Assembly: GCA_028280285.1 (NCBI GenBank)
Contig: JANQMA010000024.1
Span: forward strand, 117-64,116
Source: Candidatus Omnitrophota bacterium
GTDB lineage: Bacteria > Omnitrophota > Gorgyraeia > Zapsychrales > Zapsychraceae
Length of the DNA: 64,000 nucleotides
Direction: 5' to 3'
Part shown: positions 1 through 64,000 of the stretch, piece after piece
How the letters are laid out: the number at the start of each line of letters is the position of its first letter
How positions within the stretch are numbered: the stretch's first letter is position 1
Made by a program: the position numbers and the translations under genes
The notes under the pieces: generated by a model
What the model was told of the DNA's origin: nothing
What the model saw: only the letters and a program-made list of their open reading frames with translations
Database searches by the model: none

Positions 1-78
1 GTGAGCACCGCAGGTGCGAAACGAAAATCCTGCCCCCGCAACCAATTTTTCCTTGTGCTCCACGAGGAAAAAGATAAA

Positions 79-118
79 AACCCGTTCACTCCCCCCTGGG
101 AATGGACGGGTTTTTTGT
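79..118 (+). terminator. Rho-independent terminator-like hairpin (stem CCCGTTCA/TGGACGGG) followed by a T6 run, ending a gene that lies upstream of the window
   Basis: Inverted repeat 81-88/104-111, then tttttt at 112-117. Confidence 0.45.
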
Positions 119-173
119 GTTGAGGTAGAATTAAGTCTGTTGACGACATTTCCCTAATCTGTTTTAATACTTC

Positions 174-1172
174 ATGCCGCAAACACCTGCACCCATTAAA
201 TCTTATCATCAACTCTTAACTGCGATCCGCTCGACGGTAATGCAGTCGCGTAACACCATCGAGCGCACGTATGTCGCGATGTATTGGAATGTCGGACAGG
301 CGATTGATGCGTATATCAGTATCAACGGGCGCTTAAACGAAGACGGCACAACCGTTTTTAAACAACTCAGCGAAGATATTGAGGTCGATCAGCGCACGCT
401 GTATCAAGCGCATGATATGTACCGCGCTTATCCGCGTATTGATTACACATTGCCCTTAAGCTGGTCCCATTACCGGACACTCGCCCATATCAAATCGGCC
501 AAAGAGCGCAAGCGCTGGCAAGAGCGCATTATCCGCGAGAAATTAAGTGTGGCGCAGTTCAAGCAGGCCTTGCAGGCTCACGCAACGACGCAAAGTCAAA
601 AAAGGCCGCGTTCCGGGCGTCAACTCAAACCGATCAGGGGCAAGCTCTATCATTATCGTTTGATCAAGGCCGCGTCTATCAATCGACAACAAGATAAAAT
701 TGTCATTGATTGTGGTTTTAACAATCATGTCGACGTGCCGGCGTCATCGTTTGAACCGACGAATAAACGCATTGTGGCGTCCGTCAAAAACGATCGAGGA
801 TACTATACGATCAAACAAACCAAAGCAACCAAGGCCGATCTTTATACCTATATAGCTGCGGTGGAAAGGGTGGTCGATGGCGATACGCTCATTGTGTATA
901 TTGACTGCGGCTTTGGCATCTTTCGCCGGGAGCGCTTGCGCCTTAAACATGTCGACACACCCGAGATGACAACCATTGCCGGTAAACGCGCCAAAGCATT
1001 CGTAGAAAATGAACTGAAAAAATGCGCATTTGTGATCATCAATTCCTACTGGGAGGATGCCTACGGACGGTATTTGGCGGATCTATTTTTTCAGCCCGGT
1101 GAATCCGATCCGCATGTTGTGGCCGCCACCGGCATGCACCTCAACCAACTCCTATTGGATGAGGGCTGGTGA
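174..1172 (+). CDS. Nuclease-like fusion protein: DUF1016 (YhcG-type) N-terminal domain plus a staphylococcal-nuclease (SNase/thermonuclease)-like C-terminal domain
   Basis: The N-terminal ~145 aa carry the YhcG_N signature (YWNVGQ ... LSWSHYRTL). The C-terminus has the SNase motif VVDGDTLIVYIDCGFGIFRRERLRLKHVDTPEM. There is an internal partial duplication (KIVIDCGF / LIVYIDCGFGI). Confidence 0.7.
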   Translation: MPQTPAPIKSYHQLLTAIRSTVMQSRNTIERTYVAMYWNVGQAIDAYISINGRLNEDGTTVFKQLSEDIEVDQRTLYQAHDMYRAYPRIDYTLPLSWSHYRTLAHIKSAKERKRWQERIIREKLSVAQFKQALQAHATTQSQKRPRSGRQLKPIRGKLYHYRLIKAASINRQQDKIVIDCGFNNHVDVPASSFEPTNKRIVASVKNDRGYYTIKQTKATKADLYTYIAAVERVVDGDTLIVYIDCGFGIFRRERLRLKHVDTPEMTTIAGKRAKAFVENELKKCAFVIINSYWEDAYGRYLADLFFQPGESDPHVVAATGMHLNQLLLDEGW

Positions 1173-1177
1173 TCTAT

Positions 1178-1200
1178 TAAATAGTGCCAGGCACTATTTA
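1178..1200. repeat. REP-like palindrome, family 1 (TAAATAGTGCCaGGCACTATTTA), 5 nt after the stop codon
   Basis: Perfect 11-bp arms. The same palindrome recurs at 12588-12610, 22755-22775 (half-site), 29327-29337 (half-site), 48197-48218 (variant) and 49716-49744. Confidence 0.7.
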
Positions 1201-1210
1201 TACTTCAGTT

Positions 1211-1264
1211 AGAGCGGGCAAAGCTATGGGATTAAGGAGCAGGGAAACCTGCTCCTTTTTTTTA
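1211..1264 (+). terminator. Copy 1 of a ~55-bp direct repeat that ends in an intrinsic terminator (GGAGCAGG-gaaa-CCTGCTCC plus T9)
   Basis: Hairpin 1236-1255 and T-run 1256-1264. About 90% identical to 3381-3431. Confidence 0.6.
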
Positions 1265-1364
1265 ACTTTTCCGCCCCGTCATTTTTTGCTACACTGCCTG
1301 CGTGCCGAAAGCCTTAAGCAAAACAACGAAAACTTCTTACTAAAAATTCCTGCAAATAAATAAA

Positions 1365-2987
1365 ATGGACCAAACGTACATATTAACACCGCTACTGAAA
1401 CGAGCAGAAGAGCTTGATTTTACATTGAATGACCATTACGTGAATCTTCTTGAAGTGGGCCATGATGCATTACTGGCCCGTATTCACTTGATTCGCTCGG
1501 CTCAAAAAAGCATTTTAATCCAAACGTTTATTTGGCGTGATGATGAAGTGGGTTTAAAGATGCTTTTAGAGCTTTTTAAAGCGGCCAGACGCGGCGTTAA
1601 AGTCAAAATTCTTATTGATTACTGGGTGCTAAACAAAGAAAAAGGTCTTTTTAAATATATCAATTTTCAACACGAAAATTTTGAAATATTGATTTATAAC
1701 CCTTCCGGGAAAAGTCTTAAATTATCTGAATTAGAAATATTGCAGGCCGTCACCGTTGATTTTGAAAAGATCAATCATCGCATGCACAATAAAACATTTA
1801 TTATCGATGAGAAAATTGCTATTGTCGGTGGACGCAATTACGATAATATGTATTATGACCGTGGAAGTCGAATGAACTTCATTGATTTGGACCTTATGGT
1901 CATGGGTTGTGTTGTTAAAGATATACAGAAATCCTTTCATCTTTACCGGAATTGCGGCTTGTGCATCCGGCCTTTTGATTTTAAAGATATTGATCAAGAC
2001 TCTATTGATGTTTGCGAAGAGCGTCTGCAGAAAGCCTTTGCACGTTTTGCAGTGAATCTCTTTTCCGACTTGGATGCACAGCTGAGTGATGAAGCCTGCC
2101 TCAATGAAAAGTTTATTAAACCTGCCCTTAAAACCGATAAAATCCGTTTTGCTTATGACAAGCCGGAACTTGAATTTCGAATACAAGAAAGGCTTAACAG
2201 CGGCGTATTAAAAGATTTGGATGATTTGGTCCTTAATGCCAATGATTCTATACTGATACAGTCACCCTATTTTGTTTTAAGTCGTGAAGCGATTAAAGCG
2301 ATTAAAGAATTAGGGCGCACAAAGCCTAAACTTAAGATCACCGTTTCAACCAACAGTCTTGACGCTACAGATAATTTGTTAGCCTACGCCTTTTTAAATA
2401 AAGAAAAACATCTCTACACGAAAGATCTTAAAATCGATATTTTCGAAATGAAATCTAAACCAAACAATTTGAAAAAACTTGTTCATAATGATCTTTGGCA
2501 GAAAGGTAAGACAGAACATAAATATTTATGCATTCATGCCAAAGTGTTTATTATCGATAATCAAGTTTCATGTGTAGGAACCTATAATGCCGATGTGCGC
2601 TCTGAATATTTCAATACCGAGATTGCGTTAATCATTGATGATAAACACATCACGCAAGCCATAAAGCAAAGAATCACACAGTTAATGGAGCCCGTCAACA
2701 GCTGGACGGTTGCGCCCACCAAATATATACCCATTATCACAGAATTCAACGATCTTATGACCAAGCTATCCCACACGCTGCCGGTCATTGATCTGTGGCC
2801 GTTTCGCAATGTGAAATGCTATCAGTTAAAGGAAGGGCGAGCCCCTTTAGAAACCTTTCATCCTGATTTCCATATCCATTACCACCGGGTTGATCTACTT
2901 CCACAAGTCATGCGAAAACTAAAGGAAAAAAGAATAGTTGTCAGCCTGATTCAAATGTTCGGCCAGATCATTAAGCCGTTGGTCTGA
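1365..2987 (+). CDS. Phospholipase D superfamily protein with two HKD motifs (PLD nuclease / cardiolipin-synthase-like fold)
   Basis: HKD motif 1 is HRMHNKTFIIDEKIAIVGGRN and HKD motif 2 is HAKVFIIDNQVSCVGTYNAD. No obvious TM segments. Confidence 0.8.
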   Translation: MDQTYILTPLLKRAEELDFTLNDHYVNLLEVGHDALLARIHLIRSAQKSILIQTFIWRDDEVGLKMLLELFKAARRGVKVKILIDYWVLNKEKGLFKYINFQHENFEILIYNPSGKSLKLSELEILQAVTVDFEKINHRMHNKTFIIDEKIAIVGGRNYDNMYYDRGSRMNFIDLDLMVMGCVVKDIQKSFHLYRNCGLCIRPFDFKDIDQDSIDVCEERLQKAFARFAVNLFSDLDAQLSDEACLNEKFIKPALKTDKIRFAYDKPELEFRIQERLNSGVLKDLDDLVLNANDSILIQSPYFVLSREAIKAIKELGRTKPKLKITVSTNSLDATDNLLAYAFLNKEKHLYTKDLKIDIFEMKSKPNNLKKLVHNDLWQKGKTEHKYLCIHAKVFIIDNQVSCVGTYNADVRSEYFNTEIALIIDDKHITQAIKQRITQLMEPVNSWTVAPTKYIPIITEFNDLMTKLSHTLPVIDLWPFRNVKCYQLKEGRAPLETFHPDFHIHYHRVDLLPQVMRKLKEKRIVVSLIQMFGQIIKPLV

Positions 2988-3121
2988 GATTTTAACCGGT
3001 GGTTATAATAAGAGACAGCGCCTTAATTTCCCCTAACTGATAACCAATGCCCAATTGTTGTTACTGAGATTAAATAGTGCCATAAATAATGCATCGCAGT
3101 ATTTAACTATTTATTATTTTC

Positions 3122-3160
3122 TTGACAATACATACATTTGTGTGGTATAAAAAATACCCC
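3122..3160 (+). promoter_or_regulatory. Near-consensus sigma70 promoter (TTGACA-18-TATAAA with upstream TGTGTGG) driving the tRNA
   Basis: cTTGACAatacatacatttgtgtggTATAAAa. Shares TGTGTGGTATAAA with the promoter at 14076-14110. Confidence 0.5.
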
Positions 3161-3213
3161 CCCTAAGAAGTAAAATTCCATATAAGTTGTACGCTTATTT
3201 ATTGGCAGAAAGT

Positions 3214-3286
3214 ACCCCTATAGCTTAATTGGATAAAGCCCACTCTGGCGATGTTGGAGATGTGAGTTCGAGTCTCACTAGGGGTA
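3214..3286 (+). tRNA. tRNA gene with a clear cloverleaf: acceptor ACCCCTA/TAGGGGT, D-arm GCTT-AATTGGATA-AAGC, T-arm GTGAG-TTCGAGT-CTCAC. The anticodon arm pairs poorly when folded by hand, so the isotype is unresolved (possible GGC loop CTGGCGA)
   Basis: Manual fold. Conserved U8, A14, G18G19, A21 and the T-loop TTCGAGT are present. No CCA is encoded. The anticodon stem has only 3 of 5 pairs in the best register. Confidence 0.55.
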
Positions 3287-3380
3287 TAGTTTTTTCTGTC
3301 TACTTCGGGAAAGGGCCAGAGCTTTCCCGGAACAATATTTTCTTGAAAAATTATTTAGAATAGATATACTTAATATAGTC

Positions 3381-3431
3381 AGAGTGGGAAAAGCTATAGG
3401 ACAAGGAGCAGGGAAACCTGCTCCTTTTTTT
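3381..3431 (+). repeat. Copy 2 of the ~55-bp direct repeat with terminator (GGAGCAGGGAAACCTGCTCC plus T7). It is preceded by a sigma70-like promoter (TTGAAA 3343-3348, 16 nt, TATACT 3365-3370), making it a candidate ~55-nt sRNA
   Basis: Hairpin 3405-3424. Repeat of 1211-1264. The promoter spacing places the TSS at about 3377. Confidence 0.4.
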
Positions 3432-3509
3432 GTTCCACAATCGTTTAACTGTGTTATACTATCTCAATTATTCCCCCCTCGGTTTTCCCCTTAAACACAG
3501 GAGGAAAAC

Positions 3510-3584
3510 ATGTCTCAATTAATTCCCGAAGAAGTGGAATGGGAGTCTTTAAGATTCCAATTTGGAAGCTTAAAGCGAGGGTAA
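3510..3584 (+). CDS. 24-aa microprotein (MSQLIPEEVEWESLRFQFGSLKRG) with a strong SD (AGGAGGaaaacATG) and its own promoter-like TGtTATACT
   Basis: RBS spacing is ideal. The ORF is short and uncharacterised. Confidence 0.3.
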   Translation: MSQLIPEEVEWESLRFQFGSLKRG

Positions 3585-3602
3585 CACCCTAAATACTGAC
3601 CG

Positions 3603-3631
3603 TTGACAAAATCATATTTAAGTATTATACT
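3603..3631 (+). promoter_or_regulatory. Sigma70 promoter TTGACA-17-TATACT upstream of the Fic gene
   Basis: cgTTGACAaaatcatatttaagtatTATACT. A further TATAAT lies at 3675-3680. Confidence 0.5.
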
Positions 3632-3687
3632 AGTAGAAAATTAGTAGTTATTTTATCATAAATAATTGGTATATAATGGTTTAATAT

Positions 3688-4923
3688 ATGAATACTAATG
3701 AAAACATAGAAAAAGAATTTATTAATAAACGGTATCTAAGTAAAGAGGAAGTAGGATACCGTGTACCAAATAATCTCTCGCTGGAGGATTATTGGGGAAG
3801 CATCCAGAAGGCTCGACATCAGCGTGCTGTAAAAATGCCGTTTGAAGATCAGGAAAAGCATCCATTTTGGTTTGTACTAACTTCTTCTTTGCAGCAAAGT
3901 CTTCATGAGATTGATTCTTTAGGCAGAGACTCTATATATCGGTTGGTAAGAGAAGAAATTGAATCAGAAATGATTCAAGATTCATTAATGGAAGAGGCTG
4001 TCTTTTCCAGCGCTATTGAAGGCGCATTTTCCACGGTTAAACGCCTTAAGGAAATGGTGAATAAAAAACAAAGCCCGGAGGATATTAATGACAAGATGGT
4101 GTTTAATAATTATGAAGCCATGCAGTTTATTCTTAGAGAAAAACATAGAAATTTAGATATTGATCTTATTTTAGAACTACAAAAGATTGTCACAAAAGAT
4201 ACTATGGGCGAGGATGATGCAGCCTACTCCGGAAAATTTCGAGACGATTGGGTATACGTTAAAGACAAAAGAGACAGAGTGATTTATACTCCCCCCCATG
4301 CTGATCAAGTTTTACCTGCTATGGAAAAACTTGTTCAATGGATTAATCAGGAAAATGACGACGAATTTATTCACCCTATTATTAAAGCCGCATTTGTACA
4401 TCTTTACTTTGTCCATATTCACCCATTTTTTGATGGCAATGGAAGAACAGCGCGTGCGCTATTTTATTTTGATTTGATAAAAAATGAGTACGAATTTTTT
4501 AAATATTTCTCAATATCTGTTGCTGTTCAAAAAGCTAAAGGCAAATATTATAAAGCCATCCGTAATTCTGAAACACATGAAGGAGATTTTACATTTTTCC
4601 TTCTTTACATGGCAAAAACAATTCTTGAGTCTATTCATCTAGTTAAGTCAAGAATTGCACATCATTACCAAAAAGAATTGGTTATACAGCGCTTGAATAA
4701 GGAAGGCGTTTTATTAAATGGGCGACAAGAGAAATTTGTTAAACGTTTTTTTGTGATCGATCAACGGGTCATTACACTCAAGAAGTACCAGAGTTGGTTC
4801 AAAGTGGCTTACGAAACGGCTAGGCGCGATCTGGATGAGCTTTCGAAATGGAAGGTTTTAACGAAAGGAAAGCAAGGCAAGGCCTTCGTCTATCGCCCAA
4901 ATAATGAATTTGGCATTCAGTAA
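3688..4923 (+). CDS. Fic/Doc family protein (AMPylase-type), class II with an internal inhibitory motif
   Basis: Fic motif HPFFDGNGRTARAL. The N-terminal inhibitory helix motif S-x-x-x-E-G (FSSAIEGA) is on the same chain. Confidence 0.85.
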   Translation: MNTNENIEKEFINKRYLSKEEVGYRVPNNLSLEDYWGSIQKARHQRAVKMPFEDQEKHPFWFVLTSSLQQSLHEIDSLGRDSIYRLVREEIESEMIQDSLMEEAVFSSAIEGAFSTVKRLKEMVNKKQSPEDINDKMVFNNYEAMQFILREKHRNLDIDLILELQKIVTKDTMGEDDAAYSGKFRDDWVYVKDKRDRVIYTPPHADQVLPAMEKLVQWINQENDDEFIHPIIKAAFVHLYFVHIHPFFDGNGRTARALFYFDLIKNEYEFFKYFSISVAVQKAKGKYYKAIRNSETHEGDFTFFLLYMAKTILESIHLVKSRIAHHYQKELVIQRLNKEGVLLNGRQEKFVKRFFVIDQRVITLKKYQSWFKVAYETARRDLDELSKWKVLTKGKQGKAFVYRPNNEFGIQ

Positions 4924-5199
4924 TATATTAGTAATTCGATTTAACGTAAATCGTTGTTATATAGCAATTTGCGGGTATATTACTAATAACCTGTCAAACC
5001 GCGTATTGAAAAATCACATAGCGCTATTTTCCAAATATAACACTTTTCCACCATCTAGGTAGAATACTGTCTGTAGACGGGGTGCGGGTGTTCTGCTTAT
5101 AATAGCAGAATAATAACGGGGACATGTACAGCATTCGATTGATGAATTATGTACGTGTCCCCGGAATAAAAAAGCAAACACGACACCACAGCCCGGCTT

Positions 5200-6069
5200 A
5201 TGATAAACTTTCCTTACACCGACACAAAATTCTCAACCCTTACCAGCTATATCATGGCCTTATGCGCCCGGCGCGTCTATGATGATGACGCGGGTGCCAT
5301 TCAAACATTTTGCACCGACACACTCGGCACCAATCAATTCACATTTTTAAACCAAGGCGCCACCCAAGCCTTTGTGTGTGCGGATACGCGTTTTACCCTC
5401 ATTTGTTTTCGCGGCACGACGGATATTGATGATTGGATGACCAATATCAAGGCCAAGCTCATTGACGCGCCGATCGGCCGCGCGCATAAGGGATTCACCG
5501 AAGGGCTTGATGCCGTCTATCCGCAGATCCTTGATTTTATAAATCACCATGCACCCGCCCGCACACCGCTGTGGTTGTGTGGACACAGCCTAGGTGGTGC
5601 GCTCGCAACTCTCTGTGCGCTGCGTTTGAGGCTTAAACGCACAAACATTTGCGGGCTCTATACATTTGGCTCCCCGCGTGTGGTAGACGCAAACGCCGGC
5701 GATTATCTCGCGAGCGTCCTGCCGAACCGCATCTGGCGTTTTGTGAACAATGAAGACATCGTCACCCGTGTGCCGCCGGCATCCATGGGGTATGATCACC
5801 TCGGGCGCATCCGTTATTTTGATAATACAGGCGTGATGCACAAACACATGAGCTACTGGCGCCGGTTTAAAGATCGGGTGAACAGCATCGAGATGCGCGC
5901 CCGCGAGCGCTACCGTGTGCTCCGCCACAACTATCCCGACGGCGTGGCCGACCACAGCATGGACCGCTATATCGACCGCATTGTGCAGAACATGACCACG
6001 GATGAAAAATCCCAGGCCGCCCTCGCCCCCACGCAAGCCGGGGAGTTTTTGGAGTTTGTGAATGGGTGA
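5200..6069 (+). CDS. Class 3 lipase / alpha-beta hydrolase (Lipase_3 family)
   Basis: Nucleophile elbow CGHSLGGALATLCA. The gene is conspicuously GC-rich compared with its neighbours. Confidence 0.75.
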   Translation: MINFPYTDTKFSTLTSYIMALCARRVYDDDAGAIQTFCTDTLGTNQFTFLNQGATQAFVCADTRFTLICFRGTTDIDDWMTNIKAKLIDAPIGRAHKGFTEGLDAVYPQILDFINHHAPARTPLWLCGHSLGGALATLCALRLRLKRTNICGLYTFGSPRVVDANAGDYLASVLPNRIWRFVNNEDIVTRVPPASMGYDHLGRIRYFDNTGVMHKHMSYWRRFKDRVNSIEMRARERYRVLRHNYPDGVADHSMDRYIDRIVQNMTTDEKSQAALAPTQAGEFLEFVNG

Positions 6070-6129
6070 GGGGAATGTTCAATTAAATATACGAAGCCTC
6101 TTATTATTTAAAAAGAATAAAATTCTCTA

Positions 6130-6582
6130 ATGAAATTATCTTGGAAAAATTTTGTAGATATAACGACAATTATTTGGTTAATTATTTTTTTTGTTGGTTT
6201 TTACACAAACGAAAATGTTCAACGCATCTGTCTTATTTTTAATACTATTATTCTTTTTGTTTTTCTTTTAGATTTAATTTTCATTTATCGAAAATTTGGC
6301 CGTAAAAGAGATTTTATTAAAAATCATTGGTTTGATGTTATGATGATTATTCCATATTTTCGTATTTTTCGCATTGTTCGTAGTTTGAAGTTTTTAAAAG
6401 TGTTGAACAAATTAAAAGTGTTTAAATTTATTAAAAAATCTCGTATTTTAAGAGGAACTTGGATTGCGCATGAGGTTTCTGATTTAGGACGAACAATTAG
6501 GCAAAGATTTGGAAAACACAATTCTAATTTAAATAGTAATAAAATCTTTAGAGAAAGGAAACGACATGGCAGTAATACCTAA
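6130..6582 (+). CDS. Voltage-sensor-domain-like membrane protein (ion_trans S1-S4 only, no pore domain)
   Basis: Four TM segments. The S3-like segment NHWFDVMMIIPYF resembles the Kv S3 N-x-ID-x-AIIPYF. The S4-like segment RIFRIVRSLKFLKVLNKLKVFKF has a basic residue every third position. The C-terminal tail is basic. The 3' end overlaps the next gene by 17 nt. Confidence 0.55.
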   Translation: MKLSWKNFVDITTIIWLIIFFVGFYTNENVQRICLIFNTIILFVFLLDLIFIYRKFGRKRDFIKNHWFDVMMIIPYFRIFRIVRSLKFLKVLNKLKVFKFIKKSRILRGTWIAHEVSDLGRTIRQRFGKHNSNLNSNKIFRERKRHGSNT

Positions 6583-7378
6583 GAAAATAGTCGAACGTTT
6601 TACGAAGAATATTGTAAAATATCAGCGAGTTTTAAAGACGGCAAAAGATCAGGATGTTAACGAGACTGATACAGTTGCAATAATAAATGACATATTTTCA
6701 GATGTTTTTGGATATGATAAATATACAGAAATTACGAGTGAACTTTCAATTAGAGGGACGTTTTGTGATTTAGCTGTCAAGATCGATGACAAGTTTGCTT
6801 ATCTTATCGAGTGTAAAGCAATTGGACTTGATTTAAAAGATAACCACCTTAGACAGGCTGTTAATTATGGGGTAAATAAAGGAATTCAGTGGATTATTCT
6901 AACAAATGGTCATTTATGGAATTTGTATTATATTCGTTTCGAAAAACCTGTGACGCATGATTTGGTGGTTAGTATTGATTTGTTGAATATGAAACCAAAA
7001 GATAAAAAGACGATTGAGGATCTTTATTTGTTTTCTAAGGAGGGTTTAAATCGAAGTGTGCGAGAGGATTATTATGATAAAGTTAAGAGTGTGAACCGTT
7101 TCATTGTTGGTAATTTATTGTTGAGCGAGCCTGTTGTTAATATTGTACGTAAAGAGCTTAGAAAACTTGCAGAGGGAGTCAAAATTGAGCCGAATGAAAT
7201 ATTGGATATTATTCAAAGAGGTGTTTTAAAAAGAGATATTTTTGACGGTGAAGAGGCAAAAGAAGCCCAATCCAGGCTAAAAAAGTTTTTTAAGAAAAAT
7301 ACTCGGAAAAAGGTTAAAACGAAAACCAAAACTATTTCTCAAAAGTCATCCGAACCAGTGATGCAAGATGTCGAATAA
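6566..7378 (+). CDS. HsdR-N-terminal-like PD-(D/E)xK nuclease domain protein with a Lys-rich tail
   Basis: FCDLAV ... YLIECKA ... QWIILTNGHLWNLYY matches the type I restriction HsdR_N signature (D ... ExK ... lTNG). The tail KKNTRKKVKTKTKT is basic. Confidence 0.65.
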   Translation: MAVIPKKIVERFTKNIVKYQRVLKTAKDQDVNETDTVAIINDIFSDVFGYDKYTEITSELSIRGTFCDLAVKIDDKFAYLIECKAIGLDLKDNHLRQAVNYGVNKGIQWIILTNGHLWNLYYIRFEKPVTHDLVVSIDLLNMKPKDKKTIEDLYLFSKEGLNRSVREDYYDKVKSVNRFIVGNLLLSEPVVNIVRKELRKLAEGVKIEPNEILDIIQRGVLKRDIFDGEEAKEAQSRLKKFFKKNTRKKVKTKTKTISQKSSEPVMQDVE

Positions 7379-7446
7379 ATAATATCATTTTGAACTTGTC
7401 TCGATAAAATGGACACTATTTTTAGAAAAAGAAATAATTTATTTGT

Positions 7447-10400
7447 ATGGAAGATATTGATTTAGCTAACTATATAAAATACTGCCTTGGTTATGTAAAA
7501 CTAACTCAACGTAGGACCTTTGTCTCCCAACAAAGATACTCAACGAATCTACCTAGTGAATACTTTGGTTTAATAGGATTATTAAATTTAGATTTAGATG
7601 GAAAATTAAGTGAGCTCATTAATTTTGAGACATTTTATTCAAATGATCCTAAGAATTTGTCAGAGGAAATTAAAGAAAAATACGAATTCGAGAAAAATCT
7701 AGCAAAAATTATTGACGATATTTATAACAAACATAAAAATGATCAGTTTACTAAACAAATTGTTCTCAACTTTGGGTATTTTGAAATAGAAATGCCTGTT
7801 GAGATTCTAGATGAAGAAGTGGAAAAGGGGGAGGGGGAAGAAAATTTAGAGGTAGAAGTTCAGGTCGATAGATATCCATTGTTTTCTGTTCCAGTAAGAA
7901 TTGAAAAAGAACTTAGTGAAGGGGTTCCACAATATTACGTCTATACCGTAGATCCAGAAATTCACATTAATGTAGGAATGTTAGAGTCTGTATTAGACAA
8001 TGACTTATACTACCAATTGGTAGAAAAGTTGGGAGAATATGAGAATAATGAAAAGCTAATTCTCCCTATCACTGAAGATGCGATATTTGTAGAAATATGG
8101 CATTTAATCAAAGCTCAGTTAAAATTAAAAGATGTAGCATTCGATGAAAAGTCTTTCAAATTAGAAGAAATACACATTTCTTTAGGGGCAAGATCAAATT
8201 ACTTCTTAGCAGAAGATTTACATAAATTGTCGAAGCTTAAAGAAAAAGATTTGTCTGGTACTTCTTTGACAAGTTGGACAAATAATGAAGGGTTAAGTGC
8301 AGAATCTAATATTCCAGGAGAAAAAGAATTATACTTTCCATTCTTATACGATAAGTTTCAACTAAGGGTTCTTAAGGTCATCAATAATAAAGCATCTGTA
8401 ATACAAGGGCCGCCTGGTACTGGAAAATCAGAAACAATATCAAATTTGCTTTGTCATTTAGCTGCTAATGGCAAGAAAGTTTTATTTGTAAGCCAAAAGG
8501 CACAGGCTTTAAAGGTAGTAAAAGATAAACTCAAGAAGTTAGATATACCATATTTGTTTGGTTACCTACCCAACCCCGCTTCAGCGCAATTAAATGAAAT
8601 TGATGAAGAGGATGGAATAGCTATTCAGCTAACTGCATTGGGTTCTTTAATCGAAAAAATGAGTTATGAAAATCAAAAAAATAATAGCTCTAATAAGTCA
8701 TTAGATAGTGTTGTTAAGAAGAAGCAAGGAGTTCAAAGCGGTTTTATTGATGGGATTGAGTGCGAAAGAAAAGTTTTTAATTTGATGGGGGAGTTGAATG
8801 CTCTTAAAGAATATGATTTGGAATTGGTAAATTTAGCTGATTTTAGTCTTAACTTTTCAAAAGACGAGAGAGATTTTATTAGAGGATTAATTTTTGATAT
8901 TAATAGAGTTGAGGATCAAATTTCTCAATATAATTCATCAACCAATGAGAATAGCTATAGAGATTTATTTAGTACTGTGGATTTTAGCGCTCAAAAATAT
9001 TTTGATGTTTTGGAGAAATTTAAAGAGGACTATTCTAAATCTGGGTATGATCGAAATAATAAAATTATACGAAAATGTAATAACTTTATAAGAAATTTTC
9101 GTCTGGGTAAGCAAAGGTCAAAATTACCAAGGGAAATAGTGAATTATATTGATAGCTTGGTTAATGATGATATCTCAAAAAGCGTTGGGCTTAAGAAATT
9201 AAGCGACCTTTCTGAGTATATTCTTTTTTGTGAAAATAATTTTTTAAATGAGGATTTGAATAAAAAATTAATAAATGCATGCTCCAAAAACGGTATTAAT
9301 TTAGAATTGCTTGATAAAATGGATGCTTTTGTTGAAAGCACAAAGGCTAGAGATGTTGATCAGGTTAAAGAAAGGATATTAAAGGTTAGTGCTTTAAGAA
9401 ATGAAATTGATGATTTAAAAAAAGACAATGATTTAGATTTAAATAGATACTCTAGTGATATGCAAAATATACATAATGACCGAAGTAAGAGAATTGCACT
9501 TTATTTGAAGAATATTATTAATAAAGATCTTATGAATAGTTGGAAAGGCAGTGTCTCCGTCAAGCAAATAATTACAAAATTAGCTAAAGCATTTGGCAAG
9601 TCTAAGAAAGCGTTTAAAACGTTTGATAAATTGAGAAATGATCCAAATAACTTCAAAACGATCCTTAACTTAATACCAATTTGGACTATGGAATTAGACG
9701 ATGCAAGTCGAATTGTTCCTTTGGAGGCAAATTTATTTGACTATGTAGTATTAGATGAGGCTTCACAATGTAATATTGCGTATACTTTGCCAGTAATGTT
9801 TAGAGCTGGTAAGGCCGTATTTGTAGGAGATAGTGAACAGATGCGTGATAGTACTATAATGTTTAAATCTAATAGATCTTTTGACGAGCTAGCAAAAAGA
9901 TACAAAATTCCTGAAGAGTTACAAATAAAGTCAACGGGCTCAGCAGTTCAGTCTATCTTAGATATTGCAACATCAAGAGGGTTTTGGTCAACGCCTCTGA
10001 GATTTCATTATAGATCGCCAAGCGAGTTGATAGGTTTTAGTAATAAATCATTTTATAAACCTAAAGGAAAAGAATTAATTCCTTTGAACAATAGTTATTT
10101 GGCATATAAAGATACTAATAGAGTGATGCTTACTCATAGGATCAAACCTGATTGGAATAAAGAAATTTCCGAAAAAGTAAATGTTGCAGAAGCTAAAGCT
10201 ATTCTTGAGTTCTTTAAGGAAATAAAAAAAGATGACTATCTTAAAGATAAGTCTGTAGGAATATTATCATTTTTTAATTCTCAAGCTACGTATATTCGAG
10301 AGTTGTTTGAGAAAGAGGGGTTTAAAGAAGATGAGAATAATTATAAAGTAAGTATTATTGAAGGTATTCAAGGAGACGAAAAGGATATAATTATTTATTC

Positions 10401-10983
10401 ATTTGTAATTAAATCGCCAGATCAAAAGAATAAATACTACCCTCTAACAGGGGAAGGGGGGGATATACGAGGTGATATAAATCGTGGACGAGTAAACGTT
10501 GCGTTTTCAAGAGCGCGATTGCAGGTTCACTGTTTTACGAGTTTAGATGTAAATGATATGCCAGATAAAATTTGGTTAAAGAAATATCTCGAATATGTTG
10601 AGAAACAAGGTAAGGTCGACTTTTATTCAACAGAATTAAAACCATTTGATTCCAATTTTGAGAAAGAATTTTATGGTTTTACTAGAGAAAAGCTAGATCA
10701 GAATTATTTAATTCAGAATCAAGTAAAAAGTTGTGGTTTCAAGATAGACTTTGTAATTACAAATTCTAGTACAGGGAAAAGAATTGCAGTTGAATGTGAC
10801 GGACCTACTCATTTCAAGAATGAATTGGATGAAGAGCTTGATATTTATGTAGATAGTGATGAAGAAAGACAAAGAGTTTTGGAAGCAGCGGGATGGAGAT
10901 TTTATAGGTTGAAGTATTCAGACTGGATTAATCCTGATTTTAAAAAAAACAAATATATTGAGGAAATGAAAGCATTGCTTTAG
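7447..10983 (+). CDS. Superfamily-1 (Upf1/DNA2-like, AAA_11/AAA_12) helicase with an N-terminal DUF4011-like region and a C-terminal DUF559 (Vsr-like PD-(D/E)xK) endonuclease domain
   Basis: Walker A is GPPGTGKSETISNLL. Helicase motifs are VLDEASQ and the RNVAFSRAR-like GRVNVAFSRAR. The C-terminus FKIDFVITNSSTGKRIAVECDGPTHF ... AAGWRFYRL is DUF559-type. Confidence 0.8.
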   Translation: MEDIDLANYIKYCLGYVKLTQRRTFVSQQRYSTNLPSEYFGLIGLLNLDLDGKLSELINFETFYSNDPKNLSEEIKEKYEFEKNLAKIIDDIYNKHKNDQFTKQIVLNFGYFEIEMPVEILDEEVEKGEGEENLEVEVQVDRYPLFSVPVRIEKELSEGVPQYYVYTVDPEIHINVGMLESVLDNDLYYQLVEKLGEYENNEKLILPITEDAIFVEIWHLIKAQLKLKDVAFDEKSFKLEEIHISLGARSNYFLAEDLHKLSKLKEKDLSGTSLTSWTNNEGLSAESNIPGEKELYFPFLYDKFQLRVLKVINNKASVIQGPPGTGKSETISNLLCHLAANGKKVLFVSQKAQALKVVKDKLKKLDIPYLFGYLPNPASAQLNEIDEEDGIAIQLTALGSLIEKMSYENQKNNSSNKSLDSVVKKKQGVQSGFIDGIECERKVFNLMGELNALKEYDLELVNLADFSLNFSKDERDFIRGLIFDINRVEDQISQYNSSTNENSYRDLFSTVDFSAQKYFDVLEKFKEDYSKSGYDRNNKIIRKCNNFIRNFRLGKQRSKLPREIVNYIDSLVNDDISKSVGLKKLSDLSEYILFCENNFLNEDLNKKLINACSKNGINLELLDKMDAFVESTKARDVDQVKERILKVSALRNEIDDLKKDNDLDLNRYSSDMQNIHNDRSKRIALYLKNIINKDLMNSWKGSVSVKQIITKLAKAFGKSKKAFKTFDKLRNDPNNFKTILNLIPIWTMELDDASRIVPLEANLFDYVVLDEASQCNIAYTLPVMFRAGKAVFVGDSEQMRDSTIMFKSNRSFDELAKRYKIPEELQIKSTGSAVQSILDIATSRGFWSTPLRFHYRSPSELIGFSNKSFYKPKGKELIPLNNSYLAYKDTNRVMLTHRIKPDWNKEISEKVNVAEAKAILEFFKEIKKDDYLKDKSVGILSFFNSQATYIRELFEKEGFKEDENNYKVSIIEGIQGDEKDIIIYSFVIKSPDQKNKYYPLTGEGGDIRGDINRGRVNVAFSRARLQVHCFTSLDVNDMPDKIWLKKYLEYVEKQGKVDFYSTELKPFDSNFEKEFYGFTREKLDQNYLIQNQVKSCGFKIDFVITNSSTGKRIAVECDGPTHFKNELDEELDIYVDSDEERQRVLEAAGWRFYRLKYSDWINPDFKKNKYIEEMKALL

Positions 10984-11027
10984 AGTTTTTTGCAATTACT
11001 TATGAGATGATTCTTAGATGAATCTGG

Positions 11028-11038
11028 GTTCTGACATC
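11028..11038. repeat. Partial REP family 2 copy (GTTCTGACATC), right half only. It resembles 19598-19637
   Basis: tatgagatgattcttagatgaatctgggttctgacatcatttt versus tatgagataattcttacataaatctgttctgacaccattt. Confidence 0.5.
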
Positions 11039-11045
11039 ATTTTTT

Positions 11046-11567
11046 ATGGATTCCTATTTTTTAAAAGAAAGTATTTTGCTTATTATTGCAGGATGTATTG
11101 GGTATTTTTCTGCGATAAGAGTACAAGATAGAGAAAGAAATTGCAATTTTAGGAATATGATTAAGATTCTGTATGGTGAGATGGAGAGTGCATATAGAAT
11201 TTTGTTTATTGGTGATAATCAAATTTATTCTGGAGATTTAAGAAATATTTTGATGAATTATAGAAAATTTAACTTAAGAAATTATGAGGCTATTCTTCCA
11301 GAAATCATTGGGCATAAATATTTTGAAAGAAATTGCGGATTTTTTAAAAAAATAGATTATATCTATTTATTATTAGATGAGATAAATGATCGGATAAATG
11401 CAATGATTCCTTATAAGGATGACTTAAATAATTATTGCGTAGATCATAAAAAGTTAATAGATTTAATGGATGAGGTTCGTCATTATTATTCTAAAGATAT
11501 AACACATAGCTCTAATGCTAAATTTGAGGAAACAGAATTATACAAAGGTTTTAAATCACTTTTTTAA
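11046..11567 (+). CDS. Hypothetical protein with an N-terminal TM anchor, in the AT-rich module
   Basis: An ORF with TM helix ILLIIAGCIGYFSAI and no recognisable domain. There is no clear RBS. Confidence 0.4.
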   Translation: MDSYFLKESILLIIAGCIGYFSAIRVQDRERNCNFRNMIKILYGEMESAYRILFIGDNQIYSGDLRNILMNYRKFNLRNYEAILPEIIGHKYFERNCGFFKKIDYIYLLLDEINDRINAMIPYKDDLNNYCVDHKKLIDLMDEVRHYYSKDITHSSNAKFEETELYKGFKSLF

Positions 11568-11618
11568 TTAGTAACAATTAATAAATATCTAGATACGAAT
11601 TCTATTTTTTGATTTGAA

Positions 11619-11846
11619 TTAATAATTAAGAAGTTTGGAAGGGGTTGTCTTCAGGGCTTTTGCTATTTTGAATAAAACTTGAAGTGATGGAAGGTCAGCT
11701 TGAGAGGTCATTTCCAGTCTTTGCCAATATTTATATGTAATTCCTGCCTTTTCCGCAGCTTGTTCCTGCGTCAATCCTAACTTGCCACGGTAATCCTTAA
11801 CATTTTTGACAAGAATACGTTTAATTTTCTTTTGTGCATTTGTCAT
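11619..11846 (-). CDS. XRE-family HTH transcriptional regulator
   Basis: HTH_XRE motif LGLTQEQAAEKAGITYKYWQRLE. Confidence 0.8.
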   Translation of the reverse strand: MTNAQKKIKRILVKNVKDYRGKLGLTQEQAAEKAGITYKYWQRLEMTSQADLPSLQVLFKIAKALKTTPSKLLNY

Positions 11847-11924
11847 AAGTTTATTATGTAATAAAATACCTTAGCGGTACACTCAGGATAAGGTATGTAA
11901 TATTTCTTTACATATCTTATAGGT

Positions 11925-12125
11925 ATGCATATAATATTGAGCATGAAGGCCGAAAGAGAGGCTATCGCCGATATTAAGAATGCGCTGCAGCATCCCCAAA
12001 CGATTTTGGAAATCATGAAAGATAAGAGGGGTAATCAAAATAAGATTCCGATCGAGGATGTGGATAATGGATTAAAGGCGATTCGCCGGGCGGTCAGGTT
12101 ACTTAATAAATTAGCGAAGTGGTAA
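11925..12125 (+). CDS. Small hypothetical protein (66 aa), divergent from the XRE regulator
   Basis: ORF only. Confidence 0.3.
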   Translation: MHIILSMKAEREAIADIKNALQHPQTILEIMKDKRGNQNKIPIEDVDNGLKAIRRAVRLLNKLAKW

Positions 12126-12595
12126 TGGCAGGAAAGACAAGATACGTGTGGCATAAAATTAGTGCTCTATTTTCATGTAAGAAAGGGGGCGCTCATCAAC
12201 CCCCAAAAGTCATTCTGGTAATCGAAGACAATGACGTCGATATGCGGATTATTGAAAAGAGTCTTAAGGGGCTTAATTGCCGGATTCTCAAAGCCACGGG
12301 CGCGGCCGCCGGGCTTGCCCTGGCGCGCCGTAAAGCCCCTGATCTGATTATCCTCGATTGCCTCTTGCCTGAGATGCGCGGAGAGGAGGTCTGCCGCCGG
12401 CTTAAGACAGATGCCAAGACCAAGTCTATTCCGGTTGTCATTCTGACCGTGCTTGAGAACAATATCCTCGATTGCTATGAGGCCGGCGCCACCAAATACT
12501 TAAGCAAACCCATCACCCCCAAAATCCTCCGCCTCGAGGTCCAGGACGCCCTCGCCAACCCCACCCCGGTGATGGATGACGGGATTGATAAATAG
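12119..12595 (+). CDS. Stand-alone response-regulator receiver (CheY-like) protein. GC-rich gene; the N-terminal start is uncertain
   Basis: KVILVIEDNDVD ... LIILDCLLPEMRGEE ... KPI receiver signature. The stop TAG lies inside a family 1 REP palindrome. Confidence 0.7.
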   Translation: MVMAGKTRYVWHKISALFSCKKGGAHQPPKVILVIEDNDVDMRIIEKSLKGLNCRILKATGAAAGLALARRKAPDLIILDCLLPEMRGEEVCRRLKTDAKTKSIPVVILTVLENNILDCYEAGATKYLSKPITPKILRLEVQDALANPTPVMDDGIDK

Positions 12596-12610
12596 TACCC
12601 GGCACTATTG
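12588..12610. repeat. REP family 1 palindrome (ATAAATAGTACCCGGCACTATTG) overlapping the stop codon of the preceding gene
   Basis: Palindrome arms AATAGTACC/GGCACTATT. The TAG at 12593-12595 is embedded in it. Confidence 0.65.
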
Positions 12611-12675
12611 ATTTCTGCGTGCATTAGTATCACAAACTGTGACACCTTAAAATGAATGGGTTGGAAAAGTTTAAA

Positions 12676-12696
12676 CCGGTCGCAAATTGCGACCGG
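12676..12696. promoter_or_regulatory. Perfect 21-nt palindrome CCGGTCGCAAATTGCGACCGG, copy 1 of 3, upstream of the ORF6N gene. Candidate operator
   Basis: Read directly from the sequence. Related copies lie at 13015-13035 and 13052-13076. Confidence 0.5.
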
Positions 12697-12805
12697 TCCA
12701 AAACTTGACACTTCGCTTTCATCCCGCTAGAATAATCGCATCCCTCCAGAAGTTACCTATCACTAAAAACTTTCGATTTCTCCTATAAATACGAAGGAGA
12801 AGTGT

Positions 12806-13726
12806 ATGTCAACCAAAGTAAATCGATCACATAATAAAAAATTACTCCAAAGCAAGATCTACACCATACGTGGCCTACAGGTCATGTTGGATAGCGATTT
12901 AGCCGAGTTCTATAATGTAGCTGTAAAAAGATTGAATGAACAAGTTAAGAGGAATGTTGACCGGTTTCCGAAAGAGTTTAGATTTCAGATCACCAATAAT
13001 GAATATAATGCTCTAAGGTCGCAATCTGCGACCTTAAAAGAGGGTAAAAACTTGAGGTCGCAAATTGCGACCTCAAGTTCTAAACATGGAGGAAGGAGAT
13101 ACCAGCCATACGTATTTACAGAGCAAGGTGTGGCTATGCTTTCTACCGTGCTTAATAGCGAACAAGCCATAAAAATGAGTGTTCAAATTATCAAAGCATT
13201 CGTAAGTATGCGTAAGTTGATAGCCAATAATGCACTTGTTTTTCAAAGATTGGAGAAAGTTGAACAAAAGCAATTAGCCACAGATGTTAAGCTAGATCAA
13301 GTTTTTGCGGCTATCGAGGCTAAGGACATAAAACCCCAACAAGGTATATTCTTTGATGGGCAGGTTTTTGATGCGTATGTATTTGTGTCGAAACTCATTA
13401 AAAGCGCTAAAAGATCAATCATATTGGTTGATAATTATATTGATGAATCGGTGCTGATGCTGCTTTCTAAAAGAAAAAGCAAGTGTGCTGCCACTATTTA
13501 TACTAAAACTATTTCTAAAAAACTACAGTTGGACTTAAAGAAACATAATGAACAATACTCCCCCATAGAAATTAAATCATTCAAAAATGCCCATGACCGA
13601 TTTTTGATTTTGGATGAAAAGGAAATCTATCATATCGGCGCATCGTTAAAAGATCTGGGTAAAAAATGGTTTGCTTTCTCCAAGTTCGATAAACGAATCT
13701 TGGACGTTTTAAAAAGATTGCGGTGA
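12806..13726 (+). CDS. ORF6N-domain protein (phage-type DNA-binding N-terminal domain) with an uncharacterised C-terminal half
   Basis: N-terminus KIYTIRGLQVMLDSDLAEFYNV ... YQPYVFTEQGVAMLSTVL is typical of ORF6N. The coding region contains two copies of the palindrome at 13015-13035 and 13052-13076, which produce the repeat LRSQSATL / LRSQIATS. Confidence 0.65.
   Translation: MSTKVNRSHNKKLLQSKIYTIRGLQVMLDSDLAEFYNVAVKRLNEQVKRNVDRFPKEFRFQITNNEYNALRSQSATLKEGKNLRSQIATSSSKHGGRRYQPYVFTEQGVAMLSTVLNSEQAIKMSVQIIKAFVSMRKLIANNALVFQRLEKVEQKQLATDVKLDQVFAAIEAKDIKPQQGIFFDGQVFDAYVFVSKLIKSAKRSIILVDNYIDESVLMLLSKRKSKCAATIYTKTISKKLQLDLKKHNEQYSPIEIKSFKNAHDRFLILDEKEIYHIGASLKDLGKKWFAFSKFDKRILDVLKRLR
13015..13076. 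repeat. Two palindromes (AAGGTCGCAATCTGCGACCTT and TTGAGGTCGCAAATTGCGACCTCAA) inside the ORF6N coding sequence
   Basis: The core GGTCGCAAwyTGCGACC also occurs at 12676-12696. Confidence 0.6.
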
Positions 13727-13750
13727 AGTTAGGGATAATAGGAGGAAATC

Positions 13751-14041
13751 ATGAAAGATTATTTTTTCAATACACAAATTGTTATTTTAGTGTCCCGGCA
13801 GGAATCCGGGATTTTAAAAAATCTGGTGATTTATGAGCCTTGGATTCTGGATAAACTAGAAGGCATAGATTGGTTTGAGGATTGTGCATGGCTAGAATTT
13901 GATTGGGAGGAAATAGAAGATTTAGAATCCGCACTCCAGGCACACATAACAGATTCAGGATTATCTTTAGGATTGAAACAATTGTTGGAGAAAATCCAAC
14001 ATATTATATGTGAGTATAATAATTTCACACTAGGATACTAA
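13751..14041 (+). CDS. Small acidic hypothetical protein (96 aa) with a strong SD
   Basis: RBS aataGGAGGaaatcATG. No recognisable domain. Confidence 0.45.
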   Translation: MKDYFFNTQIVILVSRQESGILKNLVIYEPWILDKLEGIDWFEDCAWLEFDWEEIEDLESALQAHITDSGLSLGLKQLLEKIQHIICEYNNFTLGY

Positions 14042-14075
14042 AAGAAATACTACCCGGCACTAGTTATTTTCTCTT

Positions 14076-14110
14076 GATTAACACTCATATGTGTGGTATA
14101 AATGGTGAAC
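14076..14110 (+). promoter_or_regulatory. Sigma70 promoter TTGATT-17-TATAAA with the TGTGTGGTATAAA motif, a twin of the tRNA promoter
   Basis: TTGATTaacactcatatgtgtggTATAAAt. It is followed by about 280 nt with no ORF before the toxin gene. Confidence 0.45.
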
Positions 14111-14392
14111 CTGCTTCGCTGCAATACTGCGTTTGTTTTCACTCAATGTTTTCACGTTGAGCTCAAACAATGCTCGTGTTGGCTACGCATAAAAGATGCA
14201 GGCATCTTTTAAAGTTCGCTGTAACAATTTATGTCGCTTGGCTCCATAAATTGTACGCTCACTTAGCCCCCCTAAGAGTTCTTTTACTACAATAATTCTA
14301 GTCTTGATTTCCTCATAATTTTATACCTTGGCGGCATGTCATATTACATTGAAAACTATGCCACCTAGTGGTATAGTTTAAGGGAGAGGTGT

Positions 14393-14770
14393 ATGAGGTG
14401 CTTAAAGCATAAGTGGTTTGAAAAAGATTTAAAGCGTTATCACTTGGATGATCAATATGTGTGTAATATTTTAGATGATATTTCTGCAGGAAGGGCTGTT
14501 GCGCTTGGAGGAAAAATTTATAAAATCCGTGCGTCACGTAAAGGACACGGCAAAAGCGCGGGTTTTCGCAATATTTTCTTTTGGAAGCGCGATGAATTAA
14601 TTATACTCTATACTATTTTTAGTAAAAATGAACGCGATAATTTAACAGTAAGCGAATTGGAATCTTTAAAAGATTTATCTCGAACATACGATAAATTGAC
14701 AAAAAAAGAAATGGATTTGGTAATTCAAAATAACATTCTAGTGGAGGTTCATGATGATAAAAAAAGGTAG
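14393..14770 (+). CDS. RelE/ParE-superfamily toxin, HigB2-like
   Basis: GGKIYKIRASRKGHGKSAGFRNIFFWKRDELIILYTIFSKNERDNLT resembles the HigB2-type toxin core. It overlaps the next gene by 20 nt. Confidence 0.65.
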   Translation: MRCLKHKWFEKDLKRYHLDDQYVCNILDDISAGRAVALGGKIYKIRASRKGHGKSAGFRNIFFWKRDELIILYTIFSKNERDNLTVSELESLKDLSRTYDKLTKKEMDLVIQNNILVEVHDDKKR

Positions 14771-15077
14771 CACGCATTCTAAAATTATGGATATGGTTGA
14801 GGAAAGTCTTCTTGATTTATCTAAGATTAAAGATGTATCAGTGAGCCTCAAAAAGTTTTATAAGCTCAAATACCCTGAACCAAAACAGTTTAAAAAAGCA
14901 GATATTATCCGTCTTAGAAAAAAGTTAAATGTCAGTCAGGCAGTGCTCGCGCGCGTGCTTAACGCCAGTGAAAGCACGGTGCGCAAGTGGGAAGCCGGGG
15001 ATAAAGAACCGGGCGGCGCTAATTGCCGGTTGCTACAAATTTTAGAAAACAAAGGGCTTCAAGTTTTAAGTAATTAG
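14751..15077 (+). CDS. HTH (XRE-type) antitoxin, HigA2-like
   Basis: LNVSQAVLARVLNASESTVRKWEAGDKEPGGANCRLLQIL is the HTH plus conserved C-terminus of HigA2-type antitoxins. Translationally coupled to the toxin. Confidence 0.65.
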   Translation: MMIKKGSTHSKIMDMVEESLLDLSKIKDVSVSLKKFYKLKYPEPKQFKKADIIRLRKKLNVSQAVLARVLNASESTVRKWEAGDKEPGGANCRLLQILENKGLQVLSN

Positions 15078-15107
15078 CGTCAGGCACTATTTATGTAGGA
15101 GAATATT

Positions 15108-15392
15108 ATGAAAAACAAACATATCGGCAGTAGTTTTGAAGATTGGTTGAAGGAAGAAGGGATTTTTGAAGAGGTAGAAGCGGCGGCCACCAAACATGTG
15201 ATTGCTTGGCAAATTCGTCAAATTATGAAAAAGAAAAAATTAACCAAAACCGAAATGACTAAGCGGATGAAGATTAAAAATCGTAATCAACTTGATCGTT
15301 TGCTTGATCCTAAAAATGAATCCGTCACACTATTAACATTGGCAAAGGCGGCAACCGCTTTAGGGAAGAAGTTGCAGATCAAGTTGATTTAA
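15108..15392 (+). CDS. Small HTH DNA-binding protein of an antitoxin-like XRE family
   Basis: IGSSFEDWLKEEGI ... LTKTEMTKRMKI ... LDRLLDPKNESVTLLTLAKAATALGKKL is a pattern seen in antitoxin-type HTH proteins. Confidence 0.55.
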   Translation: MKNKHIGSSFEDWLKEEGIFEEVEAAATKHVIAWQIRQIMKKKKLTKTEMTKRMKIKNRNQLDRLLDPKNESVTLLTLAKAATALGKKLQIKLI

Positions 15393-15420
15393 ATTGAAAC
15401 TTATGCCATACCCAAGGAAT

Positions 15421-15449
15421 TTGACAAGCCTTGGCTTGTATTGTATGAT
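15421..15449 (+). promoter_or_regulatory. Consensus sigma70 promoter TTGACA-17-TATGAT upstream of the cpATP-grasp operon
   Basis: TTGACAagccttggcttgtattgTATGAT. Confidence 0.55.
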
Positions 15450-15491
15450 TTAGGCATATATTAGGCAACGATGTCTTAATCTTAATAGGTA

Positions 15492-17000
15492 ATGATGCCC
15501 ACCAAACTCGAGGAGTTTGTGGGCTTTTTTTTTGGACAAATGCAGACCATTTTAAAAAATTATAAAACCGAAAGCTTTTTTGACGAGATGTTTACCCCCG
15601 ATGGGGACGTGCGCCCGGGCTATCATATCTTCCTCAGCAAGCTGGAGAACATCGGAATCAAAGAGCTACGCCAAAAACATCAAGCAGCCGATAAGGCCTA
15701 CATCTCCATGGGCATCACCTTTAACGTGTATCATGAAGAGGGCACAGGCACCGAACGCACACTCCCCTTTGACATCATTCCCCGCATCATCCCGTTTGAA
15801 GAGTGGCAAATCATCGATCGCGGTTTGATCCAACGCGTGACAGCCATCAATTGTTTTATTCAGGATATTTATAATAAAAAACTGATCCTCAAAGACAAAG
15901 TCATCCCACCGGAAATCATCCAAACATCACCGGGTTACCTGGAGGCTTGCGAAGGCATTCATCCCCCTAAAGGCCGGTGGGCGCATATCAGCGGCATCGA
16001 TATTATCAAACATTCCGACGGACTTTATTATGTATTGGAAGATAATTGCCGCGTGCCGTCGGGGGTATCATACGTGCTGGAAAACCGCGAAATTATGAAA
16101 CGCGCCTTTCCTTTGGTCTTTGAGCAGATGCATGTCCGGCCGATCTATGATTATCCGATTAAGCTCTTGGAAATGCTCGATTATCTATCGGAAATGCAGG
16201 ACCCGAACATTGTTGTGTTGACCCCGGGGATTTACAATTCGGCTTATTTTGAACATTCCTTTCTCGCCCAGCAAATGGGGGCGGAGCTGGTCGAAGGCCG
16301 CGATTTGGTCGTCGAGAATGATTACTGTTATATGCGCACAACCAAAGGATTAGAGCGGGTCGATGTGATTTACCGGCGGATAGACGATGAATTTTTAGAT
16401 CCTAAGGTTTTTCGCAAGGATTCGGTTTTGGGTGTGCCGGGTTTGTTTAATGCGTTTCGTAAAGGCCATGTGGCGATTGCCAATGCGCCGGGCACCGGTG
16501 TGGCCGACGATAAAGTGATTTATGCCTATATGCCGGACATTATTAAGTATTATCTCCAAGAAGATCCGATTTTGCCCAACGTCCCGACCTATTTGTGCTG
16601 GCGCGACAAAGATTTTAATTATGTCATCAACAATATTCATAAAATGGTTGTCAAAACAGCTAACCAATCAGGCGGCTACGGCATGCTGATGGGACCCTCA
16701 TCCACCGAAGAAGAAAGAAAAACATTTATCAAACAAATCAAAGCCAATAAGCGCAATTATATCGCGCAACCGGTTATGTATTTATCGCGGGTGCCCACCT
16801 TAGTGGGTGATCACTTGGAAGGTCGCCACGTTGATTTAAGGCCGTTTGTGTTATACGGCAATTCTCCGACGGTGATGCCGGGTGGCTTAAGCCGGGTCGC
16901 GTTAAAAAAAGGATCACTCGTCGTTAATTCCTCGCAAGGCGGCGGATCGAAAGATACATGGGTCTTGTCCCAACCCGAAAGTGAGTTGCATTATGCTTAG
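15492..17000 (+). CDS. Circularly permuted ATP-grasp family protein (type 2). An alternative start is at 15540
   Basis: Conserved cpATP-grasp architecture and the N-terminal FDEMF ... RPGY motif. First gene of the 4-gene cpATP-grasp / alpha-E / Anbu / transglutaminase operon. Confidence 0.75.
   Translation: MMPTKLEEFVGFFFGQMQTILKNYKTESFFDEMFTPDGDVRPGYHIFLSKLENIGIKELRQKHQAADKAYISMGITFNVYHEEGTGTERTLPFDIIPRIIPFEEWQIIDRGLIQRVTAINCFIQDIYNKKLILKDKVIPPEIIQTSPGYLEACEGIHPPKGRWAHISGIDIIKHSDGLYYVLEDNCRVPSGVSYVLENREIMKRAFPLVFEQMHVRPIYDYPIKLLEMLDYLSEMQDPNIVVLTPGIYNSAYFEHSFLAQQMGAELVEGRDLVVENDYCYMRTTKGLERVDVIYRRIDDEFLDPKVFRKDSVLGVPGLFNAFRKGHVAIANAPGTGVADDKVIYAYMPDIIKYYLQEDPILPNVPTYLCWRDKDFNYVINNIHKMVVKTANQSGGYGMLMGPSSTEEERKTFIKQIKANKRNYIAQPVMYLSRVPTLVGDHLEGRHVDLRPFVLYGNSPTVMPGGLSRVALKKGSLVVNSSQGGGSKDTWVLSQPESELHYA
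15497..15535 (+). terminator. Strong terminator-like hairpin (GCCCACcAAACTC-gag-GAGTTTGTGGGC) plus T9. It lies either in the leader or inside the first 15 codons of the cpATP-grasp ORF
   Basis: 12-bp stem with one bulge and tttttttt at 15527-15535. An alternative in-frame ATG is at 15540. Confidence 0.5.
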
Positions 17001-17955
17001 CCGCGTTGCCGAATCTATTTATTGGATGAGCCGCTACATAGAACGGGCCGAAAATTATGCACGGTTTATCGATGTCAATCTGTCGCTTATTATGGACTTG
17101 CCTAAAAACATGTCCGAGCAATGGCAGCCGCTCGTGCGCGTTACAGGGGACGATGTGCTGTATGAAACCATTTACGGCAATTTTTCCCGTGATAATGTGA
17201 TTGAATTTTTAACATTCAATAAAAATAATCCCAACTCCATTCTCAGTTGTTTAATCCAGGCCCGTGAAAGCGCGCGGACCATCCGCGAGATCATTTCAAG
17301 CGAGATGTGGCAGCAAATCAATGAACTGTATTTGGCGGTGAAAGACGCCACGCTCACCGAAAACAGCGACCTGTCGGTTTTTTACGCGCAAATCAAAAGC
17401 GGAACGCATTTATTTAACGGCATTATGGACTCGACGCTCATTCACAATGAAGCGTATCATTTTGCCAATTTGGGCCGCTTGCTGGAAAGGGCCGATAAAA
17501 CAGACAGGATTTTGGACATGAAGTATTTTTATTTGCTGCCGCGCATCGAGGATGTCGGAACGACACTCGATTATCTGCAATGGTCGGCGCTGCTTAAGTC
17601 AACTTCGTCCTACGAGGTGTACCGGAAAAAATACGGCAAGATGGATTATCGTCATATCATTGAGTTTCTTATTTTTGACCGCGAGTTTCCGCGCGCCATT
17701 TACTTTTGCCTGCTTGAGTCGGATAAATCACTCCACGCGATCACCAATACGCAACTGGCCACATTTAACAATTATGCCGAAAAGGAAATGGGCAAGATTA
17801 TCTCACAACTCAGTTTTAATGATGTGCAGGACGTGATCAATTATGGGCTTCATGAATACTTGGACGATTTTCAAGTGAAGCTTAATATTTTAAACGAAGA
17901 AATATTTAATACGTTTTTTTCTCAATCGAATCTTTTAAATGGAGTCCGTTTATGA
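16993..17955 (+). CDS. Alpha-E domain protein (DUF403)
   Basis: MLSRVAESIYWMSRYIERAENYARF is the hallmark alpha-E N-terminus. ATGcTTAG overlaps the upstream stop. Confidence 0.8.
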   Translation: MLSRVAESIYWMSRYIERAENYARFIDVNLSLIMDLPKNMSEQWQPLVRVTGDDVLYETIYGNFSRDNVIEFLTFNKNNPNSILSCLIQARESARTIREIISSEMWQQINELYLAVKDATLTENSDLSVFYAQIKSGTHLFNGIMDSTLIHNEAYHFANLGRLLERADKTDRILDMKYFYLLPRIEDVGTTLDYLQWSALLKSTSSYEVYRKKYGKMDYRHIIEFLIFDREFPRAIYFCLLESDKSLHAITNTQLATFNNYAEKEMGKIISQLSFNDVQDVINYGLHEYLDDFQVKLNILNEEIFNTFFSQSNLLNGVRL

Positions 17956-18695
17956 CCTATTGTTTGGGCATTAAAGTGAAGGAGGGCATTGTTGGATTGG
18001 CCGATACGCGCATTTCCTCGGGCAATCAAACGCTGACCGCCAAAAAAGTGATTATTGAACAGCAGACGTCCCAGCATAGTGTGTTTCTGATGACCTCGGG
18101 CCTGCGCGCGTTGCGTGACAAGGCCATGACCTATTTTAATGAAATTATCGAGGAGAGCGGGTTTGAATATAAAAAAATGTATAAGCTCGTCAATGCCTTT
18201 GGCGCGCAAATCCGCCGGGTCAGCCAAGAAGACCGCAAAGCCTTGCAGGAATCCAATTATGATTTTAATATTCACGCGCTGATCGCCGGACAATTGCAGG
18301 ACGACAGCGAGCATAAACTGTTTATGATTTTTCCGGAAGGAAACTGGGTCGAGGTAGGTAAGGCTAATCCTTATTTTATTATCGGCAACACAAGCCACGG
18401 CAAGCCTATTTTAGACAGGGTTCTGCGTTATGAATCGGATTTGAATTTTGCCCTCAAGGTGAGTTTTCTTTCGTTTAATGCAACACAGGTCAGCTCCAAT
18501 GATGTGGACTATCCGATTGATATTATTTTGTATCGGAAGGATAGTTTTTCCATGGTCGAGCAGAGATTAACCCAAGAGCAGATGATGAAATACTCCGGCT
18601 GGTGGCAATCGAAAATTGCCAAAGCCATCGACGAGTTCCCGGAAGATTGGGCCAAAGAACTGATTCAAACCTATCAACAAGTGCAGCAACAGTGA
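17952..18695 (+). CDS. Proteasome-type (Anbu-like) peptidase
   Basis: MTYCLGIKVKEGIVGLADTRISSG has the proteasome beta-subunit-like N-terminal Thr. It sits in the conserved position of the operon and overlaps the upstream stop by 4 nt. Confidence 0.65.
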   Translation: MTYCLGIKVKEGIVGLADTRISSGNQTLTAKKVIIEQQTSQHSVFLMTSGLRALRDKAMTYFNEIIEESGFEYKKMYKLVNAFGAQIRRVSQEDRKALQESNYDFNIHALIAGQLQDDSEHKLFMIFPEGNWVEVGKANPYFIIGNTSHGKPILDRVLRYESDLNFALKVSFLSFNATQVSSNDVDYPIDIILYRKDSFSMVEQRLTQEQMMKYSGWWQSKIAKAIDEFPEDWAKELIQTYQQVQQQ

Positions 18696-18697
18696 CG

Positions 18698-19564
18698 ATG
18701 CAAGTTAAAATCAAACACAACACGCATTATAATTACATGGACACGATTTTTTTAGAGCCGCATACACTGCGGTTATTTTTGCGTCCCGATAATCATATCA
18801 AAGTCATCCGGCATAAGGTGACGGTCGCGCCACGTCCTGAGGGCCGCGCTAACATTGAGCTCCCCGAGGGGGCGCATGCGCTCTTTGTGTGGTTTCAAGG
18901 CATGACCAAAGAGTTGGATATTATCATGGACGCCGTGGTCGAAACGACGCCGTTTAATCCGTTTGATTTTTTAATTTATCCGGCGAGTTGTTTGCGTCTG
19001 CCGCTGGTCTATCCCAATGACTGGAAAAATATTGTCGAGCCGTACAGGGCAGAACAACAACCCGGTTATGAAATCAAAAAATTCGCGACCGATATTGCCC
19101 AGCAAAGCAATTTTGAGACGACGACTTTTTTGGTCAATTTGTGCACCGCGATTTATGAAACATTTACCTATGAAAAGCGCGAGCACGGCAAGCCGCATAA
19201 CCCCGAGGAGACATTAAAATTAAAACGAGGGTCCTGCCGGGATTTTGCGGTGCTGGCTATGGCGGCCTGCCGGGCCATGGGCATTGCGTCGCGCTATGTG
19301 AGCGGATATTATATCAGTGAGTCGAGTGATGAGCCCAGTGATCTGCATGCCTGGCTTGAGGTGTATTTGCCGGGGGCCGGCTGGCGGGGCTTTGACCCGT
19401 CGCATGGGATTGCCTGCGGCCATCTGCATTTGGCCTTGTGTGCGTCGCGCGATCCGCTGATGACCCTGCCCGTTACCGGGGCCTACCGCGGATTTGCCTC
19501 CAGCTTTATGACCACAAAACTCTCCATTGATCTCACCCAGCCTGAAATTGTATCGAAAAATTAG
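18698..19564 (+). CDS. Transglutaminase-like cysteine protease family protein
   Basis: Catalytic Cys motif GSCRDFAVLAMAACRAMG and His motif HAWLEVYLPGAGWRGFDPSHG. The start ATG is 2 nt after the upstream stop. Confidence 0.8.
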   Translation: MQVKIKHNTHYNYMDTIFLEPHTLRLFLRPDNHIKVIRHKVTVAPRPEGRANIELPEGAHALFVWFQGMTKELDIIMDAVVETTPFNPFDFLIYPASCLRLPLVYPNDWKNIVEPYRAEQQPGYEIKKFATDIAQQSNFETTTFLVNLCTAIYETFTYEKREHGKPHNPEETLKLKRGSCRDFAVLAMAACRAMGIASRYVSGYYISESSDEPSDLHAWLEVYLPGAGWRGFDPSHGIACGHLHLALCASRDPLMTLPVTGAYRGFASSFMTTKLSIDLTQPEIVSKN

Positions 19565-19635
19565 TGTCAGAACTGCTGAACATTATATTTTACAAGTAGT
19601 TATGAGATAATTCTTACATAAATCTGTTCTGACAC
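19564..19635. repeat. REP family 2 element: GTGTCAGAAC and GTTCTGACAC in inverted orientation flanking about 50 bp
   Basis: Arms 19564-19573 and 19626-19635. Related copies at 11028, 20334, 22776-22882, 29334 and 30208. Confidence 0.6.
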
Positions 19636-19727
19636 CATTTATTACAAGGCTGTTTTGATTATTACTATATTATGTGCTAGTGTATATGTTCCCCGGTTGA
19701 AAACACTAAAAGAAATGCAGATATAAC

Positions 19728-20336
19728 ATGACAACAGAAACTAATTCGCTCGCTGCGCGAATCAAACAATCAACACAACCATTGCATGATAAGATCGAAC
19801 AAAATATGTTTGTCAAAGATTTGTTCTCTTCTGAACCCACTAAGGAAAGCTACAAAAATTGGCTCTTGAAGTTTTACGGGTTTTACATACCTGTAGAAGC
19901 ACAATTTAACCATTTTGCCGAACTCGCTGCTGAGCCTGTCAATTTTCCGGAGCGGGTAAAACTGCCTTTATTGGAGAACGACTTAAATTATTTGGGCGTT
20001 GATCAAGATGCGCTTACCCAAGCGCCGCGGTGTGAGGCATATCCTGAATTAAATAATATTTATGAGGCTCTGGGCTGTTTATATGTACTTGAAGGATCAA
20101 CCATGGGTGGACAAATCATGTCCCGGAAGGTCAAAACCGTTTTTGATTTTGAAGAAGACAAAGGCAATCTTTTCTTTAAAGCGTATGGGAAAGATTCCAA
20201 ACGGATGTGGGAGATTTTTAAAAATTTTCTCAATGAGTATCCGATGAATGATGTACAACAGCAACAAACCCTTGACAGCGCCACGCACACGTTCAAAAGC
20301 TTAATGGAGTGGTTTAAGTTAAGCAGCAAAAATTAG
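19728..20336 (+). CDS. Heme-oxygenase-like protein (biliverdin-producing HO family)
   Basis: N-terminal LAARIKQSTQPLHDKIEQ and YxxWLLKFYGFY pattern typical of HO-family proteins. No database check was possible. Confidence 0.5.
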   Translation: MTTETNSLAARIKQSTQPLHDKIEQNMFVKDLFSSEPTKESYKNWLLKFYGFYIPVEAQFNHFAELAAEPVNFPERVKLPLLENDLNYLGVDQDALTQAPRCEAYPELNNIYEALGCLYVLEGSTMGGQIMSRKVKTVFDFEEDKGNLFFKAYGKDSKRMWEIFKNFLNEYPMNDVQQQQTLDSATHTFKSLMEWFKLSSKN

Positions 20337-20358
20337 TCTCAGAACCGTTGAACATTTC
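20334..20358. repeat. REP family 2 half-copy (TAGTCTCAGAACCGTTGAACATTTC)
   Basis: Similar to 19563-19587, TAGTGTCAGAACTGCTGAACATTAT. Confidence 0.5.
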
Positions 20359-20373
20359 TATTCCGGAATTACT

Positions 20374-21189
20374 ATGCGAAAGATCACTCTTTTAAGTATT
20401 ATTCTCTTAATCGGTTTTGTTATCAGTTGTTCCTTAGATAAAAAACCTTTGCGTGTTACTTTTCTTAATGTCGGCTATGGTGACAGCACGCTGATTGAAT
20501 TTCCGGGTGGCACCGTGGCCCTCATCGATGCCGGTATACCTGAGGCCGCCCCGATGATCCGGCAATACTTGCGTGATCGCGGGATTGAAAAGATCGATTG
20601 GGCGATTGCCACACATCCGCACACCAATCACTTCGGTGGATTTTTAGGATTTAACGATGCGGTACCGATTGAAAAGGTGGCGATTAATCCCGATAAACGC
20701 GCTGATGAAGGCTACGTAGAGTGGCTCGATTCTTTAAAAGAAAAAGGCATTCCCGTCCGTGAACTAAAAACCGGAGACACGATTGATGTGGAGGATGATG
20801 ATATCACAATCGATGTGCTGCATCCCGATCATTTAAAGTATAGTGTCAACGGGGCATCACTTGTTGTGCAGCTTAAATATCGCTGGTTTGATATGGTGCT
20901 CTTTTCCGATGTGCTCTTAAAAGAACAGGACATGTTGATTGAAAAATATCCAGAGATCAAAAACGCCGATGTCATCACCATTCCTCATCACGGGCGCGAT
21001 ATCAGCGATCTTTTTATTAAAACATTCCGCAATAAAAAATTTGTTGCTTCAACCGGTTTTTATGAGCCCTTGCCGCTGGATGAGGAAAGATTGTCACAAC
21101 TCGATGGGGAAGTCTACCGGACCGACCACGGTCATATTGTTGTTGAAACTAACGGATGGATGACAGACATAGGTTATGAACAACAATAA
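20374..21189 (+). CDS. MBL-fold metallo-hydrolase (ComEC/Rec2-type beta-lactamase domain) lipoprotein
   Basis: Lipobox LIGFVISCS. Metal-binding motif ATHPHTNHFGG ... D ... H. Confidence 0.65.
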   Translation: MRKITLLSIILLIGFVISCSLDKKPLRVTFLNVGYGDSTLIEFPGGTVALIDAGIPEAAPMIRQYLRDRGIEKIDWAIATHPHTNHFGGFLGFNDAVPIEKVAINPDKRADEGYVEWLDSLKEKGIPVRELKTGDTIDVEDDDITIDVLHPDHLKYSVNGASLVVQLKYRWFDMVLFSDVLLKEQDMLIEKYPEIKNADVITIPHHGRDISDLFIKTFRNKKFVASTGFYEPLPLDEERLSQLDGEVYRTDHGHIVVETNGWMTDIGYEQQ

Positions 21190-21712
21190 GCGCTTACTTT
21201 ATTGGGGTTTGACTCTTGGCTGGACGCTTGCCATTTATTCAACATTGTCCATCATGCGGACCATTAGCAGTTATCTCGAAGAGCGTCTGCCGTTTGAGAC
21301 GGTCTTAACGATCATTGTTTGTTTAATACTCGGCGCCACGGTGATATTTTTTTTACAACACGCCGGCAGGCTTTCGGTTTTCCGTTATGTGCTTCTTTTT
21401 GCGGTTACCGTCGGATATGTGTACGGGATATTTACGGTTAAATACCCGATTGAGAAAATCCACTTTGTGCAATACGGTGTGCTTGCCTATTTTGCCTTCC
21501 GCGCATTTGCCTGTGATCTTAAAGGCGTGCTTCCCTATATAGGCGCTTTTATTCTCACTGCTTTGATCGGTTATGGCGATGAACTTATTCAAGGGGTATT
21601 GCCGGACCGGTATTATGATGACAATGATGTGATTCTAAATGCGGTGAGCGCTGCCATGGCACTTGGTTTGGTATATATATTTAAACAAAATGATGCCGAA
21701 AATGCGTTATAA
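21176..21712 (+). CDS. Integral membrane protein (VanZ-like?)
   Basis: Four TM helices. The family assignment is tentative. Confidence 0.4.
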   Translation: MNNNKRLLYWGLTLGWTLAIYSTLSIMRTISSYLEERLPFETVLTIIVCLILGATVIFFLQHAGRLSVFRYVLLFAVTVGYVYGIFTVKYPIEKIHFVQYGVLAYFAFRAFACDLKGVLPYIGAFILTALIGYGDELIQGVLPDRYYDDNDVILNAVSAAMALGLVYIFKQNDAENAL

Positions 21713-21759
21713 TAATAGTAGGCAAAAAAATATTATCTTATCAATGAAAGAAGTAAATC

Positions 21760-22761
21760 ATGAAAACAGCTGTCTTTAATACAAAACCTTATGATAGGAA
21801 ATTTCTTGAAGAGGCCAACAAAAGTTTCGGACATGAACTGGTATTCTTCGAGCCGCATTTAACGCCTGAGACATGCAAGCTTGCGTTCGGGTTTGAGGCA
21901 ATATGTGTGTTTGTCAACGATCGTCTGGATAAAAATATTTTAACTTTACTTGCCGAGCATGGCACGCGATTGATTGCCCTGCGTTGCGCAGGATTTAATA
22001 ATATCGATATTAAAGCGGCCGGTGAGTTGGGTCTTACTATTGCCCGGGTGCCGGCCTATTCACCGCATGGGGTGGCCGAACATGCCGTGGCGCTTATCCT
22101 TGCGCTTAACCGCAAGATTTACCGGGCCCATCATCGTGTGCGCGAAGGAAATTTTTCGATCGACGGGCTGTTAGGTTTTGAACTCTACGGCAAAAATGTC
22201 GGTGTTATCGGAACCGGTAAGATTGGTACTAATTTGGCGCGCATTATGCAGGGATTCGGATGCAATATTCTGGCCTATGATCCTGTCGAAAATCCCGATT
22301 GTCAAAAGATAGGAGTTAAATATTCTTCCTTAGATGAGCTGTTCGCGCAATCCGATATTATCTCGTTGCATTTGCCGCTTGTAAAAGATACTTATCACAT
22401 TATTGATGCATCGGCATTAGCCAAAATGAAACCGGGTGTGATGTTGATCAACACCAGCCGCGGCGGGTTGATTAATACTGCGGCTGTTGTTGAGGGACTC
22501 AAATCGGGCAAGGTCGGTTATTTAGGGCTGGACGTCTATGAAGAAGAGGAGGAAATCTTCTTTGAGGATCTTTCCGGAGATATTTTGCAAGATGATACCT
22601 TTGCGCGGCTATTAACATTTCCTAATGTTGTGATCACCGGGCACCAGGCGTTTTTCACGCACACGGCACTTAAGAATATCGCTGAGACAACACTGCAAAA
22701 CATCGCTGACTTTGAGCAGGGTGAGCTGTCTTTAGTTAATACAGTCACAGTCAATAAATAG
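21760..22761 (+). CDS. ldhA: D-isomer-specific 2-hydroxyacid dehydrogenase (D-lactate dehydrogenase)
   Basis: NAD-binding motif [16 protein letters not shown]. The N-terminus [20 protein letters not shown] is typical of LdhA. The stop TAG is embedded in the AAATAGTG REP half-site. Confidence 0.8.
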
Positions 22762-22775
22762 TGTCCATAAATAAA

Positions 22776-22882
22776 TTGGTGTCAGAACTCGCTAAGTATT
22801 TGTACCATCATATGTTATGTGTTAATTATTAATTTTTATGCAACTTTAAACCTAACAACACGTTAGCGAGTTCTGACACCAA
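22776..22882. repeat. REP family 2 inverted-repeat element: perfect 20-nt arms TTGGTGTCAGAACTCGCTAA / TTAGCGAGTTCTGACACCAA flanking 67 bp, between convergent genes
   Basis: Arms 22776-22795 and 22863-22882. Likely a bidirectional terminator hairpin or MITE-like REP doublet. Confidence 0.7.
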
Positions 22883-22896
22883 TTTATTCCAATTTA

Positions 22897-23793
22897 TTAT
22901 TTGTCGAAGCTAAACTGTTTGAGAACTGTTTCAACGATGGGATTCACTTGTTTTCTTTGCTTGGTGATGATGTAGACCTTTTCATAAATCGTATGTTTGA
23001 AATTTTTGCCGAGGATTTCGAGCTTTTGTTTGGCCGGCGCCTCCTTAACCGTTAAAGCATTAATCGCGGCAATACCGTATCCGCGCAGCGCAAGTCGTCT
23101 TACCGTTTCGATATCTTGTATTTCCCCGAGAATCTTTGGTTCAATATGATGCTCATACAGAAATTCTTTGAGCGTATAAGCAATTTGCCGTGGGGCGGCC
23201 GGTAGGATCAATGGATGATTATCTAAGTCTTTAGGAAATCTTTTGATTTTCCGGGCCAATTTAGGATGCGCACAAAATACAATAGGAATCTTCCCGACAA
23301 ATTTATGCTGGATGTCGCCTCCCAGTGAGGCCTCAAACGGAGTATCTGTTAGAACGATATCAAGAAGATGGTCCTCCAGATCTTGAATGAGTTTTTCCAT
23401 TTTGTCTTTTTGTAGATGAATATATGTTTGCAGATTGTTTTTGAGAATAAAGTCCAGAAATAAGTCTATCATGGTTTTAGGAACATAATTGCTTACCCCG
23501 ATACGTATGTGAGGCCTTCCTTTATAAGATAGGTCCACCATGCGGTCCTTAAGCTCTTGGCCGATATCAAAGATCATTTTGGCGTAAGAGAGGACCTTGT
23601 GGCCTTCTTCGGTTAGGATCAGTTTCCTGTTTTCGCGTGTAAAGAGCTTTACATCCAAAAAATCTTCAAACTGCTTGAGCTGCGCGCTTAAAGTCGGCTG
23701 GGCCAGCCTGAGCTCTTCGGTGGCCCGGGCAATTGAGCCTTCCTGGGCAATCACGTAGAAATAATAGAGATGATGGTAGTTAAAAGGAATCAT
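22897..23793 (-). CDS. LysR-family transcriptional regulator (NhaR-like)
   Basis: N-terminal HTH MIPFNYHHLYYFYVIAQEGSIARATEELRLAQPTLSAQLKQFE. Confidence 0.8.
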   Translation of the reverse strand: MIPFNYHHLYYFYVIAQEGSIARATEELRLAQPTLSAQLKQFEDFLDVKLFTRENRKLILTEEGHKVLSYAKMIFDIGQELKDRMVDLSYKGRPHIRIGVSNYVPKTMIDLFLDFILKNNLQTYIHLQKDKMEKLIQDLEDHLLDIVLTDTPFEASLGGDIQHKFVGKIPIVFCAHPKLARKIKRFPKDLDNHPLILPAAPRQIAYTLKEFLYEHHIEPKILGEIQDIETVRRLALRGYGIAAINALTVKEAPAKQKLEILGKNFKHTIYEKVYIITKQRKQVNPIVETVLKQFSFDK

Positions 23794-23879
23794 AGATTAA
23801 ATAAATGTATTATATAATTTTTATCTATTTTACAAATGACTAAGATAAGTCTATACTCTCACTGGTTGTAAGTCAAGGG

Positions 23880-24413
23880 ATGAAAAACAAACGGGGGTAT
23901 AACATGCTTAAAGCCATGAAAGAACAGTTGAAATTCTTATCAGAAGACGACGCTCAAAACTTCCATGTTCATTTAAGAGGAAGGGTTGGGAAAAAGGCAA
24001 CAGCGATACTCGAGGAAAAGCTTAAAGAAATCATTGTTCTGATGCCGGACTTGGTCAGCCGTATTTATACGCACTGGAATAAAAGTGAAAATCAATCGGA
24101 GGTTAAAAAAATGGGTGGTTATCTTTTAACCTACCTTTATACACCCGAGGATTTTTTATCGACCAAAGAGTGGGGGTTGTTCGGTTATCTGGATGATGCG
24201 TATTTTGTGGCCAAGATGTATACACAAGTGATCGATGAGGTCAAAGAGGCAAACGGCAAAATCGCCGGGATTGATATTAAATATTATGACCAGGCCAAAT
24301 ATCTCAAAAAATATGTTCGCGGTGTTATCCCGAAAGAAACCAAAAAGATCGATGCTATGATCTTTGAGCTTAAAACAGGAAATAAGAAAATATACGAAGA
24401 ACTTTTTAGATAG
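23880..24413 (+). CDS. Hypothetical protein, possibly DUF1232/YkvA-like
   Basis: Weak GYLDD-type motif (WGLFGYLDDAYFVAKMY). Confidence 0.35.
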   Translation: MKNKRGYNMLKAMKEQLKFLSEDDAQNFHVHLRGRVGKKATAILEEKLKEIIVLMPDLVSRIYTHWNKSENQSEVKKMGGYLLTYLYTPEDFLSTKEWGLFGYLDDAYFVAKMYTQVIDEVKEANGKIAGIDIKYYDQAKYLKKYVRGVIPKETKKIDAMIFELKTGNKKIYEELFR

Positions 24414-24431
24414 AAAGAGAAGGGACAAATC

Positions 24432-26321
24432 ATGTCAAATCAAACAATTACATCATGGGAAAATCTGGGTTTATCGGAAGAATTAAACAGCATTTTATCT
24501 TTGGCCAAAAAAGTGCATATGCCAAAAAATAAAGCCGAGCTTGTTGAGCTTGCTATGGGCCAAACGGGAGAGAGCACATTTGAAGTCGCGTATAATATCC
24601 CGCAGCAAGGAAAATTCGTCGAGGCGCATGTTCACCGCTGCCTTAACGGCGTGGCGGTTAATTATACGGAAAGTTATATGCGACGACGTGATCCGGATTG
24701 TATGGTGATTGCCGACGGTAATCCGACAAATAAACCGCATTATGATAAGCGTTTTAAAAAACCTTTTGCTGAATTAAGAGAGGAAATATTCGATTGGCTT
24801 AAAACACAGGAATTGGTTGCGCTTCCCTTTTATGCGGGCAGCAAAGATTTAGGTTATGCGGCGTTATTGATCGGTCCTGCCAATGCTGCGTTTTTTGCCG
24901 CGGCCCTGGCGGAGCTGCAGGGAATGGTGCCGGTTGATCAAATAGAACCCGGGTTTTCTCCTAAGGCCGTTATTTGTCTTGCGCCGACCTTTCGCCATAC
25001 GCATTGTGACGGCCGGCAAGTTGTGATTCACAATCGTAGCGAACAATGCCATGAAATCTTTTCTCTCAACCTTTATCCGGGACCGAGTGCCAAAAAAGGT
25101 ATTTATGGTGTGTTGCTTAATCTTGGTGAGAAGCAAGAGTGGGTGACCGCACACGGTTCGTCGGTGCGCGTCACAACGCCGTATGATAATGAATTTGTTA
25201 TTATGCATGAAGGCGCCAGCGGCGGGGGTAAAAGCGAGATGTTGCAATACCCGCACCGTGAACCCGACGGGCGTTTATTGATCGGTGAGAATGTTCAAAC
25301 ACACAAGCGCCGTTATGTTCCGCTGTTTCAAGGGTGCACGCTTAATCCGATTACAGATGACATGGCTTTATGTCATCACGGTATTCAAAATGAAAGCGGA
25401 CGGCTCGTCATTCAAGACGCGGAAGAAGGATGGTTTGTTCGCGTTAACCATATTGATCATTACGGTATCGACCGGTATCTGGAAGAATTGTGCACCAATC
25501 CTCCGGAGCCGCTCGTCTTTTTAAATCTTTATTCGGTAGCCAATGCCACCTGCCTTATTTGGGAGCATACTGAAGATAAACCCGGTGAACCCTGCCCTAA
25601 CCCACGCGTTATCCTTCCCCGGCATATTGTCCCCGGCATCATCAATGACCCGGTTGAGGTCAATGTAAGAAGTTTTGGTGTCAGAACGCCGCCTTGTACC
25701 CAAGAGGTACCTACATACGGGATTATCGGTCTGCTTCATATCCTGCCACCGGCACTTGCCTGGTTGTGGAGACTCGTGGCTCCGCGTGGACACGCCAACC
25801 CGAGTATCACCGAAACAGGTGGAATGACAAGTGAAGGAGTAGGTTCGTACTGGCCGTTTGCGACCGGACGTCGTGTCGATCAGGCGAATCTGCTTCTTCG
25901 TCAGATTTTAAAAACACCGAAGACAAGGTTTACCTTGTCTCCGAATCAATATATCGGCGCATGGAAAGTCGGATTTATGCCGCAGTGGATTGCCCGGGAA
26001 TATTTATCCCGACGGGGCAGTGCAAGATTCAAACAAAGCCAGATAGAGGCGGCGCGCTGTCCGCTACTCGGTTATGCGATACATTCCATGCAGATCGAAG
26101 GGTTCTTTATCAGCAAAGAATTTTTGCAAGTTGACTCCCAACCGGAAGTCGGTGAAGAAACGTATGATAAGGGCGCAAAAATTCTGTCCGATTTCTTTAA
26201 GCAAGAACTCGCCTTTTATCTCAATGAGCCGGACTTGGATCCGCTCGGCCGGGAAATCATTGGGTGTTGTATGCGGGATGGTACGTTGAATGATTATTTA
26301 GAATTGATAAAGGCAGAGTAG
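24432..26321 (+). CDS. Conserved hypothetical 629-aa protein with an HprK/PEPCK-like P-loop (GASGGGKSE)
   Basis: The Walker-A-like motif HEGASGGGKSEMLQ resembles the HPr kinase G-x-SG-x-GKSE P-loop. The rest is unrecognised. Confidence 0.45.
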   Translation: MSNQTITSWENLGLSEELNSILSLAKKVHMPKNKAELVELAMGQTGESTFEVAYNIPQQGKFVEAHVHRCLNGVAVNYTESYMRRRDPDCMVIADGNPTNKPHYDKRFKKPFAELREEIFDWLKTQELVALPFYAGSKDLGYAALLIGPANAAFFAAALAELQGMVPVDQIEPGFSPKAVICLAPTFRHTHCDGRQVVIHNRSEQCHEIFSLNLYPGPSAKKGIYGVLLNLGEKQEWVTAHGSSVRVTTPYDNEFVIMHEGASGGGKSEMLQYPHREPDGRLLIGENVQTHKRRYVPLFQGCTLNPITDDMALCHHGIQNESGRLVIQDAEEGWFVRVNHIDHYGIDRYLEELCTNPPEPLVFLNLYSVANATCLIWEHTEDKPGEPCPNPRVILPRHIVPGIINDPVEVNVRSFGVRTPPCTQEVPTYGIIGLLHILPPALAWLWRLVAPRGHANPSITETGGMTSEGVGSYWPFATGRRVDQANLLLRQILKTPKTRFTLSPNQYIGAWKVGFMPQWIAREYLSRRGSARFKQSQIEAARCPLLGYAIHSMQIEGFFISKEFLQVDSQPEVGEETYDKGAKILSDFFKQELAFYLNEPDLDPLGREIIGCCMRDGTLNDYLELIKAE

Positions 26322-26324
26322 TGT

Positions 26325-26792
26325 ATGGAGGGAAAAACCATGAAGCCGGTTGATGAACCATTGATTCTTTTTTTACAAAAGATCATTCATTTTTCCGTCA
26401 GACTTTTGGCGATATTAATGACATTTGTGATCTTTTGGGGTGTGTTTGATGTTATCTGGGAGCTCTATCAAAGGTTGCGCGAGCCGCCGTTTATGCTGCT
26501 TGATATAAGCGATATCCTCGCGACGTTCGGCGCGTTTCTGGCGGTGCTGATTGCGATAGAAATCTTCATTAACATTACTGTGTACCTTAAAGAAGAAGTG
26601 ATTCATGTAAAGATTGTCCTCGCGACCGCGCTTATGGCCATTGCCCGGAAAGTCATTATCTTTGATTATACAGAACTTAGCGCCAATTATATCTATGCCA
26701 CCGCGGCGGTAGTCTTGGCGCTCAGCGTTGGTTATTGGCTTGTTATTGTGTATGGAGGAGAAAATGGCTCTCAAAAATTAACCGAGGAGTAG
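26325..26792 (+). CDS. PsiE-family (phosphate-starvation-inducible-like) membrane protein
   Basis: About 150 aa, 4 TM, and the topology and motif pattern of PsiE. Confidence 0.5.
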   Translation: MEGKTMKPVDEPLILFLQKIIHFSVRLLAILMTFVIFWGVFDVIWELYQRLREPPFMLLDISDILATFGAFLAVLIAIEIFINITVYLKEEVIHVKIVLATALMAIARKVIIFDYTELSANYIYATAAVVLALSVGYWLVIVYGGENGSQKLTEE

Positions 26793-26794
26793 TG

Positions 26795-27139
26795 ATGGAA
26801 AGAATAGGTGAGAAAGATAAAAATAAGTTTATTTTTTATGCCGGATTATTTCTCATCAACATTGTTTTTGCCATTGATATGGTTGTTGATTGGGGGATAT
26901 TCAGCGGGTTTCTCTATTTGACTGTACTGCCTTTGGCAATCTTCAGCACCGATCCCAAAAAGAGCCTTCTGTTTGCCTGGCTGGCCTCCGTTTACATGGT
27001 TTTCGAAGTGGTTGTTTTATCCTATGAAGGCGAATTTGTGGAGAATTTAACCAACCACAGTTTGGCTTTTATTGTTCTTTGGGTTGTTGTCATTACGATT
27101 GAGAATTTCTATAAAAGAAAGGACTATTATGGAACTTAA
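26795..27139 (+). CDS. Small integral membrane protein (3-4 TM), hypothetical
   Basis: RBS GAGGAGtagtgATG. Hydrophobic throughout. Confidence 0.45.
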   Translation: MERIGEKDKNKFIFYAGLFLINIVFAIDMVVDWGIFSGFLYLTVLPLAIFSTDPKKSLLFAWLASVYMVFEVVVLSYEGEFVENLTNHSLAFIVLWVVVITIENFYKRKDYYGT

Positions 27140-27452
27140 TGCTATAAAGTTAGTGACAATTATCGGTCCCAAAACGATAAAGGATGACATTATCGCTTTA
27201 TTCAAAGCGGCCGGTATCAGCGGATATACATACGGTTATGTCTTCGGCGGCGGAGAGAGCCGCTTAAAAGGGACAGAAGCCGGAGAAAAAGAAAACGTTC
27301 AGTTTGCCGTCTTGGTCCATCATCTGCTTGCCATTACACTGATGGATGTCATTGCTCAAGAGTACTTTGATAAAGAGAAAGTCATTGTCTTTGAACAAAA
27401 CGCGAACGTTATCCGGTATAAAAAATTCGAAAAAGTAGAGTATGAAGCATAA
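27129..27452 (+). CDS. P-II-like small regulatory protein (GlnB-like fold candidate)
   Basis: About 107 aa. MELNAIKLVTIIGPKTIKDDIIALFKAAGISGYTY resembles the PII beta-alpha-beta N-terminus. Overlaps the downstream permease gene by 11 nt. Confidence 0.4.
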   Translation: MELNAIKLVTIIGPKTIKDDIIALFKAAGISGYTYGYVFGGGESRLKGTEAGEKENVQFAVLVHHLLAITLMDVIAQEYFDKEKVIVFEQNANVIRYKKFEKVEYEA

Positions 27453-29304
27453 GAAAAGCCTAAAAAAAGAACTCACCTTTATTGATATATTTTGTCTTGC
27501 CACAGGAGCGATGATCAGCTCCGGGCTTTTTGTCCTTCCGGGAATCGCCCACACCCATGTCGGTCCCGCATTATTTATTTCTTATCTTTTGGCCGGCCTT
27601 TTGGCTATGACGGGCCTTTTCAGCCAGGCTGAACTTGTCTCGGCTATGCCGAAGTCAGGCGGCGCGTATTTTTTTGTGACGCGCAGTTTGGGGCCTGCCG
27701 TCGGGACGATACAGGGTTTGCTTACCTGGTTTTCTTTGATTCTTAAGGCAGCCTTTGCACTCGTCGGTATGGCGGCTTTTATAAAATTAATATTCCCGCA
27801 GTTAGGAGAGTCCATGGTGGCCATACCATGGGTTGGGATTTTATTAGCCCTATTTTTTATTTTGCTTAATTTAGTGGGCGCCAAGAAGGCCGGAAGGCTG
27901 CAGGTTTATCTTGTTGTGTTTCTTCTGATTTCTTTGCTTTTGTATGTTTTCTTTGGTATGCAATCCATAAAAGTGGATAATCTCGTTCCGTTTACGCCGC
28001 TCGGGATCGAACCGATTTTTATTATGACCGGTTTTGTTTTTATCGCTTATGGGGGGTTGCTTAATGTGGCCAGTGTTGCCGAAGAGGTCAGACGGGCCGA
28101 GAAGGTTGTGCCCCAGGCGATGATTGCCTCTTTGGCTGTTGTTATGCTTTTTTATTCGATCGTCGTTTTTGTAACCACGGGTGTTTTAGGTGCAGAACAA
28201 CTGGACGGGTCTTTAACGCCATTGTCGCTCGGTGCCGAAGTGGCGATGGGGCAGTGGGGTGTTGTGGTTTTGAGTTTGGCGGCGATTATGTCTTTTGTGA
28301 CAACGGCCAATGCCGGGCTTATGGCGGCGTCCCGTTATCCTTTGGCGTTAAGCCGGGACAAATTATTGCCGGGCTTCTTAAGTAAGATCCACACGAAATA
28401 CCAAACACCGTTTTTGGCTATTATTTTCTCCGGTGTGGTTTTGGTGTTATGTTTATTCCTCAAACTTGATCTTTTAGTTGAGCTGGCTTCAACCGTTCTT
28501 ATTCTTACATTTATATTATCCCACTTGTCTGTTTTGATATTACGTGAAAGTAAAGTGCAGAATTACAGGCCGACATTTACGTCACCCCTTTATCCCTGGA
28601 TACAAATTATCGGGACTGTTATTTTTCTTTTCATTCTCTTTGAGATGAGTAGGGAAGTCTTTTTCGTTAAAATCGTTCTGGTCGTATCGGCTTTATTTGT
28701 GTATTGGTTTTACGGTAGAATCAGAACCGAGCAGAAGTTTGCCTTGCTTCATATCATCGAACGTTTAACGGCCAAAGAGCTAGTGACAGGTGAGCTGGAA
28801 AAAGAGCTGAAAGAAATTGTTCAGGAGAGAGACGAGATTGTTAAGGATCGTTTTGATCACATGATTGAGGACTGCGAAGTGTTTGATGTTGATCATAAAA
28901 TTACTGTTGATCAATTATTTGAAATAGCTTCTGGTATTATTGCCGAAAAAGTGGAATGCTCCCCTGAAAGTATTGAACTTGCGCTTCTAAAGCGTGAAAG
29001 AGAGAACTCGACCGCACTTAATGACGAGGTGGCCATCCCGCATGTGATCATTGAGGGGGAAAATAAATTTGATATTTTACTCGTCCGCTGTAAGGGGGGC
29101 ATTGTGTTTAATGAAGACCATCCGGATATCAATGCTGTTTTTATCCTTTACGGGACCATGGATGAACGTAATTTCCATCTGCGCGCCTTATCCGCGATTG
29201 CCCAGATTGTCAGTGATCATCAATTTAATGAAAGATGGCTGGCAGCCAAAAATGAACAGGCCATCCGCGATGCGATTATTTTGGGCAAAAGAAAACGCAA
29301 ATAA
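27442..29304 (+). CDS. APC-family amino-acid permease fused to a C-terminal PTS EIIA type-2 (EIIA-Ntr-like) domain
   Basis: 12 TM permease core. The C-terminus EVAIPHVIIEGENKFDILLVRCKGGIVFNE ... LRALSAIAQIV is the EIIA-2 fold with the His site. Confidence 0.7.
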   Translation: MKHKKSLKKELTFIDIFCLATGAMISSGLFVLPGIAHTHVGPALFISYLLAGLLAMTGLFSQAELVSAMPKSGGAYFFVTRSLGPAVGTIQGLLTWFSLILKAAFALVGMAAFIKLIFPQLGESMVAIPWVGILLALFFILLNLVGAKKAGRLQVYLVVFLLISLLLYVFFGMQSIKVDNLVPFTPLGIEPIFIMTGFVFIAYGGLLNVASVAEEVRRAEKVVPQAMIASLAVVMLFYSIVVFVTTGVLGAEQLDGSLTPLSLGAEVAMGQWGVVVLSLAAIMSFVTTANAGLMAASRYPLALSRDKLLPGFLSKIHTKYQTPFLAIIFSGVVLVLCLFLKLDLLVELASTVLILTFILSHLSVLILRESKVQNYRPTFTSPLYPWIQIIGTVIFLFILFEMSREVFFVKIVLVVSALFVYWFYGRIRTEQKFALLHIIERLTAKELVTGELEKELKEIVQERDEIVKDRFDHMIEDCEVFDVDHKITVDQLFEIASGIIAEKVECSPESIELALLKRERENSTALNDEVAIPHVIIEGENKFDILLVRCKGGIVFNEDHPDINAVFILYGTMDERNFHLRALSAIAQIVSDHQFNERWLAAKNEQAIRDAIILGKRKRK

Positions 29305-29333
29305 TCCCCTTCGTCTTCGCATTGCATTAAATA

Positions 29334-30220
29334 GTGTCAGAACTCGATAAATATTTGTAAATAAATAACTTACAGATGAATTAGATATAGTTGCAATTAC
29401 GATTAAAGTAAGTATAATAAAATAATAATACATTCCCCCTCTGTTTTAAAAGCTGCTTGATTTTCCGATTTACCATAAGAAAGGAGAAGAAAGTGGCTAG
29501 ACCAATCCGCATACACCATCCAGGTTTAATTTATCATGTGATCAACCGAGGTAATAATCGCCAAGCGATATTTCTCGAGGAGGAAGATTATGAGAAATAT
29601 CTAGGTATAATTTACAGGTATAAAAAGAAATACGGATTTAAATTGTATTCTTATTGCTTAATGAATAATCATATTCATTTATTAATTCAGGTTAACAATA
29701 AGGCAACGATAAGTAAAATTATGCAATGCATTACAGTGGCGCATACAAGGCATTATCATTTTAAATATGAAACCGGGGGGCATGTATGGCAGGGGCGTTT
29801 TAGTAGTCCGATTGTTAGTGATGATGTATACATGTTAAGGGTTATGCAGTATATTGAGCAAAATCCATTGCGGGCAAAAATCGTCAGGGAAATTGGCGCG
29901 TATAAATGGTCCAGTTATAAGCTGCAGGTAAGAAGAAAAGATTCCAAACTGATCGATAGGAAGGATAATCACGTGTTTACTGATCTTGGCCAGAATGTGG
30001 AGGAGCAAATACGTATATATAAACAAGCCATGAAAGAAGGAATTGAACAATGGTCTGTCACGCAAATCAAAAAAAGCATGAAAGGAAACACCCATTTTAT
30101 TTCAGAAAAATTCCAAAAGAAGATGCAAGACATGTTGCCACAAAAAAAGAAGGTTGGAAGGCCAAGAAAGCAATTAATTTGTAAGTAATTGTCAGCAATA
30201 ACCTTGCCGAGTTCTGACAC
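29334..30220. mobile_element. REPtron: an IS200/IS605-like HuH Y1 transposase (RAYT) flanked by inverted REP family 2 sequences (GTGTCAGAACTCG ... CGAGTTCTGACAC)
   Basis: Left REP 29334-29346, right REP 30208-30220. The transposase gene lies between them. Confidence 0.75.
29493..30188 (+). CDS. REP-associated tyrosine transposase (RAYT, IS200-like HuH)
   Basis: HuH motif NNHIHLL, catalytic Tyr region and N-terminus PGLIYHVINRGNNRQAIF. GTG start with ideal SD (AAGGAGaagaaaGTG). The ORF tracker's upstream ATG at 29457 is less likely. Confidence 0.8.
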   Translation: MARPIRIHHPGLIYHVINRGNNRQAIFLEEEDYEKYLGIIYRYKKKYGFKLYSYCLMNNHIHLLIQVNNKATISKIMQCITVAHTRHYHFKYETGGHVWQGRFSSPIVSDDVYMLRVMQYIEQNPLRAKIVREIGAYKWSSYKLQVRRKDSKLIDRKDNHVFTDLGQNVEEQIRIYKQAMKEGIEQWSVTQIKKSMKGNTHFISEKFQKKMQDMLPQKKKVGRPRKQLICK

Positions 30221-30396
30221 CAATTCTTACATTCTCAAAAAAACAAGAAATGGCTTTGAATCAAGCCGATTATCCCTATAATAAAATTATAATTTGCGTA
30301 AACATTTGAAAATAAACAAGATAAAAATGTTAGCTTAAAGTAGAGTTTTGACAGTTGTCTTAGTGTGCCTGAAGTACGAAATCTATAGGAGGGATT

Positions 30397-31794
30397 ATGA
30401 TGAAAAGGGTTTTATTGCTAGTATTTGTTTGCCTATTGTCGACTTCTGTCGCATGGTCAGCAGAAGGATATAAGGAAATCTCCAAAGAAGGGTATAAGGA
30501 GGCTAAAAAGGGCGGATATGATAAAGAAGAGAGTTATATAAACGAACATTTGCCAGACTGGATCGATGTGGATGTTGAGTTTCGTAAGCGCATTGAGTTT
30601 CGTGATGATTTTGATTTTGACAGCACGGTTGATGATGAAGACGCATTTAAGCTTATGCGCACCCGTGTGGGTGTTACACTCAAACCGACCAAACACATAA
30701 AATTATACTCTCTTTTTCAGGATTCTCGGATATTTGATGATTCGGTTTTTTCGGATAAATCAAAATACGAGAATTGGGCCGATATCAAAAAATTATATAT
30801 AAAGTACAAAGATATATTCAAAATAGATGAAATCGGGCTTAAAGGGGTCTCATTTGTTTTAGGTCGCCAAGGGTTTAAATATGGTAATGAAAGACTCCTT
30901 GGTGATCCAAACTGGGGCAATGTTGGCCAATCATTTGATGCCGGTAAAGCTATTTTTAAATTTGACAACAACTTGCAAATTGATGTCTTTAGTGGTGACA
31001 AATCAGATAAAAAGATACCGCGAGAGTTTGACGATTTATACGAGGGCGGAGCGAAAGACCGGATTAGCGGATACTACGCTTCCTATCAACATAATGAAGA
31101 TACAATGATTGAACAATATTTGATTGAACGTAAAACAAATAAAAACAAATCTTTCGGGCCTTCCGCGTCCGGGGAGTTAGAGGAATATACGTTAGGGGGC
31201 CGTATCGCGGGTCAACTGAGTGATACGGGTTTTGATTATGACTTTGAAGCGGCGTATCAGTGGGGTGATATGGAAAGCTTGGATATTTCCGCCTGGATGA
31301 TGGCGGCGATACTAGGGTACACATTTGATCACGCGTGGTCGCCACGTTTAGCGGTGGAAGTAGATTACGCCTCAGGGGATTCTGATAAAACGGATGATAA
31401 ACGTAATACATTCGATAATCTGCATCCAACGAATCATAAATTCTATGGGTATATGGATCGCGTCAGCTTGCAAAACGTTAAGATTTACAGCTTGCAATCA
31501 TCCGCCAAGCCAATGGATAAGTTAAAGCTTCAGGGTAATCTGCACTTTATCTTTTTGGATACACCGAATGATTATTTGTATGATTCGGCCCGCAAAAAAA
31601 TCCGTTCGACAACCGGGGCCAGTTTTAGCCGCCATGTGGGTAATGAGCTAGATTTGACAGCGAAATATAAAGTCAGCTCTTTTGCAGATCTTTTAGTCGG
31701 TTATTCTCACTTTTTTGCCGGAGACTATCTTGATGATACCGGAGAGAAGGATGATGCCGATTTTGCTTATGTTCAGACGACTTTGAAATTTTAA
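30397..31794 (+). CDS. Secreted outer-membrane beta-barrel protein (alginate-export/porin-like, tentative)
   Basis: Signal peptide. Alternating beta-strand pattern. C-terminal aromatic residue (TLKF). Confidence 0.5.
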   Translation: MMKRVLLLVFVCLLSTSVAWSAEGYKEISKEGYKEAKKGGYDKEESYINEHLPDWIDVDVEFRKRIEFRDDFDFDSTVDDEDAFKLMRTRVGVTLKPTKHIKLYSLFQDSRIFDDSVFSDKSKYENWADIKKLYIKYKDIFKIDEIGLKGVSFVLGRQGFKYGNERLLGDPNWGNVGQSFDAGKAIFKFDNNLQIDVFSGDKSDKKIPREFDDLYEGGAKDRISGYYASYQHNEDTMIEQYLIERKTNKNKSFGPSASGELEEYTLGGRIAGQLSDTGFDYDFEAAYQWGDMESLDISAWMMAAILGYTFDHAWSPRLAVEVDYASGDSDKTDDKRNTFDNLHPTNHKFYGYMDRVSLQNVKIYSLQSSAKPMDKLKLQGNLHFIFLDTPNDYLYDSARKKIRSTTGASFSRHVGNELDLTAKYKVSSFADLLVGYSHFFAGDYLDDTGEKDDADFAYVQTTLKF

Positions 31795-32003
31795 GTCGTT
31801 TAGCGGATCCTTAAATATTGACAAAATAAATGCCGGAGGTTAGTATAAGGGGAGTCGTGATGCTTTATGACTAATTACCGGCACAGATGTCGGGACAGGG
31901 TTTAATCAAAGTGCCCAATTCACCCAAGCAATCCAATGAAGGATAATGGATTACTTGGGTTTTTTTGTGTGGATGGGTACAAGGAATAAAAGGAGATCGT
32001 AGT

Positions 32004-33095
32004 ATGTCATGTATAGAAGAAAATGAAGACTTGGGCCGTAAAAGCGGTATTTTGTTATTTGGGATGATATTATTGATTGCTGTGATCGGGGCAACCCGGG
32101 ATATTGCAGAACATCACGCAGATGAGAGTCTCAATAATGCTGAAACAGAGCTAATCGCGAACGCTGATGTTGAATATGAGTTTTATGAAACCGACCCATC
32201 ATCGGCATCGGTGGAAATGGAAGAGATTGTTGTCGAAGAAACTGAGCAGGACATTGTGTCTGAGGCGGCTGTGGAAAAGGCTGAGACTGTTCTTGAGACT
32301 GCAGAAGAGGCGATTATTCCTGAGATTGAAGAGGTTGTAGAAGCAAAGGTGCAAGAGGTTGAGATCGAGGTTGACACTGTTGCCGAAGACATCGCAGAGG
32401 AAATTGTGCTTGAGGAGGTTGAAACTGTTGCCGAAGTTGTAGAGGAAGTTATTCCTGAGGAGGTTGCAATCGCTGATGCAATTGGCGAGGAAATCGTACC
32501 TGAGGCAGAGGCAAAGGTAGAAGAGATCGAAATGGTTGCCGAAATTGTAGAAGAAGCAGTTGTAGAGGAAGTTCAAGAGAAGGATTCATTTAATTCAAAG
32601 TTGATCGAAGATGTGTATAAGATGAAAACGCACCAGACAGCATTTACAACGCCTACTCCGCCAGCCGTAGGTGATAAGCCAATGTGCCAACTCAAACAGC
32701 TGGGCCTTCAGTTTCTTTGTGATCCTTTATGGCCGGTGATATCTTCTGCTTCAGGCGTTGACCGTATTGTGATTGAAAGGGATCCGCTGATCACAATGGG
32801 TATTACCAAACTGGATAAAAAACATCGTTTTTTGAGTCAGTTAAATAAAATCTTTTTTGAGAAAACAGGCCTATATAAAGATGGATTTAGGACGGAAAAT
32901 GTTGTTTTTGCCGGACATAAAGCGGTGCTGGTTAAAGCCTTATCAACATTTAGTGATTCGGCCCAAATCCGCGATTATTTTTATATTTATGATGGCGCGA
33001 CCGTCCATATATCTTTTATGTTACCGGAAACAGAATGGTCTAAAGAAGACAGTAAAAAACTGCAGGAAATTACGCAAGGGTTTAAAAAGTTATAG
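32004..33095 (+). CDS. Hypothetical protein with a long acidic E/V-rich tandem-repeat region and a conserved-looking C-terminal domain
   Basis: SD AAAAGGAGatcgtagtATG. Imperfect tandem DNA repeats at about 32200-32570 encode EEVxxEVxxV units. Confidence 0.5.
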   Translation: MSCIEENEDLGRKSGILLFGMILLIAVIGATRDIAEHHADESLNNAETELIANADVEYEFYETDPSSASVEMEEIVVEETEQDIVSEAAVEKAETVLETAEEAIIPEIEEVVEAKVQEVEIEVDTVAEDIAEEIVLEEVETVAEVVEEVIPEEVAIADAIGEEIVPEAEAKVEEIEMVAEIVEEAVVEEVQEKDSFNSKLIEDVYKMKTHQTAFTTPTPPAVGDKPMCQLKQLGLQFLCDPLWPVISSASGVDRIVIERDPLITMGITKLDKKHRFLSQLNKIFFEKTGLYKDGFRTENVVFAGHKAVLVKALSTFSDSAQIRDYFYIYDGATVHISFMLPETEWSKEDSKKLQEITQGFKKL

Positions 33096-33122
33096 AGGCC
33101 ACAAGTTTCCGACGGGTAAGCA

Positions 33123-34229
33123 TTATTGTTGCCAAAATCGGTAAAACTCTATTTCGATTGTTTTTATATCCTTTTGAATAAAGCGTTCTAACAGTTTGAC
33201 ATCCCCTTTAAAAAGGCTTAAGAAAGGGTGCTTCTTGACGTAAAGCAGGTAGTCGAGGAAGGGCTCTTTATATTCACTCATCAAAAATTGTGTGAAAGCC
33301 CACACTTGTGTATAAAATGTTTTTATATCATCATTCTTAACGGATTTCATTATAAGAAAATTTTCTAGAGCAAAAAATTTATTTTTCTGCATTTGAACGG
33401 TGCTAATGCGCCTGGCTGATTTCTCACCGAGGCGTGCTGTCTCGGCGTAGGTCGCGAGCCCCTCCACCAGCCACAACCGGTCAATGTTATAGCCAAAGTG
33501 TAATTTCGATGTATAGAATATTTGATGGGCCCCTTCATGACGGATGGTGTCATCCGGGTATTCGGTTTTTCGACGGACATCATAGCTATAATTGACAAAA
33601 AGGATATCATGTGTGCTTGAGTAGACACCGATGCTGTCAACAAAGTTTGGGTTTATTGTTTGAATGAAGTTTTTGTAATCGTCTGATTCAGAAAAGACCA
33701 CGGCGCATATACGGTTTTTCTTTTCTTTAAAGGTAACGATTTCAGGAAAAGTGTTTTTGATATTTTTGTAAAGTTGTTTAAGCGTGCCGGCGACAGGTCC
33801 GCTTAAGCTTTGCCCACCTGATGTAAACACTGTGTAATTTTCATAGCGCGCAAAAGTCATGTTGGGGAAAAGACGTCGTGCGATAATTTCGGACGCTCCG
33901 ACAGGGAATGTTTGGGCATTAACGGTCAGATCAAAGACATCCTGCCTGTTGATTGTATGATCTTTAAAAGATCCTTGGGTTAAATGCTCACGGACAATAA
34001 TTTTTTCCTCATCACGAGTAAGTATTTCTCCATTAATATTGCTTCCCGACATTAAAATAATCTGGTGTGTGTTAGGCGATGGTTTGGGGTCCGGGAGTAT
34101 TTCCCGTGCTTCTTTTTGATAGACGATAGGATATAGTGCATTTTTAAAGGGTGAACGCAGTGAGAAGAATGAAAAGTATCCTAATAAAACGATAAAGATA
34201 CTGAGTAATATCACCAAACGTGTTTTCAT
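33123..34229 (-). CDS. Membrane-anchored HExxH zinc metallopeptidase-like protein (DUF1570-like)
   Basis: HExxH in TIRHEGAHQIFY. The N-terminal TM is MKTRLVILLSIFIVLLGYF. The ORF tracker extends to 34301, but the internal Met at 34229 gives a proper signal anchor. Confidence 0.55.
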   Translation of the reverse strand: MKTRLVILLSIFIVLLGYFSFFSLRSPFKNALYPIVYQKEAREILPDPKPSPNTHQIILMSGSNINGEILTRDEEKIIVREHLTQGSFKDHTINRQDVFDLTVNAQTFPVGASEIIARRLFPNMTFARYENYTVFTSGGQSLSGPVAGTLKQLYKNIKNTFPEIVTFKEKKNRICAVVFSESDDYKNFIQTINPNFVDSIGVYSSTHDILFVNYSYDVRRKTEYPDDTIRHEGAHQIFYTSKLHFGYNIDRLWLVEGLATYAETARLGEKSARRISTVQMQKNKFFALENFLIMKSVKNDDIKTFYTQVWAFTQFLMSEYKEPFLDYLLYVKKHPFLSLFKGDVKLLERFIQKDIKTIEIEFYRFWQQ

Positions 34230-34419
34230 GTGGCTATGGTAACATGATTGATCTGTCAAGAAAATGGAAAATAAGACAATTATTTTTGTTTTGCCGCACA
34301 TGGACCGGTAGATAAACCATAGTAGAAAAGCGAAAAAAGTTATTTTTATATAATTGATTTAGGTAAGTTTTGTTACAATTATAAAATAATCCTTTCTAAT
34401 TATAGCTTGCTAACTTCAA

Positions 34420-37104
34420 ATGAAACTTAAAGCAAAACTTACTATAAGTCACCTTATTGTTGCGGTCCTTTCCGTTGTTATTATTTCTATTATCTTTTCA
34501 TTCCAGATTAAAAAGAATCTATTTGAGGGGGCATTTGAGCGTTTGTCTCATACGGCCGAATTTGAGTATGAGTATATGAATTTGCTTATTGAGCAGAATA
34601 TAGAACGTTTAAAAGGGGTGAGCAGTCGCACACAACTGCGCATTAGTTTAGACAAATTTTTAAAAGAGGGCGATGAGGCGACGCTTAAGAAAGTGGCTAA
34701 GATTTTAGATGACGCGAACAGATCCATTGAGGATTTCGCGTACATTAAAATATGTAGTTTAGACGGCAAGATCATTTATAGTACCAATCAAGACTATAAG
34801 CCCATGAAGCATCTCGCGGATTTTTTGCCTCGCTCAAAAGAAAAAAATCTTCTCGATATTATTATCAATCAAGATGGGGTGCTCAAAACATATTTAGCCG
34901 GCCCTTTAATTTTTAACAATGAGATTATCGGGGGCGTGGTCATTGAATTAAAGAATAATATCACTGATATTTTGACTGCCCATGCCGAAGACGTTGGGAG
35001 GACTGGTGAAATTATTTTAGCCAAGCGTTTTGATGAGAAAAATATTCAAATTATATCCCCACGGCGTTTCAGTAAAAAGAAGAAGTCTAAGCTTTTAGCC
35101 ATTGAAAAAGTGAAAGATAAACCCTTAATGCGGGCATTGCGTGGGCAAGAGGGATTAACGGAAGATGTTGTAGATTATAGAGGTAATCATGTCATGGTGT
35201 ATGCCAGGTACTTTCCCAAACAAGAGTGGGGAATGATTATCAAGATTGATTTAAGCGAAATTTACGCATCGATTACAGATATTATTTTTTATATTTTTAT
35301 TGTATTCTTGGTGATAGTGCTTTTGGCAGTACTCTTGTCTTTTATTGCCTCTAGAAATCTAGCGGATCCTCTTATCCAATTGACCGGCCGGATCAAGAGT
35401 TTGGCGAAAGGGGAGTTTGACCGGAAAGTCCCTGTCACCGGTGATGAAGATGAGGTCACTGATTTGGGTAAGGAATTTAACAATATGTTGGACCAATTGA
35501 AAACTATCACAGCGTCGAGAGATGAGTATGATACGATGAGAAAGAAGGCTGAGACGGCCGCTAAGGCGAAGAGTGATTTTTTAGCGAATATGTCCCATGA
35601 AATCCGCACACCCATGAATGCTATTTTAGGTTTTAGTCATTTGCTTGAAAAAACACCTCTGAGTGAAAAACAGAAAAGTTATATTCATTCTGTTCAAAGC
35701 AGCGGCAAACTTTTGATCGGGATTATTGATGACATATTAGATATTTCTAAACTAGAATCGGGAAAAATAAATTTAGAAATTGTGGATTTTAACCTCGAGG
35801 AGACGATCCATGATGTCTTTCAGATGGTTGTAACAAGAATGAAGGATAATCCATTCGATACCTATGTGGATATTGCAGAAGATGTACCTGCATTTTTAAA
35901 GGGTGATCCAACGCGGATTAAGCAAGTCTTTGTGAATTTATTAGGTAATGCCATTAAATTTACAACCGACGGAGAAATAGGGGTACTGGTTAAAAAGGCC
36001 GGACACCAACCATTCGACGATAAATTAAATCTACATTTTACCGTCAAGGACACGGGTGTGGGGATTGCCAAGGACAAACAAGCTAAAATTTTCGAATCCT
36101 TCTCGCAAGCCGATGAGTCAACCACAAGAAAATTTGGGGGCACTGGTTTAGGGCTGACGATTACAAAGGCATTGGTTGAAGCAATGGGTGGTCAAATTTG
36201 GGTTGAGTCTGAAGTGGATCAAGGGAGTGAGTTTATTTTTACATTGCCGCTCGAAAAGTCTGAAAGCACGATACAGCCATTAGAGTGTCCGGGGATAGTT
36301 AAAGATAAGACAGTATTTATCGTCGATGATAATCAGACTGCGCTCAAAATAATCGAACGGTGTTGTGTGGTATTAGACTTAAAAGTTATTGGAATCAGTG
36401 CTTCTCCACAAGAGGCCTTACATAAGCTGGATAAAATCATCAATACTAAAGGCATTGTGCCCGACATTATCCTTAGTGACATTATTATGGAAGGCATGAG
36501 CGGTTTTCAAATGGTTGCAAAGATCAAGGCCAATGACCGTTTTAACAATACAGTCTTTATTGCGGTGACGGCAGACATTAATGCCGAAACACATTATGAT
36601 CCCAATAATCAATTATTTAACGCCTATGTGATAAAACCGGTTTCGGCTAAGGCCTTGACGAATGCTTTTCGTAGTGTTTTAGGGCCAAGTGTTCAGGGGC
36701 AAATCGATGACACAGAAGATAATGATCTATCCGGTTCATGTAAAGGCATAAAAGTTTTAGTTGTAGAGGATGTTATGACTAATCAGATTCTTATAGAAGA
36801 ATATTTTCATCAATTAGGTTGTGAAGGAAAATTTGCGGAGAATGGCCAACAAGCTATTGATCAATTAAAAGAAAGCACCGATTATAATTTGTGTCTCATG
36901 GATCTGCAAATGCCGGTTATGGGTGGGGTGGAGGCGACAAAAATTATCCGCAAAGAAATCTCCAAAGATTTGCCGATTATTGCGTTAACCGCGGCTGTGC
37001 TGGAAGAAGACAAAGAAAAAGCCGAAGAGTCCGGCATGAACGGGTTTTTAGCCAAACCTATCGATATCGAAAAACTCAAAGATATTATTTTGAAGTACAG
37101 ATAG
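34420..37104 (+). CDS. Hybrid sensor histidine kinase/response regulator (periplasmic Cache-like sensor, HAMP, HisKA, HATPase_c, 2 REC)
   Basis: H-box SHEIRTPMNAILGF. N/G boxes. Two receiver domains. Paralogous to 51759-55025. Confidence 0.85.
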   Translation: MKLKAKLTISHLIVAVLSVVIISIIFSFQIKKNLFEGAFERLSHTAEFEYEYMNLLIEQNIERLKGVSSRTQLRISLDKFLKEGDEATLKKVAKILDDANRSIEDFAYIKICSLDGKIIYSTNQDYKPMKHLADFLPRSKEKNLLDIIINQDGVLKTYLAGPLIFNNEIIGGVVIELKNNITDILTAHAEDVGRTGEIILAKRFDEKNIQIISPRRFSKKKKSKLLAIEKVKDKPLMRALRGQEGLTEDVVDYRGNHVMVYARYFPKQEWGMIIKIDLSEIYASITDIIFYIFIVFLVIVLLAVLLSFIASRNLADPLIQLTGRIKSLAKGEFDRKVPVTGDEDEVTDLGKEFNNMLDQLKTITASRDEYDTMRKKAETAAKAKSDFLANMSHEIRTPMNAILGFSHLLEKTPLSEKQKSYIHSVQSSGKLLIGIIDDILDISKLESGKINLEIVDFNLEETIHDVFQMVVTRMKDNPFDTYVDIAEDVPAFLKGDPTRIKQVFVNLLGNAIKFTTDGEIGVLVKKAGHQPFDDKLNLHFTVKDTGVGIAKDKQAKIFESFSQADESTTRKFGGTGLGLTITKALVEAMGGQIWVESEVDQGSEFIFTLPLEKSESTIQPLECPGIVKDKTVFIVDDNQTALKIIERCCVVLDLKVIGISASPQEALHKLDKIINTKGIVPDIILSDIIMEGMSGFQMVAKIKANDRFNNTVFIAVTADINAETHYDPNNQLFNAYVIKPVSAKALTNAFRSVLGPSVQGQIDDTEDNDLSGSCKGIKVLVVEDVMTNQILIEEYFHQLGCEGKFAENGQQAIDQLKESTDYNLCLMDLQMPVMGGVEATKIIRKEISKDLPIIALTAAVLEEDKEKAEESGMNGFLAKPIDIEKLKDIILKYR

Positions 37105-37383
37105 TGCCTGTAAACAGCGCCACTTACAAATTAGTACATGATCCGTACATAACCAATCTGGGTTGTTTAATTCCTCCTTTCATTTATGATAAGACTATAA
37201 TGCCTCATCTGTTGAGTGAAGCCGGTAGTGCGGTATTTTTTTTACGAAATTGCTTGTGTTTTAGATTTAAAAAGGAATAATAACTGTATAGGATCATAAA
37301 TTACTGAAAACAAACAAGATAGAAAAAAATCAGTTTCAAAAAGAATAAAGTCACTCTGTTATGTGACCGACGGAGAGTAAGAA

Positions 37384-38154
37384 ATGAGTAATGCGAAGCT
37401 GCTGATTGTTGAGGATGAAGAACTAGTCTTAGAGATAATGTCGCAAAAGGCTGAGGAAAGAAAATACCAGGTTGTTACCGCAACAAATGGTGAAGAAGCA
37501 TGGCAGAAAATTCAAAGTGATCATCCGGCCGTCATTATTATGGATCTTGAGATTCCCGAAATCGATGGAATAAGCCTTTTAGAAAAATTAAAACAGGAAT
37601 ATCCACACAGCATCCCTCCTCGCGTCATTGTTGTCTCCGGTCACGATGCAGAGACTTTTAAACATAAAACAAATTCTTTAGAAGTTGATTGTTATCTTCA
37701 AAAACCGTGTGACCTCGATGTTATATTTGAAGCCGTCGAGTCGTCTTCTTATCAGAAACAAAAAGACTTTCATATATCCAACCGCGAGGCGACCAAAGTA
37801 TTAATTATTGACGATGATCATGGTGATCAGTTTTTAATCAAGGAAGTTCTTCAGAGAGAAGGCTTCCGCAACCTTTCTTTGGCTTCAAATGGAGAGGAAG
37901 GAATTGAAAAGATAAGACGCGAGAGACCGGATATTGCAATTGTTGATACCATTTTACCTGATATAAGCGGTTTGGAGCTTTGCCAGAGTGTTAAAAATTT
38001 ATCTGATACAAAAACAATTGTTATTGTCATTACAGGAGATGTTGACGCGGTCGATATCAAAGGTGTTAATGCAGCAGGAGGGTTTGACTCCGTTGTCAAA
38101 ACACCTGACTACGGCCTTTTGGTCGAAGCTATGAAAAAAATTCAACTAGGGTAG
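37384..38154 (+). CDS. Response regulator with two receiver domains and no output domain
   Basis: LLIVEDEELVLEI ... IMDLEIPEIDG and KVLIIDDDHGDQFLIKEVL ... VDTILPDISG. Confidence 0.8.
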   Translation: MSNAKLLIVEDEELVLEIMSQKAEERKYQVVTATNGEEAWQKIQSDHPAVIIMDLEIPEIDGISLLEKLKQEYPHSIPPRVIVVSGHDAETFKHKTNSLEVDCYLQKPCDLDVIFEAVESSSYQKQKDFHISNREATKVLIIDDDHGDQFLIKEVLQREGFRNLSLASNGEEGIEKIRRERPDIAIVDTILPDISGLELCQSVKNLSDTKTIVIVITGDVDAVDIKGVNAAGGFDSVVKTPDYGLLVEAMKKIQLG

Positions 38155-38184
38155 GAGACATATTAGCTTGACCATTTTTCTTTT

Positions 38185-39273
38185 ATGAAAAATGTAGACT
38201 TCCATACCGATCCGCGGCTTTTTGAGCATGCCGTGGAATCTGCTCCCAATGCCATGATCATGGTTGATGCTGAAGGCATCATCATCCTTATCAATAAACA
38301 AACAGAAAATTTATTCGGTTACACACGCAACGAACTTATTTCAGAGCGTGTTGATAAGCTTGTCCCTGTGCAATTTCGTGACAAGCATCCGCAACACCGT
38401 GATAATTTTTTGCATAATCCCGCAACGCGGTCTATGGGGGCCGGCAGGGATTTGTATGGATTAAGGAAAGATGGTACGGAGGTGCCGATTGAGATCGGGC
38501 TTAGTCCGGTTAAAACAGAAGATGGATTTTTTGTTTTGGCGTCTATTGTTGATATTACGGAACGTAAAAAAGCTGAAGAAGAGATTATCAGATCCAATCA
38601 GGAGCTTGAACAATTTGCCTACGTTGCCTCGCATGACTTGCTCGAACCTGTCCGCAAAATCGTTGGCTTTACACAGCTTTTTGCCAAATCTTTTGATGCG
38701 CCTATTGAAGGCAAGTCAGAAGAATATATGGATTATGTTATTGATGGAGCCAAAAGGATGCAGGTCTTAATCGAAGATTTATTGCAATATTCCCGGGCAG
38801 GAACAACAGAATTGGATTTTCAAGATGTTGATCTGAATGTTGTTTTACAGGAGGTCGAAGAGAACCTTGAGTTGAGTATTAAAGAAACCAATGCTGAAAT
38901 TCGGTACAACAAGCTACCGGTGATTAAAGCCCATAAAAGTTTTATGGTCCGGTTGTTTCAAAATCTGATTAATAATTCACTCAAATACCGTTCGGATGCA
39001 GCGCCGCATATTGAAATTTATGCTAATCAAAAGACAAGGGAGTGGGAGTTTGTTGTGGCTGATAATGGGTTGGGTATTGACCCGGAGCACGCGCAGCGTA
39101 TTTTTATCATTTTTCAGCGTCTGCACGGTAAAAGCGAATATTCAGGGACAGGCATTGGACTGGCCGTGTGCCGAAGAATGGTGGAGCGGCATAATGGTAA
39201 AATGTGGCTGGATACATCAAGTGATCGACACGGCTCAACATTTAAATTTACAATACCTTTTGAAATAGTTTGA
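38185..39273 (+). CDS. PAS-domain sensor histidine kinase
   Basis: PAS (IMVDAEGIIILINKQTENLFGY), H-box ASHDLLEPVRKI, and HATPase G1/G2 boxes. Confidence 0.85.
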   Translation: MKNVDFHTDPRLFEHAVESAPNAMIMVDAEGIIILINKQTENLFGYTRNELISERVDKLVPVQFRDKHPQHRDNFLHNPATRSMGAGRDLYGLRKDGTEVPIEIGLSPVKTEDGFFVLASIVDITERKKAEEEIIRSNQELEQFAYVASHDLLEPVRKIVGFTQLFAKSFDAPIEGKSEEYMDYVIDGAKRMQVLIEDLLQYSRAGTTELDFQDVDLNVVLQEVEENLELSIKETNAEIRYNKLPVIKAHKSFMVRLFQNLINNSLKYRSDAAPHIEIYANQKTREWEFVVADNGLGIDPEHAQRIFIIFQRLHGKSEYSGTGIGLAVCRRMVERHNGKMWLDTSSDRHGSTFKFTIPFEIV

Positions 39274-39302
39274 AAAGTGAAAAAGTAAAGGAGAGATAAA
39301 TA

Positions 39303-39746
39303 ATGGCTACTGGAAATCCGGTTGAAATTTTGCTCGTTGATGATGATGCGGGTGATGTTGAGATGACACGCGAATCGCTTAAGAATTCAAAATTACATGT
39401 GCATTTGAGTCATGTTTCCGATGGGCAGGAATGTATGGAGTATTTAAGACGGACGGGGAAATATGAAGAAGCGAGAAAGCCGGATATGGTCTTACTTGAT
39501 CTCAACATGCCCCGTAAAGATGGCCGACAGGTATTGGAAGAAATGAAAAAAGATCAATATTTAAAAAAAATCCCGACTGTTATTTTGACAACATCCGGAG
39601 CCGAGGCCGATGTTAATCAAACGTATGACCTGGGGGCTAATTGTTACATTAAAAAGCCTATTGATTTTGAACAATTTAAAAAAGTGGTTAATGAGATTGC
39701 TGATTTTTGGTTTACGGTTGTTAAACTGCCAAACGGCGATAACTAA
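39303..39746 (+). CDS. Single-domain response regulator (CheY-like)
   Basis: ILLVDDDAGDVEMTRESL ... VLLDLNMPRKDG ... KKPI. Confidence 0.85.
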   Translation: MATGNPVEILLVDDDAGDVEMTRESLKNSKLHVHLSHVSDGQECMEYLRRTGKYEEARKPDMVLLDLNMPRKDGRQVLEEMKKDQYLKKIPTVILTTSGAEADVNQTYDLGANCYIKKPIDFEQFKKVVNEIADFWFTVVKLPNGDN

Positions 39747-39758
39747 GTACAATACATT

Positions 39759-41165
39759 ATGGAAACATTACTCTTAGAAGATGACCTTGGTGATGTGGCA
39801 TTACTTCAAGCTGCTTTAAATGAAGTGAATGATCAGATGGATAATCATATCACCCATGTTGAGCGGCTTAAGCAGGCGCTTGAGAAACTGAGCATCAAAC
39901 GTTTTGATGTGGCCCTGGTTGATCTTTCTGTTCCGGATAGCCACGGGATGAATACGGTCAAGACATTAATCGCCGAAGCGCCATCTTTACCGGTGGTTGT
40001 TTTAACGGGTAATGCGGATGAATCACTCGGCATTGAGGCGGTTAACTTAGGCGCTCAGGATTTTTTAACAAAAAATCAATTAGATGGAACAATGCTTTCC
40101 CGGACATTACGTTATGCGATTGAACGGAAAAAAATGGTCGAGCGGCTTAAAGAATCGAAGGACCAACTGCACATCGAAAAGGTTAAACTGGAAGAGATCC
40201 TGGATATCGAGCAAGGACTAAACGGCATTGTTCATTTGGATAAACTTATTAATTTTGTTGTTAAAAAGACTAGTGAAGTCCTTAACGCGAATAAATGTTC
40301 ACTGATTTTTATTAATGAGGCAACAAAAGAATTGGTCATTAAAGGTTCTATAGGTTTGGAACAACAGGTAGTCAACAATAATACTTTAAATATGCAAGAT
40401 TCGATCACAGGTCTTGTGGTCGAAGAGGGGCTTCCGGTTCTTGTGGCGGATATAGAGACTGATTTGCGTTTTTTAAGAAAAAATAGACGTTCTTACAGTG
40501 GTAAATCATTTATGAGTGTGCCGATCAAATTAGGCGACGATATTCTGGGCGTTTTGAATGTCGCTGATAACAATTTGGAAGAAGTAAACGTTTTTACGAA
40601 AGTTGATTTAAAAGTGCTTATTATGATTGCCCGTCAGGTGGCGGTGGCCATGGAAAACGCTAAGCTTTATAAGGAGCTCAATTATTTGACGATCACTGAT
40701 CCTTTGACGGATATGTATAATTTTCGTCATTTTTCTAAAACACTTGATCAAGAGATTCACCGCTTACGACGTCATGGACGGCCATTGTGTCTGTTACTTA
40801 TCGATGTGGATGATTTTAAAACTTATAATGATACATATGGGCATTTATCGGGGGATGCCTTGCTGCAAAATTTAAGCAGGGTTTTTAAAGAGAATACACG
40901 CCAGATCGATATTGCCTGCCGCTATGCCGGAGATGAATTTGTGGTGATATTACCGGAGACCAATGTGGCCCAGGCCAAGATTGTTGCTCAGAAAATTAAA
41001 CGCAAAGTAGAAGAGCTTAAACTCAAAAGGAAGGTAACGCTGAGTATCGGTATTGCGGGTTGCACCAAAGAAATGGACCGCCATGCCCTGGTTCAAAAGG
41101 CGGATGAAGCTTTATATGAGGCCAAAAAGATCGGCAAAAACAGAGTCCATGCTTCCGAAAATTAA
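39759..41165 (+). CDS. Response regulator with REC, GAF and GGDEF (diguanylate cyclase) domains. The active-site motif is the AGDEF variant
   Basis: Receiver ALVDLSVPDSHG. GAF region. The GGDEF domain carries RYAGDEFVV instead of GG(D/E)EF. Confidence 0.8.
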   Translation: METLLLEDDLGDVALLQAALNEVNDQMDNHITHVERLKQALEKLSIKRFDVALVDLSVPDSHGMNTVKTLIAEAPSLPVVVLTGNADESLGIEAVNLGAQDFLTKNQLDGTMLSRTLRYAIERKKMVERLKESKDQLHIEKVKLEEILDIEQGLNGIVHLDKLINFVVKKTSEVLNANKCSLIFINEATKELVIKGSIGLEQQVVNNNTLNMQDSITGLVVEEGLPVLVADIETDLRFLRKNRRSYSGKSFMSVPIKLGDDILGVLNVADNNLEEVNVFTKVDLKVLIMIARQVAVAMENAKLYKELNYLTITDPLTDMYNFRHFSKTLDQEIHRLRRHGRPLCLLLIDVDDFKTYNDTYGHLSGDALLQNLSRVFKENTRQIDIACRYAGDEFVVILPETNVAQAKIVAQKIKRKVEELKLKRKVTLSIGIAGCTKEMDRHALVQKADEALYEAKKIGKNRVHASEN

Positions 41166-41190
41166 GGAAGAAAAATTTTTTAAAAAATAC

Positions 41191-41206
41191 TTGACCGATC
41201 GGTCAA
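41191..41206. promoter_or_regulatory. Perfect 16-bp palindrome TTGACCGATCGGTCAA, putative TetR operator overlapping the tetR promoter (TTGACC-17-TATTCT)
   Basis: An identical palindrome lies at 41856-41871. Confidence 0.6.
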
Positions 41207-41225
41207 ATGGTGTTATTCTAAAACC

Positions 41226-41837
41226 ATGATGAAAGATTGCCAAACAAAATACAGGATCATGGAAACGGCGATAGAGCTCATTTGGCAAAGCAGCTACGAC
41301 GGGGTAGGCGTCAGTGATATCTGCAAAAAGGCCAAGGTTAATAAGGGAAGCTTTTACCACTTTTTCCCTTCCAAAGAGGTCCTGGCGATTGAGGCGATGG
41401 AGGAACACTGGAAATGCGTCCAGCCCATGTTGGACCAGGTTTTCTCACCGCAGAAAGATCCGGTTGAGCGGCTGATGGATTATTGCGATCATAGCCTGCA
41501 AAAGCAGATAGAAAAAAAGGAAGAGCTTGGCTATGTCTGCGGCTGCCCATTTACCACAGTCGGCATGGAAAAATGCGGGCAAAGCGAAGCGATCCGGCAA
41601 ACCGTTGAGAAGCTGTTCGGACAGATGAAGAAATACTTTGCCAGCGCGATTAAAGATGCGGCGGATGAAGGGATGATCAGCGTTAAAAGTGTTCCCAAAA
41701 AAACGAATGAACTCTATACCTTTTACTTGGGGGCCTTAACCCAGGCCAGGATAACCAATGATTTACAGATTGTGTCGAATTTAAAACAAGAATTTAAGGA
41801 TTTACTCGGTATTACCAAAGAAACAGCAAAGGCATAA
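41226..41837 (+). CDS. TetR/AcrR-family transcriptional repressor
   Basis: N-terminal HTH YRIMETAIELIWQSSYDGVGVSDICKKAKVNKGSFYHFFPSKE. Confidence 0.85.
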   Translation: MMKDCQTKYRIMETAIELIWQSSYDGVGVSDICKKAKVNKGSFYHFFPSKEVLAIEAMEEHWKCVQPMLDQVFSPQKDPVERLMDYCDHSLQKQIEKKEELGYVCGCPFTTVGMEKCGQSEAIRQTVEKLFGQMKKYFASAIKDAADEGMISVKSVPKKTNELYTFYLGALTQARITNDLQIVSNLKQEFKDLLGITKETAKA

Positions 41838-41855
41838 ATTTTTTTAACCAAAAAT

Positions 41856-41871
41856 TTGACCGATCGGTCAA
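41856..41871. promoter_or_regulatory. Second copy of the TTGACCGATCGGTCAA operator, 22 bp upstream of the thioredoxin/HtrA/RND efflux gene cluster
   Basis: Identical to 41191-41206. The flanks AAAAWTTGACCGATCGGTCAAW are also conserved. Confidence 0.6.
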
Positions 41872-41892
41872 TAAAAATCAAGGAGAAGAGCA

Positions 41893-42135
41893 ATGAATAC
41901 ACAAACATTAAACCAAACACAGCTAAACGAAACACAAACAGCCGGCTTTGATTTAACCACTTTGAAAATAACAGCCTTGCAATACCTGAAAGAGGTCAGC
42001 GAAAAAGAAGACTATGAGAAAATGGGCGAAATTGTTAAATATGCCCGTGAATTCGGGGCCAAGGATTATGAAATCCTAATAAGCACCATGAGTGCGTTTG
42101 ACCCTGAATATATTAAGGGAGAATACAGACGATGA
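41893..42135 (+). CDS. Small hypothetical protein (80 aa)
   Basis: RBS AAGGAGaagagcaATG. Confidence 0.45.
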   Translation: MNTQTLNQTQLNETQTAGFDLTTLKITALQYLKEVSEKEDYEKMGEIVKYAREFGAKDYEILISTMSAFDPEYIKGEYRR

Positions 42136-42398
42136 AAAATATAAAGCGGTTTTTAATTGTTATATTCATATTGGCAACAGCTGCGGCTTCCAACAGTTTT
42201 GCCATGATGCAGGATGTGACATTTAAGGGAGATGCCAATGTAAACCGGTTCATTGTTGAGCTTTTGCGTGAACAACGCCTGAGCGAAAATAAAAAACAAA
42301 CGAAGCAAACGAAACAAAAGAAGAAATTGATTTTAAATCATCAGCTTGTTCAAGACAGTAAGGAGGTTAATCATGAACGCACTCATACAAACAGTTAA
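42132..42398 (+). CDS. Small secreted hypothetical protein with a signal peptide and KQTKQTKQKKK repeat
   Basis: Signal peptide MKNIKRFLIVIFILATAAASNSFA. Confidence 0.4.
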   Translation: MKNIKRFLIVIFILATAAASNSFAMMQDVTFKGDANVNRFIVELLREQRLSENKKQTKQTKQKKKLILNHQLVQDSKEVNHERTHTNS

Positions 42399-42705
42399 TC
42401 ATAATAATTTTAATACAGACGTAAAAGAATCAAACATTCCGGTCCTTGTCGATTTCTGGGCTGAGTGGTGCGCTCCTTGCCGTGCTCAGAATCCTATATT
42501 GGAAGAGCTGGCCGATGAACTGCAAGGAAAGCTAACGGTTGCCAAAGTGAATGTGGATGACAATCAACAATTAGCCGAACAGCACGATATCACAAGTATT
42601 CCAACGATGTCTGTGTTTCAAGGAGGCGAAGTTGTGCACCGGTTCGTCGGTGTTCAATCAAAGGATCAGTTATTATCGGCTTTTAATGAGCTTAACTTAA
42701 TTTAA
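42373..42705 (+). CDS. trxA: Thioredoxin
   Basis: WAEWCAPCRA active site. SD GTAAGGAGGttaatcATG. Confidence 0.85.
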   Translation: MNALIQTVNHNNFNTDVKESNIPVLVDFWAEWCAPCRAQNPILEELADELQGKLTVAKVNVDDNQQLAEQHDITSIPTMSVFQGGEVVHRFVGVQSKDQLLSAFNELNLI

Positions 42706-42719
42706 TAGAGAAGAGGTAC

Positions 42720-43754
42720 ATGATGCAAAGAATACACAAGTTTCTATCCGATATTGATAAAAAAATAAAACAAGAAGATCAACTGAATAGCACTAAAGAA
42801 AAAACAGCAAACGAAGATAATAATCTTTTGGATGCGTATTCAAAAGCTGTGGTTGATGTGGTTGATAAGATCGGTCCGGCCGTTGTCAGTATTAATGTAG
42901 GCTGGCGTATTGAAGAACACGGCATGCAGCGCGGTGGTGCCGGTTCAGGCGTTATCTTCGCGCCGGACGGCTATATCTTAACCAACAGTCATGTGGTCCA
43001 TAATGCGACGCAGCTGTCCGTTGTCCTTAATAATGGCAAAACATATGAAGCCGAATTAGTCGGTGATGATCCGGCGACAGACTTGGCGGTCATTCGTGTG
43101 CAGGCCAATAATTTGCCGTTTGCGCGCATCGGGGATTCCGATTCCTTGCGGGTTGGACAGCTGGCGATTGCTATCGGAAACCCTTTAGGTTTTCAATCAA
43201 CGGTTTCAACCGGGGTTGTCAGCGCGACAGGCCGTCACTTAAGATCACAGCAAGGCCGGCTGATCGAAAATATTGTCCAGCATACGGCTCCGCTTAATCC
43301 GGGTAATTCCGGCGGGCCTTTGGTTGATTCCAAGGGGCAGGTGATCGGGATCAATGTGGCGATCATTCATATGGCGCAGGGTTTGAGTTTTGCCATTCCG
43401 GCCAACACGGCGAAATGGGTTGTTTCGCAGATTCTTTTGCACGGCCGTGTCAAACGCGGTTATTTAGGGATCGCCGGCCGGAAAGTTCCGGTGGATCAAC
43501 GTTTAAATCAATTCTACACATTGGAAAATAAATCTGCCGTCCATATCGAACATGTGGAAGGCAATTCACCGGCGGACCGGATCGGTTTAAGGGAATACGA
43601 CTTAATCGTTGCGGCTGAGGGCGAGGCCATCAATGACGTCGATGATCTTCATCGATTTCTGTCGCAATGGCCGCTCGGCAGACCGTTCACACTGACAATT
43701 ATCAGAAACGATGAGTTGCATGATGCCGATATTGTCCCGGTTGAGGCTTTATAG
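42720..43754 (+). CDS. HtrA/DegP-family trypsin-like serine protease with a C-terminal PDZ domain
   Basis: Catalytic triad context TNSHVV ... D ... GNSGGPL. The PDZ-like C-terminus is present. Confidence 0.8.
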   Translation: MMQRIHKFLSDIDKKIKQEDQLNSTKEKTANEDNNLLDAYSKAVVDVVDKIGPAVVSINVGWRIEEHGMQRGGAGSGVIFAPDGYILTNSHVVHNATQLSVVLNNGKTYEAELVGDDPATDLAVIRVQANNLPFARIGDSDSLRVGQLAIAIGNPLGFQSTVSTGVVSATGRHLRSQQGRLIENIVQHTAPLNPGNSGGPLVDSKGQVIGINVAIIHMAQGLSFAIPANTAKWVVSQILLHGRVKRGYLGIAGRKVPVDQRLNQFYTLENKSAVHIEHVEGNSPADRIGLREYDLIVAAEGEAINDVDDLHRFLSQWPLGRPFTLTIIRNDELHDADIVPVEAL

Positions 43755-43847
43755 GAGCAGGGGATTATTTACTAGTATAAATACTAATATCTTTCTATAA
43801 TAGGCGCCGTTGTGAAAATATTAATACAGTTAAACTGAGGTCAACTT

Positions 43848-45011
43848 ATGAGAGTAGAAATGATTAATCAAACCAGGTATTGGGCTTTGGCCCTTTTTTT
43901 AATATTAACCGTTATTGGCTGCGGTGAAAAAGAAGAACAAATGGCTATGCCACCGCTTCAAGTGCCTGTGTCTCATCCTGTACAGAAGAAGATTATCGAA
44001 TGGGATGAATACACCGGCCGGTTTCAAGCGACCGAACGGGTTGAGGTTCGTGCACGTGTAAGCGGGTATATTGATCAGGTGAATTTCGAAGACGGACAAA
44101 TGGTCGAAAAAGGAGATGTCCTTTTTATCATTGATCAACGTCCGTTTCAAATCGCGCACGATCAAGCCAATGCCGAGCTTAAACAAACCCAAGCCGAATT
44201 AAAACAAGCACAGAATGATTTTGAAAGATCCAAGCGTTTAAGAGAAAAGCTGGCCGTGTCCGAAGAAGAATTTGATCAAAGGCGACAAACTATGCGTGCG
44301 GTCACCGCGCGTGTCGAATCAGCGCAGGCAGCGGTTAATCAAGCCAAACTCAATCTTGAGTTTACAGAAGTAAAGTCACCTATCAACGGACGTGTCAGTC
44401 GTGATCTTGTTACACCCGGTAACTTAATCAGTGGTGGTGCATCGGATGCGACACTTTTAACGACGGTTGTTTCGTTAAGCCCGATTCATTTTTATTTCGA
44501 AGCCAGTGAAGCAGAACTGCTTAAATATATTCGTCTTGATAAAAGTGGTCAGCGAACCGCTTCACGTGAAGTGGCTAATCCTGTTTTTGTTAAGCTCCTT
44601 GATGAAGAAGGGTATGTGCATGAAGGAAAAATGGACTTTGTCGACAATGAAGTCGATTTAGGGACAGGGACCATGCAGGGACGAGCCATCTTTAGAAATG
44701 AAGACAGAGTTATTGAGCCCGGCATGTTTGGTCGTGCACGTCTGCTTGGTAGCGGCGAGTATGAAGCAATTCTCATTCCTGATGCCATTATCGGAACAGA
44801 TCAGTCTAATAAATTTGTTTATGTGGTTGGGAAGGACAATGCCGTTGAGCCGCGTATGGTCAAATTAGGACCATTACATGATGATAACTTACGCATTGTC
44901 CGCGAAGGTATCGGTGCCGAAGACCGGATAGTTTTTGGCAATATTCAAAAGGTCAGGCCTGGCGCGGTTGTTGAACCGGTTGCCCCTGAAACGATAGAAG
45001 AGACACCTTAA
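43848..45011 (+). CDS. RND efflux periplasmic adaptor (membrane fusion protein, HlyD family)
   Basis: Lipobox, coiled-coil hairpin and beta-barrel domain typical of AcrA-like MFPs. Confidence 0.8.
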   Translation: MRVEMINQTRYWALALFLILTVIGCGEKEEQMAMPPLQVPVSHPVQKKIIEWDEYTGRFQATERVEVRARVSGYIDQVNFEDGQMVEKGDVLFIIDQRPFQIAHDQANAELKQTQAELKQAQNDFERSKRLREKLAVSEEEFDQRRQTMRAVTARVESAQAAVNQAKLNLEFTEVKSPINGRVSRDLVTPGNLISGGASDATLLTTVVSLSPIHFYFEASEAELLKYIRLDKSGQRTASREVANPVFVKLLDEEGYVHEGKMDFVDNEVDLGTGTMQGRAIFRNEDRVIEPGMFGRARLLGSGEYEAILIPDAIIGTDQSNKFVYVVGKDNAVEPRMVKLGPLHDDNLRIVREGIGAEDRIVFGNIQKVRPGAVVEPVAPETIEETP

Positions 45012-45026
45012 GGAAAATAGACAGCT

Positions 45027-48000
45027 ATGAAACTAAGCCACTTTTTTATCAATAGACCGATTTTTGCAACGGTCATTTCTATTATTATCATCATTGTTGG
45101 AGGAATTTCTTATTTTGTTCTTCCGGTCACCGAATATCCTGAGGTTGCTCCACCAACCATTGAAGTAACAGCCACCTACCCCGGTGCAAGCGCTGAGATT
45201 GTCGCCGAGACAGTCACCACACCGCTTGAGCAAGAGATCAACGGTGTTGAGAACATGATGTATATGTTCTCGCAGTCAACCAATGATGGAAGCTCTTCCA
45301 TCCGTATCACATTTAAATTGGGAACGGATTTGGATGCCGCGCAAGTCCTTGTTCAAAATCGTGTGGCCATCGCCGAAGCGCGGTTGCCGGAGGAGGCCCG
45401 CCGTCTCGGGGTTGTCACGCAAAAGAGTTCTCCTAATTTAATGATGGTTGTTCATATGTATTCGCCGGACAATACCTATGATCAAACATATATTGCCAAC
45501 TATGTCACGCTTCAAATTAAAGATGTTTTGTCGCGTATTAAAGGTGTTGGGGCGATTCGTATGTTTGGCGCGAGTGAATATTCGATGCGTATTTGGCTTG
45601 ATCCGGACAGGATTGCGTCTCTTGATTTAACGGCCGATGAGGTTTTAGCCGCGCTTAGAAGTCAGAACATTCAAGTGGCCAGCGGTGTGTTAAATCAACC
45701 GCCTGTTGCACAACAACATGCCTTTGAGGTGAGTGTGCAAACGCAAGGGCGTCTGAAAGAGCCGGAAGAATTCGGCAACATTATTGTTAAATCAAGTAAC
45801 GGGCGTATTGTGCGCATCAAAGATATCGGTCGTGTTGAATTGGGTGCGCAGAGTTATGCCACGCTTGGTTATTTAGATGATAAAGCGGCCGTGGCCTTAC
45901 CGATTTTTCAACGTCCGGGAACTAATGCGATTGAAACATCTCATCAAATTAGAGAGGCGATGAAGGACCTTGAGCAGAGTTTTCCTAAGGGCCTTGCTTA
46001 CGATATTATTTATGATCCGACGGAATATGTCGAAGAATCCATTGTCGAAGTTATTCAAACAATTTTTAAAGCGGCACTTTTGATTGTTCTTGTGATTGTT
46101 GTTTTTCTTCAGTCGTTGCGGGCTGCGATCATTCCGATTAGTGCCATTCCGGTTTCTCTTATTGGAACCTTTGCGGTGATGGAGGTTTTTGGTTTCTCAC
46201 TTAACACATTGACGCTCTTCGGGCTTGTGCTTGCAATCGGGATTGTGGTCGATGATGCGATCGTTGTTGTGGAAAACATTGAACGTAACCTTGCTAAAGG
46301 AATGGCGCCAAAGGAGGCAGCTAAAAAATCAATGGATGAGGTTGGCGGGGCTATTATTGCAACGACGCTTGTTTTGGTTGCGGTATTTTTACCGACGATC
46401 TTTATGGAGGGCATCGCAGGACAGTTTTATCGTCAATTCGGTATAACAATTACGGTGGCGACCATTATGTCTTCGGTCTCCGCCTTGACTTTTGCCCCGG
46501 CGATGGCTTCTTTGTTACTTAAGCCTAAATCATCGGATGATTGTCCGGAGCAATGTGCATGGTGGATGAAGCCGGTTAAATTATTTTTTGATTGGTTTAA
46601 TCGCGGTATGAACTTTATTACACCGAAGTATGCGTCTTTTATCGGCAAGTTGTTAAGAAAGGCCGTGATTGTTCTTGTTATTTATTTCGGTTTGATTGCT
46701 TTAACCGCCTTTCAATTTGCCCGCGTACCGACCGGGTTTATTCCGGCCCAAGACAAAGGATACTTTATCGTCGCGATTCAATTGCCTGCCGGTGCGTCAC
46801 TGTCCAGAACCGATGCGGTTGTGCAGGAAGCAACACAGAAGCTGTTAAGTATCGATGGCGTCGTGCATACGGCTGGGTTTACCGGGTTTGATGGGGCGAG
46901 TTTTACTAATGCATCAAATGGAGGAGCGATCTTTCCTGTTTTAGCCCCATTTGAGGAGCGCGCTAAAAAAGGCATAACCCATCAAGGTATTTTAGATGAG
47001 ATGCGCGCGCAAATGGCGTCCATTGAAGAAGCGTTTATTGTGGTCATTCCGCCGCCATCGGTAAGAGGAATGGGAAATGCCGGCGGATTCCGTATGATGA
47101 TTCAGGATCGTCGGGGGCGGGGCGTGCATGCGCTTAAAAATGCCACCTATGACATGATGTTTGCGGCCGGAGGCGAACCGGCGGTAAGAAACGTCTTTAC
47201 TTTTTTCAGTACCGATACACCGCAGCTTTATTTTGATATTAACCGCCAGCGTGCTGAACGTTTAGGCGTTCCTGTCTCCGATGTTTTTAGTGCTATGGAG
47301 CTTTATCTGGGCTCTGCGTTTGTGAATGATTTTAATTATTTAGGAAGAACGTTTCGCGTTACCGCGCAGGCTGACGCGCCCTACCGTCTAACATCCGAAG
47401 ATATTGTGCGCATACGCGTGCGTAATGATGAAGGCGAGATGGTGCCGCTCGGGTCACTCGGAACGTTTAGAGATATATCCGGTCCGGCGCGGGTTCCGCG
47501 TTATAATTTGTACCCGGCCGCATCACTCCTCGGTAATGCCGCTCCCGGTTATAGTTCAGGTGAGGCTTTAGCCACGATGGAACGGTTGGCGGATGAAGTT
47601 TTGCCGAATGGATTTTCGTATGAATGGACCGAGCTTGCCTATGAACAAAAACAAACGAAAAATACAGGTGCCATTGCTTTTGCCTTAGCGGTTTTATTTG
47701 TTTTTCTTCTGCTTGCCGCTCAATATGAAAGTTGGATGCTGCCTTTATCAATTATTCTTATTGTTCCGATGTCGCTTTTGCCGGCGATGTTGGGAGTCTC
47801 GTTTGCTGGTCAGGATAATAATATTTTAACGCAAATTGGTTTGGTTGTTTTGATTGCCCTTGCGAGCAAAAATGCTATTCTTATCGTCGAGTTTGCCAAA
47901 CAGTTGGAAGATCAAGGCAAAGACAGATGGGCGGCGGCGATTGAGGCATCGCGTTTGCGGTTAAGGCCGATACTTATGACATCATTTTCTTTTATTTTTG

Positions 48001-48167
48001 GTGTGATTCCTTTGGTCATTGCCACTGGGGCTGGCGCCGAGATGCGGCGGGTGCTGGGGACAGTTGTTTTTAGCGGGATGTTAGGTGTGACGTTCTTCGG
48101 ACTTTTTCTGACACCTGTTTTTTATATTTTATGCCGGAAGTTGACGGAGGTGTTTAGAATTAAATAG
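45027..48167 (+). CDS. RND efflux transporter permease (AcrB/HAE1 family)
   Basis: 1046 aa, 12 TM with two large periplasmic loops. AcrB-type motifs such as GLVLAIGIVVDDAIVVVENIER. Confidence 0.9.
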   Translation: MKLSHFFINRPIFATVISIIIIIVGGISYFVLPVTEYPEVAPPTIEVTATYPGASAEIVAETVTTPLEQEINGVENMMYMFSQSTNDGSSSIRITFKLGTDLDAAQVLVQNRVAIAEARLPEEARRLGVVTQKSSPNLMMVVHMYSPDNTYDQTYIANYVTLQIKDVLSRIKGVGAIRMFGASEYSMRIWLDPDRIASLDLTADEVLAALRSQNIQVASGVLNQPPVAQQHAFEVSVQTQGRLKEPEEFGNIIVKSSNGRIVRIKDIGRVELGAQSYATLGYLDDKAAVALPIFQRPGTNAIETSHQIREAMKDLEQSFPKGLAYDIIYDPTEYVEESIVEVIQTIFKAALLIVLVIVVFLQSLRAAIIPISAIPVSLIGTFAVMEVFGFSLNTLTLFGLVLAIGIVVDDAIVVVENIERNLAKGMAPKEAAKKSMDEVGGAIIATTLVLVAVFLPTIFMEGIAGQFYRQFGITITVATIMSSVSALTFAPAMASLLLKPKSSDDCPEQCAWWMKPVKLFFDWFNRGMNFITPKYASFIGKLLRKAVIVLVIYFGLIALTAFQFARVPTGFIPAQDKGYFIVAIQLPAGASLSRTDAVVQEATQKLLSIDGVVHTAGFTGFDGASFTNASNGGAIFPVLAPFEERAKKGITHQGILDEMRAQMASIEEAFIVVIPPPSVRGMGNAGGFRMMIQDRRGRGVHALKNATYDMMFAAGGEPAVRNVFTFFSTDTPQLYFDINRQRAERLGVPVSDVFSAMELYLGSAFVNDFNYLGRTFRVTAQADAPYRLTSEDIVRIRVRNDEGEMVPLGSLGTFRDISGPARVPRYNLYPAASLLGNAAPGYSSGEALATMERLADEVLPNGFSYEWTELAYEQKQTKNTGAIAFALAVLFVFLLLAAQYESWMLPLSIILIVPMSLLPAMLGVSFAGQDNNILTQIGLVVLIALASKNAILIVEFAKQLEDQGKDRWAAAIEASRLRLRPILMTSFSFIFGVIPLVIATGAGAEMRRVLGTVVFSGMLGVTFFGLFLTPVFYILCRKLTEVFRIK

Positions 48168-48170
48168 TAG

Positions 48171-48257
48171 GGGCGACCCTTGTGGTCGCCCTATAAAAAT
48201 TAGTGCTAGCACTAATTTTTAAGCGATATTTTAGGGCGGGGTCAAGCCCCGCCCCTA
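48171..48257 (+). terminator. Three consecutive perfect or near-perfect hairpins between the RND pump and the OMF genes (GGGCGACC-cttgt-GGTCGCCC; AAATTAGTGCTAGCACTAATTT; TAGGGCGGGG-tcaa-GCCCCGCCC)
   Basis: Read from the sequence. The middle hairpin is a variant of the REP family 1 palindrome and is followed by a T-run. Confidence 0.5.
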
Positions 48258-48300
48258 CAATATTTTTATTATGTTATTAAATGATAATCAAGGAAACACA

Positions 48301-49725
48301 ATGAACATACAATTTATAAAACTGGCAATGCTGTTGCCGATGATTTTTGTTTTATCATCATGCGCATCACTTGAAAAATTAGCAGGACCGCCAAAGCCGT
48401 CGGTTGAGGCAACTAGTTTTACAAAGGGTACGACTGAACGTTTCAATGCGGCACAACCTGTTGCCGAATGGTGGAAGCAATTAAATGATCCGCAATTGAC
48501 GATTTTAATACAGGAAGCGGTTGACCATAACCTGGATGTCAAGATTGCCATAGCCAATGTCCAGAAGGCGCGTGCTTTATTAAGAGCAACAGGCGCTGAT
48601 AGCTTTCCGACGGTTGACACAAATGTTTCTTACGCGCGGGAAAGATTAAGCGAAGAAGGGATTACCGGAAGACCCGCCGACCGCACGGTTAACAATTATG
48701 AAGCGGGGTTTGACGCGTTTTGGGAATTGGATGTATTCGGCCGGGTCAGTGAGCGTATCGCGCGGGAAAAGGCCGCTGCCGAGGAATCTCTGGCTGAGCT
48801 TAGATCCGTTTATGTGATTGTGACGGCTGAAGTGGCGCGGACTTATATTGAACTGCGCGGGGCGCAGTACAGACTTAATATTGCCAATCGCAATGAAGCC
48901 AATCAAGAAAAGACGTATAACCTTATCCAAGAAATGGCTGAAGGCGGGCGCAGCACCAATCTTGACATTGCCCGGGCGCAGACACTGTTGGAGCAGACGC
49001 GCTCGACCATTCCGCCTTTGGAGGCAGAAGTTTCTTCCCATATTCATCGTTTAGGTGTCCTTACAGGACAAACACCGGACGCCTTGGATCGCGAGCTTAA
49101 GAGTGTTAAGCCGCTTCCGAGTGTTCCATCGACAGTGGCCATTGGTGATCCGCAGAGTTTACTCAGCCGCCGGCCTGATATCCGCCGGGCAGAACAGCAG
49201 GTTGAGCAAGCCATTGCTTCGTATAATTTGGCCGTTGCGGATTTATATCCTGAGATCAGTATTTCCGGTGCCTTGGGTTTTGCCTCAGCATCGTTTGGTG
49301 ATTGGGCTTCGGCAGGCGCCTTTAATACGTCCATCGGGCCGACAATGAGTTGGCGTATATTGGACCGCGTGCGTGTGCGTGCTGAAATTGATCAGGCGGG
49401 CGGCGAAACCAAAGCCCGGATTGCTTCTTTTGATAAAACTATCCTTGAAGCGCTTGAAGAAGTGGAGACGGCGCTTGTCAATTTCACCAAAGAAGAGGCC
49501 CGCCGGCAAAGTCTGATCCAGGCAGCAAGTTCCAGTGCAACGGCGGCAGAGCTTGCCAAAGTCCGTTTCGAAGAAGGCATGGACAGCTTTTTGGATGTCT
49601 TGGATGCCGAGCGGACTCAACTTGAGGCCGAGGATGCCTTAGCGCAAGGCGAGACCCAGACGGCACTCAATCTAATTGCTATCTACAAAGCGCTCGGCGG
49701 CGGCTGGCAGATTATAAATAAATAG
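48301..49725 (+). CDS. RND efflux outer-membrane factor lipoprotein (TolC/NodT family)
   Basis: Lipobox VLSSCAS and two TolC repeats. SD AAGGAAacacaATG. The stop TAG lies inside the REP palindrome. Confidence 0.8.
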   Translation: MNIQFIKLAMLLPMIFVLSSCASLEKLAGPPKPSVEATSFTKGTTERFNAAQPVAEWWKQLNDPQLTILIQEAVDHNLDVKIAIANVQKARALLRATGADSFPTVDTNVSYARERLSEEGITGRPADRTVNNYEAGFDAFWELDVFGRVSERIAREKAAAEESLAELRSVYVIVTAEVARTYIELRGAQYRLNIANRNEANQEKTYNLIQEMAEGGRSTNLDIARAQTLLEQTRSTIPPLEAEVSSHIHRLGVLTGQTPDALDRELKSVKPLPSVPSTVAIGDPQSLLSRRPDIRRAEQQVEQAIASYNLAVADLYPEISISGALGFASASFGDWASAGAFNTSIGPTMSWRILDRVRVRAEIDQAGGETKARIASFDKTILEALEEVETALVNFTKEEARRQSLIQAASSSATAAELAKVRFEEGMDSFLDVLDAERTQLEAEDALAQGETQTALNLIAIYKALGGGWQIINK

Positions 49726-49744
49726 TACCTGGCACTATTTATTT
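49716..49744. repeat. REP family 1 palindrome (AAATAAATAGTACCtGGCACTATTTATTT) overlapping the stop codon of the OMF gene
   Basis: 14-bp arms with one mismatch. Confidence 0.65.
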
Positions 49745-49844
49745 AAAAAGTATCTGTTACTATTTAAACCTTAAGTTATAATATATCAATATTATAGGAA
49801 ATTTTCCTGTCATCCGCCGTTTAATAACTAACAGGAGAAAATAG

Positions 49845-50741
49845 ATGAAAAAATTAAAGGTCCTCTTCGTTGTTTCTTTTTTTCTAATTTCAATCGTTTC
49901 CCCACTTCATGCTCAAAAACAAAACCAACCTCTGCGTTTAGCGATGTCCGCCGCCTTTGTTTCTGAAAACGGTGTCAATGTCTACCAAAAAATTGTTGAT
50001 TATATTGGTCAGCGTCTGGATGCGCCAACGAAATTTGTCACGGGTTTGGCCTATTCAACGATTAATGAAATGCTTAAAGAAGGTGTGGTAGCGTCCGGAT
50101 TTGTCTGTGGCCTGCCTTATATCTTGGCGCATGATAAGGATCGGCCGGAAGTTCATCTGATTGCCGCCCCTGTCATGAAGGCCGAGCGTTACCAGGGCAA
50201 GCCTATTTACTTTTCGGATATTATTGTTCGTAAAGACAGTCCGTACCAGTCCTTTGCTGATCTTAAGGGCAAAACATTTGTCTATAATGAAGAGATTTCC
50301 AACTCTGGGTACAATATGCCGCGGTACTACTTAGTTAAAAACGGACTAGCGGGTGGTTACTTTGAAAATGTTCTAAGGTCCGGCTCTCATGAGGAATCGA
50401 TCCGTATGGTCGCCGAAGGCGCGGCGGATGTGAGTTTTGTCGATAGTCTTGTCATTGATTTTGACCGGGAAATGGGCTACGGCTATGCCGATCAGGTACG
50501 TGTCATTGAATCTGTCGGCCCGGCAGGCATTCCTCCGGTTGTCATTTCTTCTCAAGCTCCGCAGGAATTACGCGATAAACTTCAAAACATTTTAATCAAT
50601 ATGCATAAAGACGAACAAGGTCGGGCCATTTTGGATCAGGCGCTTGTTGATCGGTTTGTTGTCGTTTCCGACACTAATTATGACAATATACGTCATTTTA
50701 AGCAAACAGCCGAGACGGCAGGGTACCTTATCATTCAATGA
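49845..50741 (+). CDS. Periplasmic substrate-binding protein, PhnD/SsuA-like (phosphonate-ABC-type SBP fold)
   Basis: Signal peptide and a PhnD-like fold motif pattern. No ABC permease or ATPase genes are adjacent; a histidine kinase follows instead. Confidence 0.6.
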   Translation: MKKLKVLFVVSFFLISIVSPLHAQKQNQPLRLAMSAAFVSENGVNVYQKIVDYIGQRLDAPTKFVTGLAYSTINEMLKEGVVASGFVCGLPYILAHDKDRPEVHLIAAPVMKAERYQGKPIYFSDIIVRKDSPYQSFADLKGKTFVYNEEISNSGYNMPRYYLVKNGLAGGYFENVLRSGSHEESIRMVAEGAADVSFVDSLVIDFDREMGYGYADQVRVIESVGPAGIPPVVISSQAPQELRDKLQNILINMHKDEQGRAILDQALVDRFVVVSDTNYDNIRHFKQTAETAGYLIIQ

Positions 50742-51775
50742 AAGCAACCGAACCTAAAAATATCAAACGCCAGCTTATTATGACTTTTGCTGGCTTGTTA
50801 TTTATTATTTTTATTCTCCAGGTTGTTATGCTTTTTACGGTTAATACGGTTGAAAAGTTTAATGTGACAAGCCGCGGCACCTTGTTTTTGCTCAAAGAAC
50901 AAACTCTGCAAATTCAACAGTTTGAACGGGCCACCTATCATGCTGTCGCTGCTTTAGCCATGTCCGACTGGAGCAGGCTTTTAAATCAAAGAGAAGAGAG
51001 TGAAGAAATCATTGAAGCGATTGAACATAGTTTTGATATTTTAATGGATGAGCATGATCATGAAACTGAAGGGCATGATCATTATAAAAATTTAGAAATG
51101 ATCGAAGATGAAGAGTTAATAAAAAAAATACAACGAAACAGACTTATTTGGCGTGAGTTAAAAAGAACGGCGGTCGTAATTCTTCGCTCGTCCAATTGGG
51201 AGATCAAGGGCAATATGTCTTTATTAAAATTTCAAAAGAATGCAGAAGAATTAAAAAAAGCCCAGGCAGAGATTTTATATGAATGGTCTAAAATTGTTGA
51301 CAGCCAAATGGATCGGTTAAGAACGGTGCAGTTTTATATCCTATTTTTTGTGTTTGTCTTTATTTTTCTTATGGCCGGTTTCGTGCACCGGAAAACGATT
51401 ATTCCGCTTGATGATTCGATTAAACATTTAAATCAAAGTCGGCATGAGCTTACGGAACGTAACGAGGAATTAAATAATTTGTTAGATCAGTTAAGAACTA
51501 ATGAAGCCAAGCTGCAAGAAAGCAATAAGCAGATGACTGCTAATGAGCAGCAATTAAAAAAGGCAAATCAGGAGCTCAAAGCCAATGAAGCAAAGTTAAT
51601 TGCAACTAATAAAGAAATGGAACTTTTTTATGATGCGGCGGTCGACCGGGAGAAAAAGATTATTGAGCTTAAGCAGGAGGCTAATAGTTTATTTAAAGAG
51701 CTTGGACGGTCTGAACCTTATGATTTAAGTTTCTTATCAGATGAAGTGGATGAATTAGATGAAAATCAGACATAA
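50738..51775 (+). CDS. Two-TM membrane protein with a periplasmic domain and a cytoplasmic coiled-coil. Possible accessory sensor module
   Basis: TM1 at aa 15-35, TM2 at about aa 190-212, then heptad-rich NEAKLQESNKQMTANEQQLKKANQELKANEAKL. Confidence 0.45.
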   Translation: MKATEPKNIKRQLIMTFAGLLFIIFILQVVMLFTVNTVEKFNVTSRGTLFLLKEQTLQIQQFERATYHAVAALAMSDWSRLLNQREESEEIIEAIEHSFDILMDEHDHETEGHDHYKNLEMIEDEELIKKIQRNRLIWRELKRTAVVILRSSNWEIKGNMSLLKFQKNAEELKKAQAEILYEWSKIVDSQMDRLRTVQFYILFFVFVFIFLMAGFVHRKTIIPLDDSIKHLNQSRHELTERNEELNNLLDQLRTNEAKLQESNKQMTANEQQLKKANQELKANEAKLIATNKEMELFYDAAVDREKKIIELKQEANSLFKELGRSEPYDLSFLSDEVDELDENQT

Positions 51776-54700
51776 ATTAATTATTGGATTTTTGATTATC
51801 GGTATTTTTCTGTTTTTTTCGGGGTACTTTGCCTTCGAGCGGACAGAAAATTTTTTACTCGATTCCATTGGCAACGATCTTGAGGTTTTTGCCCATGAAA
51901 CCATGAAAAGCATTGACCGTTCGGTGTATCATCGTATTGAAGATTTTCAAGTTTATACGAGTGAGCTGGTTTTACAAAAAGCAGTTAGACAGTCAAATCA
52001 GATATTTGCACCCATGGACGATGCTCAGGACTTTATTGATCAAAAAGAACAGGAGTGGCGCTCTTACGGCCAAGATGAAGTGTCACCTTTTATGCAGACA
52101 TTAATTGATAATGAGTTGTCGGAAGAGTTACGCCAGAAAATAAAATCTTATAACAAGCGTTATGCTTACCCTTTGTTTGGAGAAATTTTTATCACAAACA
52201 AATTCGGTGCCAATATTGCTTTAACAAGTAAGACAACGGATTACCGTCAGGATGATGAACAGTGGTGGCAAAAGGCCAAAGAAGAGGGGCTTTTTATTTC
52301 ACAGGTTGAATATGACAACAGTGCTGATATGTACTCCATTGAAGTTTGTGTGCGTATTGATGATACCCAAGGAAATTTTCTGGGTATTATGAAGGCTGTT
52401 TTAAACGTCCAGTATGTTTTTGAAATATTGGAAGACATTGCAGAGGAAGTCAATAATGAAAAGCTGCATGGCGTAACATTAGATTTAAAGCTCATTGATC
52501 AGGATCTTAAGTATATCTACTCCACCGAAGAACCGTATCAGTTTGGAGATAAGGTAGCGGATGAATTTATACTTATCCTTAAAAATGTTACTGTTCAAGA
52601 GGATACGCATTGGACGGCAGAGGGTGATGCGGAAGATGAAGATGAGGAGTTACTCGCTGCCGTTAAGTCATATGGTTTTAAAGATTATAAAGGGCTTGGC
52701 TGGATTTTAATCGTAGAAAATGAAAAGAGGGCTTTGTGGGAGCCTATCAAGCGGTTGGAATATTTTTTGGTGACTTTATTAATATTATTAATGGCGACTG
52801 TATTTTTTGCCGGGCTTTTTCTTTACCGATCAATTGCAACACCTTTAGCGCAATTGGTGGATGCCGCATTTAGAATCGGACGGGGTGATGTCAGCGCCCG
52901 TGTTACTGTCCGATCAAATGATGAAATCGGTCAGTTGGCCAATTCTTTTAATGAAATGGCGCAAGGGCTTGAGAAAACCACAACATCTGTCGACAGGTTG
53001 AATGAGGAAATTACCCAAAGGAAAAAAACAGAGGCGGATTTAGCTGAAATTGCTAGGATCCCAGCGGAGAATCCTAATCCAATTATGCGTATTTCTAAAG
53101 ATGGTATTTTATTGTACGCCAATGGCGCAGGACATGCTCTTTTAGATATGTGGTCTTCTCAAATCGGTGAAATGGCTTTTGGGGATGTACAGGTGTTGGC
53201 CTATGAGACATTTGCGGAGAACCGGACGCGGAATATTGAATTTAAAGCGGCGGATAAAGTGTATATGTTTTATGTAGTACCTTTGGCTGAATATGGTTAT
53301 GTAGCTATGTATGCGATAGATATTACGGATCAAAAGAGTGTTGAAAAAGAGTTGGTTCAAAGTTCCGGAAAATTGCATGGGGCGCATCTGGCAACGCTGA
53401 GTATTGTTCAGGACTTAAAAGAGGAAAAGAGTCTGGCCGAGAGATTGAAGGATGAAGCCCAGTCGGCCGCTAAAGCGAAAAGCAATTTTTTAGCCAACAT
53501 GTCGCATGAAATCCGTACACCGATGAACTCCATTCTGGGATTTAGCGATTTGCTCAGGAAAACCAAACTGGATGAAAAACAAGAAGGTTATCTTAAGATG
53601 GTCGAATCAAGCGGGAAACTGCTGATCGGTATTATTGATGATATTCTGGATGTTTCCAAGCTTGAGTCCGGCAAAATCAAACTAGAGACAGTTGATTTTA
53701 ATTTAGAAGATTTGATTCACGAAGTTTTTGCCATGATTGTTACACGAATGAAAGATAAACCTTTCGATACTTATGTGGATATTGATGATGATGTCCCGGT
53801 CAATGTTCAGGGTGATCCGACGCGATTTAAACAAATTCTTGTTAACTTATTGGGTAATGCGGTTAAGTTTACACAAGAAGGCAGTATTGGTGTTGAAGTT
53901 AGCTTGGATGCAAGGCAAAAATCTCAGGATTCATCTACAGTAAACCTTTTAGTTAAAGTTAAGGATACGGGCATCGGTATCCCGAAAGATAAGACAGAAC
54001 TTATTTTTGATGCCTTCAGCCAGGCGGATGAGTCTACCACACGGCAATTTGGCGGAACAGGTTTAGGCCTTGCGATCTGTAAATCCCTCGTCGAAGCAAT
54101 GGACGGTAAGATATGGATTGAATCAGAAGAGGGTAAAGGCAGTACGTTCTTGTTTACGGCAAGTCTTAAAGTTAATGATGCCGCTAAATCAGATAAGACG
54201 GATTTGTCAATTAAGGCCTTAGAAGGCATGACTGTTTTTATTGTTGATGATAACAAAATAGCACGCAAAGTGATGCACAAATGTTGTGATACAATGGGCC
54301 TAAAAATATTTGGTGAGGCAGATTCGCCTCAATCGGCATTGCATAAGCTGGATAATCTTGCCGAGGGGCGGGGGATTATTCCTGATTTTATCTTGTGTGA
54401 TATTATTATGGAAGGTATGGATGGTTTTGAACTCGCTCAAAAAATTAAAGAGAATAAAGAATATAAACATACAAAATTTATTGCGGTGACAGCCGACCTG
54501 GAGGCAGAATCGTCAGAAGAAGCTGAGGCTAAGGTTTTTGATGCCTTTGTCAACAAGCCGGTGAATGTCAAAGAAATGAGTAAAGTTATAACAGGCTTGA
54601 TGGGGAAAAAGGAAGACAATCAAGAAAAAGAGGAAAAAGGTAATACGCATGATACCGGTATTAAAGTATTGGTTGCCGAAGATTCAATATCCAATCAGGA

Positions 54701-55025
54701 GTTAATTAAGGCCTATTTTGAAGAGTTAGGATTTGAAGGGGATTATGCGGAAAATGGGAAAATAGCGGTTGAAATGCTTAAAAATGATAACAACTATGAT
54801 TTATGTCTGATGGATTTACAGATGCCGGAAATGGGCGGGATTGAAGCGGCAGAGATTATCCGCAAAGATATTAGTAAGGATTTACCTGTTATTGCTTTAA
54901 CGGCATCTGTCCTGCAATCGGATCAGGACAGAGTGAGGAAGTCCGGGATGAATGATTTTCTGGCCAAGCCGATAGATATTGATAGTTTAAGAGAAAAAAT
55001 TCTTGAATACGTAAAAAAGAGCTGA
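51759..55025 (+). CDS. Hybrid sensor histidine kinase/response regulator (large periplasmic sensor, HAMP, PAS, HisKA, HATPase_c, 2 REC)
   Basis: H-box SHEIRTPMNSILGF. The kinase core is about 65% identical to 34420-37104. Confidence 0.85.
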   Translation: MKIRHKLIIGFLIIGIFLFFSGYFAFERTENFLLDSIGNDLEVFAHETMKSIDRSVYHRIEDFQVYTSELVLQKAVRQSNQIFAPMDDAQDFIDQKEQEWRSYGQDEVSPFMQTLIDNELSEELRQKIKSYNKRYAYPLFGEIFITNKFGANIALTSKTTDYRQDDEQWWQKAKEEGLFISQVEYDNSADMYSIEVCVRIDDTQGNFLGIMKAVLNVQYVFEILEDIAEEVNNEKLHGVTLDLKLIDQDLKYIYSTEEPYQFGDKVADEFILILKNVTVQEDTHWTAEGDAEDEDEELLAAVKSYGFKDYKGLGWILIVENEKRALWEPIKRLEYFLVTLLILLMATVFFAGLFLYRSIATPLAQLVDAAFRIGRGDVSARVTVRSNDEIGQLANSFNEMAQGLEKTTTSVDRLNEEITQRKKTEADLAEIARIPAENPNPIMRISKDGILLYANGAGHALLDMWSSQIGEMAFGDVQVLAYETFAENRTRNIEFKAADKVYMFYVVPLAEYGYVAMYAIDITDQKSVEKELVQSSGKLHGAHLATLSIVQDLKEEKSLAERLKDEAQSAAKAKSNFLANMSHEIRTPMNSILGFSDLLRKTKLDEKQEGYLKMVESSGKLLIGIIDDILDVSKLESGKIKLETVDFNLEDLIHEVFAMIVTRMKDKPFDTYVDIDDDVPVNVQGDPTRFKQILVNLLGNAVKFTQEGSIGVEVSLDARQKSQDSSTVNLLVKVKDTGIGIPKDKTELIFDAFSQADESTTRQFGGTGLGLAICKSLVEAMDGKIWIESEEGKGSTFLFTASLKVNDAAKSDKTDLSIKALEGMTVFIVDDNKIARKVMHKCCDTMGLKIFGEADSPQSALHKLDNLAEGRGIIPDFILCDIIMEGMDGFELAQKIKENKEYKHTKFIAVTADLEAESSEEAEAKVFDAFVNKPVNVKEMSKVITGLMGKKEDNQEKEEKGNTHDTGIKVLVAEDSISNQELIKAYFEELGFEGDYAENGKIAVEMLKNDNNYDLCLMDLQMPEMGGIEAAEIIRKDISKDLPVIALTASVLQSDQDRVRKSGMNDFLAKPIDIDSLREKILEYVKKS

Positions 55026-55107
55026 CTATTAATAAAATTAAAAAAGTAAAAGACAAAAGCATTTAATATTGTACAATTCAAATATCGAATAAAAGAGCAA
55101 GGTTAAG

Positions 55108-55437
55108 ATGAAAGAAGATTTTATCAAAGAAAAAAGTGCGCAGTTAAAGATTCCTGAGGCGGGGTTGGTGCGTGTTATGACCAGTGCCTTGAAAGAGACA
55201 GAAGAACAGTTATTACATTTAAATAATGCCGTTTCGAAAAGTGATTATAATGGCATAAAAAGCTTAGCTCATCGTATAAAGGGGTATTTATTAAATTTGA
55301 AAATTGATGCATTAGGCGGATTAGCTGATGAGGTCGATACGCTTGCCACCAACCAGGCGGATATGGGAGAGATAAAAGAAAAATATGAACACCTTAGGAC
55401 CGGGTTTGAGACATTCAAAAAGGAGATTGAGCTATGA
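55108..55437 (+). CDS. Hpt (histidine phosphotransfer) domain protein
   Basis: LAHRIKGYLLNLKI is the H-x-x-KG Hpt motif. Confidence 0.7.
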   Translation: MKEDFIKEKSAQLKIPEAGLVRVMTSALKETEEQLLHLNNAVSKSDYNGIKSLAHRIKGYLLNLKIDALGGLADEVDTLATNQADMGEIKEKYEHLRTGFETFKKEIEL

Positions 55438-55823
55438 GTAAATTATGGAGAACCCTGGTTGTTGATGACAGTGAAACAAACCGGCAGTTAATTAAAGAAT
55501 TTATTCATGGCAAGGCTGAGTGTGAAGAGGCCGAGGACGGCCTTAAGGCATGGAAACTTTATAATAAGACTATGCATGGTGAGGCCGCGCCCTATGATAT
55601 TGTTCTGCTCGATATTGCCATGCCGCGGATGGATGGGGTCAAGCTTTTGACCTTGATCCGCGAATTTGAGAATTTTGAGAAAAAAGAAAAACTACCTATT
55701 TTAGTCATCACAGCCCACAAAGAAAAGGTCGATGATGCTGTATCGGCTGGATGTGACGATTATCTTCTTAAACCGGTCAGTTCTGACGATTTACTGGCTA
55801 AAATGACCACCCTCATAAAATAA
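55434..55823 (+). CDS. Single-domain response regulator (receiver)
   Basis: TLVVDDSETNRQLI ... VLLDIAMPRMDG ... KPV. Confidence 0.8.
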   Translation: MSKLWRTLVVDDSETNRQLIKEFIHGKAECEEAEDGLKAWKLYNKTMHGEAAPYDIVLLDIAMPRMDGVKLLTLIREFENFEKKEKLPILVITAHKEKVDDAVSAGCDDYLLKPVSSDDLLAKMTTLIK

Positions 55824-55962
55824 CCTTCATTTCAAGCATCATATTTTCTAAATTATTGAAAATATTTGGTTTATGATTACTTTTGTGGACGCTCTTGACA
55901 AACCCCGAAATATAGTGCATATTTGAATAAAGTGGAAAAAACGGAAATAGAGGAGATAACGG

Positions 55963-56550
55963 ATGTCCGATCAAAGCAACCCAAAGGCATTAACCACATT
56001 TGATATTGCTAAACACTGCAATGTGACCCACAGGACCGTGCGGCAATGGATTTCGGATGGGAAACTGAAATCCTACCGGACTCCAGGTAAGCACAGCCGG
56101 GTGAGTGTGGAGGATTTTCTTACCTTTTTGAACCAATACGATATGCCTTTTCCAAAGGATATTTACGGACTTAAACAAAACAGGGTTCTGATTGTGGATG
56201 ATGATCAAGACACGGTCAAAATGATCAAGAAAATATTAGGGCAAAACGGTGACTTTGAAACAGAGACAGCCTATGACGGTTTTTCGGCCGGGACAAAATT
56301 TGCCGAATTTAAGCCTAATTTGATAACGCTTGATATCCGGATGCCGAAAATGGATGGATTTGCTGTTTTAAAGCAAATAAGAGAAGGTTACAAAAATAAA
56401 CATGTCAAAATTATTGTGATTTCCGGTGTTGTTGAAGAGCAAGAAAAAAAGGCGATTGAAAGGCTGGGTGCCAATGCGGTATTCAGTAAGCCGTTTGATC
56501 ATGATGTATTGATGGCAACGATTAGTGAACTGATGGAGACTGTGGTATGA
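55963..56550 (+). CDS. Response regulator with an N-terminal MerR/excisionase-type HTH fused to a receiver domain
   Basis: HTH LTTFDIAKHCNVTHRTVRQWISDGKL. Receiver VLIVDDDQDTVKMI ... LDIRMPKMDG. Confidence 0.75.
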   Translation: MSDQSNPKALTTFDIAKHCNVTHRTVRQWISDGKLKSYRTPGKHSRVSVEDFLTFLNQYDMPFPKDIYGLKQNRVLIVDDDQDTVKMIKKILGQNGDFETETAYDGFSAGTKFAEFKPNLITLDIRMPKMDGFAVLKQIREGYKNKHVKIIVISGVVEEQEKKAIERLGANAVFSKPFDHDVLMATISELMETVV

Positions 56551-57701
56551 AAGCAGAAGTATCAAAAAATTTAAGAACGACGCTGGCCAAGATGGAGGTG
56601 GCTTTAGGCTCTATTAAGGAAGCGATTGTTTGGGTCAACCGGGAAGGGGTGATTCAGTGGAGCAATACCTCATTCGATAATTTTATCGGGAAAGAACATA
56701 TCTATGTATTAAATGCAAGCTTTTATGAAATTTTTCCGCTTTATACGGTTGGGGGTAATGATTTACCGCAAGAAGAGCATCCTATTCATAATGTTTTTCA
56801 AAGCCAGGAAGATTATGAAGAGACGTACTTATTTTTGAATGATAATAAAATGTTTGAGTTAAATGTATCAGCATCTTATTTGAATTTTTCTGAAGAAGAA
56901 CAATGTGTGATCTTAACGATTCAGGATATTACTAAACGTAAACAAATGATGGCCAAGCTAGGCCGGGCGACTATGGAAACAGAACTCATGGAGGCTAAGG
57001 TTGCTATTCAAACTGAGTTTACCTCAACGGTGTCGCATGAGCTGCGTACACCGTTGGCATCCATTAAATCCTCGATTGATATTATTAATAGTGAGACTCC
57101 GGGGGCGTTGACAGATGATCAGAAAATGTTTTTAGGCAGGGCCAAGTCCAATGTCGACCGGTTAAACCGTTTAATCAATGACATTTTAGATCTGTCCAAA
57201 ATGGAATCCGGTAAAATTGATATGAATTTTGCCATGACGGATGTAAGTCAACTTGTTGGTGAGGTTATGGAGGGGCATGCGCCTGTGGCTAAGGATAAGA
57301 GTTTGAGCCTGGAAATGCAAATCGAGGCAGGGTTGCCCCGTATTTCTCTTGATCCCGATAAGATGATACAAGTGCTTAACAATTTAATCAATAATGCGAT
57401 CAAGTTTACAGACGCAGGTTCTATCAAGTTGTCACTTAATCATATGAAAGATGAGAAAGTTATACAATTCTGTGTGAGTGACACAGGTTTAGGTATTACA
57501 GAGGAGAATCAAGCAAAGTTGTTTGAAAAATTTCAACAAATCGGCGAGGCCGCGGATCAAATTGAAGGGACCGGTTTAGGGCTTGCCATATGCAAAGAAA
57601 TTATTAAACGGCATGGGGGGAAGATATGGGTCGAATCTGAATTAGGGGAAGGAACATCAATCTTTTTTGTCCTTCCTGTTGGTGAAAGGGAGGGCAGTTA
57701 A
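56547..57701 (+). CDS. PAS-domain sensor histidine kinase
   Basis: H-box VSHELRTPLASI and HATPase N/G boxes. Confidence 0.85.
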   Translation: MKAEVSKNLRTTLAKMEVALGSIKEAIVWVNREGVIQWSNTSFDNFIGKEHIYVLNASFYEIFPLYTVGGNDLPQEEHPIHNVFQSQEDYEETYLFLNDNKMFELNVSASYLNFSEEEQCVILTIQDITKRKQMMAKLGRATMETELMEAKVAIQTEFTSTVSHELRTPLASIKSSIDIINSETPGALTDDQKMFLGRAKSNVDRLNRLINDILDLSKMESGKIDMNFAMTDVSQLVGEVMEGHAPVAKDKSLSLEMQIEAGLPRISLDPDKMIQVLNNLINNAIKFTDAGSIKLSLNHMKDEKVIQFCVSDTGLGITEENQAKLFEKFQQIGEAADQIEGTGLGLAICKEIIKRHGGKIWVESELGEGTSIFFVLPVGEREGS

Positions 57702-57702
57702 A

Positions 57703-58485
57703 ATGGAAAAAAAGAAAAAAATTATGGTTGTCGATGACGATCAAGATCTAAGAAGCAATCTTCAATATCAGTTTGCGGCTAGAGACTATGAAGTTGTAAC
57801 GGCCAATGATGGATTGGACGGGCTTGAAAAGTTAAACAATTTTTCACCGGATCTTATGATTCTGGATTTGAACATGCCGAATATGGGCGGCATTGAACTC
57901 TATCATAAAATTTCCGAGGAGACCGGATCGCCCAAACATCCTGTGCTTATTCTTACTGCGAGGGCGAATACAAAAGAGTTATTTGAAAATTTTAATATTG
58001 ATGGATTTATCACAAAGCCGTTTGAAATTGATGACGTGATTAAAGAAGCGGGTATTATAATCGAAAAAAAGTCAAACACAGGTGTTTCTAAAGAGAAACT
58101 TAAAGCCCTTGAAGCGCGGGGCATTTTCTTTGTCGATAATGATCAGGAATCTTTTAACAAAGTCGGTTTAACTTTTTTAAATTCGGGATACAAAGTCAAT
58201 TCGGCGCAGACCGGCGCCCGTGCCATTGAAAAAATGATGATGGATCCGCCGGCACTGGCCTTGGTTAATCTCAGCCTCGAGGATATTTCCGGTGACATTG
58301 TTATTGAGAAGTTATTACGTATGCCTAAGACAGAGGACATTAAATTTATTCTTTATGTCCATCGCAATGGAGATCACGATCCCCATATTTTAGAAAAGAT
58401 GGGTGAGAAAAAAAGTATTCTTGGATGTGTTGAATATGTTAATCCGGATGAGCTGTTGGATGCGGTTAATAAGGCGTTTGCATAA
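57703..58485 (+). CDS. Response regulator with a canonical receiver plus a second, degenerate receiver-like domain
   Basis: KIMVVDDDQDLRSNL ... MILDLNMPNMGG; second half GIFFVDNDQESF ... LVNLSLEDISGD. Confidence 0.75.
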   Translation: MEKKKKIMVVDDDQDLRSNLQYQFAARDYEVVTANDGLDGLEKLNNFSPDLMILDLNMPNMGGIELYHKISEETGSPKHPVLILTARANTKELFENFNIDGFITKPFEIDDVIKEAGIIIEKKSNTGVSKEKLKALEARGIFFVDNDQESFNKVGLTFLNSGYKVNSAQTGARAIEKMMMDPPALALVNLSLEDISGDIVIEKLLRMPKTEDIKFILYVHRNGDHDPHILEKMGEKKSILGCVEYVNPDELLDAVNKAFA

Positions 58486-58496
58486 AGGAGGTTCAT

Positions 58497-58841
58497 ATGA
58501 CAATAGAAGAGATGAAAAAGATGGAAGATAAGACAGTTGTTGTCACCGATGAGGAAGGTGTGCTGACCTTTGTTAATGCAACATTTGAAAAACATTTTGG
58601 ATGGAGTTATGATGAAGCGGTTGGAAAGCCCATGGCGATGATCATTCCACAGAATTTGCGCGATGCGCATAACCTGGGTTTATCGCGTTTTCTTTCGACA
58701 GAGACTCCGACATTACTCGGAAAAACATTAACCCTTAAGGCGGTAAATAAGAATAATGAAGAATTTGATGCAGAGCACTTCATTATTGCGGAAAAAATCG
58801 ACGGTAAGTGGTTCTTTGGGGCAACTATTAAGCCGGTTTAG
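58497..58841 (+). CDS. Stand-alone PAS domain protein
   Basis: VVTDEEGVLTFVNATFEKHFGWSYDEAVGKPMAMII. Confidence 0.65.
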   Translation: MTIEEMKKMEDKTVVVTDEEGVLTFVNATFEKHFGWSYDEAVGKPMAMIIPQNLRDAHNLGLSRFLSTETPTLLGKTLTLKAVNKNNEEFDAEHFIIAEKIDGKWFFGATIKPV

Positions 58842-59931
58842 TTTGGCTTTTTTGCTCTTGACGGCCCACGCCTCTTTGGCGCCGGCACAGGTATCGTTTA
58901 AGGTTACAACCCTTGTGGAAGATTTGGATCAGCCGTGGGGTTTGGCCTTTTTACCGACGGGTGAGATGCTTATTACGGAAAAATCCGGACAACTGCGTTT
59001 GGTCAAAGACGGATCGCTTGACCCGCGTCCGCTCCAAGGTTTACCCGATGTTTATGTGCTTGGCCAAGGTGGGCTTTTGGATATTATCCTTCATCCTGAC
59101 TATTCCGAGAATAATTTGATTTATATTTCTTACTCCGCCGGCAATCCTATGGCTATTGGGACAGAGGTTGCCCGCGCACGGTTGAATCTTAAGGAACACC
59201 GCCTGGATGATGTTCAGGTTGTTTTCACCATGCAGCCTAAGCTTTATAGTCCTTATCATTTTGGTTCGCGTTTGTTGTTCGATGACGCAGGGTATTTGTA
59301 TATTACTTTGGGTGAACGGGGTCGTAAAGAAGGATCGCAAGACTTGACCAATCATCAAGGCGCTGTTATCCGCCTGCATGATGATGGTGCTATTCCACAG
59401 GATAATCCCTTCGTTCATGGACAAAAAGGAGAAAAGCCGGCGATTTATTCCTATGGTCATCGTAATGTGCAGGGGATTGCGTTGCATCCAAAGACACGCG
59501 CCATTTGGACGCATGAGCATGGGCCCCGTGGTGGTGACGAGGTCAATATTCTTAAACGCGGTGCTAATTATGGCTGGCCTATCATTACTTATGGGATTGA
59601 TTATGATGGTAGTGTTATCTCCAATGAAACCCGCAAAGAAGGTATGGAGCAGCCTGTACTCCATTGGACACCTTCCATTGCCCCATGCGGCATGATGTTT
59701 TATACGGGTAATCAATTTCCTGAGTGGAAAGGCAGTTTGTTTGTCGGGGCGCTTGCCAAACGGCATTTGCGACGTATTGAATTTGACGCCGATGGTCAAG
59801 TTTTACAGCAAGAACTTCTCTTAGAAGAACTTAGAGAGCGCATCCGCGATGTCCGCCAAGGACCCGATGGTCTTATCTATATTCTTACCGATAGCCGTAA
59901 CGGGCAGCTCCTTCGCTTAGAAAATAATTAA
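58756..59931 (+). CDS. PQQ-dependent soluble sugar (aldose/sorbosone) dehydrogenase, YliI/sGDH family. The start is uncertain (a TTG at 58816 gives a canonical signal peptide)
   Basis: PWGLAFLPTGEMLITEKSGQLRLV and beta-propeller motifs. The N-terminus overlaps the PAS gene in another frame. Confidence 0.75.
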   Translation: MKNLMQSTSLLRKKSTVSGSLGQLLSRFSLAFLLLTAHASLAPAQVSFKVTTLVEDLDQPWGLAFLPTGEMLITEKSGQLRLVKDGSLDPRPLQGLPDVYVLGQGGLLDIILHPDYSENNLIYISYSAGNPMAIGTEVARARLNLKEHRLDDVQVVFTMQPKLYSPYHFGSRLLFDDAGYLYITLGERGRKEGSQDLTNHQGAVIRLHDDGAIPQDNPFVHGQKGEKPAIYSYGHRNVQGIALHPKTRAIWTHEHGPRGGDEVNILKRGANYGWPIITYGIDYDGSVISNETRKEGMEQPVLHWTPSIAPCGMMFYTGNQFPEWKGSLFVGALAKRHLRRIEFDADGQVLQQELLLEELRERIRDVRQGPDGLIYILTDSRNGQLLRLENN

Positions 59932-60141
59932 GTAATGTGTCCCCTTAATTTAAATTTAAAAAAATGAAAATATTCTTGTTTTTTATTTTTTTCCAGTAAT
60001 AATAATTTTATAATTTTACGCAAATTATTGAAAATAAACATGATAGAAAAAAATCAGCTGTGGATCGAATAGGGTCAGTTAAGTAAATAAAGGTTGTTTG
60101 AGGCGTTTAACTTTAATTATTAATTGGGAGGAATGAAGAAA

Positions 60142-61026
60142 ATGCGACGATTAACGGCATGGATTATGGTATTTTTGTTTGTTTCGGCATCTTCGGTGCA
60201 TGCAGGTTTTTTGACACGCGGTTCGTTTAGTGAAGAAGGAGGATTTGAGCGCCGCTACATCCCGCCTTTAACCAACATCCTTTTTAATGAATCTCCTTAC
60301 ATAACCACAGAAGTGAGTCTCTGGTATTGGTATCAGGAAATTCCCGATGATAGTATTACGGCCGGTGGTCACATCAATTTAGGTGCTGCGCAGGCCCGCC
60401 TGGCTTTGACAGACCGTCTGGCATTTATTGCGACCAAAGACGGCTATGCCGATTTTAACTTTGGCACTTTACTTACTGATACTCATGGCTTTGCCAATAT
60501 TGCCGCAGGACTCAAATATGCCTTGGTGACTAAGCCGGAAGAGAATTATATTCTAACCGGCGGTGTGCGCTATGAAATTCCTATGGGGGATATTGATACA
60601 ACGGGTTTTGATTTTCAGGGGCATGGTTCAGGGTTACTTGATATATTCTTAAGTTCAGCCAAACATTGGGATAAATTCGGACTTCAGGGTAATCTAGGGA
60701 CCAATATTGCTATTGAAGAGGATAATACCACGCAAATGCATTATTCGATTCATGCGGATTATGAACTTTTTTCAAACTTTTTCCCGGTTTTGGAGTTCAA
60801 CGGCATTACGACAATTAAAAGAGGGGATAAAAATACGCTCAAAATTGAGGGGCATGATGTCTTAAATCTTGGATCAGGCGACTCTGGCACAACCCTTACA
60901 GCCGGTGTGGGTTTCCGTTATGTATTGGATGATAATTGGCAGGTTGGGGCGGCCTGGGAAAAGGCGCTTGCGCGTGATGATCTCATTGATCACCGGACCA
61001 GTGTGAACTTGCTGTTCGCGTTTTAA
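60142..61026 (+). CDS. Outer-membrane beta-barrel protein (MetA-pathway/phenol-degradation-like transporter family, tentative)
   Basis: Signal peptide MRRLTAWIMVFLFVSASSVHA. C-terminal LLFAF. SD GGGAGG 10 nt upstream. Confidence 0.55.
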   Translation: MRRLTAWIMVFLFVSASSVHAGFLTRGSFSEEGGFERRYIPPLTNILFNESPYITTEVSLWYWYQEIPDDSITAGGHINLGAAQARLALTDRLAFIATKDGYADFNFGTLLTDTHGFANIAAGLKYALVTKPEENYILTGGVRYEIPMGDIDTTGFDFQGHGSGLLDIFLSSAKHWDKFGLQGNLGTNIAIEEDNTTQMHYSIHADYELFSNFFPVLEFNGITTIKRGDKNTLKIEGHDVLNLGSGDSGTTLTAGVGFRYVLDDNWQVGAAWEKALARDDLIDHRTSVNLLFAF

Positions 61027-61302
61027 ATGCGTTATTTAGTGACTTATTTAACCTTAATTTTTTTGAAAAACAAATTATGTCTTTTCTTTTTGCATAAATT
61101 GTAATAGTATATGGAAAATAATGTAACCCATTTAATTGTAATTGGATAGAAAAATGTCAGGTTGCATTGTGAAAAATAATTAACCTAAGGTCCCTCGTCA
61201 CCACCAGTAAATTAAAGTGACTCGGGATTAATTCGCGTATTTAATTTACACGCCTTATCAGTTGTGTAAATTAAACGCTCATTAAAAGACAGAAAAGAGA
61301 TC

Positions 61303-62376
61303 ATGTGTATGAATCTTTTTGTTATCGGCATTAACCACAAAACAGCTCCCATTCAAATCCGCGAAAAATTTTATTTAAGAACCATTGAACAAGATTATCT
61401 TTTAAGTGAACTCAAAAGCTCGCCTTTTGTCTTAGAAACATTTGTCCTCTCGACGTGCAATAGAACGGAAATCTATATCAACTTTTTAGAAGGGTATGAA
61501 TATTGTGAGCCGGTTCTTAAGATTCTTTTTAATATTAAAAAGATTCCTTATAGTGAGAATTTATGCAAGAAATTTTATGTGTACCAACAGGAAAAAGCCG
61601 TCGATCATTTACTTCATGTTGCGACTGGTTTAGACTCGCTGGTTATAGGTGAGAAACAAATTTTAGGCCAGCTAAAAAAGACCGTGGAAAGAGCGCAAAG
61701 CAAACAGATGTTTCATAAAAGGTTTAATGTTTTGTCGAATATTGCCGTACGTGCCGGTAAAAAGGCACAAACAGAAACGAATATCAGTTATGGCGGCTCA
61801 TCGGTGAGTGGCGTGGCGGTGAAAATGCTCGAGGAGGAAATGCAATCGTTAAACGGTAAATCTGTCCTTATTCTTGGGGCGGGGAAGATGAGTGAGTTGG
61901 CGGCAGACCGTCTGGCTGATAAGGGGCTTAATGAAGTATTTGTGATGAATAGAAGTTTGGATAAGGCCAAAAGGCTTGCGAAAAAGCTTTCGGCCAAGGC
62001 ATGCCCGTTTTTTAACCTGCGTGAAGTGCTCATCAATGTTGATGCTTGTATTTGCTCGACCGGCGCCCCGCATTTTGTCATCGAAAAAGATATTATGCAA
62101 AATATTGTTGCTGAGCGTGAGGGAAGAAAACTTGTTTTAATCGATATATCTATGCCACGTAACATCGATCCGCGCATTGGCAAATTCAAAGATATCTTTC
62201 TCTATTCTATTGATGATTTAAATAAGGTGATTGAAGCTAATATGGCCAAACGGTTAAAAGCCGTCGAAGATGTGAAAGCTATTATTGCGGCCAAACAAAA
62301 AGAATTTTATCAAAAAATGAATAAATTAACTGCATTGGATAATAGACACAGTGTTCAAACAGCGGCAGTAAAGTAG
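61303..62376 (+). CDS. hemA: Glutamyl-tRNA reductase
   Basis: VIGINHKTAPIQIREKF, catalytic LSTCNRTEIY, and NADPH-binding GAGKMSELAADRL. Confidence 0.85.
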   Translation: MCMNLFVIGINHKTAPIQIREKFYLRTIEQDYLLSELKSSPFVLETFVLSTCNRTEIYINFLEGYEYCEPVLKILFNIKKIPYSENLCKKFYVYQQEKAVDHLLHVATGLDSLVIGEKQILGQLKKTVERAQSKQMFHKRFNVLSNIAVRAGKKAQTETNISYGGSSVSGVAVKMLEEEMQSLNGKSVLILGAGKMSELAADRLADKGLNEVFVMNRSLDKAKRLAKKLSAKACPFFNLREVLINVDACICSTGAPHFVIEKDIMQNIVAEREGRKLVLIDISMPRNIDPRIGKFKDIFLYSIDDLNKVIEANMAKRLKAVEDVKAIIAAKQKEFYQKMNKLTALDNRHSVQTAAVK

Positions 62377-62402
62377 GCAAGCGATAAAAAAGGGGTGTTT
62401 CC

Positions 62403-62810
62403 ATGGCGTTAAATATTGAATTACTCAGATCAAGTTTCAAAGCTGTGTCTCACAAAGCCGAAAGGCTGATCGAAAGATTTTATGAGATTTTGTTTGAACG
62501 TTATCCCGACGTGCAACCACTTTTTGCCACAGCACGCATGGAAGAGCAGCGAAAGATGTTACTCAGATCAATTGCACTGATTGTCCGCAAGGTTGATGAT
62601 ACGGAGTATCTTGTTCCTTATCTGCAAGGATTAGGCAAGACACATGTGGCTTACGGCACCAAACCGGAACATTATGACGCAGTAGGCGAATGTTTAATCG
62701 CCGCGCTTTCTGAGACGGCAGGTGAGCTTTGGACCAAAGAGATGGAAGAAACATGGGTCGAGGCCTACGGCGTTATTAAAACAACGATGATCGAAGGAGC
62801 GAATTACTAA
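62403..62810 (+). CDS. Single-domain (3-on-3) globin, Vgb/Hmp-globin-domain-like
   Basis: FYEILFERYPDVQPLF ... proximal-His region LGKTHVAYGTKPEHYDAVGECLIAAL ... W ... AY pattern of the bacterial globin domain. Confidence 0.7.
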   Translation: MALNIELLRSSFKAVSHKAERLIERFYEILFERYPDVQPLFATARMEEQRKMLLRSIALIVRKVDDTEYLVPYLQGLGKTHVAYGTKPEHYDAVGECLIAALSETAGELWTKEMEETWVEAYGVIKTTMIEGANY

Positions 62811-62853
62811 GGCGTAAGTGTTATTAATTTAAGAATGTTCTGGTTTGCCTGTT

Positions 62854-64000
62854 ATGGATAACAAAGTTAAAGATTTTATTATTACGACAACAGAAAGTTT
62901 GGAGGAGTTGGAGCGGTCATTAATTGTTCTTGAAAATGACCCTTCGCGTACGCATTTAGTTAAAGAAATTTTTAGTAAAGCACATACCATTAAAGGTACG
63001 TGTGGTTTTCTCGAGTTAGAGAGACTTGAGAACATTTTCCATCATCTTGAGAGTCTGCTTGAAAAAATGCGCGATGAACCCAGTGGTATTTCATCGAGCG
63101 CAACTGTGATGTTAGACGGCGTGCATCACGCCAGAGACATTTTAAAAGGGCTTGAAGCTGAAGGAAGTGAGCCAGAGGGCGATGATACTGAGCTTCTGGC
63201 CCGTCTTGAAGAGGCTTATAGCCGGGAGGCGGACCAAGTGGAAAGACAGGAAAGCGACCAAACGCAGCCCCAAGTTGTCGATAATGATTCTTCTTTAAAG
63301 GATCGTTCGCTTAAGATTGATGTTGAAACGCTTGATAAAATCATCAACATGGTCGGCGAGCTTGTTTTAACGCGTAATGAATTTTTAGAACGCATTCAGG
63401 ATGATTGGGATTCTCCATATTTATCTGCTATTCAAAAACTCGATTTTGTCACATCTAATCTACAAAACGAATCTCTCAAAACACGCATGCAGTCGATCAG
63501 TAATATTTGGGATAAGCTCCCCAGTATTATCCGCGATGGCTGCAAAAAGCAAAATAAAAAGATAACCCTTAAAACAAGCGGACAGGAAACCGAAGTCGAC
63601 CGTCAGGTCCTTCAGGCGATTCATGATCCGTTCATTCATATTATCCGTAATGCGATCGATCACGGAATAGAATTGCCTGACGAGAGAGTCGAAGCGCAAA
63701 AGCCGGCCGAAGGAACTATTTCGCTTAAGGCATATCATGAAGGCGGACATATTATTTTGGAAGTTGAAGATGATGGAGCCGGTATAGACTTTGAGCGTGT
63801 TAAGCAAAAGGCAATCGATAAAAATTTGATCAGTGCACAGGATGCCCAGGAAGCGACGGACCGGGAACTCGTTAAATTTCTTTTTGAATCCGGCTTTAGC
63901 ACATCGGAGGAAGTATCCAACATTTCCGGACGTGGTATCGGTATGAATATTGTTATGACGGAAATTGAAAAGATAGGCGGTTCCGTCGATGTTTATTCTC
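62854..64000 (+). CDS. cheA: Chemotaxis histidine kinase CheA (5' partial in window; P1 Hpt, dimerisation and start of the HATPase domain)
   Basis: P1 Hpt HTIKGTCGFLEL, dimerisation IDVETLDKIINMVGELVLTRNE, and ATP-binding HDPFIHIIRNAIDHGIE. Runs off the window end. Confidence 0.85.
   Translation, partial: MDNKVKDFIITTTESLEELERSLIVLENDPSRTHLVKEIFSKAHTIKGTCGFLELERLENIFHHLESLLEKMRDEPSGISSSATVMLDGVHHARDILKGLEAEGSEPEGDDTELLARLEEAYSREADQVERQESDQTQPQVVDNDSSLKDRSLKIDVETLDKIINMVGELVLTRNEFLERIQDDWDSPYLSAIQKLDFVTSNLQNESLKTRMQSISNIWDKLPSIIRDGCKKQNKKITLKTSGQETEVDRQVLQAIHDPFIHIIRNAIDHGIELPDERVEAQKPAEGTISLKAYHEGGHIILEVEDDGAGIDFERVKQKAIDKNLISAQDAQEATDRELVKFLFESGFSTSEEVSNISGRGIGMNIVMTEIEKIGGSVDVYS

Follow-up and report, generated by a model that had tools for sequence, protein, structure and literature searches.

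A patchwork island of defense and accessory genes at the start of a Candidatus Omnitrophota contig

Defense islands are familiar from cultured bacteria but have been scantily described for the Omnitrophota. Integrative islands of the pathogenicity-island type carry an integrase or recombinase gene, usually beside the tRNA, and flanking att direct repeats that stem from the tRNA 3' end, with a tRNA or tmRNA gene at one border; they differ from the host in composition and are missing from close relatives. Integron cassette arrays, in turn, combine an IntI integrase with an attC site, an imperfect palindrome of ~60 to 140 nt, after each open reading frame (ORF). The window analyzed here is a 64,000-nt stretch of a Candidatus Omnitrophota contig (GenBank JANQMA010000024.1), the start of which had been read in an earlier note as a mosaic defense or mobile island next to a tRNA gene. 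We conclude that the first 15 kb is genuinely a mosaic, though an unremarkable one, of anti-phage, toxin, and regulator genes gained by horizontal transfer. Insertion of the island at the tRNA gene is not supported. The best explanation, which we consider likely, is that positions 1 to ~15450 form a chromosomal defense and accessory island that grew by separate horizontal acquisitions, probably at least five or six of them, and not as one integrative element.

As the earlier note had claimed, the composition of this region switches repeatedly. The GC content in 500-nt windows is ~0.49 at the left end (1 to 1250), 0.33 to 0.41 at 1250 to 5000, 0.54 to 0.57 at the lipase gene (5250 to 6000), 0.26 to 0.34 at 6000 to 11750, with a GC skew of up to +0.47, 0.49 to 0.53 at the receiver gene (12000 to 12750), 0.35 to 0.38 at 12750 to 15500, and ~0.46 beyond. 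GC3 is largely unconstrained by protein sequence. Across the 39 genes at 15.5 to 64 kb it is 0.440 ± 0.060 (maximum |z|, 2.16), and none of these is an outlier at |z| > 2.5, versus 7 of the 16 genes in 1 to 15450. The lipase (z = +3.4) and receiver (z = +2.9) genes lie on the high side, GC-rich amid AT-rich DNA just as had been described, and the Ion_trans-like (z = −4.2), 173-aa protein (−4.1), helicase (−3.3), HSDR_N_2 (−2.7), and HigB2 (−2.6) genes lie on the low side. The ratio of GC3 variances between the 16 island genes and the 39 others is 5.5 (Levene p = 3e-4).

A proposed check by GC and k-mer plots held for GC and GC3, which are not uniform, but not for tetranucleotide deviance, which is not unique to the island: the tetranucleotide correlation is only moderately low at 6 to 12 kb (0.80 to 0.85), and a native-looking efflux operon at 42 to 51 kb scores as low. 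This parity, along with synonymous-codon likelihoods that are in range for most island genes, lipase relatives that include Omnitrophota, and host-type REP hairpins, would suit a native region with gene-specific variation in composition and defense labels that reflect generic domain matches. We regard that reading as very improbable, given that the seven outliers have GC3 values either above or below those of every one of the 39 other genes, that the named relatives of the helicase-nuclease belong to another phylum, and that none of the 16 island genes occurs within 10 kb of the conserved cpATP-grasp operon in six Omnitrophota relatives (66 to 78% amino-acid identity).

That operon (15495 to 19564; Pfam CP_ATPgrasp from 15492) begins where core-like genes had been said to resume, at ~15.4 kb, behind a TTGACA-17-TATGAT promoter (15421 to 15449, + strand). 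It is kept in the relatives at 66 to 78% amino-acid identity and is syntenic from its first gene onward; at two of these loci (L001 and L047), its upstream neighbors are homologs of window positions 42346 to 43754. Composition, the strong promoter, and the point at which synteny with the Omnitrophota relatives sets in all support a right border at ~15.45 kb; the left one falls outside the window. A scan of genome contigs detected no relative above 78% amino-acid identity, and a viral scan gave no match. The 9 island proteins (of 16) that were looked up, and a flanking core protein, are all singletons at 90% identity among ~15 billion proteins.

The tRNA that the earlier note placed at 3214 to 3286 was found by ARAGORN, as tRNA Ala-GGC at 3213 to 3287 (+), and by Rfam (3214 to 3286, 49.4 bits), and it was the sole result of the tandem-repeat and Rfam searches. 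The gene is atypical, however. A G3:U70 acceptor pair is the AlaRS identity element of tRNA-Ala; that pair is absent here, where A1-U72 and C3-G70 occupy the acceptor stem in both the Rfam and ARAGORN alignments. The anticodon stem has two mismatches (C28×U42 and U31×U39), and an alternative 7-bp stem is possible. A promoter-like TTGACA-18-TATAAA with a TGn extension can be read upstream (3122 to 3151, +). Viewed as a functional RNA, the gene would be promoter-driven, with a GGC anticodon, a non-alanine acceptor, and the alternative 7-bp hairpin. A metagenome scan with its T-arm and acceptor recovered just tRNA-Leu genes within low-GC tRNA arrays that are unrelated.

A classical integrative island, inserted at the tRNA gene by a tyrosine recombinase and with its integrase just outside the window, would fit the pairing of a tRNA-like gene with foreign composition, and the source contig does extend ~2.4 kb past the window. 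No second copy of the tRNA 3' end occurs in the 64 kb (20 nt with ≤3 mismatches; 16 nt with ≤2), no integrase or recombinase was detected among the 16 genes of 1 to 15.4 kb with Pfam, NCBIfam, or PHROGs, and the 121 nt readable directly upstream of the window, where the earlier note proposed to look for an integrase, are non-coding hairpin DNA, as are positions 1 to 173. The gene adjoining the tRNA 3' end encodes Fic, separated from it by just 400 nt that contain hairpins and a promoter, nuclease-type genes also lie 5' of the tRNA, and a single element does not fit five or six GC classes. We therefore consider insertion of this kind quite unlikely, and the claim of a mobile island tied to the tRNA is not supported. 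Mobility machinery is absent from the visible part of the island. Because island-type genes flank the tRNA on both sides, it is internal and not a border, and the gene is best viewed as a probable passenger or relic within the island. A tRNA gene next to DNA of odd composition does not by itself prove an integration site.

The REP debris that had been reported proved to be a genuine family of 25-nt hairpins, with 10 strand-matches versus 0.58 expected by chance. Four of its five loci in the window fall within 1 to 15.1 kb: 1179 to 1203 (copy 1, AAATAGTGCCAGGCACTATTTAT), 12590 to 12614, 14045 to 14069, and 15072 to 15096. Like REP elements with a RAYT (Y1) transposase, these hairpins are palindromic, genome specific, and situated at gene 3' ends, and a Y1_Tnp gene lies between inverted arms whose first 12 nt are REP-like; unlike them, only five copies were seen, four of which are inside the island, and they are not dispersed through the core. 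A second repeat, of ~65 nt, is present at 1196 to 1262 (+), where it ends in a perfect 29-nt terminator hairpin, and at 3365 to 3431 (+), also with a terminator; the two copies share 29 identical nt (3403 to 3431 in the second copy) and ~85% identity across ~40 nt upstream. Most of the 16 island genes have a consensus promoter or terminator of their own. An integron cassette array was also considered and rejected: there is no integrase, and the hairpins that follow stop codons are not attC sites because they have ~25 nt in common and no extended homology.

Every domain call made in the earlier note, from DUF1016_N plus SNase through CP_ATPgrasp, was reproduced by Pfam. The first gene (174 to 1172, +; GC 0.495) encodes a PDC-S02-like DUF1016_N-SNase nuclease (Pfam DUF1016_N, 2.7e-10; SNase, 6.6e-5) that matches PADLOC PDC-S02 over its N-terminal part only (4.6e-15). 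The fusion is not novel, because a large full-length family exists (434 representatives at 50% identity, E ≤ 1e-30). It is followed by a soluble PLD-superfamily enzyme (1365 to 2987, +) with two PLDc_2 domains (1.1e-30) and two HxKx4D (HKD) motifs, for which a PDB relative was not found. Its description as a nuclease-family protein stands for the PLDc_2 domains, but the nuclease identity is unproven: the top NCBIfam likeness is to cardiolipin synthases, below cut-off (ClsB, 98 bits against 281; DrmC, 47 bits against 133).

Beyond the tRNA-like gene lies a gene for a class II Fic AMP-transferase (3688 to 4923, +; Fic, 8.2e-21), which has FICD and SoFic as PDB relatives and matches the PADLOC SoFic model (7.9e-52, 174.8 bits). 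It shares with SoFic the HPFxDGNGRxxR motif (here HPFFDGNGRTAR), an N-terminal SxxxEG inhibitory helix (here SSAIEG, of class II), and a C-terminal wHTH domain; it differs in scoring only 73.5 bits against the NCBIfam SoFic equivalog cut-off of 550 (NF046030). Both the catalytic motif and the auto-inhibitory helix are intact. In SoFic, a small downstream ORF is the antitoxin AS1 (PMC12249575); no convincing small AS1-type ORF was found downstream of the Fic gene here. The GC-rich class-3 lipase gene (5200 to 6069, +; GC3 0.64; Lipase_3, 8.2e-26) has top homologs that are 41 to 43% identical, some of them named Omnitrophica, and its closest relatives with a taxon name themselves belong to the Omnitrophota. 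Nothing links the lipase, the receiver, or the PLD protein to defense, and these may simply be common accessory genes.

The low-GC block at 6.1 to 11.6 kb opens with a 150-aa voltage-sensor-like membrane protein (6130 to 6582, +; GC 0.25; Ion_trans, 1.1e-6 over profile positions 4 to 116) that has an S4-like segment, RIFRIVRSLKFLKVLNKLK; a single-sequence AF2 model was too poor for use (pLDDT 68, pTM 0.38). Its gene overlaps by 17 nt that for an HSDR_N_2 PD-(D/E)XK protein (6566 to 7378, +; Pfam, 9.8e-6; phrog_17239, 3.9e-82) of a "predicted type IV restriction endonuclease" family. The latter has 2070 homologs at E ≤ 1e-10, including a Thermus phage protein annotated as a restriction endonuclease and one in another defense-like neighborhood with TIR, NucS-like, XRE, and PhdYeFM genes. 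The block closes with a 173-aa protein (11046 to 11567, +) that has a hydrophobic N-terminal stretch, possibly a membrane helix. It has no family match in Pfam, PADLOC, NCBIfam, or PHROGs, and its single-sequence AF2 model was again too poor for use (pLDDT 35); a fold search gave no significant match (E about 2).

Between these genes lies the largest of the block, for an SF1 (UPF1-like) helicase fused to an MTES_1575/Vsr-like endonuclease (7447 to 10983, +; Pfam AAA_11/AAA_12 plus MTES_1575; PADLOC PDC-S37, 2.2e-73; Hhe, 7.6e-40). With Hhe and ProA it shares an SF1 core followed by a Vsr/DUF559-type endonuclease, encoded by a single gene in varied contexts. Unlike them, it has 1178 aa versus model lengths of ~1800 to 1900 aa, aligns only over its C-terminal 400 to 440 residues (~740 to 1177), and lacks DUF4011 by Pfam, so the full-length architecture is not that of Hhe or ProA; the NCBIfam scores for ProA and Hhe are both far below cut-off (160.6 against 2000 and 234 against 1500). 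Its full-length homologs are 55 to 59% identical; among the named ones (55 to 58%), those assigned to a taxon are all Patescibacteria and two are labeled only "bacterium." Three settings, unrelated to one another, were seen: one with DUF1016, Fic, and antitoxin genes that differ from those here, one with a large serine recombinase at a distance of ~3 kb, and one in which the gene stands alone amid housekeeping genes. In each, its GC content is under the local GC. No conserved partner of the helicase-nuclease or HSDR_N_2 gene was found, the neighbors differing in all contexts. A single gene in such varying contexts fits piecemeal accretion. Its Patescibacteria-type relatives fit the exchange with Omnitrophota that has been published for groundwater (PMC12455944), and the whole block probably derives from a pool of donors with low GC content, for example the Patescibacteria.

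The last third of the island holds an XRE/C-protein-like regulator (11619 to 11846, −; HTH_3, 1.1e-9; PADLOC capH and Control_protein, ~1e-8), the only one of the 16 genes not on the shared strand; a small ORF plus the stand-alone receiver domain (11925 to 12595, +; Response_reg, 1.7e-20); an ORF6N anti-repressor-like protein of PDC-S05 (12806 to 13726, +; ORF6N, 3.2e-33); a 96-aa protein (13751 to 14041, +) with no family match in Pfam, PHROGs, or PADLOC; a HigB2-type toxin (PF06296) with its HTH antitoxin (14393 to 15077, +; RelE/PF06296, 5.1e-24; HTH_3, MqsA-like); and a 94-aa XRE-type HTH protein (15108 to 15392, +; HTH_37, HTH_26). The toxin precedes the antitoxin and the genes overlap by 17 to 20 nt; judged by sequence, this pair appears to be a HigB2/HigA2 module, with no difference found at the level of gene family or arrangement. 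A repressor, an anti-repressor, and an addiction module could also be what is left of a decayed prophage or satellite at 11.6 to 15.4 kb, the rest being unrelated accessory DNA: the XRE proteins have repressor-like matches, the ORF6N protein matches the phrog_4792 anti-repressor family (1.2e-24) and has partial homologs in metagenomic phages, and HigB2 and HigA2 match PHROGs. We consider such a remnant unlikely, since it lacks any structural, replication, lysis, or integrase gene, host REP-like hairpins stand between its genes, and the ORF6N protein fits a defense-candidate model over its full length (PADLOC PDLC04869; 1.7e-122, 406 bits). A PDC-S05 representative shielded Escherichia coli from T7, T5, and T4 (bioRxiv 10.1101/2024.09.26.614923).

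Exact-protein look-ups recovered nothing beyond three Logan contigs, all of the same run. This independent assembly breaks at 3508 and 12352 to 12374, and the first junction is intergenic and therefore not confirmable by coding continuity, as might be seen if a mis-join at 3508 in the metagenome-assembled contig had placed the tRNA beside the island. Such an artifact is extremely unlikely: the Logan contigs abut base for base at 3508 and overlap by 23 nt at 12352 to 12374, where the receiver ORF reads through as an intact domain, and every 31-mer around the junctions occurs just once in the window. The stretch from 3508 to 12374 is bounded by both break points and has none of the host REP hairpins that are scattered on either side of it. 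That it is a recently gained, strain-variable cassette of 8.9 kb with a low-GC core from Patescibacteria, and that the tRNA-like gene is a functional island-borne RNA and not a relic, strikes us as improbable; if true, the cassette would be a concrete instance of defense genes moving between Omnitrophota and CPR bacteria of the episymbiont type.

The concentration of nuclease, toxin, and regulator genes that had been noted is borne out by defense-type families across the 16 genes. Strong PADLOC matches (E ≤ 1e-30) were obtained for 3 of the 16 island proteins versus none of the 39 others in the 48-kb background (Fisher p = 0.02); enrichment at E ≤ 1e-10 is not significant (p = 0.07 to 0.11). 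PDC families are mostly candidate defense families. In a defense and accessory island accreted piecemeal, the acquired units would be small and self-contained, each acting independently: invading DNA would be cut by the nucleases, and Fic and HigB2, when released from inhibition, would bring an infected cell to arrest through AMPylation or mRNA cleavage. The locus offers a concrete defense-gene catalogue for the Omnitrophota and a source of candidate single-gene defense proteins, and is otherwise an ordinary example.

Compared with tRNA-associated integrative islands, the region has the tRNA-like gene, the foreign, host-deviating composition, and the accessory cargo in common, but neither an integrase nor an att direct repeat is present, its composition is heterogeneous, and its tRNA is internal and atypical. 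It differs from defense islands in that the lipase, receiver, PLD, and tRNA-like genes have no known defense role and in that its host is an uncultured Omnitrophota-like lineage. What it shares with defense islands is the close packing of unrelated stand-alone defense-type genes, a TA pair, and XRE regulators (SoFic-like, Hhe/PDC-S37-like, type IV REase-like, PDC-S02, PDC-S05, and HigB2/HigA2), deviant GC, the absence of housekeeping genes, and classes of genes, namely DUF1016, helicase-nuclease, Fic, and antitoxin, that also cluster in an unrelated genome (L058).

Our analyses indicate that the first ~15450 nt of the window constitute an island that is genuine in composition as well as function, and whose best description is a cluster of defence and accessory genes that grew by accretion in an Omnitrophota-like chromosome. 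In 500-nt windows, the GC content is ~0.49 at positions 1-1250, 0.33-0.41 across 1250-5000, 0.54-0.57 across the lipase gene, 0.26-0.34 with a strong positive GC skew at 6.0-11.75 kb, 0.49-0.53 across the receiver gene, and 0.35-0.38 from there up to 15.5 kb, beyond which it is ~0.46. Against a background GC3 of 0.440 ± 0.060 (39 genes at 15.5-64 kb, maximum |z| 2.16), 7 of the 16 island genes and none of the 39 background genes exceed |z| > 2.5. The outliers deviate in both directions, with the lipase (z +3.4) and receiver (+2.9) genes on the high side and the genes for a voltage-sensor-like protein (-4.2), a 173-aa protein (-4.1), a helicase (-3.3), an HSDR_N_2 protein (-2.7), and HigB2 (-2.6) on the low side; the GC3 variance ratio is 5.5 (Levene p = 3e-4). 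At least five or six blocks are set apart by GC3: the SNase gene (0.56), the PLD gene (0.39), the Fic gene (0.32), the lipase gene (0.64), a four-gene low-GC block (0.19-0.28), a small ORF with the receiver gene (0.52-0.61), and the ORF6N gene through the last HTH gene (0.29-0.41). The composition switches described in the earlier note are thus real. The tetranucleotide signature discriminates less well: its correlation with the remaining window falls to 0.80-0.85 at 6-12 kb, but the value is equally low across an RND efflux operon (42-51 kb) that looks native.

All of the domain calls made from the sequence alone were reproduced by our searches. Fifteen of the 16 island genes lie on the plus strand, and several possess near-consensus promoters (at 3603, 11907, and 12705) and hairpin terminators. 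The first (174-1172) encodes a DUF1016_N domain fused to an SNase domain and matches the PADLOC candidate family PDC-S02; we rejected the fusion as novel, given 434 cluster representatives at E ≤ 1e-30, mostly full-length. The next (1365-2987) encodes a soluble PLD-superfamily protein whose two HKD motifs are both canonical; the nuclease role proposed for it is unproven because, among NCBIfam families, it is most similar to the cardiolipin synthase ClsB (98 bits against a cut-off of 281), with DrmC reaching only 47 bits. The Fic protein (3688-4923) carries HPFFDGNGRTAR, an N-terminal SSAIEG inhibitory motif of class II, and a C-terminal wHTH. For the class-3 lipase (5200-6069), no foreign donor is evident, since its nearest relatives are 41-43% identical and include some named Omnitrophica. 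A 150-aa membrane protein (6130-6582) matches Ion_trans across S1-S4 and has an Arg/Lys repeat like that of S4; this stand-alone, voltage-sensor-like gene of 25% GC shares 17 nt with the following gene, to which it is translationally coupled, and is missing from two other contexts of that neighbor. The neighbor (6566-7378) encodes an HSDR_N_2 PD-(D/E)XK protein from a large stand-alone family labelled "predicted type IV restriction endonuclease" in the sources; it matches phage family phrog_17239 over its full length (3.9e-82), and a Thermus phage homolog carries a restriction endonuclease annotation. There follow an SF1 helicase of the UPF1-like type with a fused MTES_1575/Vsr-like endonuclease (7447-10983), a protein that has a hydrophobic stretch at its N terminus and matches nothing in any library (11046-11567), a minus-strand XRE/C-protein-like regulator (11619-11846), a small ORF with a GC-rich stand-alone receiver domain (11925-12595), an ORF6N protein (12806-13726) that matches a PDC-S05 model over its full length (1.7e-122) and also phage anti-repressors, a PF06296 (HigB2-type) toxin and an HTH antitoxin encoded by overlapping genes (14393-15077), and a further HTH protein (15108-15392). 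Three copies of the palindrome GGTCGCA(N3)TGCGACC are present against 0.09 expected: one just 5' of the ORF6N -35 box (12678-12694) and two within the ORF6N coding sequence (13017-13033 and 13056-13072), where they encode a tandem LRSQ(S/I)AT peptide. The palindrome may serve as an operator, or it may be a side effect of what the gene encodes.

The remaining 48 kb encode transporters, two two-component clusters, an RND pump, HemA, a globin, and similar functions, and their PADLOC matches at E ≤ 1e-10 are to generic domains only (protease, amino-acid transporter, receiver). At E ≤ 1e-30, 3 of 16 island proteins match PADLOC versus 0 of 39 outside (p = 0.02), a difference that is not significant at E ≤ 1e-10. 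The two-component clusters (34420-41165 and 51759-58841) are similarly arranged, each with a HAMP-HisKA-HATPase-REC-REC hybrid kinase followed by receivers and a PAS kinase, the former terminating with REC-GAF-GGDEF, and look like paralogous signalling modules.

The right border that the earlier note drew at about 15.4 kb is supported by a GC step and a change in gene content near 15.45 kb, by the consensus promoter of the cpATP-grasp operon at 15421-15449, and by synteny with relatives that starts exactly at that operon's first gene. The cpATP-grasp protein shares 78% identity with its counterparts in two Candidatus Omnitrophota MAGs and 66-70% with those in other Omnitrophota and Sedimentisphaerales MAGs, and synteny with these genomes spans the four genes of the operon (cpATP-grasp, Alpha-E, proteasome-type, transglutaminase); in six relatives, none of the 16 island genes lies within 10 kb of it. 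In the two closest Omnitrophota MAGs (L001 and L047), the operon is immediately preceded by genes for a thioredoxin and an HtrA-like protease (L001 7460-8843), whose window homologs (42346-43754) instead lie 27 kb downstream of it, a rearrangement with a breakpoint at the right edge of the island. The left border falls outside the window; in a Logan contig (L053 1-294) that joins 121 upstream nt to window 1-173, the first gene is preceded by ~290 nt of non-coding sequence containing four consecutive strong hairpins. Ten window proteins (9 from the island and cpATP-grasp) were looked up, and all are singletons at 90% identity among ~15 billion proteins, occurring solely in one 66,359-bp NCBI contig and in Logan contigs of run SRR20820735.

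The tRNA gene beside which the earlier note placed the island was likewise recovered, and the evidence is against insertion of a mobile element there. No integrase, recombinase, or transposase is encoded in 1-15.4 kb, the sole gene of this type in the 64-kb window being a Y1 transposase at 29.5 kb, and no second copy of the tRNA 3' end occurs within 64 kb. Nuclease-type genes are also present 5' of the tRNA, so the tRNA is internal to the island, and the 400 nt from it to the Fic gene contain only hairpins, a terminator, a 24-codon ORF, and the Fic promoter. The tRNA itself is peculiar. Its anticodon is GGC, and its acceptor stem (A1-U72/C2-G71/C3-G70) is without the G3:U70 pair that alanyl-tRNA synthetase needs; the anticodon stem is mismatched at C28xU42 and U31xU39, and the predicted minimum-energy fold has a 7-bp stem with a 3-nt loop in place of the anticodon arm. 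We withhold the label of pseudogene because its Rfam score (49.4 bits) is within the 40-67-bit span of 20 other tRNAs scanned and because a TTGACA-18-TATAAA promoter and terminators of its own accompany it. The T-arm and 3' acceptor strand of this tRNA match exactly those of a tRNA-Leu(UAA) found in tRNA arrays of two low-GC metagenome contigs (L054 5256-5340, contig GC measured at 33.5%; L055 8538-8622), an identity that may be coincidence. Those arrays hold 9-12 tRNA genes each, including an amber-reading tRNA with a CUA anticodon, and the contigs probably derive from phage that reassign a stop codon.

Gene-by-gene accretion is suggested by the settings of homologs elsewhere. The 120 best helicase-nuclease homologs are full-length proteins, all but three of them covering 96% or more of the query; most are 52-59% identical to it, and the 9 of 17 that carry a taxon in their name are all Patescibacteria (Buchananbacteria, Paceibacterota, Magasanikbacteria, Moraniibacteriota, Gottesmanbacteria, Levybacteria, and "Patescibacteria group bacterium"). 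In groundwater, Omnitrophota and Patescibacteria have been reported to exchange genes (PMC12455944). In three other genomes, the homolog has a GC content below the local value and occupies three differing settings. In one it adjoins different DUF1016, Fic, and antitoxin genes, in another a large serine recombinase lies ~3 kb away, and in the third it stands alone, flanked by enolase and recA-region genes. An HSDR_N_2 homolog on a 1.1-Mb contig sits among TIR, NucS-like, XRE, and PhdYeFM genes and lacks a voltage-sensor-like neighbor. Because the settings differ among genomes, we regard the helicase-nuclease and HSDR_N_2 genes as independent single-gene units; the same gene classes repeatedly gather together, as is typical of defence islands. 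In an unrelated genome of 52% GC (L058 4259-10921), DUF1016, helicase-nuclease, Fic, and PhdYeFM antitoxin genes abut between core genes; the gene classes are those of the window, but the Fic proteins are only 28% identical and the DUF1016 gene has no detectable match to the window.

Four island genes and one core gene have a 25-nt hairpin (AAATAGTRCCNGGCACTATTTAT) that overlaps or follows their stop codons; 4 of its 5 window copies lie inside the island (binomial p = 0.014), and none of the compared loci from other genomes contains it. The IS200/Y1-type transposase gene (29457-30188) is flanked by 18-nt inverted arms (29329-29346 and 30208-30225, 89% complementary) whose first 12 nt resemble this hairpin, as expected of a REP/RAYT pair, and is probably a RAYT with its REP family. 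No hairpin copy occurs in 3508-12374, and the independent Logan assembly of SRR20820735 breaks at 3508 and 12352-12374 (L053, L057, L056), making this stretch exactly one contig of 8.9 kb; both features would fit a younger, perhaps strain-variable segment. The receiver ORF is intact across the 12352-12374 junction, which counts against a chimeric join there. A ~65-nt repeat with a perfect 29-nt terminator at its end occurs after the SNase gene (1196-1262) and after the tRNA (3365-3431), bracketing the PLD gene and tRNA, with no further copies in the window.

The units of the island most likely work independently of one another. The type IV restriction-like protein, the DUF1016_N-SNase protein, and the helicase-nuclease would recognize and cut invading DNA, HigB2 would cleave mRNA upon loss of HigA2, and the XRE proteins would control expression. 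By analogy, the class II Fic protein would remain auto-inhibited until infection and then AMPylate targets, leading to abortive infection; AMPylation-based abortive infection has been described for SoFic (PMC12249575). The window Fic matches PADLOC SoFic at 7.9e-52 and has FICD and SoFic as its PDB relatives, yet it falls far under the cut-off of the NCBIfam SoFic equivalog. Similarly, the helicase-nuclease resembles PDC-S37 and the single-gene anti-phage proteins Hhe and ProA over its last 400-440 residues only and scores far beneath the curated cut-offs. One representative of PDC-S05, the heterogeneous family matched by the ORF6N protein, protects Escherichia coli (bioRxiv 10.1101/2024.09.26.614923). 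A defence-gene island as such is an already-known kind of locus.

Follow-up and report, generated by a model that had tools for sequence, protein, structure and literature searches.

A candidate membrane-sensor/nuclease gene pair in a tRNA-linked variable island of a Candidatus Omnitrophota bacterium

The window, a stretch of 64,000 nucleotides from contig JANQMA010000024.1 of a Candidatus Omnitrophota bacterium, harbors four co-directional genes (ORF1–ORF4) in an AT-rich block next to a tRNA-Ala gene. The island around this tRNA is probably a collection of independent modules, one of which, ORF1–ORF2, would be a candidate two-gene pair of a membrane sensor and a nuclease that follows the logic of RexAB with unrelated proteins. 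This reading builds on what was observed, namely the structure and homology of the genes, their intact catalytic and S4 motifs, the recurrence of the adjacency and the parallel divergence, and ORF1 and ORF2 are the only unit in the block with support from other genomes. The features of the region are as follows.

3213–3287, plus strand: tRNA-Ala(GGC), anchor of the variable island (ARAGORN)
3688–4923, plus strand: Fic/DOC protein with HTH (SoFic-like), independent neighbouring module (Pfam Fic 8e-21, PADLOC SoFic 8e-52)
6070–11900: AT-rich block with the four genes (~30% GC, strong positive GC skew)
6130–6582, plus strand: ORF1, pore-less voltage-sensor-domain (VSD)-like protein (S1–S4), 150 aa
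6566–6582, plus strand: ORF1/ORF2 overlap of 17 nt (ORF coordinates), translational coupling
6566–7378, plus strand: ORF2, HsdR-N-type PD-(D/E)xK protein, 270 aa
7447–10983, plus strand: ORF3, Upf1-like SF1 helicase with C-terminal MTES_1575/DUF559 (Vsr-like) nuclease, 1178 aa
11046–11567, plus strand: ORF4, orphan with one N-terminal TM anchor, 173 aa
11619–11846, minus strand: XRE-type HTH_3 regulator, convergent with the block (Pfam HTH_3 1e-9)
12806–13726, plus strand: ORF6N/Rha-like protein, independent neighbouring module (PADLOC candidate PDC-S05 1.7e-122, Pfam ORF6N 3e-33)

The AT-rich block, ORF3 and ORF4

The GC content is 0.26–0.34 over positions 6001–12000, compared to 0.47–0.57 just upstream and 0.49 just downstream, and the shift coincides with the stop codon of a lipase gene at position 6069. 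No direct or inverted repeats above chance AT-rich matches flank the block. The initial annotation had described four co-directional genes in an AT-rich block beside a tRNA within a mosaic island; the coordinates, the plus strand, the drop in GC and the tRNA-Ala were all recovered, and the island context was right. Since only 0.003 (150 codons) or 0.0004 (173 codons) chance ORFs are expected on the plus strand at this base composition, ORF1–ORF4 are not chance ORFs. The domain assignments proposed for them were recovered, with matches to Ion_trans, HSDR_N_2, AAA_11, AAA_12 and MTES_1575; DUF559 scored below its cut-off and DUF4011 was not detected in ORF3. PADLOC holds no model that matches ORF1, ORF2 or ORF4; ORF3 partially matches Hhe and PDC-S37.

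ORF4 is TM-anchored as proposed, with a single hydrophobic segment (residues 4–26). It matches no family in Pfam, NCBIfam or PADLOC, has no homologue in ~160 fetched loci or in plasmids and forms a singleton cluster. ORF4 is an orphan without a detectable link to the other three genes.

ORF3 combines AAA_11 and AAA_12 with MTES_1575 (59 bits). The systems closest to it are Hhe, reportedly a single-gene system of Gao et al. 2020, ProA (NCBIfam NF058533) and the PADLOC candidate PDC-S37, which share with it the order of an SF1 (Upf1-like) helicase core and then a Vsr/DUF559-type nuclease at the C-terminus. ORF3 matches the PADLOC models of PDC-S37 and Hhe at 2e-73 and 8e-40, respectively, and it too is a single gene with variable neighbours. 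However, the C-terminal third alone aligns well, the models comprise 1550–1900 positions compared to the 1178 aa of ORF3, and the NCBIfam scores for Hhe (161 bits) and ProA (234 bits) are far under their curated cut-offs (2000 and 1500, respectively). In further contrast, ORF3 has a highly conserved, Patescibacteria-centred family of its own: full-length homologues (~1180 aa) are 54–59% identical, mainly from Patescibacteria, and the mean column identity of the family alignment is 74%. No conserved partner was found in the five of five helicase-family loci examined, in which the neighbours vary (YhcG, Fic, serine recombinases, an R-M system, housekeeping genes). In our reading, ORF3 is an independent, horizontally acquired single-gene module and kin of Hhe, ProA and PDC-S37. 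Its family is very conserved and one locus lies among housekeeping genes, so the enzyme may serve in repair instead of immunity.

ORF1, ORF2 and the recurrent channel-nuclease pairing

ORF1 matches the Pfam Ion_trans model with 28.5 bits (cut-off 25), as the initial annotation had predicted, and covers profile positions 4–116 of 241, which correspond to S1–S4 only. The proposed four TM segments of a voltage sensor without a pore are thus retained as S1–S4 homology; hydropathy is strong for S1 and S2 only, and S3 is very short, with eight residues separating D69 from R78, the first arginine of S4, so that the four-TM assignment derives from voltage-sensor homology and not from hydropathy. An exhaustive HMMER search yielded 178 cluster representatives with E ≤ 1e-3; the best 46 of them reach E ≤ 1e-10 and have a median length of 133 aa. 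Of 36 family members, 25 match Ion_trans. Comparison of the family with S1–S4 of the 6-TM channels adjoining ORF2 homologues gave an hhalign probability of 97.1% (E 6e-11). F45 and D48 in S2 and D69 in S3 are nearly invariant, R78 is invariant, and the basic S4 residues R78, R81, R84, K87 and K90 occupy every third position. Because its length, its S4 and the C-terminal HExxDLxRTxxxRF motif are common to other family members, ORF1 is not a random truncation. By homology, it is a member of a real family of stand-alone prokaryotic VSD-like proteins of 110–170 aa; according to a 2023 review, pore-less VSD or Hv channels are known in neither bacteria nor archaea (PMC10377628). Neither an ORF2 homologue nor a conserved partner was found at 17 metagenome loci of this VSD-only family, many of them on contigs of <2 kb.

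ORF2 matches HSDR_N_2 with 26.1 bits (cut-off 25) and possesses a D...ExK motif in a restriction-endonuclease-like core, with E59, D68, E82 and K84 invariant in its family. The core is followed by a conserved C-terminal helical domain and a lysine-rich tail. The family alignment begins at residue 1, in favor of translation from the start codon at 6566. An AF2 model (pLDDT 84) displays an alpha/beta core and then helices; Foldseek retrieved weak matches only, almost all of them restriction-endonuclease-like folds (DrdV, TT1808, HsdR 3h1t), and JGI annotates homologues as type IV restriction endonucleases (predicted). At 50–59% identity, over 2000 homologues occur in many phyla with a patchy, HGT-like distribution; conservation of this degree across phyla is unusual for a defence gene. 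ORF2 homologues are mostly solitary, frequently near CI-like repressors and integrases, which lie beside them on IMG/VR contigs, and have HTH_3 and Peptidase_S24 neighbours at genome loci. Along with Ion_trans, these HTH_3 and S24 repressor-like genes are the most frequent neighbours. Other contexts contain TIR_2 with NucS_C or Imm_superinfect with HEPN_AbiU2. The PD-(D/E)xK family thus appears to be both strongly conserved and horizontally mobile. Its viral-contig members reside in putative prophage lysogeny modules, and it is this genomic context that suggests a role in defence.

The 17-nt overlap with ORF1 had been interpreted as translational coupling, and this agrees with an AAGGAA-like ribosome-binding site inside the 3′ end of ORF1, 6–7 nt 5′ of the ATG at 6566. 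In other genomes, an Ion_trans protein lies immediately adjacent to an ORF2 homologue at 9 of 80 loci from at least six phylum-level groups, upstream in some and downstream in others. With eight members each, Ion_trans and HTH_3 are the commonest Pfam neighbours (147 immediate neighbours, 122 families). Ion_trans-like ORFs account for 9/146 adjacent compared to 3/806 non-adjacent positions of the same loci, a 17-fold enrichment (Fisher p = 5e-6). A further pair came from an independent look-up (L113), a convergent one lies on a viral contig (L151), and the channel adjoining one homologue is a degraded remnant (L003).

Two channel subtypes were labelled in this analysis, type A with a TTVGYGD filter and a CPHCG tail, and type B with a TGEYGD filter; the partners thus include K+-channel-like proteins. 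The VSD-only family HMM matches type-B channels (1e-14 to 1e-17), whereas type-A channels gave no match. Full-length channels and ORF2 homologues overlap stop to start at four loci (L007, L008, L016, L049), as do ORF1 and ORF2 in the window, and type-B pairs of Kiritimatiellales, Planctomycetota and Hydrogenedentota have diverged in parallel (nuclease 67–70%, channel 68% identity). The overlaps and the parallel divergence together point to co-expression and co-inheritance of the pairs. In Pontiella, the source of the closest ORF2 homologues (L001/L002, 58% identity), a gene for a pore-less VSD protein of 149 aa (47% identity to ORF1) lies two genes downstream of the nuclease. Since about 90% of ORF2 homologues are without an Ion_trans neighbour, the nuclease would function without one and the membrane partner would be at most accessory. 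We found no published description of a pairing of an HsdR-N-like nuclease with an ion-channel-family protein.

Relation to known systems

ORF2 shares HSDR_N_2, D...ExK and the restriction-endonuclease-like core with the N-terminal domain of type I HsdR and with Mrr-like/type IV enzymes (COG4748, 'predicted type IV restriction endonuclease'). It differs in the missing motor domain and in its additional C-terminal helical domain and lysine-rich tail; the ORFs adjacent to ORF2 match no HsdM or HsdS model. ORF1 resembles the eukaryotic pore-less voltage-sensor proteins Hv1, Ci-VSP and TMEM266 in S1–S4 without S5-P-S6, in the spacing of the S4 basic residues and in S2 and S3 with their acidic and aromatic counter-residues. 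However, it is prokaryotic, has a very short S3–S4 hairpin and carries no enzyme domain. The S4 tryptophan of Hv1 (RxWRxxR) is missing, as ORF1 reads R-I-F-R-I-V-R, and so is a mid-S1 aspartate.

In Zorya (ZorAB with ZorC/D) and Kiwa (KwaAB), a membrane-embedded sensor is coupled to a DNA-targeting effector, a concept common with ORF1–ORF2, although the proteins are unrelated: no PADLOC Zor or Kwa model matched, and the membrane component ORF1 is neither MotAB-like nor tetraspanin-like. With lambda RexAB and gp30/gp31 of mycobacteriophage Sbash, the pair shares the logic of a gene for a small 4-TM membrane protein beside that of a cytoplasmic partner, and ORF2 homologues on viral contigs adjoin CI-like repressors. 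The proteins themselves are unrelated in sequence, ORF2 being HSDR_N_2 and not DUF4747/RexA and ORF1 being Ion_trans and not RexB; neither matches the PADLOC Rex models, Foldseek with ORF2 did not retrieve RexA, and the majority of ORF2 homologues are without a membrane partner. For Rex, in which a 4-TM membrane partner is combined with a cytoplasmic sensor, membrane depolarisation is the proposed outcome (PMC6426596).

Alternative readings and proposed function

The initial annotation had proposed all four genes as one candidate effector/sensor module. This single system fails because the co-occurrence of the genes is not conserved in other genomes; the helicase and ORF4 drop out as members, while a voltage-sensor-family protein with an HsdR-N-like nuclease recurs elsewhere. 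In a sample of ~130 ORF2-homologue loci, a tblastn search with the four proteins found no ORF4 homologue at 80 genome loci and a helicase-nuclease next to the ORF2 homologue at one only (L034; 1443 aa, directly upstream, 27% identical), besides two weak helicase matches 5–10 kb away. The 45 viral-contig loci contain neither, the listed Pfam annotations of five additional loci include no such helicase, and ORF1, ORF2 and ORF4 homologues are absent from all five ORF3-family loci. A lineage-specific version, newly assembled in this genome or in an unsampled AT-rich donor, in which the membrane sensor ORF1 and perhaps ORF4 control the nuclease effectors ORF2 and ORF3, would accommodate the co-directional genes, the locus L034 and the fact that each of the four proteins is a singleton at 90% identity. 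We consider it decidedly unlikely: the arrangement recurs at none of the ~130 ORF2-family, five helicase and 17 VSD-only loci, the nearest relatives are Patescibacteria for ORF3 but Kiritimatiellota and related groups for ORF1/ORF2, and a promoter-like site (10/12 matches) directly precedes ORF3, with the reservation that DNA this rich in AT shows no enrichment of such sites. The uniform 25–33% GC, the tight spacing (−17, 68 and 62 nt) and the absence of plus-strand terminator-like sites between the genes are nevertheless compatible with a joint arrival of all four and with their co-transcription in this genome.

It is also rather unlikely that ORF1 and ORF2 are functionally uncoupled, with ORF1 as a housekeeping-type membrane protein or decaying channel remnant, ORF2 as a nuclease that works by itself in repair or in a type IV-restriction-like role, and the adjacency elsewhere as a product of island co-transfer. 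The many ORF2 homologues without a channel, the degraded channel of L003 and VSD-only family members beside UvrB, HisRS, an exonuclease and other unrelated genes fit such a reading; the adjacency enrichment within the same loci, its occurrence in both gene orders and with two channel subtypes, the signs of co-expression and co-inheritance, and the family-wide features of ORF1 argue against it. A role of the pair in ion homeostasis or DNA-membrane physiology instead of immunity, for example with the PD-(D/E)xK protein regulating a K+ channel as its cytoplasmic subunit and reusing the nuclease fold for ligand or nucleic-acid binding, appears very improbable. Such a role would suit the strong conservation of ORF2, which departs from the fast evolution typical of defence genes, and the TTVGYGD filter of bona fide K+-channel-like partners, but the catalytic residues are invariant, the distribution is patchy and HGT-like, and the family is found in lysogeny modules and with toxin-antitoxin genes, AbiU2, TIR and integrases.

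We thus favor a block that is a portion of the tRNA-Ala-linked variable island assembled from independent modules. ORF3 would most likely act alone as an ATP-driven translocase that brings its Vsr-like nuclease to DNA. The ORF2-family nuclease is mostly solitary and at a minority of loci operonic with a membrane protein of the voltage-gated-channel family, which in the window would have lost its pore and kept S1–S4 alone. We infer the protein functions, the physical coupling of ORF1 and ORF2, their role in defence and the direction of signalling: most likely, the pair is a two-component module of abortive infection or exclusion, similar to RexAB, in which a cytoplasmic DNA-binding nuclease and a membrane protein communicate by one of two routes. 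Either the nuclease-fold protein would detect invading DNA and open its membrane partner, resulting in K+ efflux via full channels or in a gating-pore or proton leak via the pore-less sensor, or the voltage sensor would report that the membrane depolarises as phage DNA enters and thereby license the nuclease.

An AT-rich block of four genes beside a tRNA

The block consists of four open reading frames, which are listed here with the tRNA gene of the island.

ORF1, 6130–6582, + strand: pore-less voltage-sensor-domain (VSD)-like protein of 150 aa; Ion_trans, S1–S4 only
ORF2, 6566–7378, + strand: HsdR-N-like PD-(D/E)xK protein of 270 aa; HSDR_N_2
ORF3, 7447–10983, + strand: SF1 helicase with a C-terminal nuclease domain, 1178 aa; AAA_11, AAA_12 and MTES_1575, DUF559 sub-threshold
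ORF4, 11046–11567, + strand: orphan of 173 aa; no family, single N-terminal hydrophobic anchor
tRNA-Ala, 3213–3287, + strand

ORF calls and the GC profile bear out the arrangement described in the initial annotation, namely four co-directional ORFs, a 17-nt overlap of ORF1 with ORF2 and an AT-rich block near a tRNA, and its four domain assignments were all recovered in Pfam searches, ORF4 being without a family. An AAGGAA-like site lies immediately 5′ of the ORF2 start, and the choice of this start codon is supported because the alignment with homologues begins at residue 1. Between 6001 and 12000 the GC content is 0.26–0.34, compared to 0.53–0.54 in the flanking genes on both sides and 0.41 for the window overall, and the shift falls at the stop codon of the lipase gene (6069). 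At the local composition only 0.003–0.0004 chance ORFs of 150–173 codons would be expected. A search for cassette or island boundaries around 6070–11900 (direct and inverted repeats, attC-like sites) returned chance AT-rich matches only, and an integron-cassette reading of the block was rejected because attC-type repeats are absent. Promoter and terminator signals scanned across the block were no higher than the shuffled expectation.

The variable island reaches out on both sides of the tRNA-Ala gene, with the GC content switching gene by gene between 0.25 and 0.54. Its further genes lie at 174–1172, 1365–2987, 3688–4923, 5200–6069, 12119–12595, 12806–13726 and 14393–15077, and the cargo comprises a DUF1016_N+SNase fusion, a PLD-like protein, a SoFic-like Fic protein (PADLOC, 8e-52), a GC-rich Lipase_3 protein, a GC-rich receiver-only response regulator, a protein matching the PADLOC candidate PDC-S05/ORF6N (1.7e-122) and a RelE/HTH toxin–antitoxin pair. 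Two repeated elements are also present. The 25-nt near-palindrome AAATAGTACCCGGCACTATTGATTT occurs in three copies (12590–12614, 14045–14069 and 15072–15096) at or just past three stop codons in the island; it may serve as a terminator or an operator, or may be REP-like. The perfect 17-nt palindrome GGTCGCAAATTGCGACC likewise occurs three times, with one copy (among 12678–12694, 13017–13033 and 13056–13072) located 5′ of the PDC-S05/ORF6N gene and two within it. Directly past the island, 15492–19564 holds a cluster of genes for a circularly permuted ATP-grasp, an Alpha-E, a proteasome-like and a transglutaminase protein.

Co-occurrence of the four genes and relatives of the helicase–nuclease

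The initial annotation had proposed that the four genes form one defence system and had made this proposal depend on their conserved co-occurrence. We thus examined the loci of ORF2, ORF3 and ORF1 homologues, and the co-occurrence proved not to be conserved, since the surveys from all three sides lack the set: no second four-gene instance was found among 80 genome, 45 viral-contig and five look-up loci of ORF2 homologues, five helicase loci and 17 VSD-only loci, the latter harboring stand-alone ORF1-like proteins. A helicase–nuclease gene directly adjoins the ORF2 homologue in a single one of the 80 genome loci (L034; 1443 aa, 27% identity), and ORF4 is found in none of them (flanks up to 10 kb) and has no homologue anywhere searched. 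Neither helicase nor ORF4 is present in the 45 IMG/VR loci, and the Pfam annotations listed for the five additional look-ups contain no such helicase. The 17 metagenome loci of the VSD-only family, for which a 13-sequence alignment was used in the scan, hold no ORF2 or ORF3 homologue, and neither ORF4 nor ORF1 matched any plasmid.

Full-length homologues of ORF3 (about 1180 aa, 54–59% identity) occur mostly in Patescibacteria, and with a mean column identity of 74% their alignment is unusually conserved. Their neighbors are unrelated across five loci, being YhcG and Fic genes, housekeeping genes, a PDDEXK_1 gene, a restriction–modification (R-M) system with RhuM, or serine recombinases. A large serine recombinase adjoins the Patescibacteria-type helicase–nuclease in two of the five loci (L085, 401–2023; L166, 3618–4958), which hints that the gene travels as mobile-element cargo; the helicase family is absent from IMG/VR. 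When compared to known systems, ORF3 matches the PADLOC candidate PDC-S37 (E 2.2e-73, in two stretches, the best covering model positions 934–1326 of 1550) and the PADLOC model of the single-gene system Hhe (8e-40), with its known-system matches confined mainly to the C-terminal third. However, its scores lie far below the curated equivalog cut-offs of NCBIfam for Hhe (NF042953; 160.6 bits, cut-off 2000) and for the likewise single-gene ProA (NF058533; 234 bits, cut-off 1500, with only residues 755–1165 aligned), and the Pfam search did not detect a DUF4011 N-terminal region. Because the matches are partial and the scores so far below the cut-offs, ORF3 is a relative and not a member of the Hhe and ProA families, and it probably stands in the same relation to PDC-S37. 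Judged by its sequence, the helicase–nuclease gene is a new representative of an already known type, and the protein would act alone as a translocating helicase–nuclease in defence or repair.

A predicted pore-less voltage-sensor family, and the pairing of channel-family genes with the ORF2 nuclease family

ORF1 matches Ion_trans as the initial annotation had anticipated (28.5 bits, cut-off 25), the match covering profile positions 4–116 of 241 and hence S1–S4. The pore domain (S5-P-S6 with selectivity filter) is absent, as ORF1 ends 45 residues past S4 and the following gene encodes a soluble protein. While a word-indexed homologue search retrieved ORF1 itself only, exhaustive HMMER searching of 1.8 billion cluster representatives yielded 178 relatives at E ≤ 1e-3 and 46 at E ≤ 1e-10; 122 of the 149 listed matches are at most 180 aa long, and the median of the top 46 is 133 aa. 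Ion_trans is matched by 25 of 36 members of this VSD-only family, and hhalign aligned the family with S1–S4 of six-transmembrane (6-TM) channels at 97.1% probability. A PDB profile search with the family gave nothing at E ≤ 0.01, the best PDB sequence matches being weak ones (E 0.03–0.4) to the voltage sensors of NavRh, NaChBac and Kv1.x. W16, W67, P75 and R78 are invariant in the alignment, and F45/D48 in S2 and D69 in S3 nearly so. We take the latter three to be the charge-transfer-centre positions of Kv channels, and the S3 motif DxxxxIPYF resembles S3 of the Shaker K+ channel. Basic residues occupy every third position of S4 in ORF1 (R78, R81, R84, K87, K90), and R or K keeps this spacing family-wide. 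Since some members have a C-terminal HExxDLxRTxxxRF motif in common, ORF1 is not a random truncation. The S3–S4 connection is extremely short in ORF1; a single-sequence AF2 model of low confidence (pLDDT 68, pTM 0.38) draws S3–S4 as one helix, and Foldseek with this model found nothing meaningful. At one VSD-only locus (L105, 7137–8372) the ORF call merges the gene with an upstream region of 280 aa, whereas the corresponding family member P0256 has 132 aa, so that the N-terminal fusion is probably an artefact of choosing the longest ORF. The family is absent from IMG/VR.

On sequence grounds, ORF1 thus belongs to a real prokaryotic family of stand-alone, predicted pore-less S1–S4 proteins, comprising 46 clusters at E ≤ 1e-10. 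According to a 2023 review, every known prokaryotic voltage sensor comes with a pore domain and Hv-type channels are not known from bacteria or archaea (PMC10377628). The family appears to be undescribed, as our literature search returned no description of prokaryotic VSD-only proteins, which given its incomplete coverage is absence of evidence only.

Homologues of ORF2 number more than 2000 (50–59% identity) and spread over Kiritimatiellota, Planctomycetota, Elusimicrobiota, Zixibacteria, Chloroflexota, Ignavibacteria, Desulfobacterota and other groups. ORF2 matches HSDR_N_2 with 26.1 bits (cut-off 25), and its D...(D/E)xK motif is intact, with E59, D68, E82 and K84 invariant in 20 sequences and placed on β strands of an AF2 model (pLDDT 84) in which a helical domain comes after an α/β nuclease core and the lysine-rich tail is disordered. 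Foldseek with this model gave mostly weak matches to restriction-endonuclease folds (DrdV with probability 0.94 and E 0.015, TT1808, HsdR 3h1t; none at E ≤ 0.001), and hence no specific structural relative; RexA was not retrieved. In contrast to the R subunit of type I R-M systems, which carries an SF2 motor and has hsdM and hsdS nearby, ORF2 lacks a helicase domain, and HsdM/HsdS models matched no ORF from 174 to 19564. In IMG/VR contigs predicted to be prophage (L115–L156) the HsdR-N-like gene adjoins CI-like repressors, integrases and DNA invertases, and XRE and S24 repressor-like genes accompany it in genome loci. Genes for TIR, NucS_C, Imm_superinfect and HEPN_AbiU2 proteins also occur in its vicinity, and plasmids of Leptospira carry it alongside a PIN/DUF433 pair. 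Prophage lysogeny modules and islands are where exclusion genes typically reside, so that this neighborhood is contextual evidence for such a role.

The immediate neighbors of ORF2 homologues are diverse (147 genes in 122 Pfam families), with Ion_trans the commonest family, tied with HTH_3 at eight of 147 each. In the 80 loci, HMMs built from these neighbors detected ten full or remnant 6-TM channels and two genes for pore-less VSDs. Nine of them directly adjoin the nuclease gene, three are within 4 kb and none is further out. Within the same loci, Ion_trans-like genes account for nine of 146 adjacent versus three of 806 non-adjacent ORFs (Fisher p = 5e-6). We distinguish two channel types. 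In type A the filter is the canonical TTVGYGD and the C terminus carries a CPHCG zinc ribbon; these channels follow the nuclease gene in L026, L054, L064 and L069 and precede it in L049 and L113. Type B, with an unusual TGEYGD filter, a coiled-coil tail and a very short S3–S4 hairpin like that of ORF1, sits upstream in L007, L008 and L016. TVGYGD-filter relatives are close by in L036 and convergent in L151. At L003 (9423–9971) only the 3′ part of a type-B channel gene, with S6 and the tail, is left; it is joined to a GIY-YIG-like ORF directly upstream of the nuclease homologue, which looks like a decayed pair. A tblastn search of plasmids with the type-B channel returned distant generic K+ channels only.

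The nearest relatives of ORF2 are two copies from a Pontiella sp. MAG (L001 and L002, 58%), followed by the type-B-linked L007. In both Pontiella loci the second gene downstream of the nuclease encodes a pore-less VSD protein of 149 aa with 47% identity to ORF1. The two loci form two near-identical arrays of tight, co-directional small ORFs around the nuclease and VSD-only genes, which look cassette-like; ten ORFs scanned in L001 had no Pfam match above curated cut-offs. Since the VSD-only HMM matches type-B channels and the L036 relative (E 5e-12 to 3e-17) and not type A, ORF1-like proteins may have arisen from type-B-like channels by pore loss. The pairing of voltage-sensor-family and nuclease genes is supported by this comparative evidence and appears to be undescribed, as we found nothing relevant in the literature linking voltage sensors or ion channels to anti-phage systems, nor on HSDR_N_2 or ProA.

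Readings of the block and a possible role of the ORF1–ORF2 pair

Taken as a whole, the block is probably modular, with ORF3 acting alone, ORF4 left unassigned and ORF1 and ORF2 forming a two-gene module. A four-gene system specific to this lineage would be compatible with the shared strand and base composition, and we hold it to be improbable, given that homologues of three of the genes recur without the set. That ORF1 and ORF2 have no functional coupling at all is somewhat less improbable and still unlikely. About 90% of ORF2 homologues have no Ion_trans-like neighbor, so that only a minority of the nuclease family is paired. Where it occurs, however, stop/start overlaps resembling that of the window are found (L007, L008, L016, L049), and the type-B pairs of three phyla have diverged in parallel (nuclease 67–70%, channel 68%), from which the channel/nuclease unit appears to be co-inherited and co-transferred. 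A non-immune, channel-regulatory role of the ORF1–ORF2 pair would agree with such a linkage as well, and we give it very little credence beside the repressor and integrase neighborhoods of the nuclease family. Under the favored modular reading, the four-gene 'system' is not worth pursuing as a single unit, and the helicase–nuclease and the ORF1–ORF2 pair are better cloned separately.

We infer both the mechanism and the function of this pair in their entirety. ORF1 and ORF2 probably constitute a two-gene module with a logic like that of RexAB, in which a 4-TM membrane protein works with a cytoplasmic nucleic-acid-sensing partner (PMC6426596). The likeness would be confined to this two-part organization, as the proteins are unrelated in fold and, in Pfam and PADLOC searches that included RexA (DUF4747) and RexB, ORF1 and ORF2 matched nothing beyond Ion_trans and HSDR_N_2. 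Signaling could run from the nuclease to the channel, ending in depolarisation, or from the voltage sensor to the nuclease. Since ORF1 lacks a pore, the only conduction open to it would be by a gating-pore or proton path in the manner of Hv1. Hv1 proteins are recognized by the tryptophan of the S4 motif RxWRxxR and an aspartate in mid-S1 serving as selectivity filter (PMC10377628), whereas S4 of ORF1 reads RIFRIVR without tryptophan and its sole conserved acidic residue in S1, D10, is at the helix start. As ORF1 thus lacks both features, it may just as well be a sensor and nothing more.

That ORF1 is a true prokaryotic pore-less voltage sensor forming a voltage-coupled immune module with the PD-(D/E)xK protein is a speculative proposal, which we consider rather unlikely. 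If it were true, the sensor might detect that an entering phage genome depolarises the membrane and then license the nuclease, or else the nuclease-fold protein might act as the sensor and open a gating-pore or proton leak, whereupon the proton-motive force would collapse. The K+-channel/nuclease pairs of other phyla would then represent the ancestral state of this system, and pore-less voltage sensors would exist in prokaryotes, where they are thought to be absent and restricted to eukaryotes. The recurrent linkage of channel and nuclease genes across phyla suggests an undescribed tie between membrane potential and nucleic-acid surveillance, and stand-alone S1–S4 proteins would be minimal models of voltage sensing and relevant to how Hv1 and VSP-type proteins arose.

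Follow-up and report, generated by a model that had tools for sequence, protein, structure and literature searches.

The gene at positions 6130 to 6582 of the window (the whole 64-kb stretch of DNA that was analysed) encodes a protein that appears, with rather more to be said for this view than against it, to be a genuine and functional voltage-sensor domain (VSD) without a pore, likely serving conflict or mobile-element genes as a membrane accessory linked to voltage. The protein belongs to a family of short prokaryotic sensors that is rare, apparently undescribed, and scattered through bacteria and archaea. To our knowledge, the known pore-less voltage-sensor proteins (Hv1, the voltage-sensing phosphatases and TMEM266) are all eukaryotic. 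Bacteria and archaea lack Hv channels according to a 2024 review (PMC13095418), and a full-text literature search found no paper on a prokaryotic family of pore-less voltage sensors. While the voltage-sensor domain and the eukaryotic pore-less sensors are known already, the prokaryotic pore-less family, its extended charge array and its association with a nuclease are new as far as could be found.

With conserved and selected minimal sensors in both prokaryotic domains, the engineered isolated VSD would have a counterpart in nature. They offer a system of 110 to 170 residues for S4 movement, with a charge array that is several times the normal size and reaches into S3b. Even if the protein were merely a small membrane protein with no assigned role, the family would be a clean new annotation family.

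Sequence and voltage-sensor core of the protein

The gene and the segments of its product are as follows.

6130..6582, + strand: VSD-only protein gene; open reading frame of 150 residues with a Pfam Ion_trans match; member of the short family of ~190 proteins
6151..6204, + strand: S1, residues ~8-25; AlphaFold2 helix 5-24; hydropathy peak; family-conserved D10, T13, W16, L17 and F20
6220..6291, + strand: S2, residues ~31-54; N38 and the invariant F45-x-x-D48; AlphaFold2 helix 28-55
6313..6360, + strand: S3a, residues 62-77, FIKNHWFDVMMIIPYF; W67, D69 and P75
6361..6453, + strand: period-3 basic repeat, residues 78-108; S3b-equivalent, S4 and the region beyond S4; pLDDT 52-69
6463..6576, + strand: C-terminal helix and basic tail, residues 112-149; AlphaFold2 helix 112-149

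Because its stop-to-stop reading frame opens at 6121, the ATG at 6130 is the sole upstream start possible for this gene. The Pfam profile Ion_trans (PF00520) matches the product with 28.5 bits (E 1.1e-6; gathering cut-off 25), and the match spans profile positions 4-116 of 241, which represent S1–S4 only. No other domain was found with Pfam, and no PADLOC or NCBIfam model matches the protein. S5, the pore loop and S6 are absent, the protein stopping 47 residues past the repeat.

The S1–S3 core retains the residues that define a voltage sensor, namely Asn38, Phe45-x-x-Asp48 and Asp69. Both parts of the gating-charge transfer centre are present, with F45-x-x-D48 in S2 and D69 in S3, and N38 lies seven residues before F45, which we take to be the same spacing as that from N49 to F56 in NavAb. 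Across 74 aligned members of the family, F45, D48, W67, P75 and R78 are invariant, and a further set of positions (W5, D10, T13, W16, L17, F20, F62, D69, R81 and R87) is conserved in at least 90%. The S3a segment of the family lines up with S3 of the full-length channels discussed below, of KvAP and of NaChBac.

The most distinctive part of the protein follows directly. Residues 62-77 (FIKNHWFDVMMIIPYF) and 78-103 (RIFRIVRSLKFLKVLNKLKVFKFIKK) are the two peptides quoted in the initial annotation, and the basic repeat sets in immediately past the 'IPYF' of S3, nine residues after D69, with S4 beginning RIFRIVR. Arg or Lys, the every-third pattern expected of an S4 helix, occupies eight of the nine positions 78, 81 and so on to 102, the exception being Asn93, and R105 and R108 prolong the series (R78, R81, R84, K87, K90, N93, K96, K99, K102, R105, R108; 'RRRKKnKKKRR'). 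The every-third Arg/Lys repeat extends past S4 in both directions, far beyond the normal length of an S4 helix. This is a property of the family, since 139 short members carry a median of 9 and a maximum of 18 strictly i+3 basic residues, and the tail in these members has a median net charge of +15. In the window protein, residues 104-150 include 11 Lys or Arg against 3 Asp or Glu. The C-terminal helix bears the motif HEVSDLGRTIRQRF, common to about one-quarter of the relatives (P0002, P0006, P0008, P0027 and others in alignment A1). Judged by eye, the motif of this quarter of members is acidic-amphipathic, HE-x-x-DL-x-RT, and falls at the position of the S4-S5 linker and beyond.

Structure prediction gave a less conventional picture of the fold. 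AlphaFold2 was run on the whole protein with 74 sequences (pLDDT 72.0, pTM 0.37) and on residues 1-110 with 110 sequences that included full channels (pLDDT 71.8, pTM 0.46). Both runs, at modest confidence, predicted helices at 5-25 and 28-56 followed by an unbroken helix from 59 to 103 or 108, so that S3 and S4 were fused and three helices resulted in total; pLDDT across the repeat was 52-69. The deeper alignment with full channels left this three-helix outcome for residues 1-110 unchanged. A Foldseek search against the PDB returned no match, and the hydropathy profile contains just two strongly hydrophobic segments. The initial annotation had described four transmembrane helices, a feature that AlphaFold2 at its modest confidence did not reproduce; the open reading frame, the two peptides, the basic periodicity, the missing pore and the basic tail that it had also reported all stand.

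Two indirect lines of evidence favour an S3–S4 hairpin. The segments flanking S3–S4 are rich in Lys and Arg (6 in the S2–S3 loop and 21 in the tail), and the positive-inside rule would therefore be expected to place both in the cytoplasm. Likewise, in the full channels that share the junction, the count of helices ahead of S5 has to be even.

The short family and its relation to channels

A word-indexed protein search with the sensor returned the self-match alone. An exhaustive HMMER search of 1.84 billion representatives recovered 178 proteins with a threshold of E<=1e-3, of which 46 also passed E<=1e-10; almost all have a length of 110-170 residues. In all, the family comprises about 190 short homologues from bacterial and archaeal metagenome assemblies, and its hosts include Pseudomonadota, Sedimentisphaerales, Pontiella, Chloroflexota, Dehalococcoidia, Desulfurococcales and Nitrososphaerales. 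Named members are annotated as 'hypothetical', with the single exception of an 'ion transporter'. Searches of IMG/VR, PLSDB and INPHARED for carriage on viruses, plasmids or phages gave no family match. Some larger relatives carry Lys-rich tails resembling those of histone H1.

The homologues are complete short open reading frames in the 14 genome loci and 36 metagenome loci, and many lie well inside long contigs of up to 2.66 Mb. In profile searches a gap separates the short family, at E values from 1e-41 to about 1e-21, from full channels of 260-290 residues, at E values of at least 1e-12. The sensor gene is under purifying selection: pairwise dN/dS is 0.09-0.5 where dS is informative, and mostly 0.1-0.3. 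A pore encoded nearby was sought by comparing a full-channel profile with stop-to-stop open reading frames from 63 loci and the whole window, read in each of the six frames. Beside the short genes, the profile matched the S1–S4 part only (model positions up to 141), and no pore remnant or pore-only open reading frame was found in any frame within ~8 kb in the 63 loci or anywhere in the window.

These results bear on an alternative that the initial annotation had itself raised, a truncated channel or pseudogene. The homologues stand alone and complete, dN/dS is well below 1, and no remnant of a pore was found. A pseudogene or a split gene is ruled out by the complete open reading frames in long contigs, the dN/dS values and the absence of a pore remnant. 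By contrast, the central proposal of a stand-alone VSD without a pore is borne out by short complete genes under purifying selection, by the lack of a nearby pore gene, and by a gapless alignment with the S1–S4 region of channels.

That alignment points to the origin of the family. When the short family was compared with 33 full-length channels using hhalign, the match had a probability of 99.2% and an E value of 8.9e-20, with S1–S4 aligned gaplessly. The channels in question (alignment A3; 260-290 residues, with PF00520 and PF07885) are of the KvAP type and align with KvAP end to end. Besides the gapless S1–S4 and the F-x-x-D of S2, they share with the short family the 'IP-x-x-R-I-F-R' junction, in which the Arg repeat follows directly on the proline of S3, and an over-long Arg repeat of about nine charges. 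The family is related to a KvAP-like clade of six-helix cation channels, from which it probably descends. However, the A3 channels continue into S5, a pore loop, S6 and a cytoplasmic tail, whereas the window protein ends after its basic helix, and the S3 Asp of the pore-less family is replaced by Thr in the channels. Among solved structures, the family profile reaches only NaChBac (E 0.005). A shifted alignment with Kv1.2, in which S1 of the family falls on S2 of Kv, reached only E ~0.2, and the significant register consistent with the full-length channels was preferred.

KvAP also provides a register for the repeat. The full-length relatives, with the same junction ('IPALRIFRIFR...') and ~9 Arg, place their first four Arg triplets on S3b and the loop of KvAP and the fifth on R117, the first S4 charge. 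By transitivity, R78, R81, R84 and K87 of the window protein would occupy the S3b and turn region, K90, N93, K96, K99 and K102 would be the S4 charges proper, and the rest of the repeat would fall at the position of the S4-S5 linker and beyond.

The eukaryotic pore-less sensors are more distant. Hv1, TMEM266 and Ci-VSP show no significant sequence match to the window protein, and no Hv1 chain appears among its PDB matches even at E<=10; the closest relatives of the family are of the Kv type rather than the Nav or Hv type. The hallmarks of Hv1 are an Asp in the middle of S1 that acts as selectivity filter and the S4 motif RxWRxxR. Both are absent from the window protein, in which T13, W16 and F20 are the conserved residues of mid-S1 and D10 is found where the helix starts. 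Ci-VSP has a C-terminal PTEN-like phosphatase domain, whereas the window sensor has no phosphatase domain. Compared with all three eukaryotic proteins, the basic repeat of the window family is two to four times longer. In domain content, the nearest counterpart is the Shaker-iVSD, an engineered truncation after S4 that likewise consists of a Kv S1–S4 and then nothing; it is artificial and has an S4 of normal length, whereas the window family is natural and known here from sequence alone.

Genomic setting and nuclease association

The sensor gene stands at one end of a block of DNA that differs sharply in composition from its surroundings.

6070..12050, no strand assigned: low-GC cassette, 26-34% GC within DNA of 45-57% GC
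6566..7378, + strand: HSDR_N_2 protein, 270 residues; PD-(D/E)xK nuclease fold; Pfam HSDR_N_2 26.1 bits; phrog_17239 E 3.9e-82
7447..10983, + strand: SF1 helicase (AAA_11/AAA_12), 1178 residues, with a C-terminal REase_MTES_1575 nuclease domain (Pfam)
11046..11567, + strand: 173-residue open reading frame in the low-GC cassette, with a hydrophobic N-terminus
11619..11846, - strand: HTH_3 (XRE-type) regulator, 75 residues, marking the cassette's far end; Pfam HTH_3 match on the identical gene of locus L001

The GC fraction falls from 0.568 (5501-6000) to 0.292 (6001-6500), stays at 0.26-0.34 to ~12000 and returns to 0.486 (12001-12500), and the ~6-kb cassette was probably acquired horizontally as one block. 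No repeats and no integrase were found at its flanks, and scans of the cassette for promoters and terminators gave matches at or below shuffled expectation. The gene for the HSDR_N_2 protein begins within the sensor gene, overlapping it by 17 nt. The helicase matches PDC-S37 (2.2e-73) and Hhe (7.6e-40) in PADLOC, and ProA and Hhe partially and below cut-off in NCBIfam; it is probably an independent defence gene. Among the cassette genes it is alone in matching PADLOC-DB 2.0.0, in which no family was found for the sensor, the HSDR_N_2 protein or the 173-residue protein, and the last of these matches no Pfam, PADLOC, NCBIfam or PHROG family. Around the cassette lies a defence island with a PDC-S02-type DUF1016/SNase gene, a PLD-family protein, tRNA-Ala, SoFic, a class-3 lipase and PDC-S05. 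The remainder of the window is ordinary Gram-negative chromosome, including AcrB, hybrid histidine kinases and a CP-ATP-grasp/Alpha-E/transglutaminase operon.

Elsewhere in the family, the surroundings vary widely. A survey of 122 neighbours from non-redundant loci with Pfam and PADLOC found no conserved neighbour: no Pfam family occurred more than three times, and PADLOC gave single matches only. The commonest family was the archaeal phage integrase. In one subclade, a conserved basic open reading frame of 47 residues lies upstream of the sensor. Some members do reside among mobile or conflict genes, such as an archaeal integrated element in which resolvase, primase and integrase genes are present, positions beside integrases, a site after PLD and SNF2-helicase genes, a site adjoining a RelB/YafQ toxin-antitoxin pair, and a prophage-like region. 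Most, however, have unrelated or housekeeping surroundings (e.g., RuvCA/dodecin, UvrB, TFIIB, CoA-transferase or molybdopterin oxidoreductase), and a defence role is therefore either not general in the family or not tied to the neighbouring genes. A PIN-nuclease reading, made by eye for the N-terminal extension of one relative (P0203) and for a neighbour at locus L004, was dropped for want of BLASTP or Pfam support at E<=10.

One partner does recur. An HSDR_N_2 gene lies within 5 kb of the sensor in 3 of 43 non-redundant loci, a count that includes the window as the discovery case, whereas the frequency of the nuclease family predicts a co-location of ~1e-4; even at a 1000-fold local enrichment, P is ~1e-4. 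In Pontiella (L008/L009), the HSDR_N_2 relative (phmmer E 5e-106) is two genes away on the same strand as the sensor, and in an Acidobacteria MAG (L066), a relative with 49% identity lies 47 nt upstream of it, with an HTH gene and a prophage-like set of genes, among them a GH108 endolysin, close by. None of the three sensors with a nuclease neighbour has another of them as its nearest relative (ranks 33-105 of 190). The nuclease family itself is large (2070 relatives, as clusters) and labelled 'predicted type IV restriction endonuclease', and its members are usually solitary, for instance directly after a cI-like repressor in Elusimicrobia prophages. Pairing is not obligate on either side, as 40 of the 43 sensor loci have no such nuclease and the sampled nuclease loci L057-L063 have no sensor. 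The link between sensor and HSDR_N_2 nuclease is real and facultative, in a small sample of three loci. The open reading frame that overlaps the 3ʹ end of the best homologue (L052) was also considered as an HSDR_N_2 gene and is a family-2 glycosyltransferase.

The initial annotation had called the sensor operonic with nucleases. That description suits the window, and the HSDR_N_2 part of it recurs in the three loci; it does not carry over to an obligate arrangement or to the helicase, which never recurs. Indeed, no relative of the helicase or of the 173-residue open reading frame was found near any other VSD-only gene examined.

Candidate roles of the pore-less sensor

If the protein works as its sequence suggests, it would be an inner-membrane protein whose two ends face the cytoplasm and whose S3–S4 forms a hairpin, and its charged helix would shift with the membrane potential. 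It may act alone or with variable partners rather than as a fixed subunit. Its output could be a leak of protons or cations through the sensor itself or, alternatively, a report of depolarisation. Hv1 lets protons pass through its sensor in this manner. Conduction is plausible here as well because the isolated Shaker sensor, with its pore removed, is a cation channel that prefers protons (PMC5092046). In the window, the sensor gene opens a low-GC cassette, probably of horizontal origin, in a defence island; it is translationally coupled to the HsdR-N-type nuclease, and this partner recurs in two other phyla. It is because of this island-borne cassette and recurring nuclease that a voltage-linked accessory of conflict or mobile-element genes is suggested. 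If the link to the nuclease is functional, membrane voltage would be an input or an output of anti-phage defence.

The arrangement of sensor and nuclease may loosely resemble lambda rexB beside rexA. RexA is a DNA-binding sensor, and RexB is a four-helix membrane protein thought to depolarise the membrane (PMC12894663). As in that system, the gene for a small inner-membrane protein adjoins the gene for a cytoplasmic DNA-binding partner, and in L066 the pair occupies a prophage region and adjoins an HTH gene. However, no relationship between the two was detected at the sequence level, the fold of the partner is that of a PD-(D/E)xK nuclease rather than of RexA, and the pairing is not obligate, so that the comparison is one of analogy and not of membership. 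A more specific version of the accessory role, in which the pore-less sensor serves conflict systems, alone or in Rex-like fashion with the HsdR-N nuclease, by sensing the depolarisation of phage entry or by leaking to abort infection, is doubtful as it stands. Were it true, no voltage-sensor domain would have been seen at work in immunity before, nor any natural pore-less sensor in bacteria and archaea, and the gating charge on the hyper-extended S4 could be unusually large.

It is unlikely, but conceivable, that the voltage-sensor ancestry is vestigial and that the protein anchors a long polycationic helix in the membrane, with DNA, RNA or anionic lipids as its ligands; it could, for instance, tether nucleic acid or a mobile element there. 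Such a function would account for a repeat that far exceeds the membrane span, and the H1-like tails of the larger relatives would suit it, as would the many neighbours that act on DNA (HSDR_N_2, UvrB, RuvCA, an ExoX-like exonuclease, primase, SAP-domain proteins and integrases), although these were tallied with no background for comparison. Yet F45, D48 and D69 are invariant or nearly so, which would be unexpected had the mechanics of voltage sensing been lost, and the strict every-third spacing is the pattern of S4, unlike that of a surface amphipathic helix.

A distinctly unlikely proposal makes the sensor an obligate subunit of a defence system formed by the whole cassette, in which it would detect the depolarisation caused by infection and switch on the nucleases. 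The four genes lie on one strand at low GC, they overlap or are separated by short gaps in which no terminator is predicted, and the recurrence of the HSDR_N_2 partner agrees with the proposal. Against it, relatives of the helicase and of the 173-residue protein occur near no other VSD-only gene, the helicase is similar to Hhe and PDC-S37, each of which is a single-gene system, the HSDR_N_2 relatives are mostly solitary, and the three linked sensors are not closest kin.

Quite improbable is a detached sensor subunit that docks on a pore-only or other channel encoded elsewhere, as one part of a split channel or as an auxiliary subunit. The proteins closest to it are complete channels that share its S3–S4 junction, a segment resembling the S4-S5 linker is kept after S4 in part of the family, and there is a possible precedent in the co-assembly of a phosphatase voltage sensor with Kir2.1, as reported in a 2026 bioRxiv preprint (10.64898/2026.08.07.743441). 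Nevertheless, the surveys of 63 loci (to ~8 kb) and of the window found no pore-type open reading frame, and a patchy, island-borne distribution would be odd for the subunit of a housekeeping channel.

Finally, although the word-indexed search found only the protein itself and its Pfam score is barely above the cut-off, a decaying 5ʹ remainder of a channel gene, or a likeness that arose by chance, is so improbable as to be rejected, because the sequence has some 190 short homologues of conserved length with invariant residues, dN/dS well below 1, no pore remnant in any frame, and an hhalign match to the channels at E 9e-20.

Possible partner genes of the pore-less sensor

The gene for the voltage-sensor-domain (VSD) protein without a pore overlaps or abuts diverse same-strand genes in three other loci, so translational coupling of the sensor to variable partners seems common. 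One of these genes encodes an RNase_T exonuclease of the ExoX-like type and the other two encode double-zinc-ribbon proteins; the gene pairs are:

L038:1972-2424 / 2399-3232
L020:1309-1815 / 1818-2735
L047:211-1374 / 1353-1784

In one subclade, the VSD-only gene is directly preceded in six loci by a conserved basic ORF of 46-47 aa, with the consensus M-x-F/L-R-G-x-L-Y-x-x-A-K/R-L-M-G-D-x-N-A-V-K-K-G-K-V-G-K/R-R-V...:

L016:1293-1451
L019:196-354
L023:3345-3485
L024:133-273
L056:7834-7977
L070:355-498

Because the other flanking genes vary among these loci, the ORF and the VSD-only gene look like a small two-gene unit. The ORF belongs to no family in Pfam or PHROG and is absent from the window.

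A third arrangement, consisting of the HSDR_N_2 nuclease, a 177-aa gene and the sensor, is the same on two contigs (L008, at 3716-4114 and 5217-6260, and L009) of one Pontiella MAG, with flanks that differ between the two. It may be a repeated or mobile segment. The intervening ORFs of L008 are masked runs of N, with ends that are near-identical peptides (...AWTLRGKTHNFHA).

Longer relatives and full-length channels

A larger sub-family of 264-373 aa (P0072, P0142, P0067, P0091, P0106 and P0127) carries approximately 130 residues with additional hydrophobic helices N-terminal to the sensor. On its C-terminal side, the motif FFS-x-x-SGFN is conserved and is accompanied by tails that are rich in Lys and resemble histone H1. 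For these proteins Pfam returns Ion_trans alone or no match. P0203 (L064:6001-6864; 287 aa) has a soluble N-terminal extension of approximately 160 residues, of no detectable family, ahead of the sensor; a transposase, a TIR/pentapeptide protein and a kinase fragment are encoded nearby. Should this architecture be genuine, P0203 joins a sensor to a cytoplasmic domain, an arrangement that voltage-sensing phosphatases also have. In a 411-aa ORF (L040:7137-8372), a DUF2851 domain represented by its N-terminal half (E 1.5e-32) is followed by a C-terminus of the VSD family; this may reflect either a genuine fusion or read-through from a truncated upstream gene.

In the full-length channels (P0215-P0250) nearest the pore-less family, the filter is unusual: it reads TTMGSEYWP instead of the TTVGYGD of K+ channels. 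These proteins also carry approximately nine Arg, spaced three residues apart, and a Thr substitutes for the S3 Asp. No described match was identified for this clade.

Genomic surroundings in the window

A dense defence island (1-14041) surrounds the sensor cassette, with the following genes:

174-1172, DUF1016_N+SNase protein (PDC-S02)
1365-2987, PLD-family protein
3213-3287, tRNA-Ala
3688-4923, SoFic
5200-6069, class-3 lipase, 57% GC
12806-13726, PDC-S05

Across this region GC content forms a mosaic of 26-57%, which suggests repeated insertions beside the tRNA gene. Further along, an operon at 15492-19564 encodes circularly permuted ATP-grasp, Alpha-E domain and transglutaminase-like proteins, all with strong Pfam matches; it bears no relation to the sensor finding.
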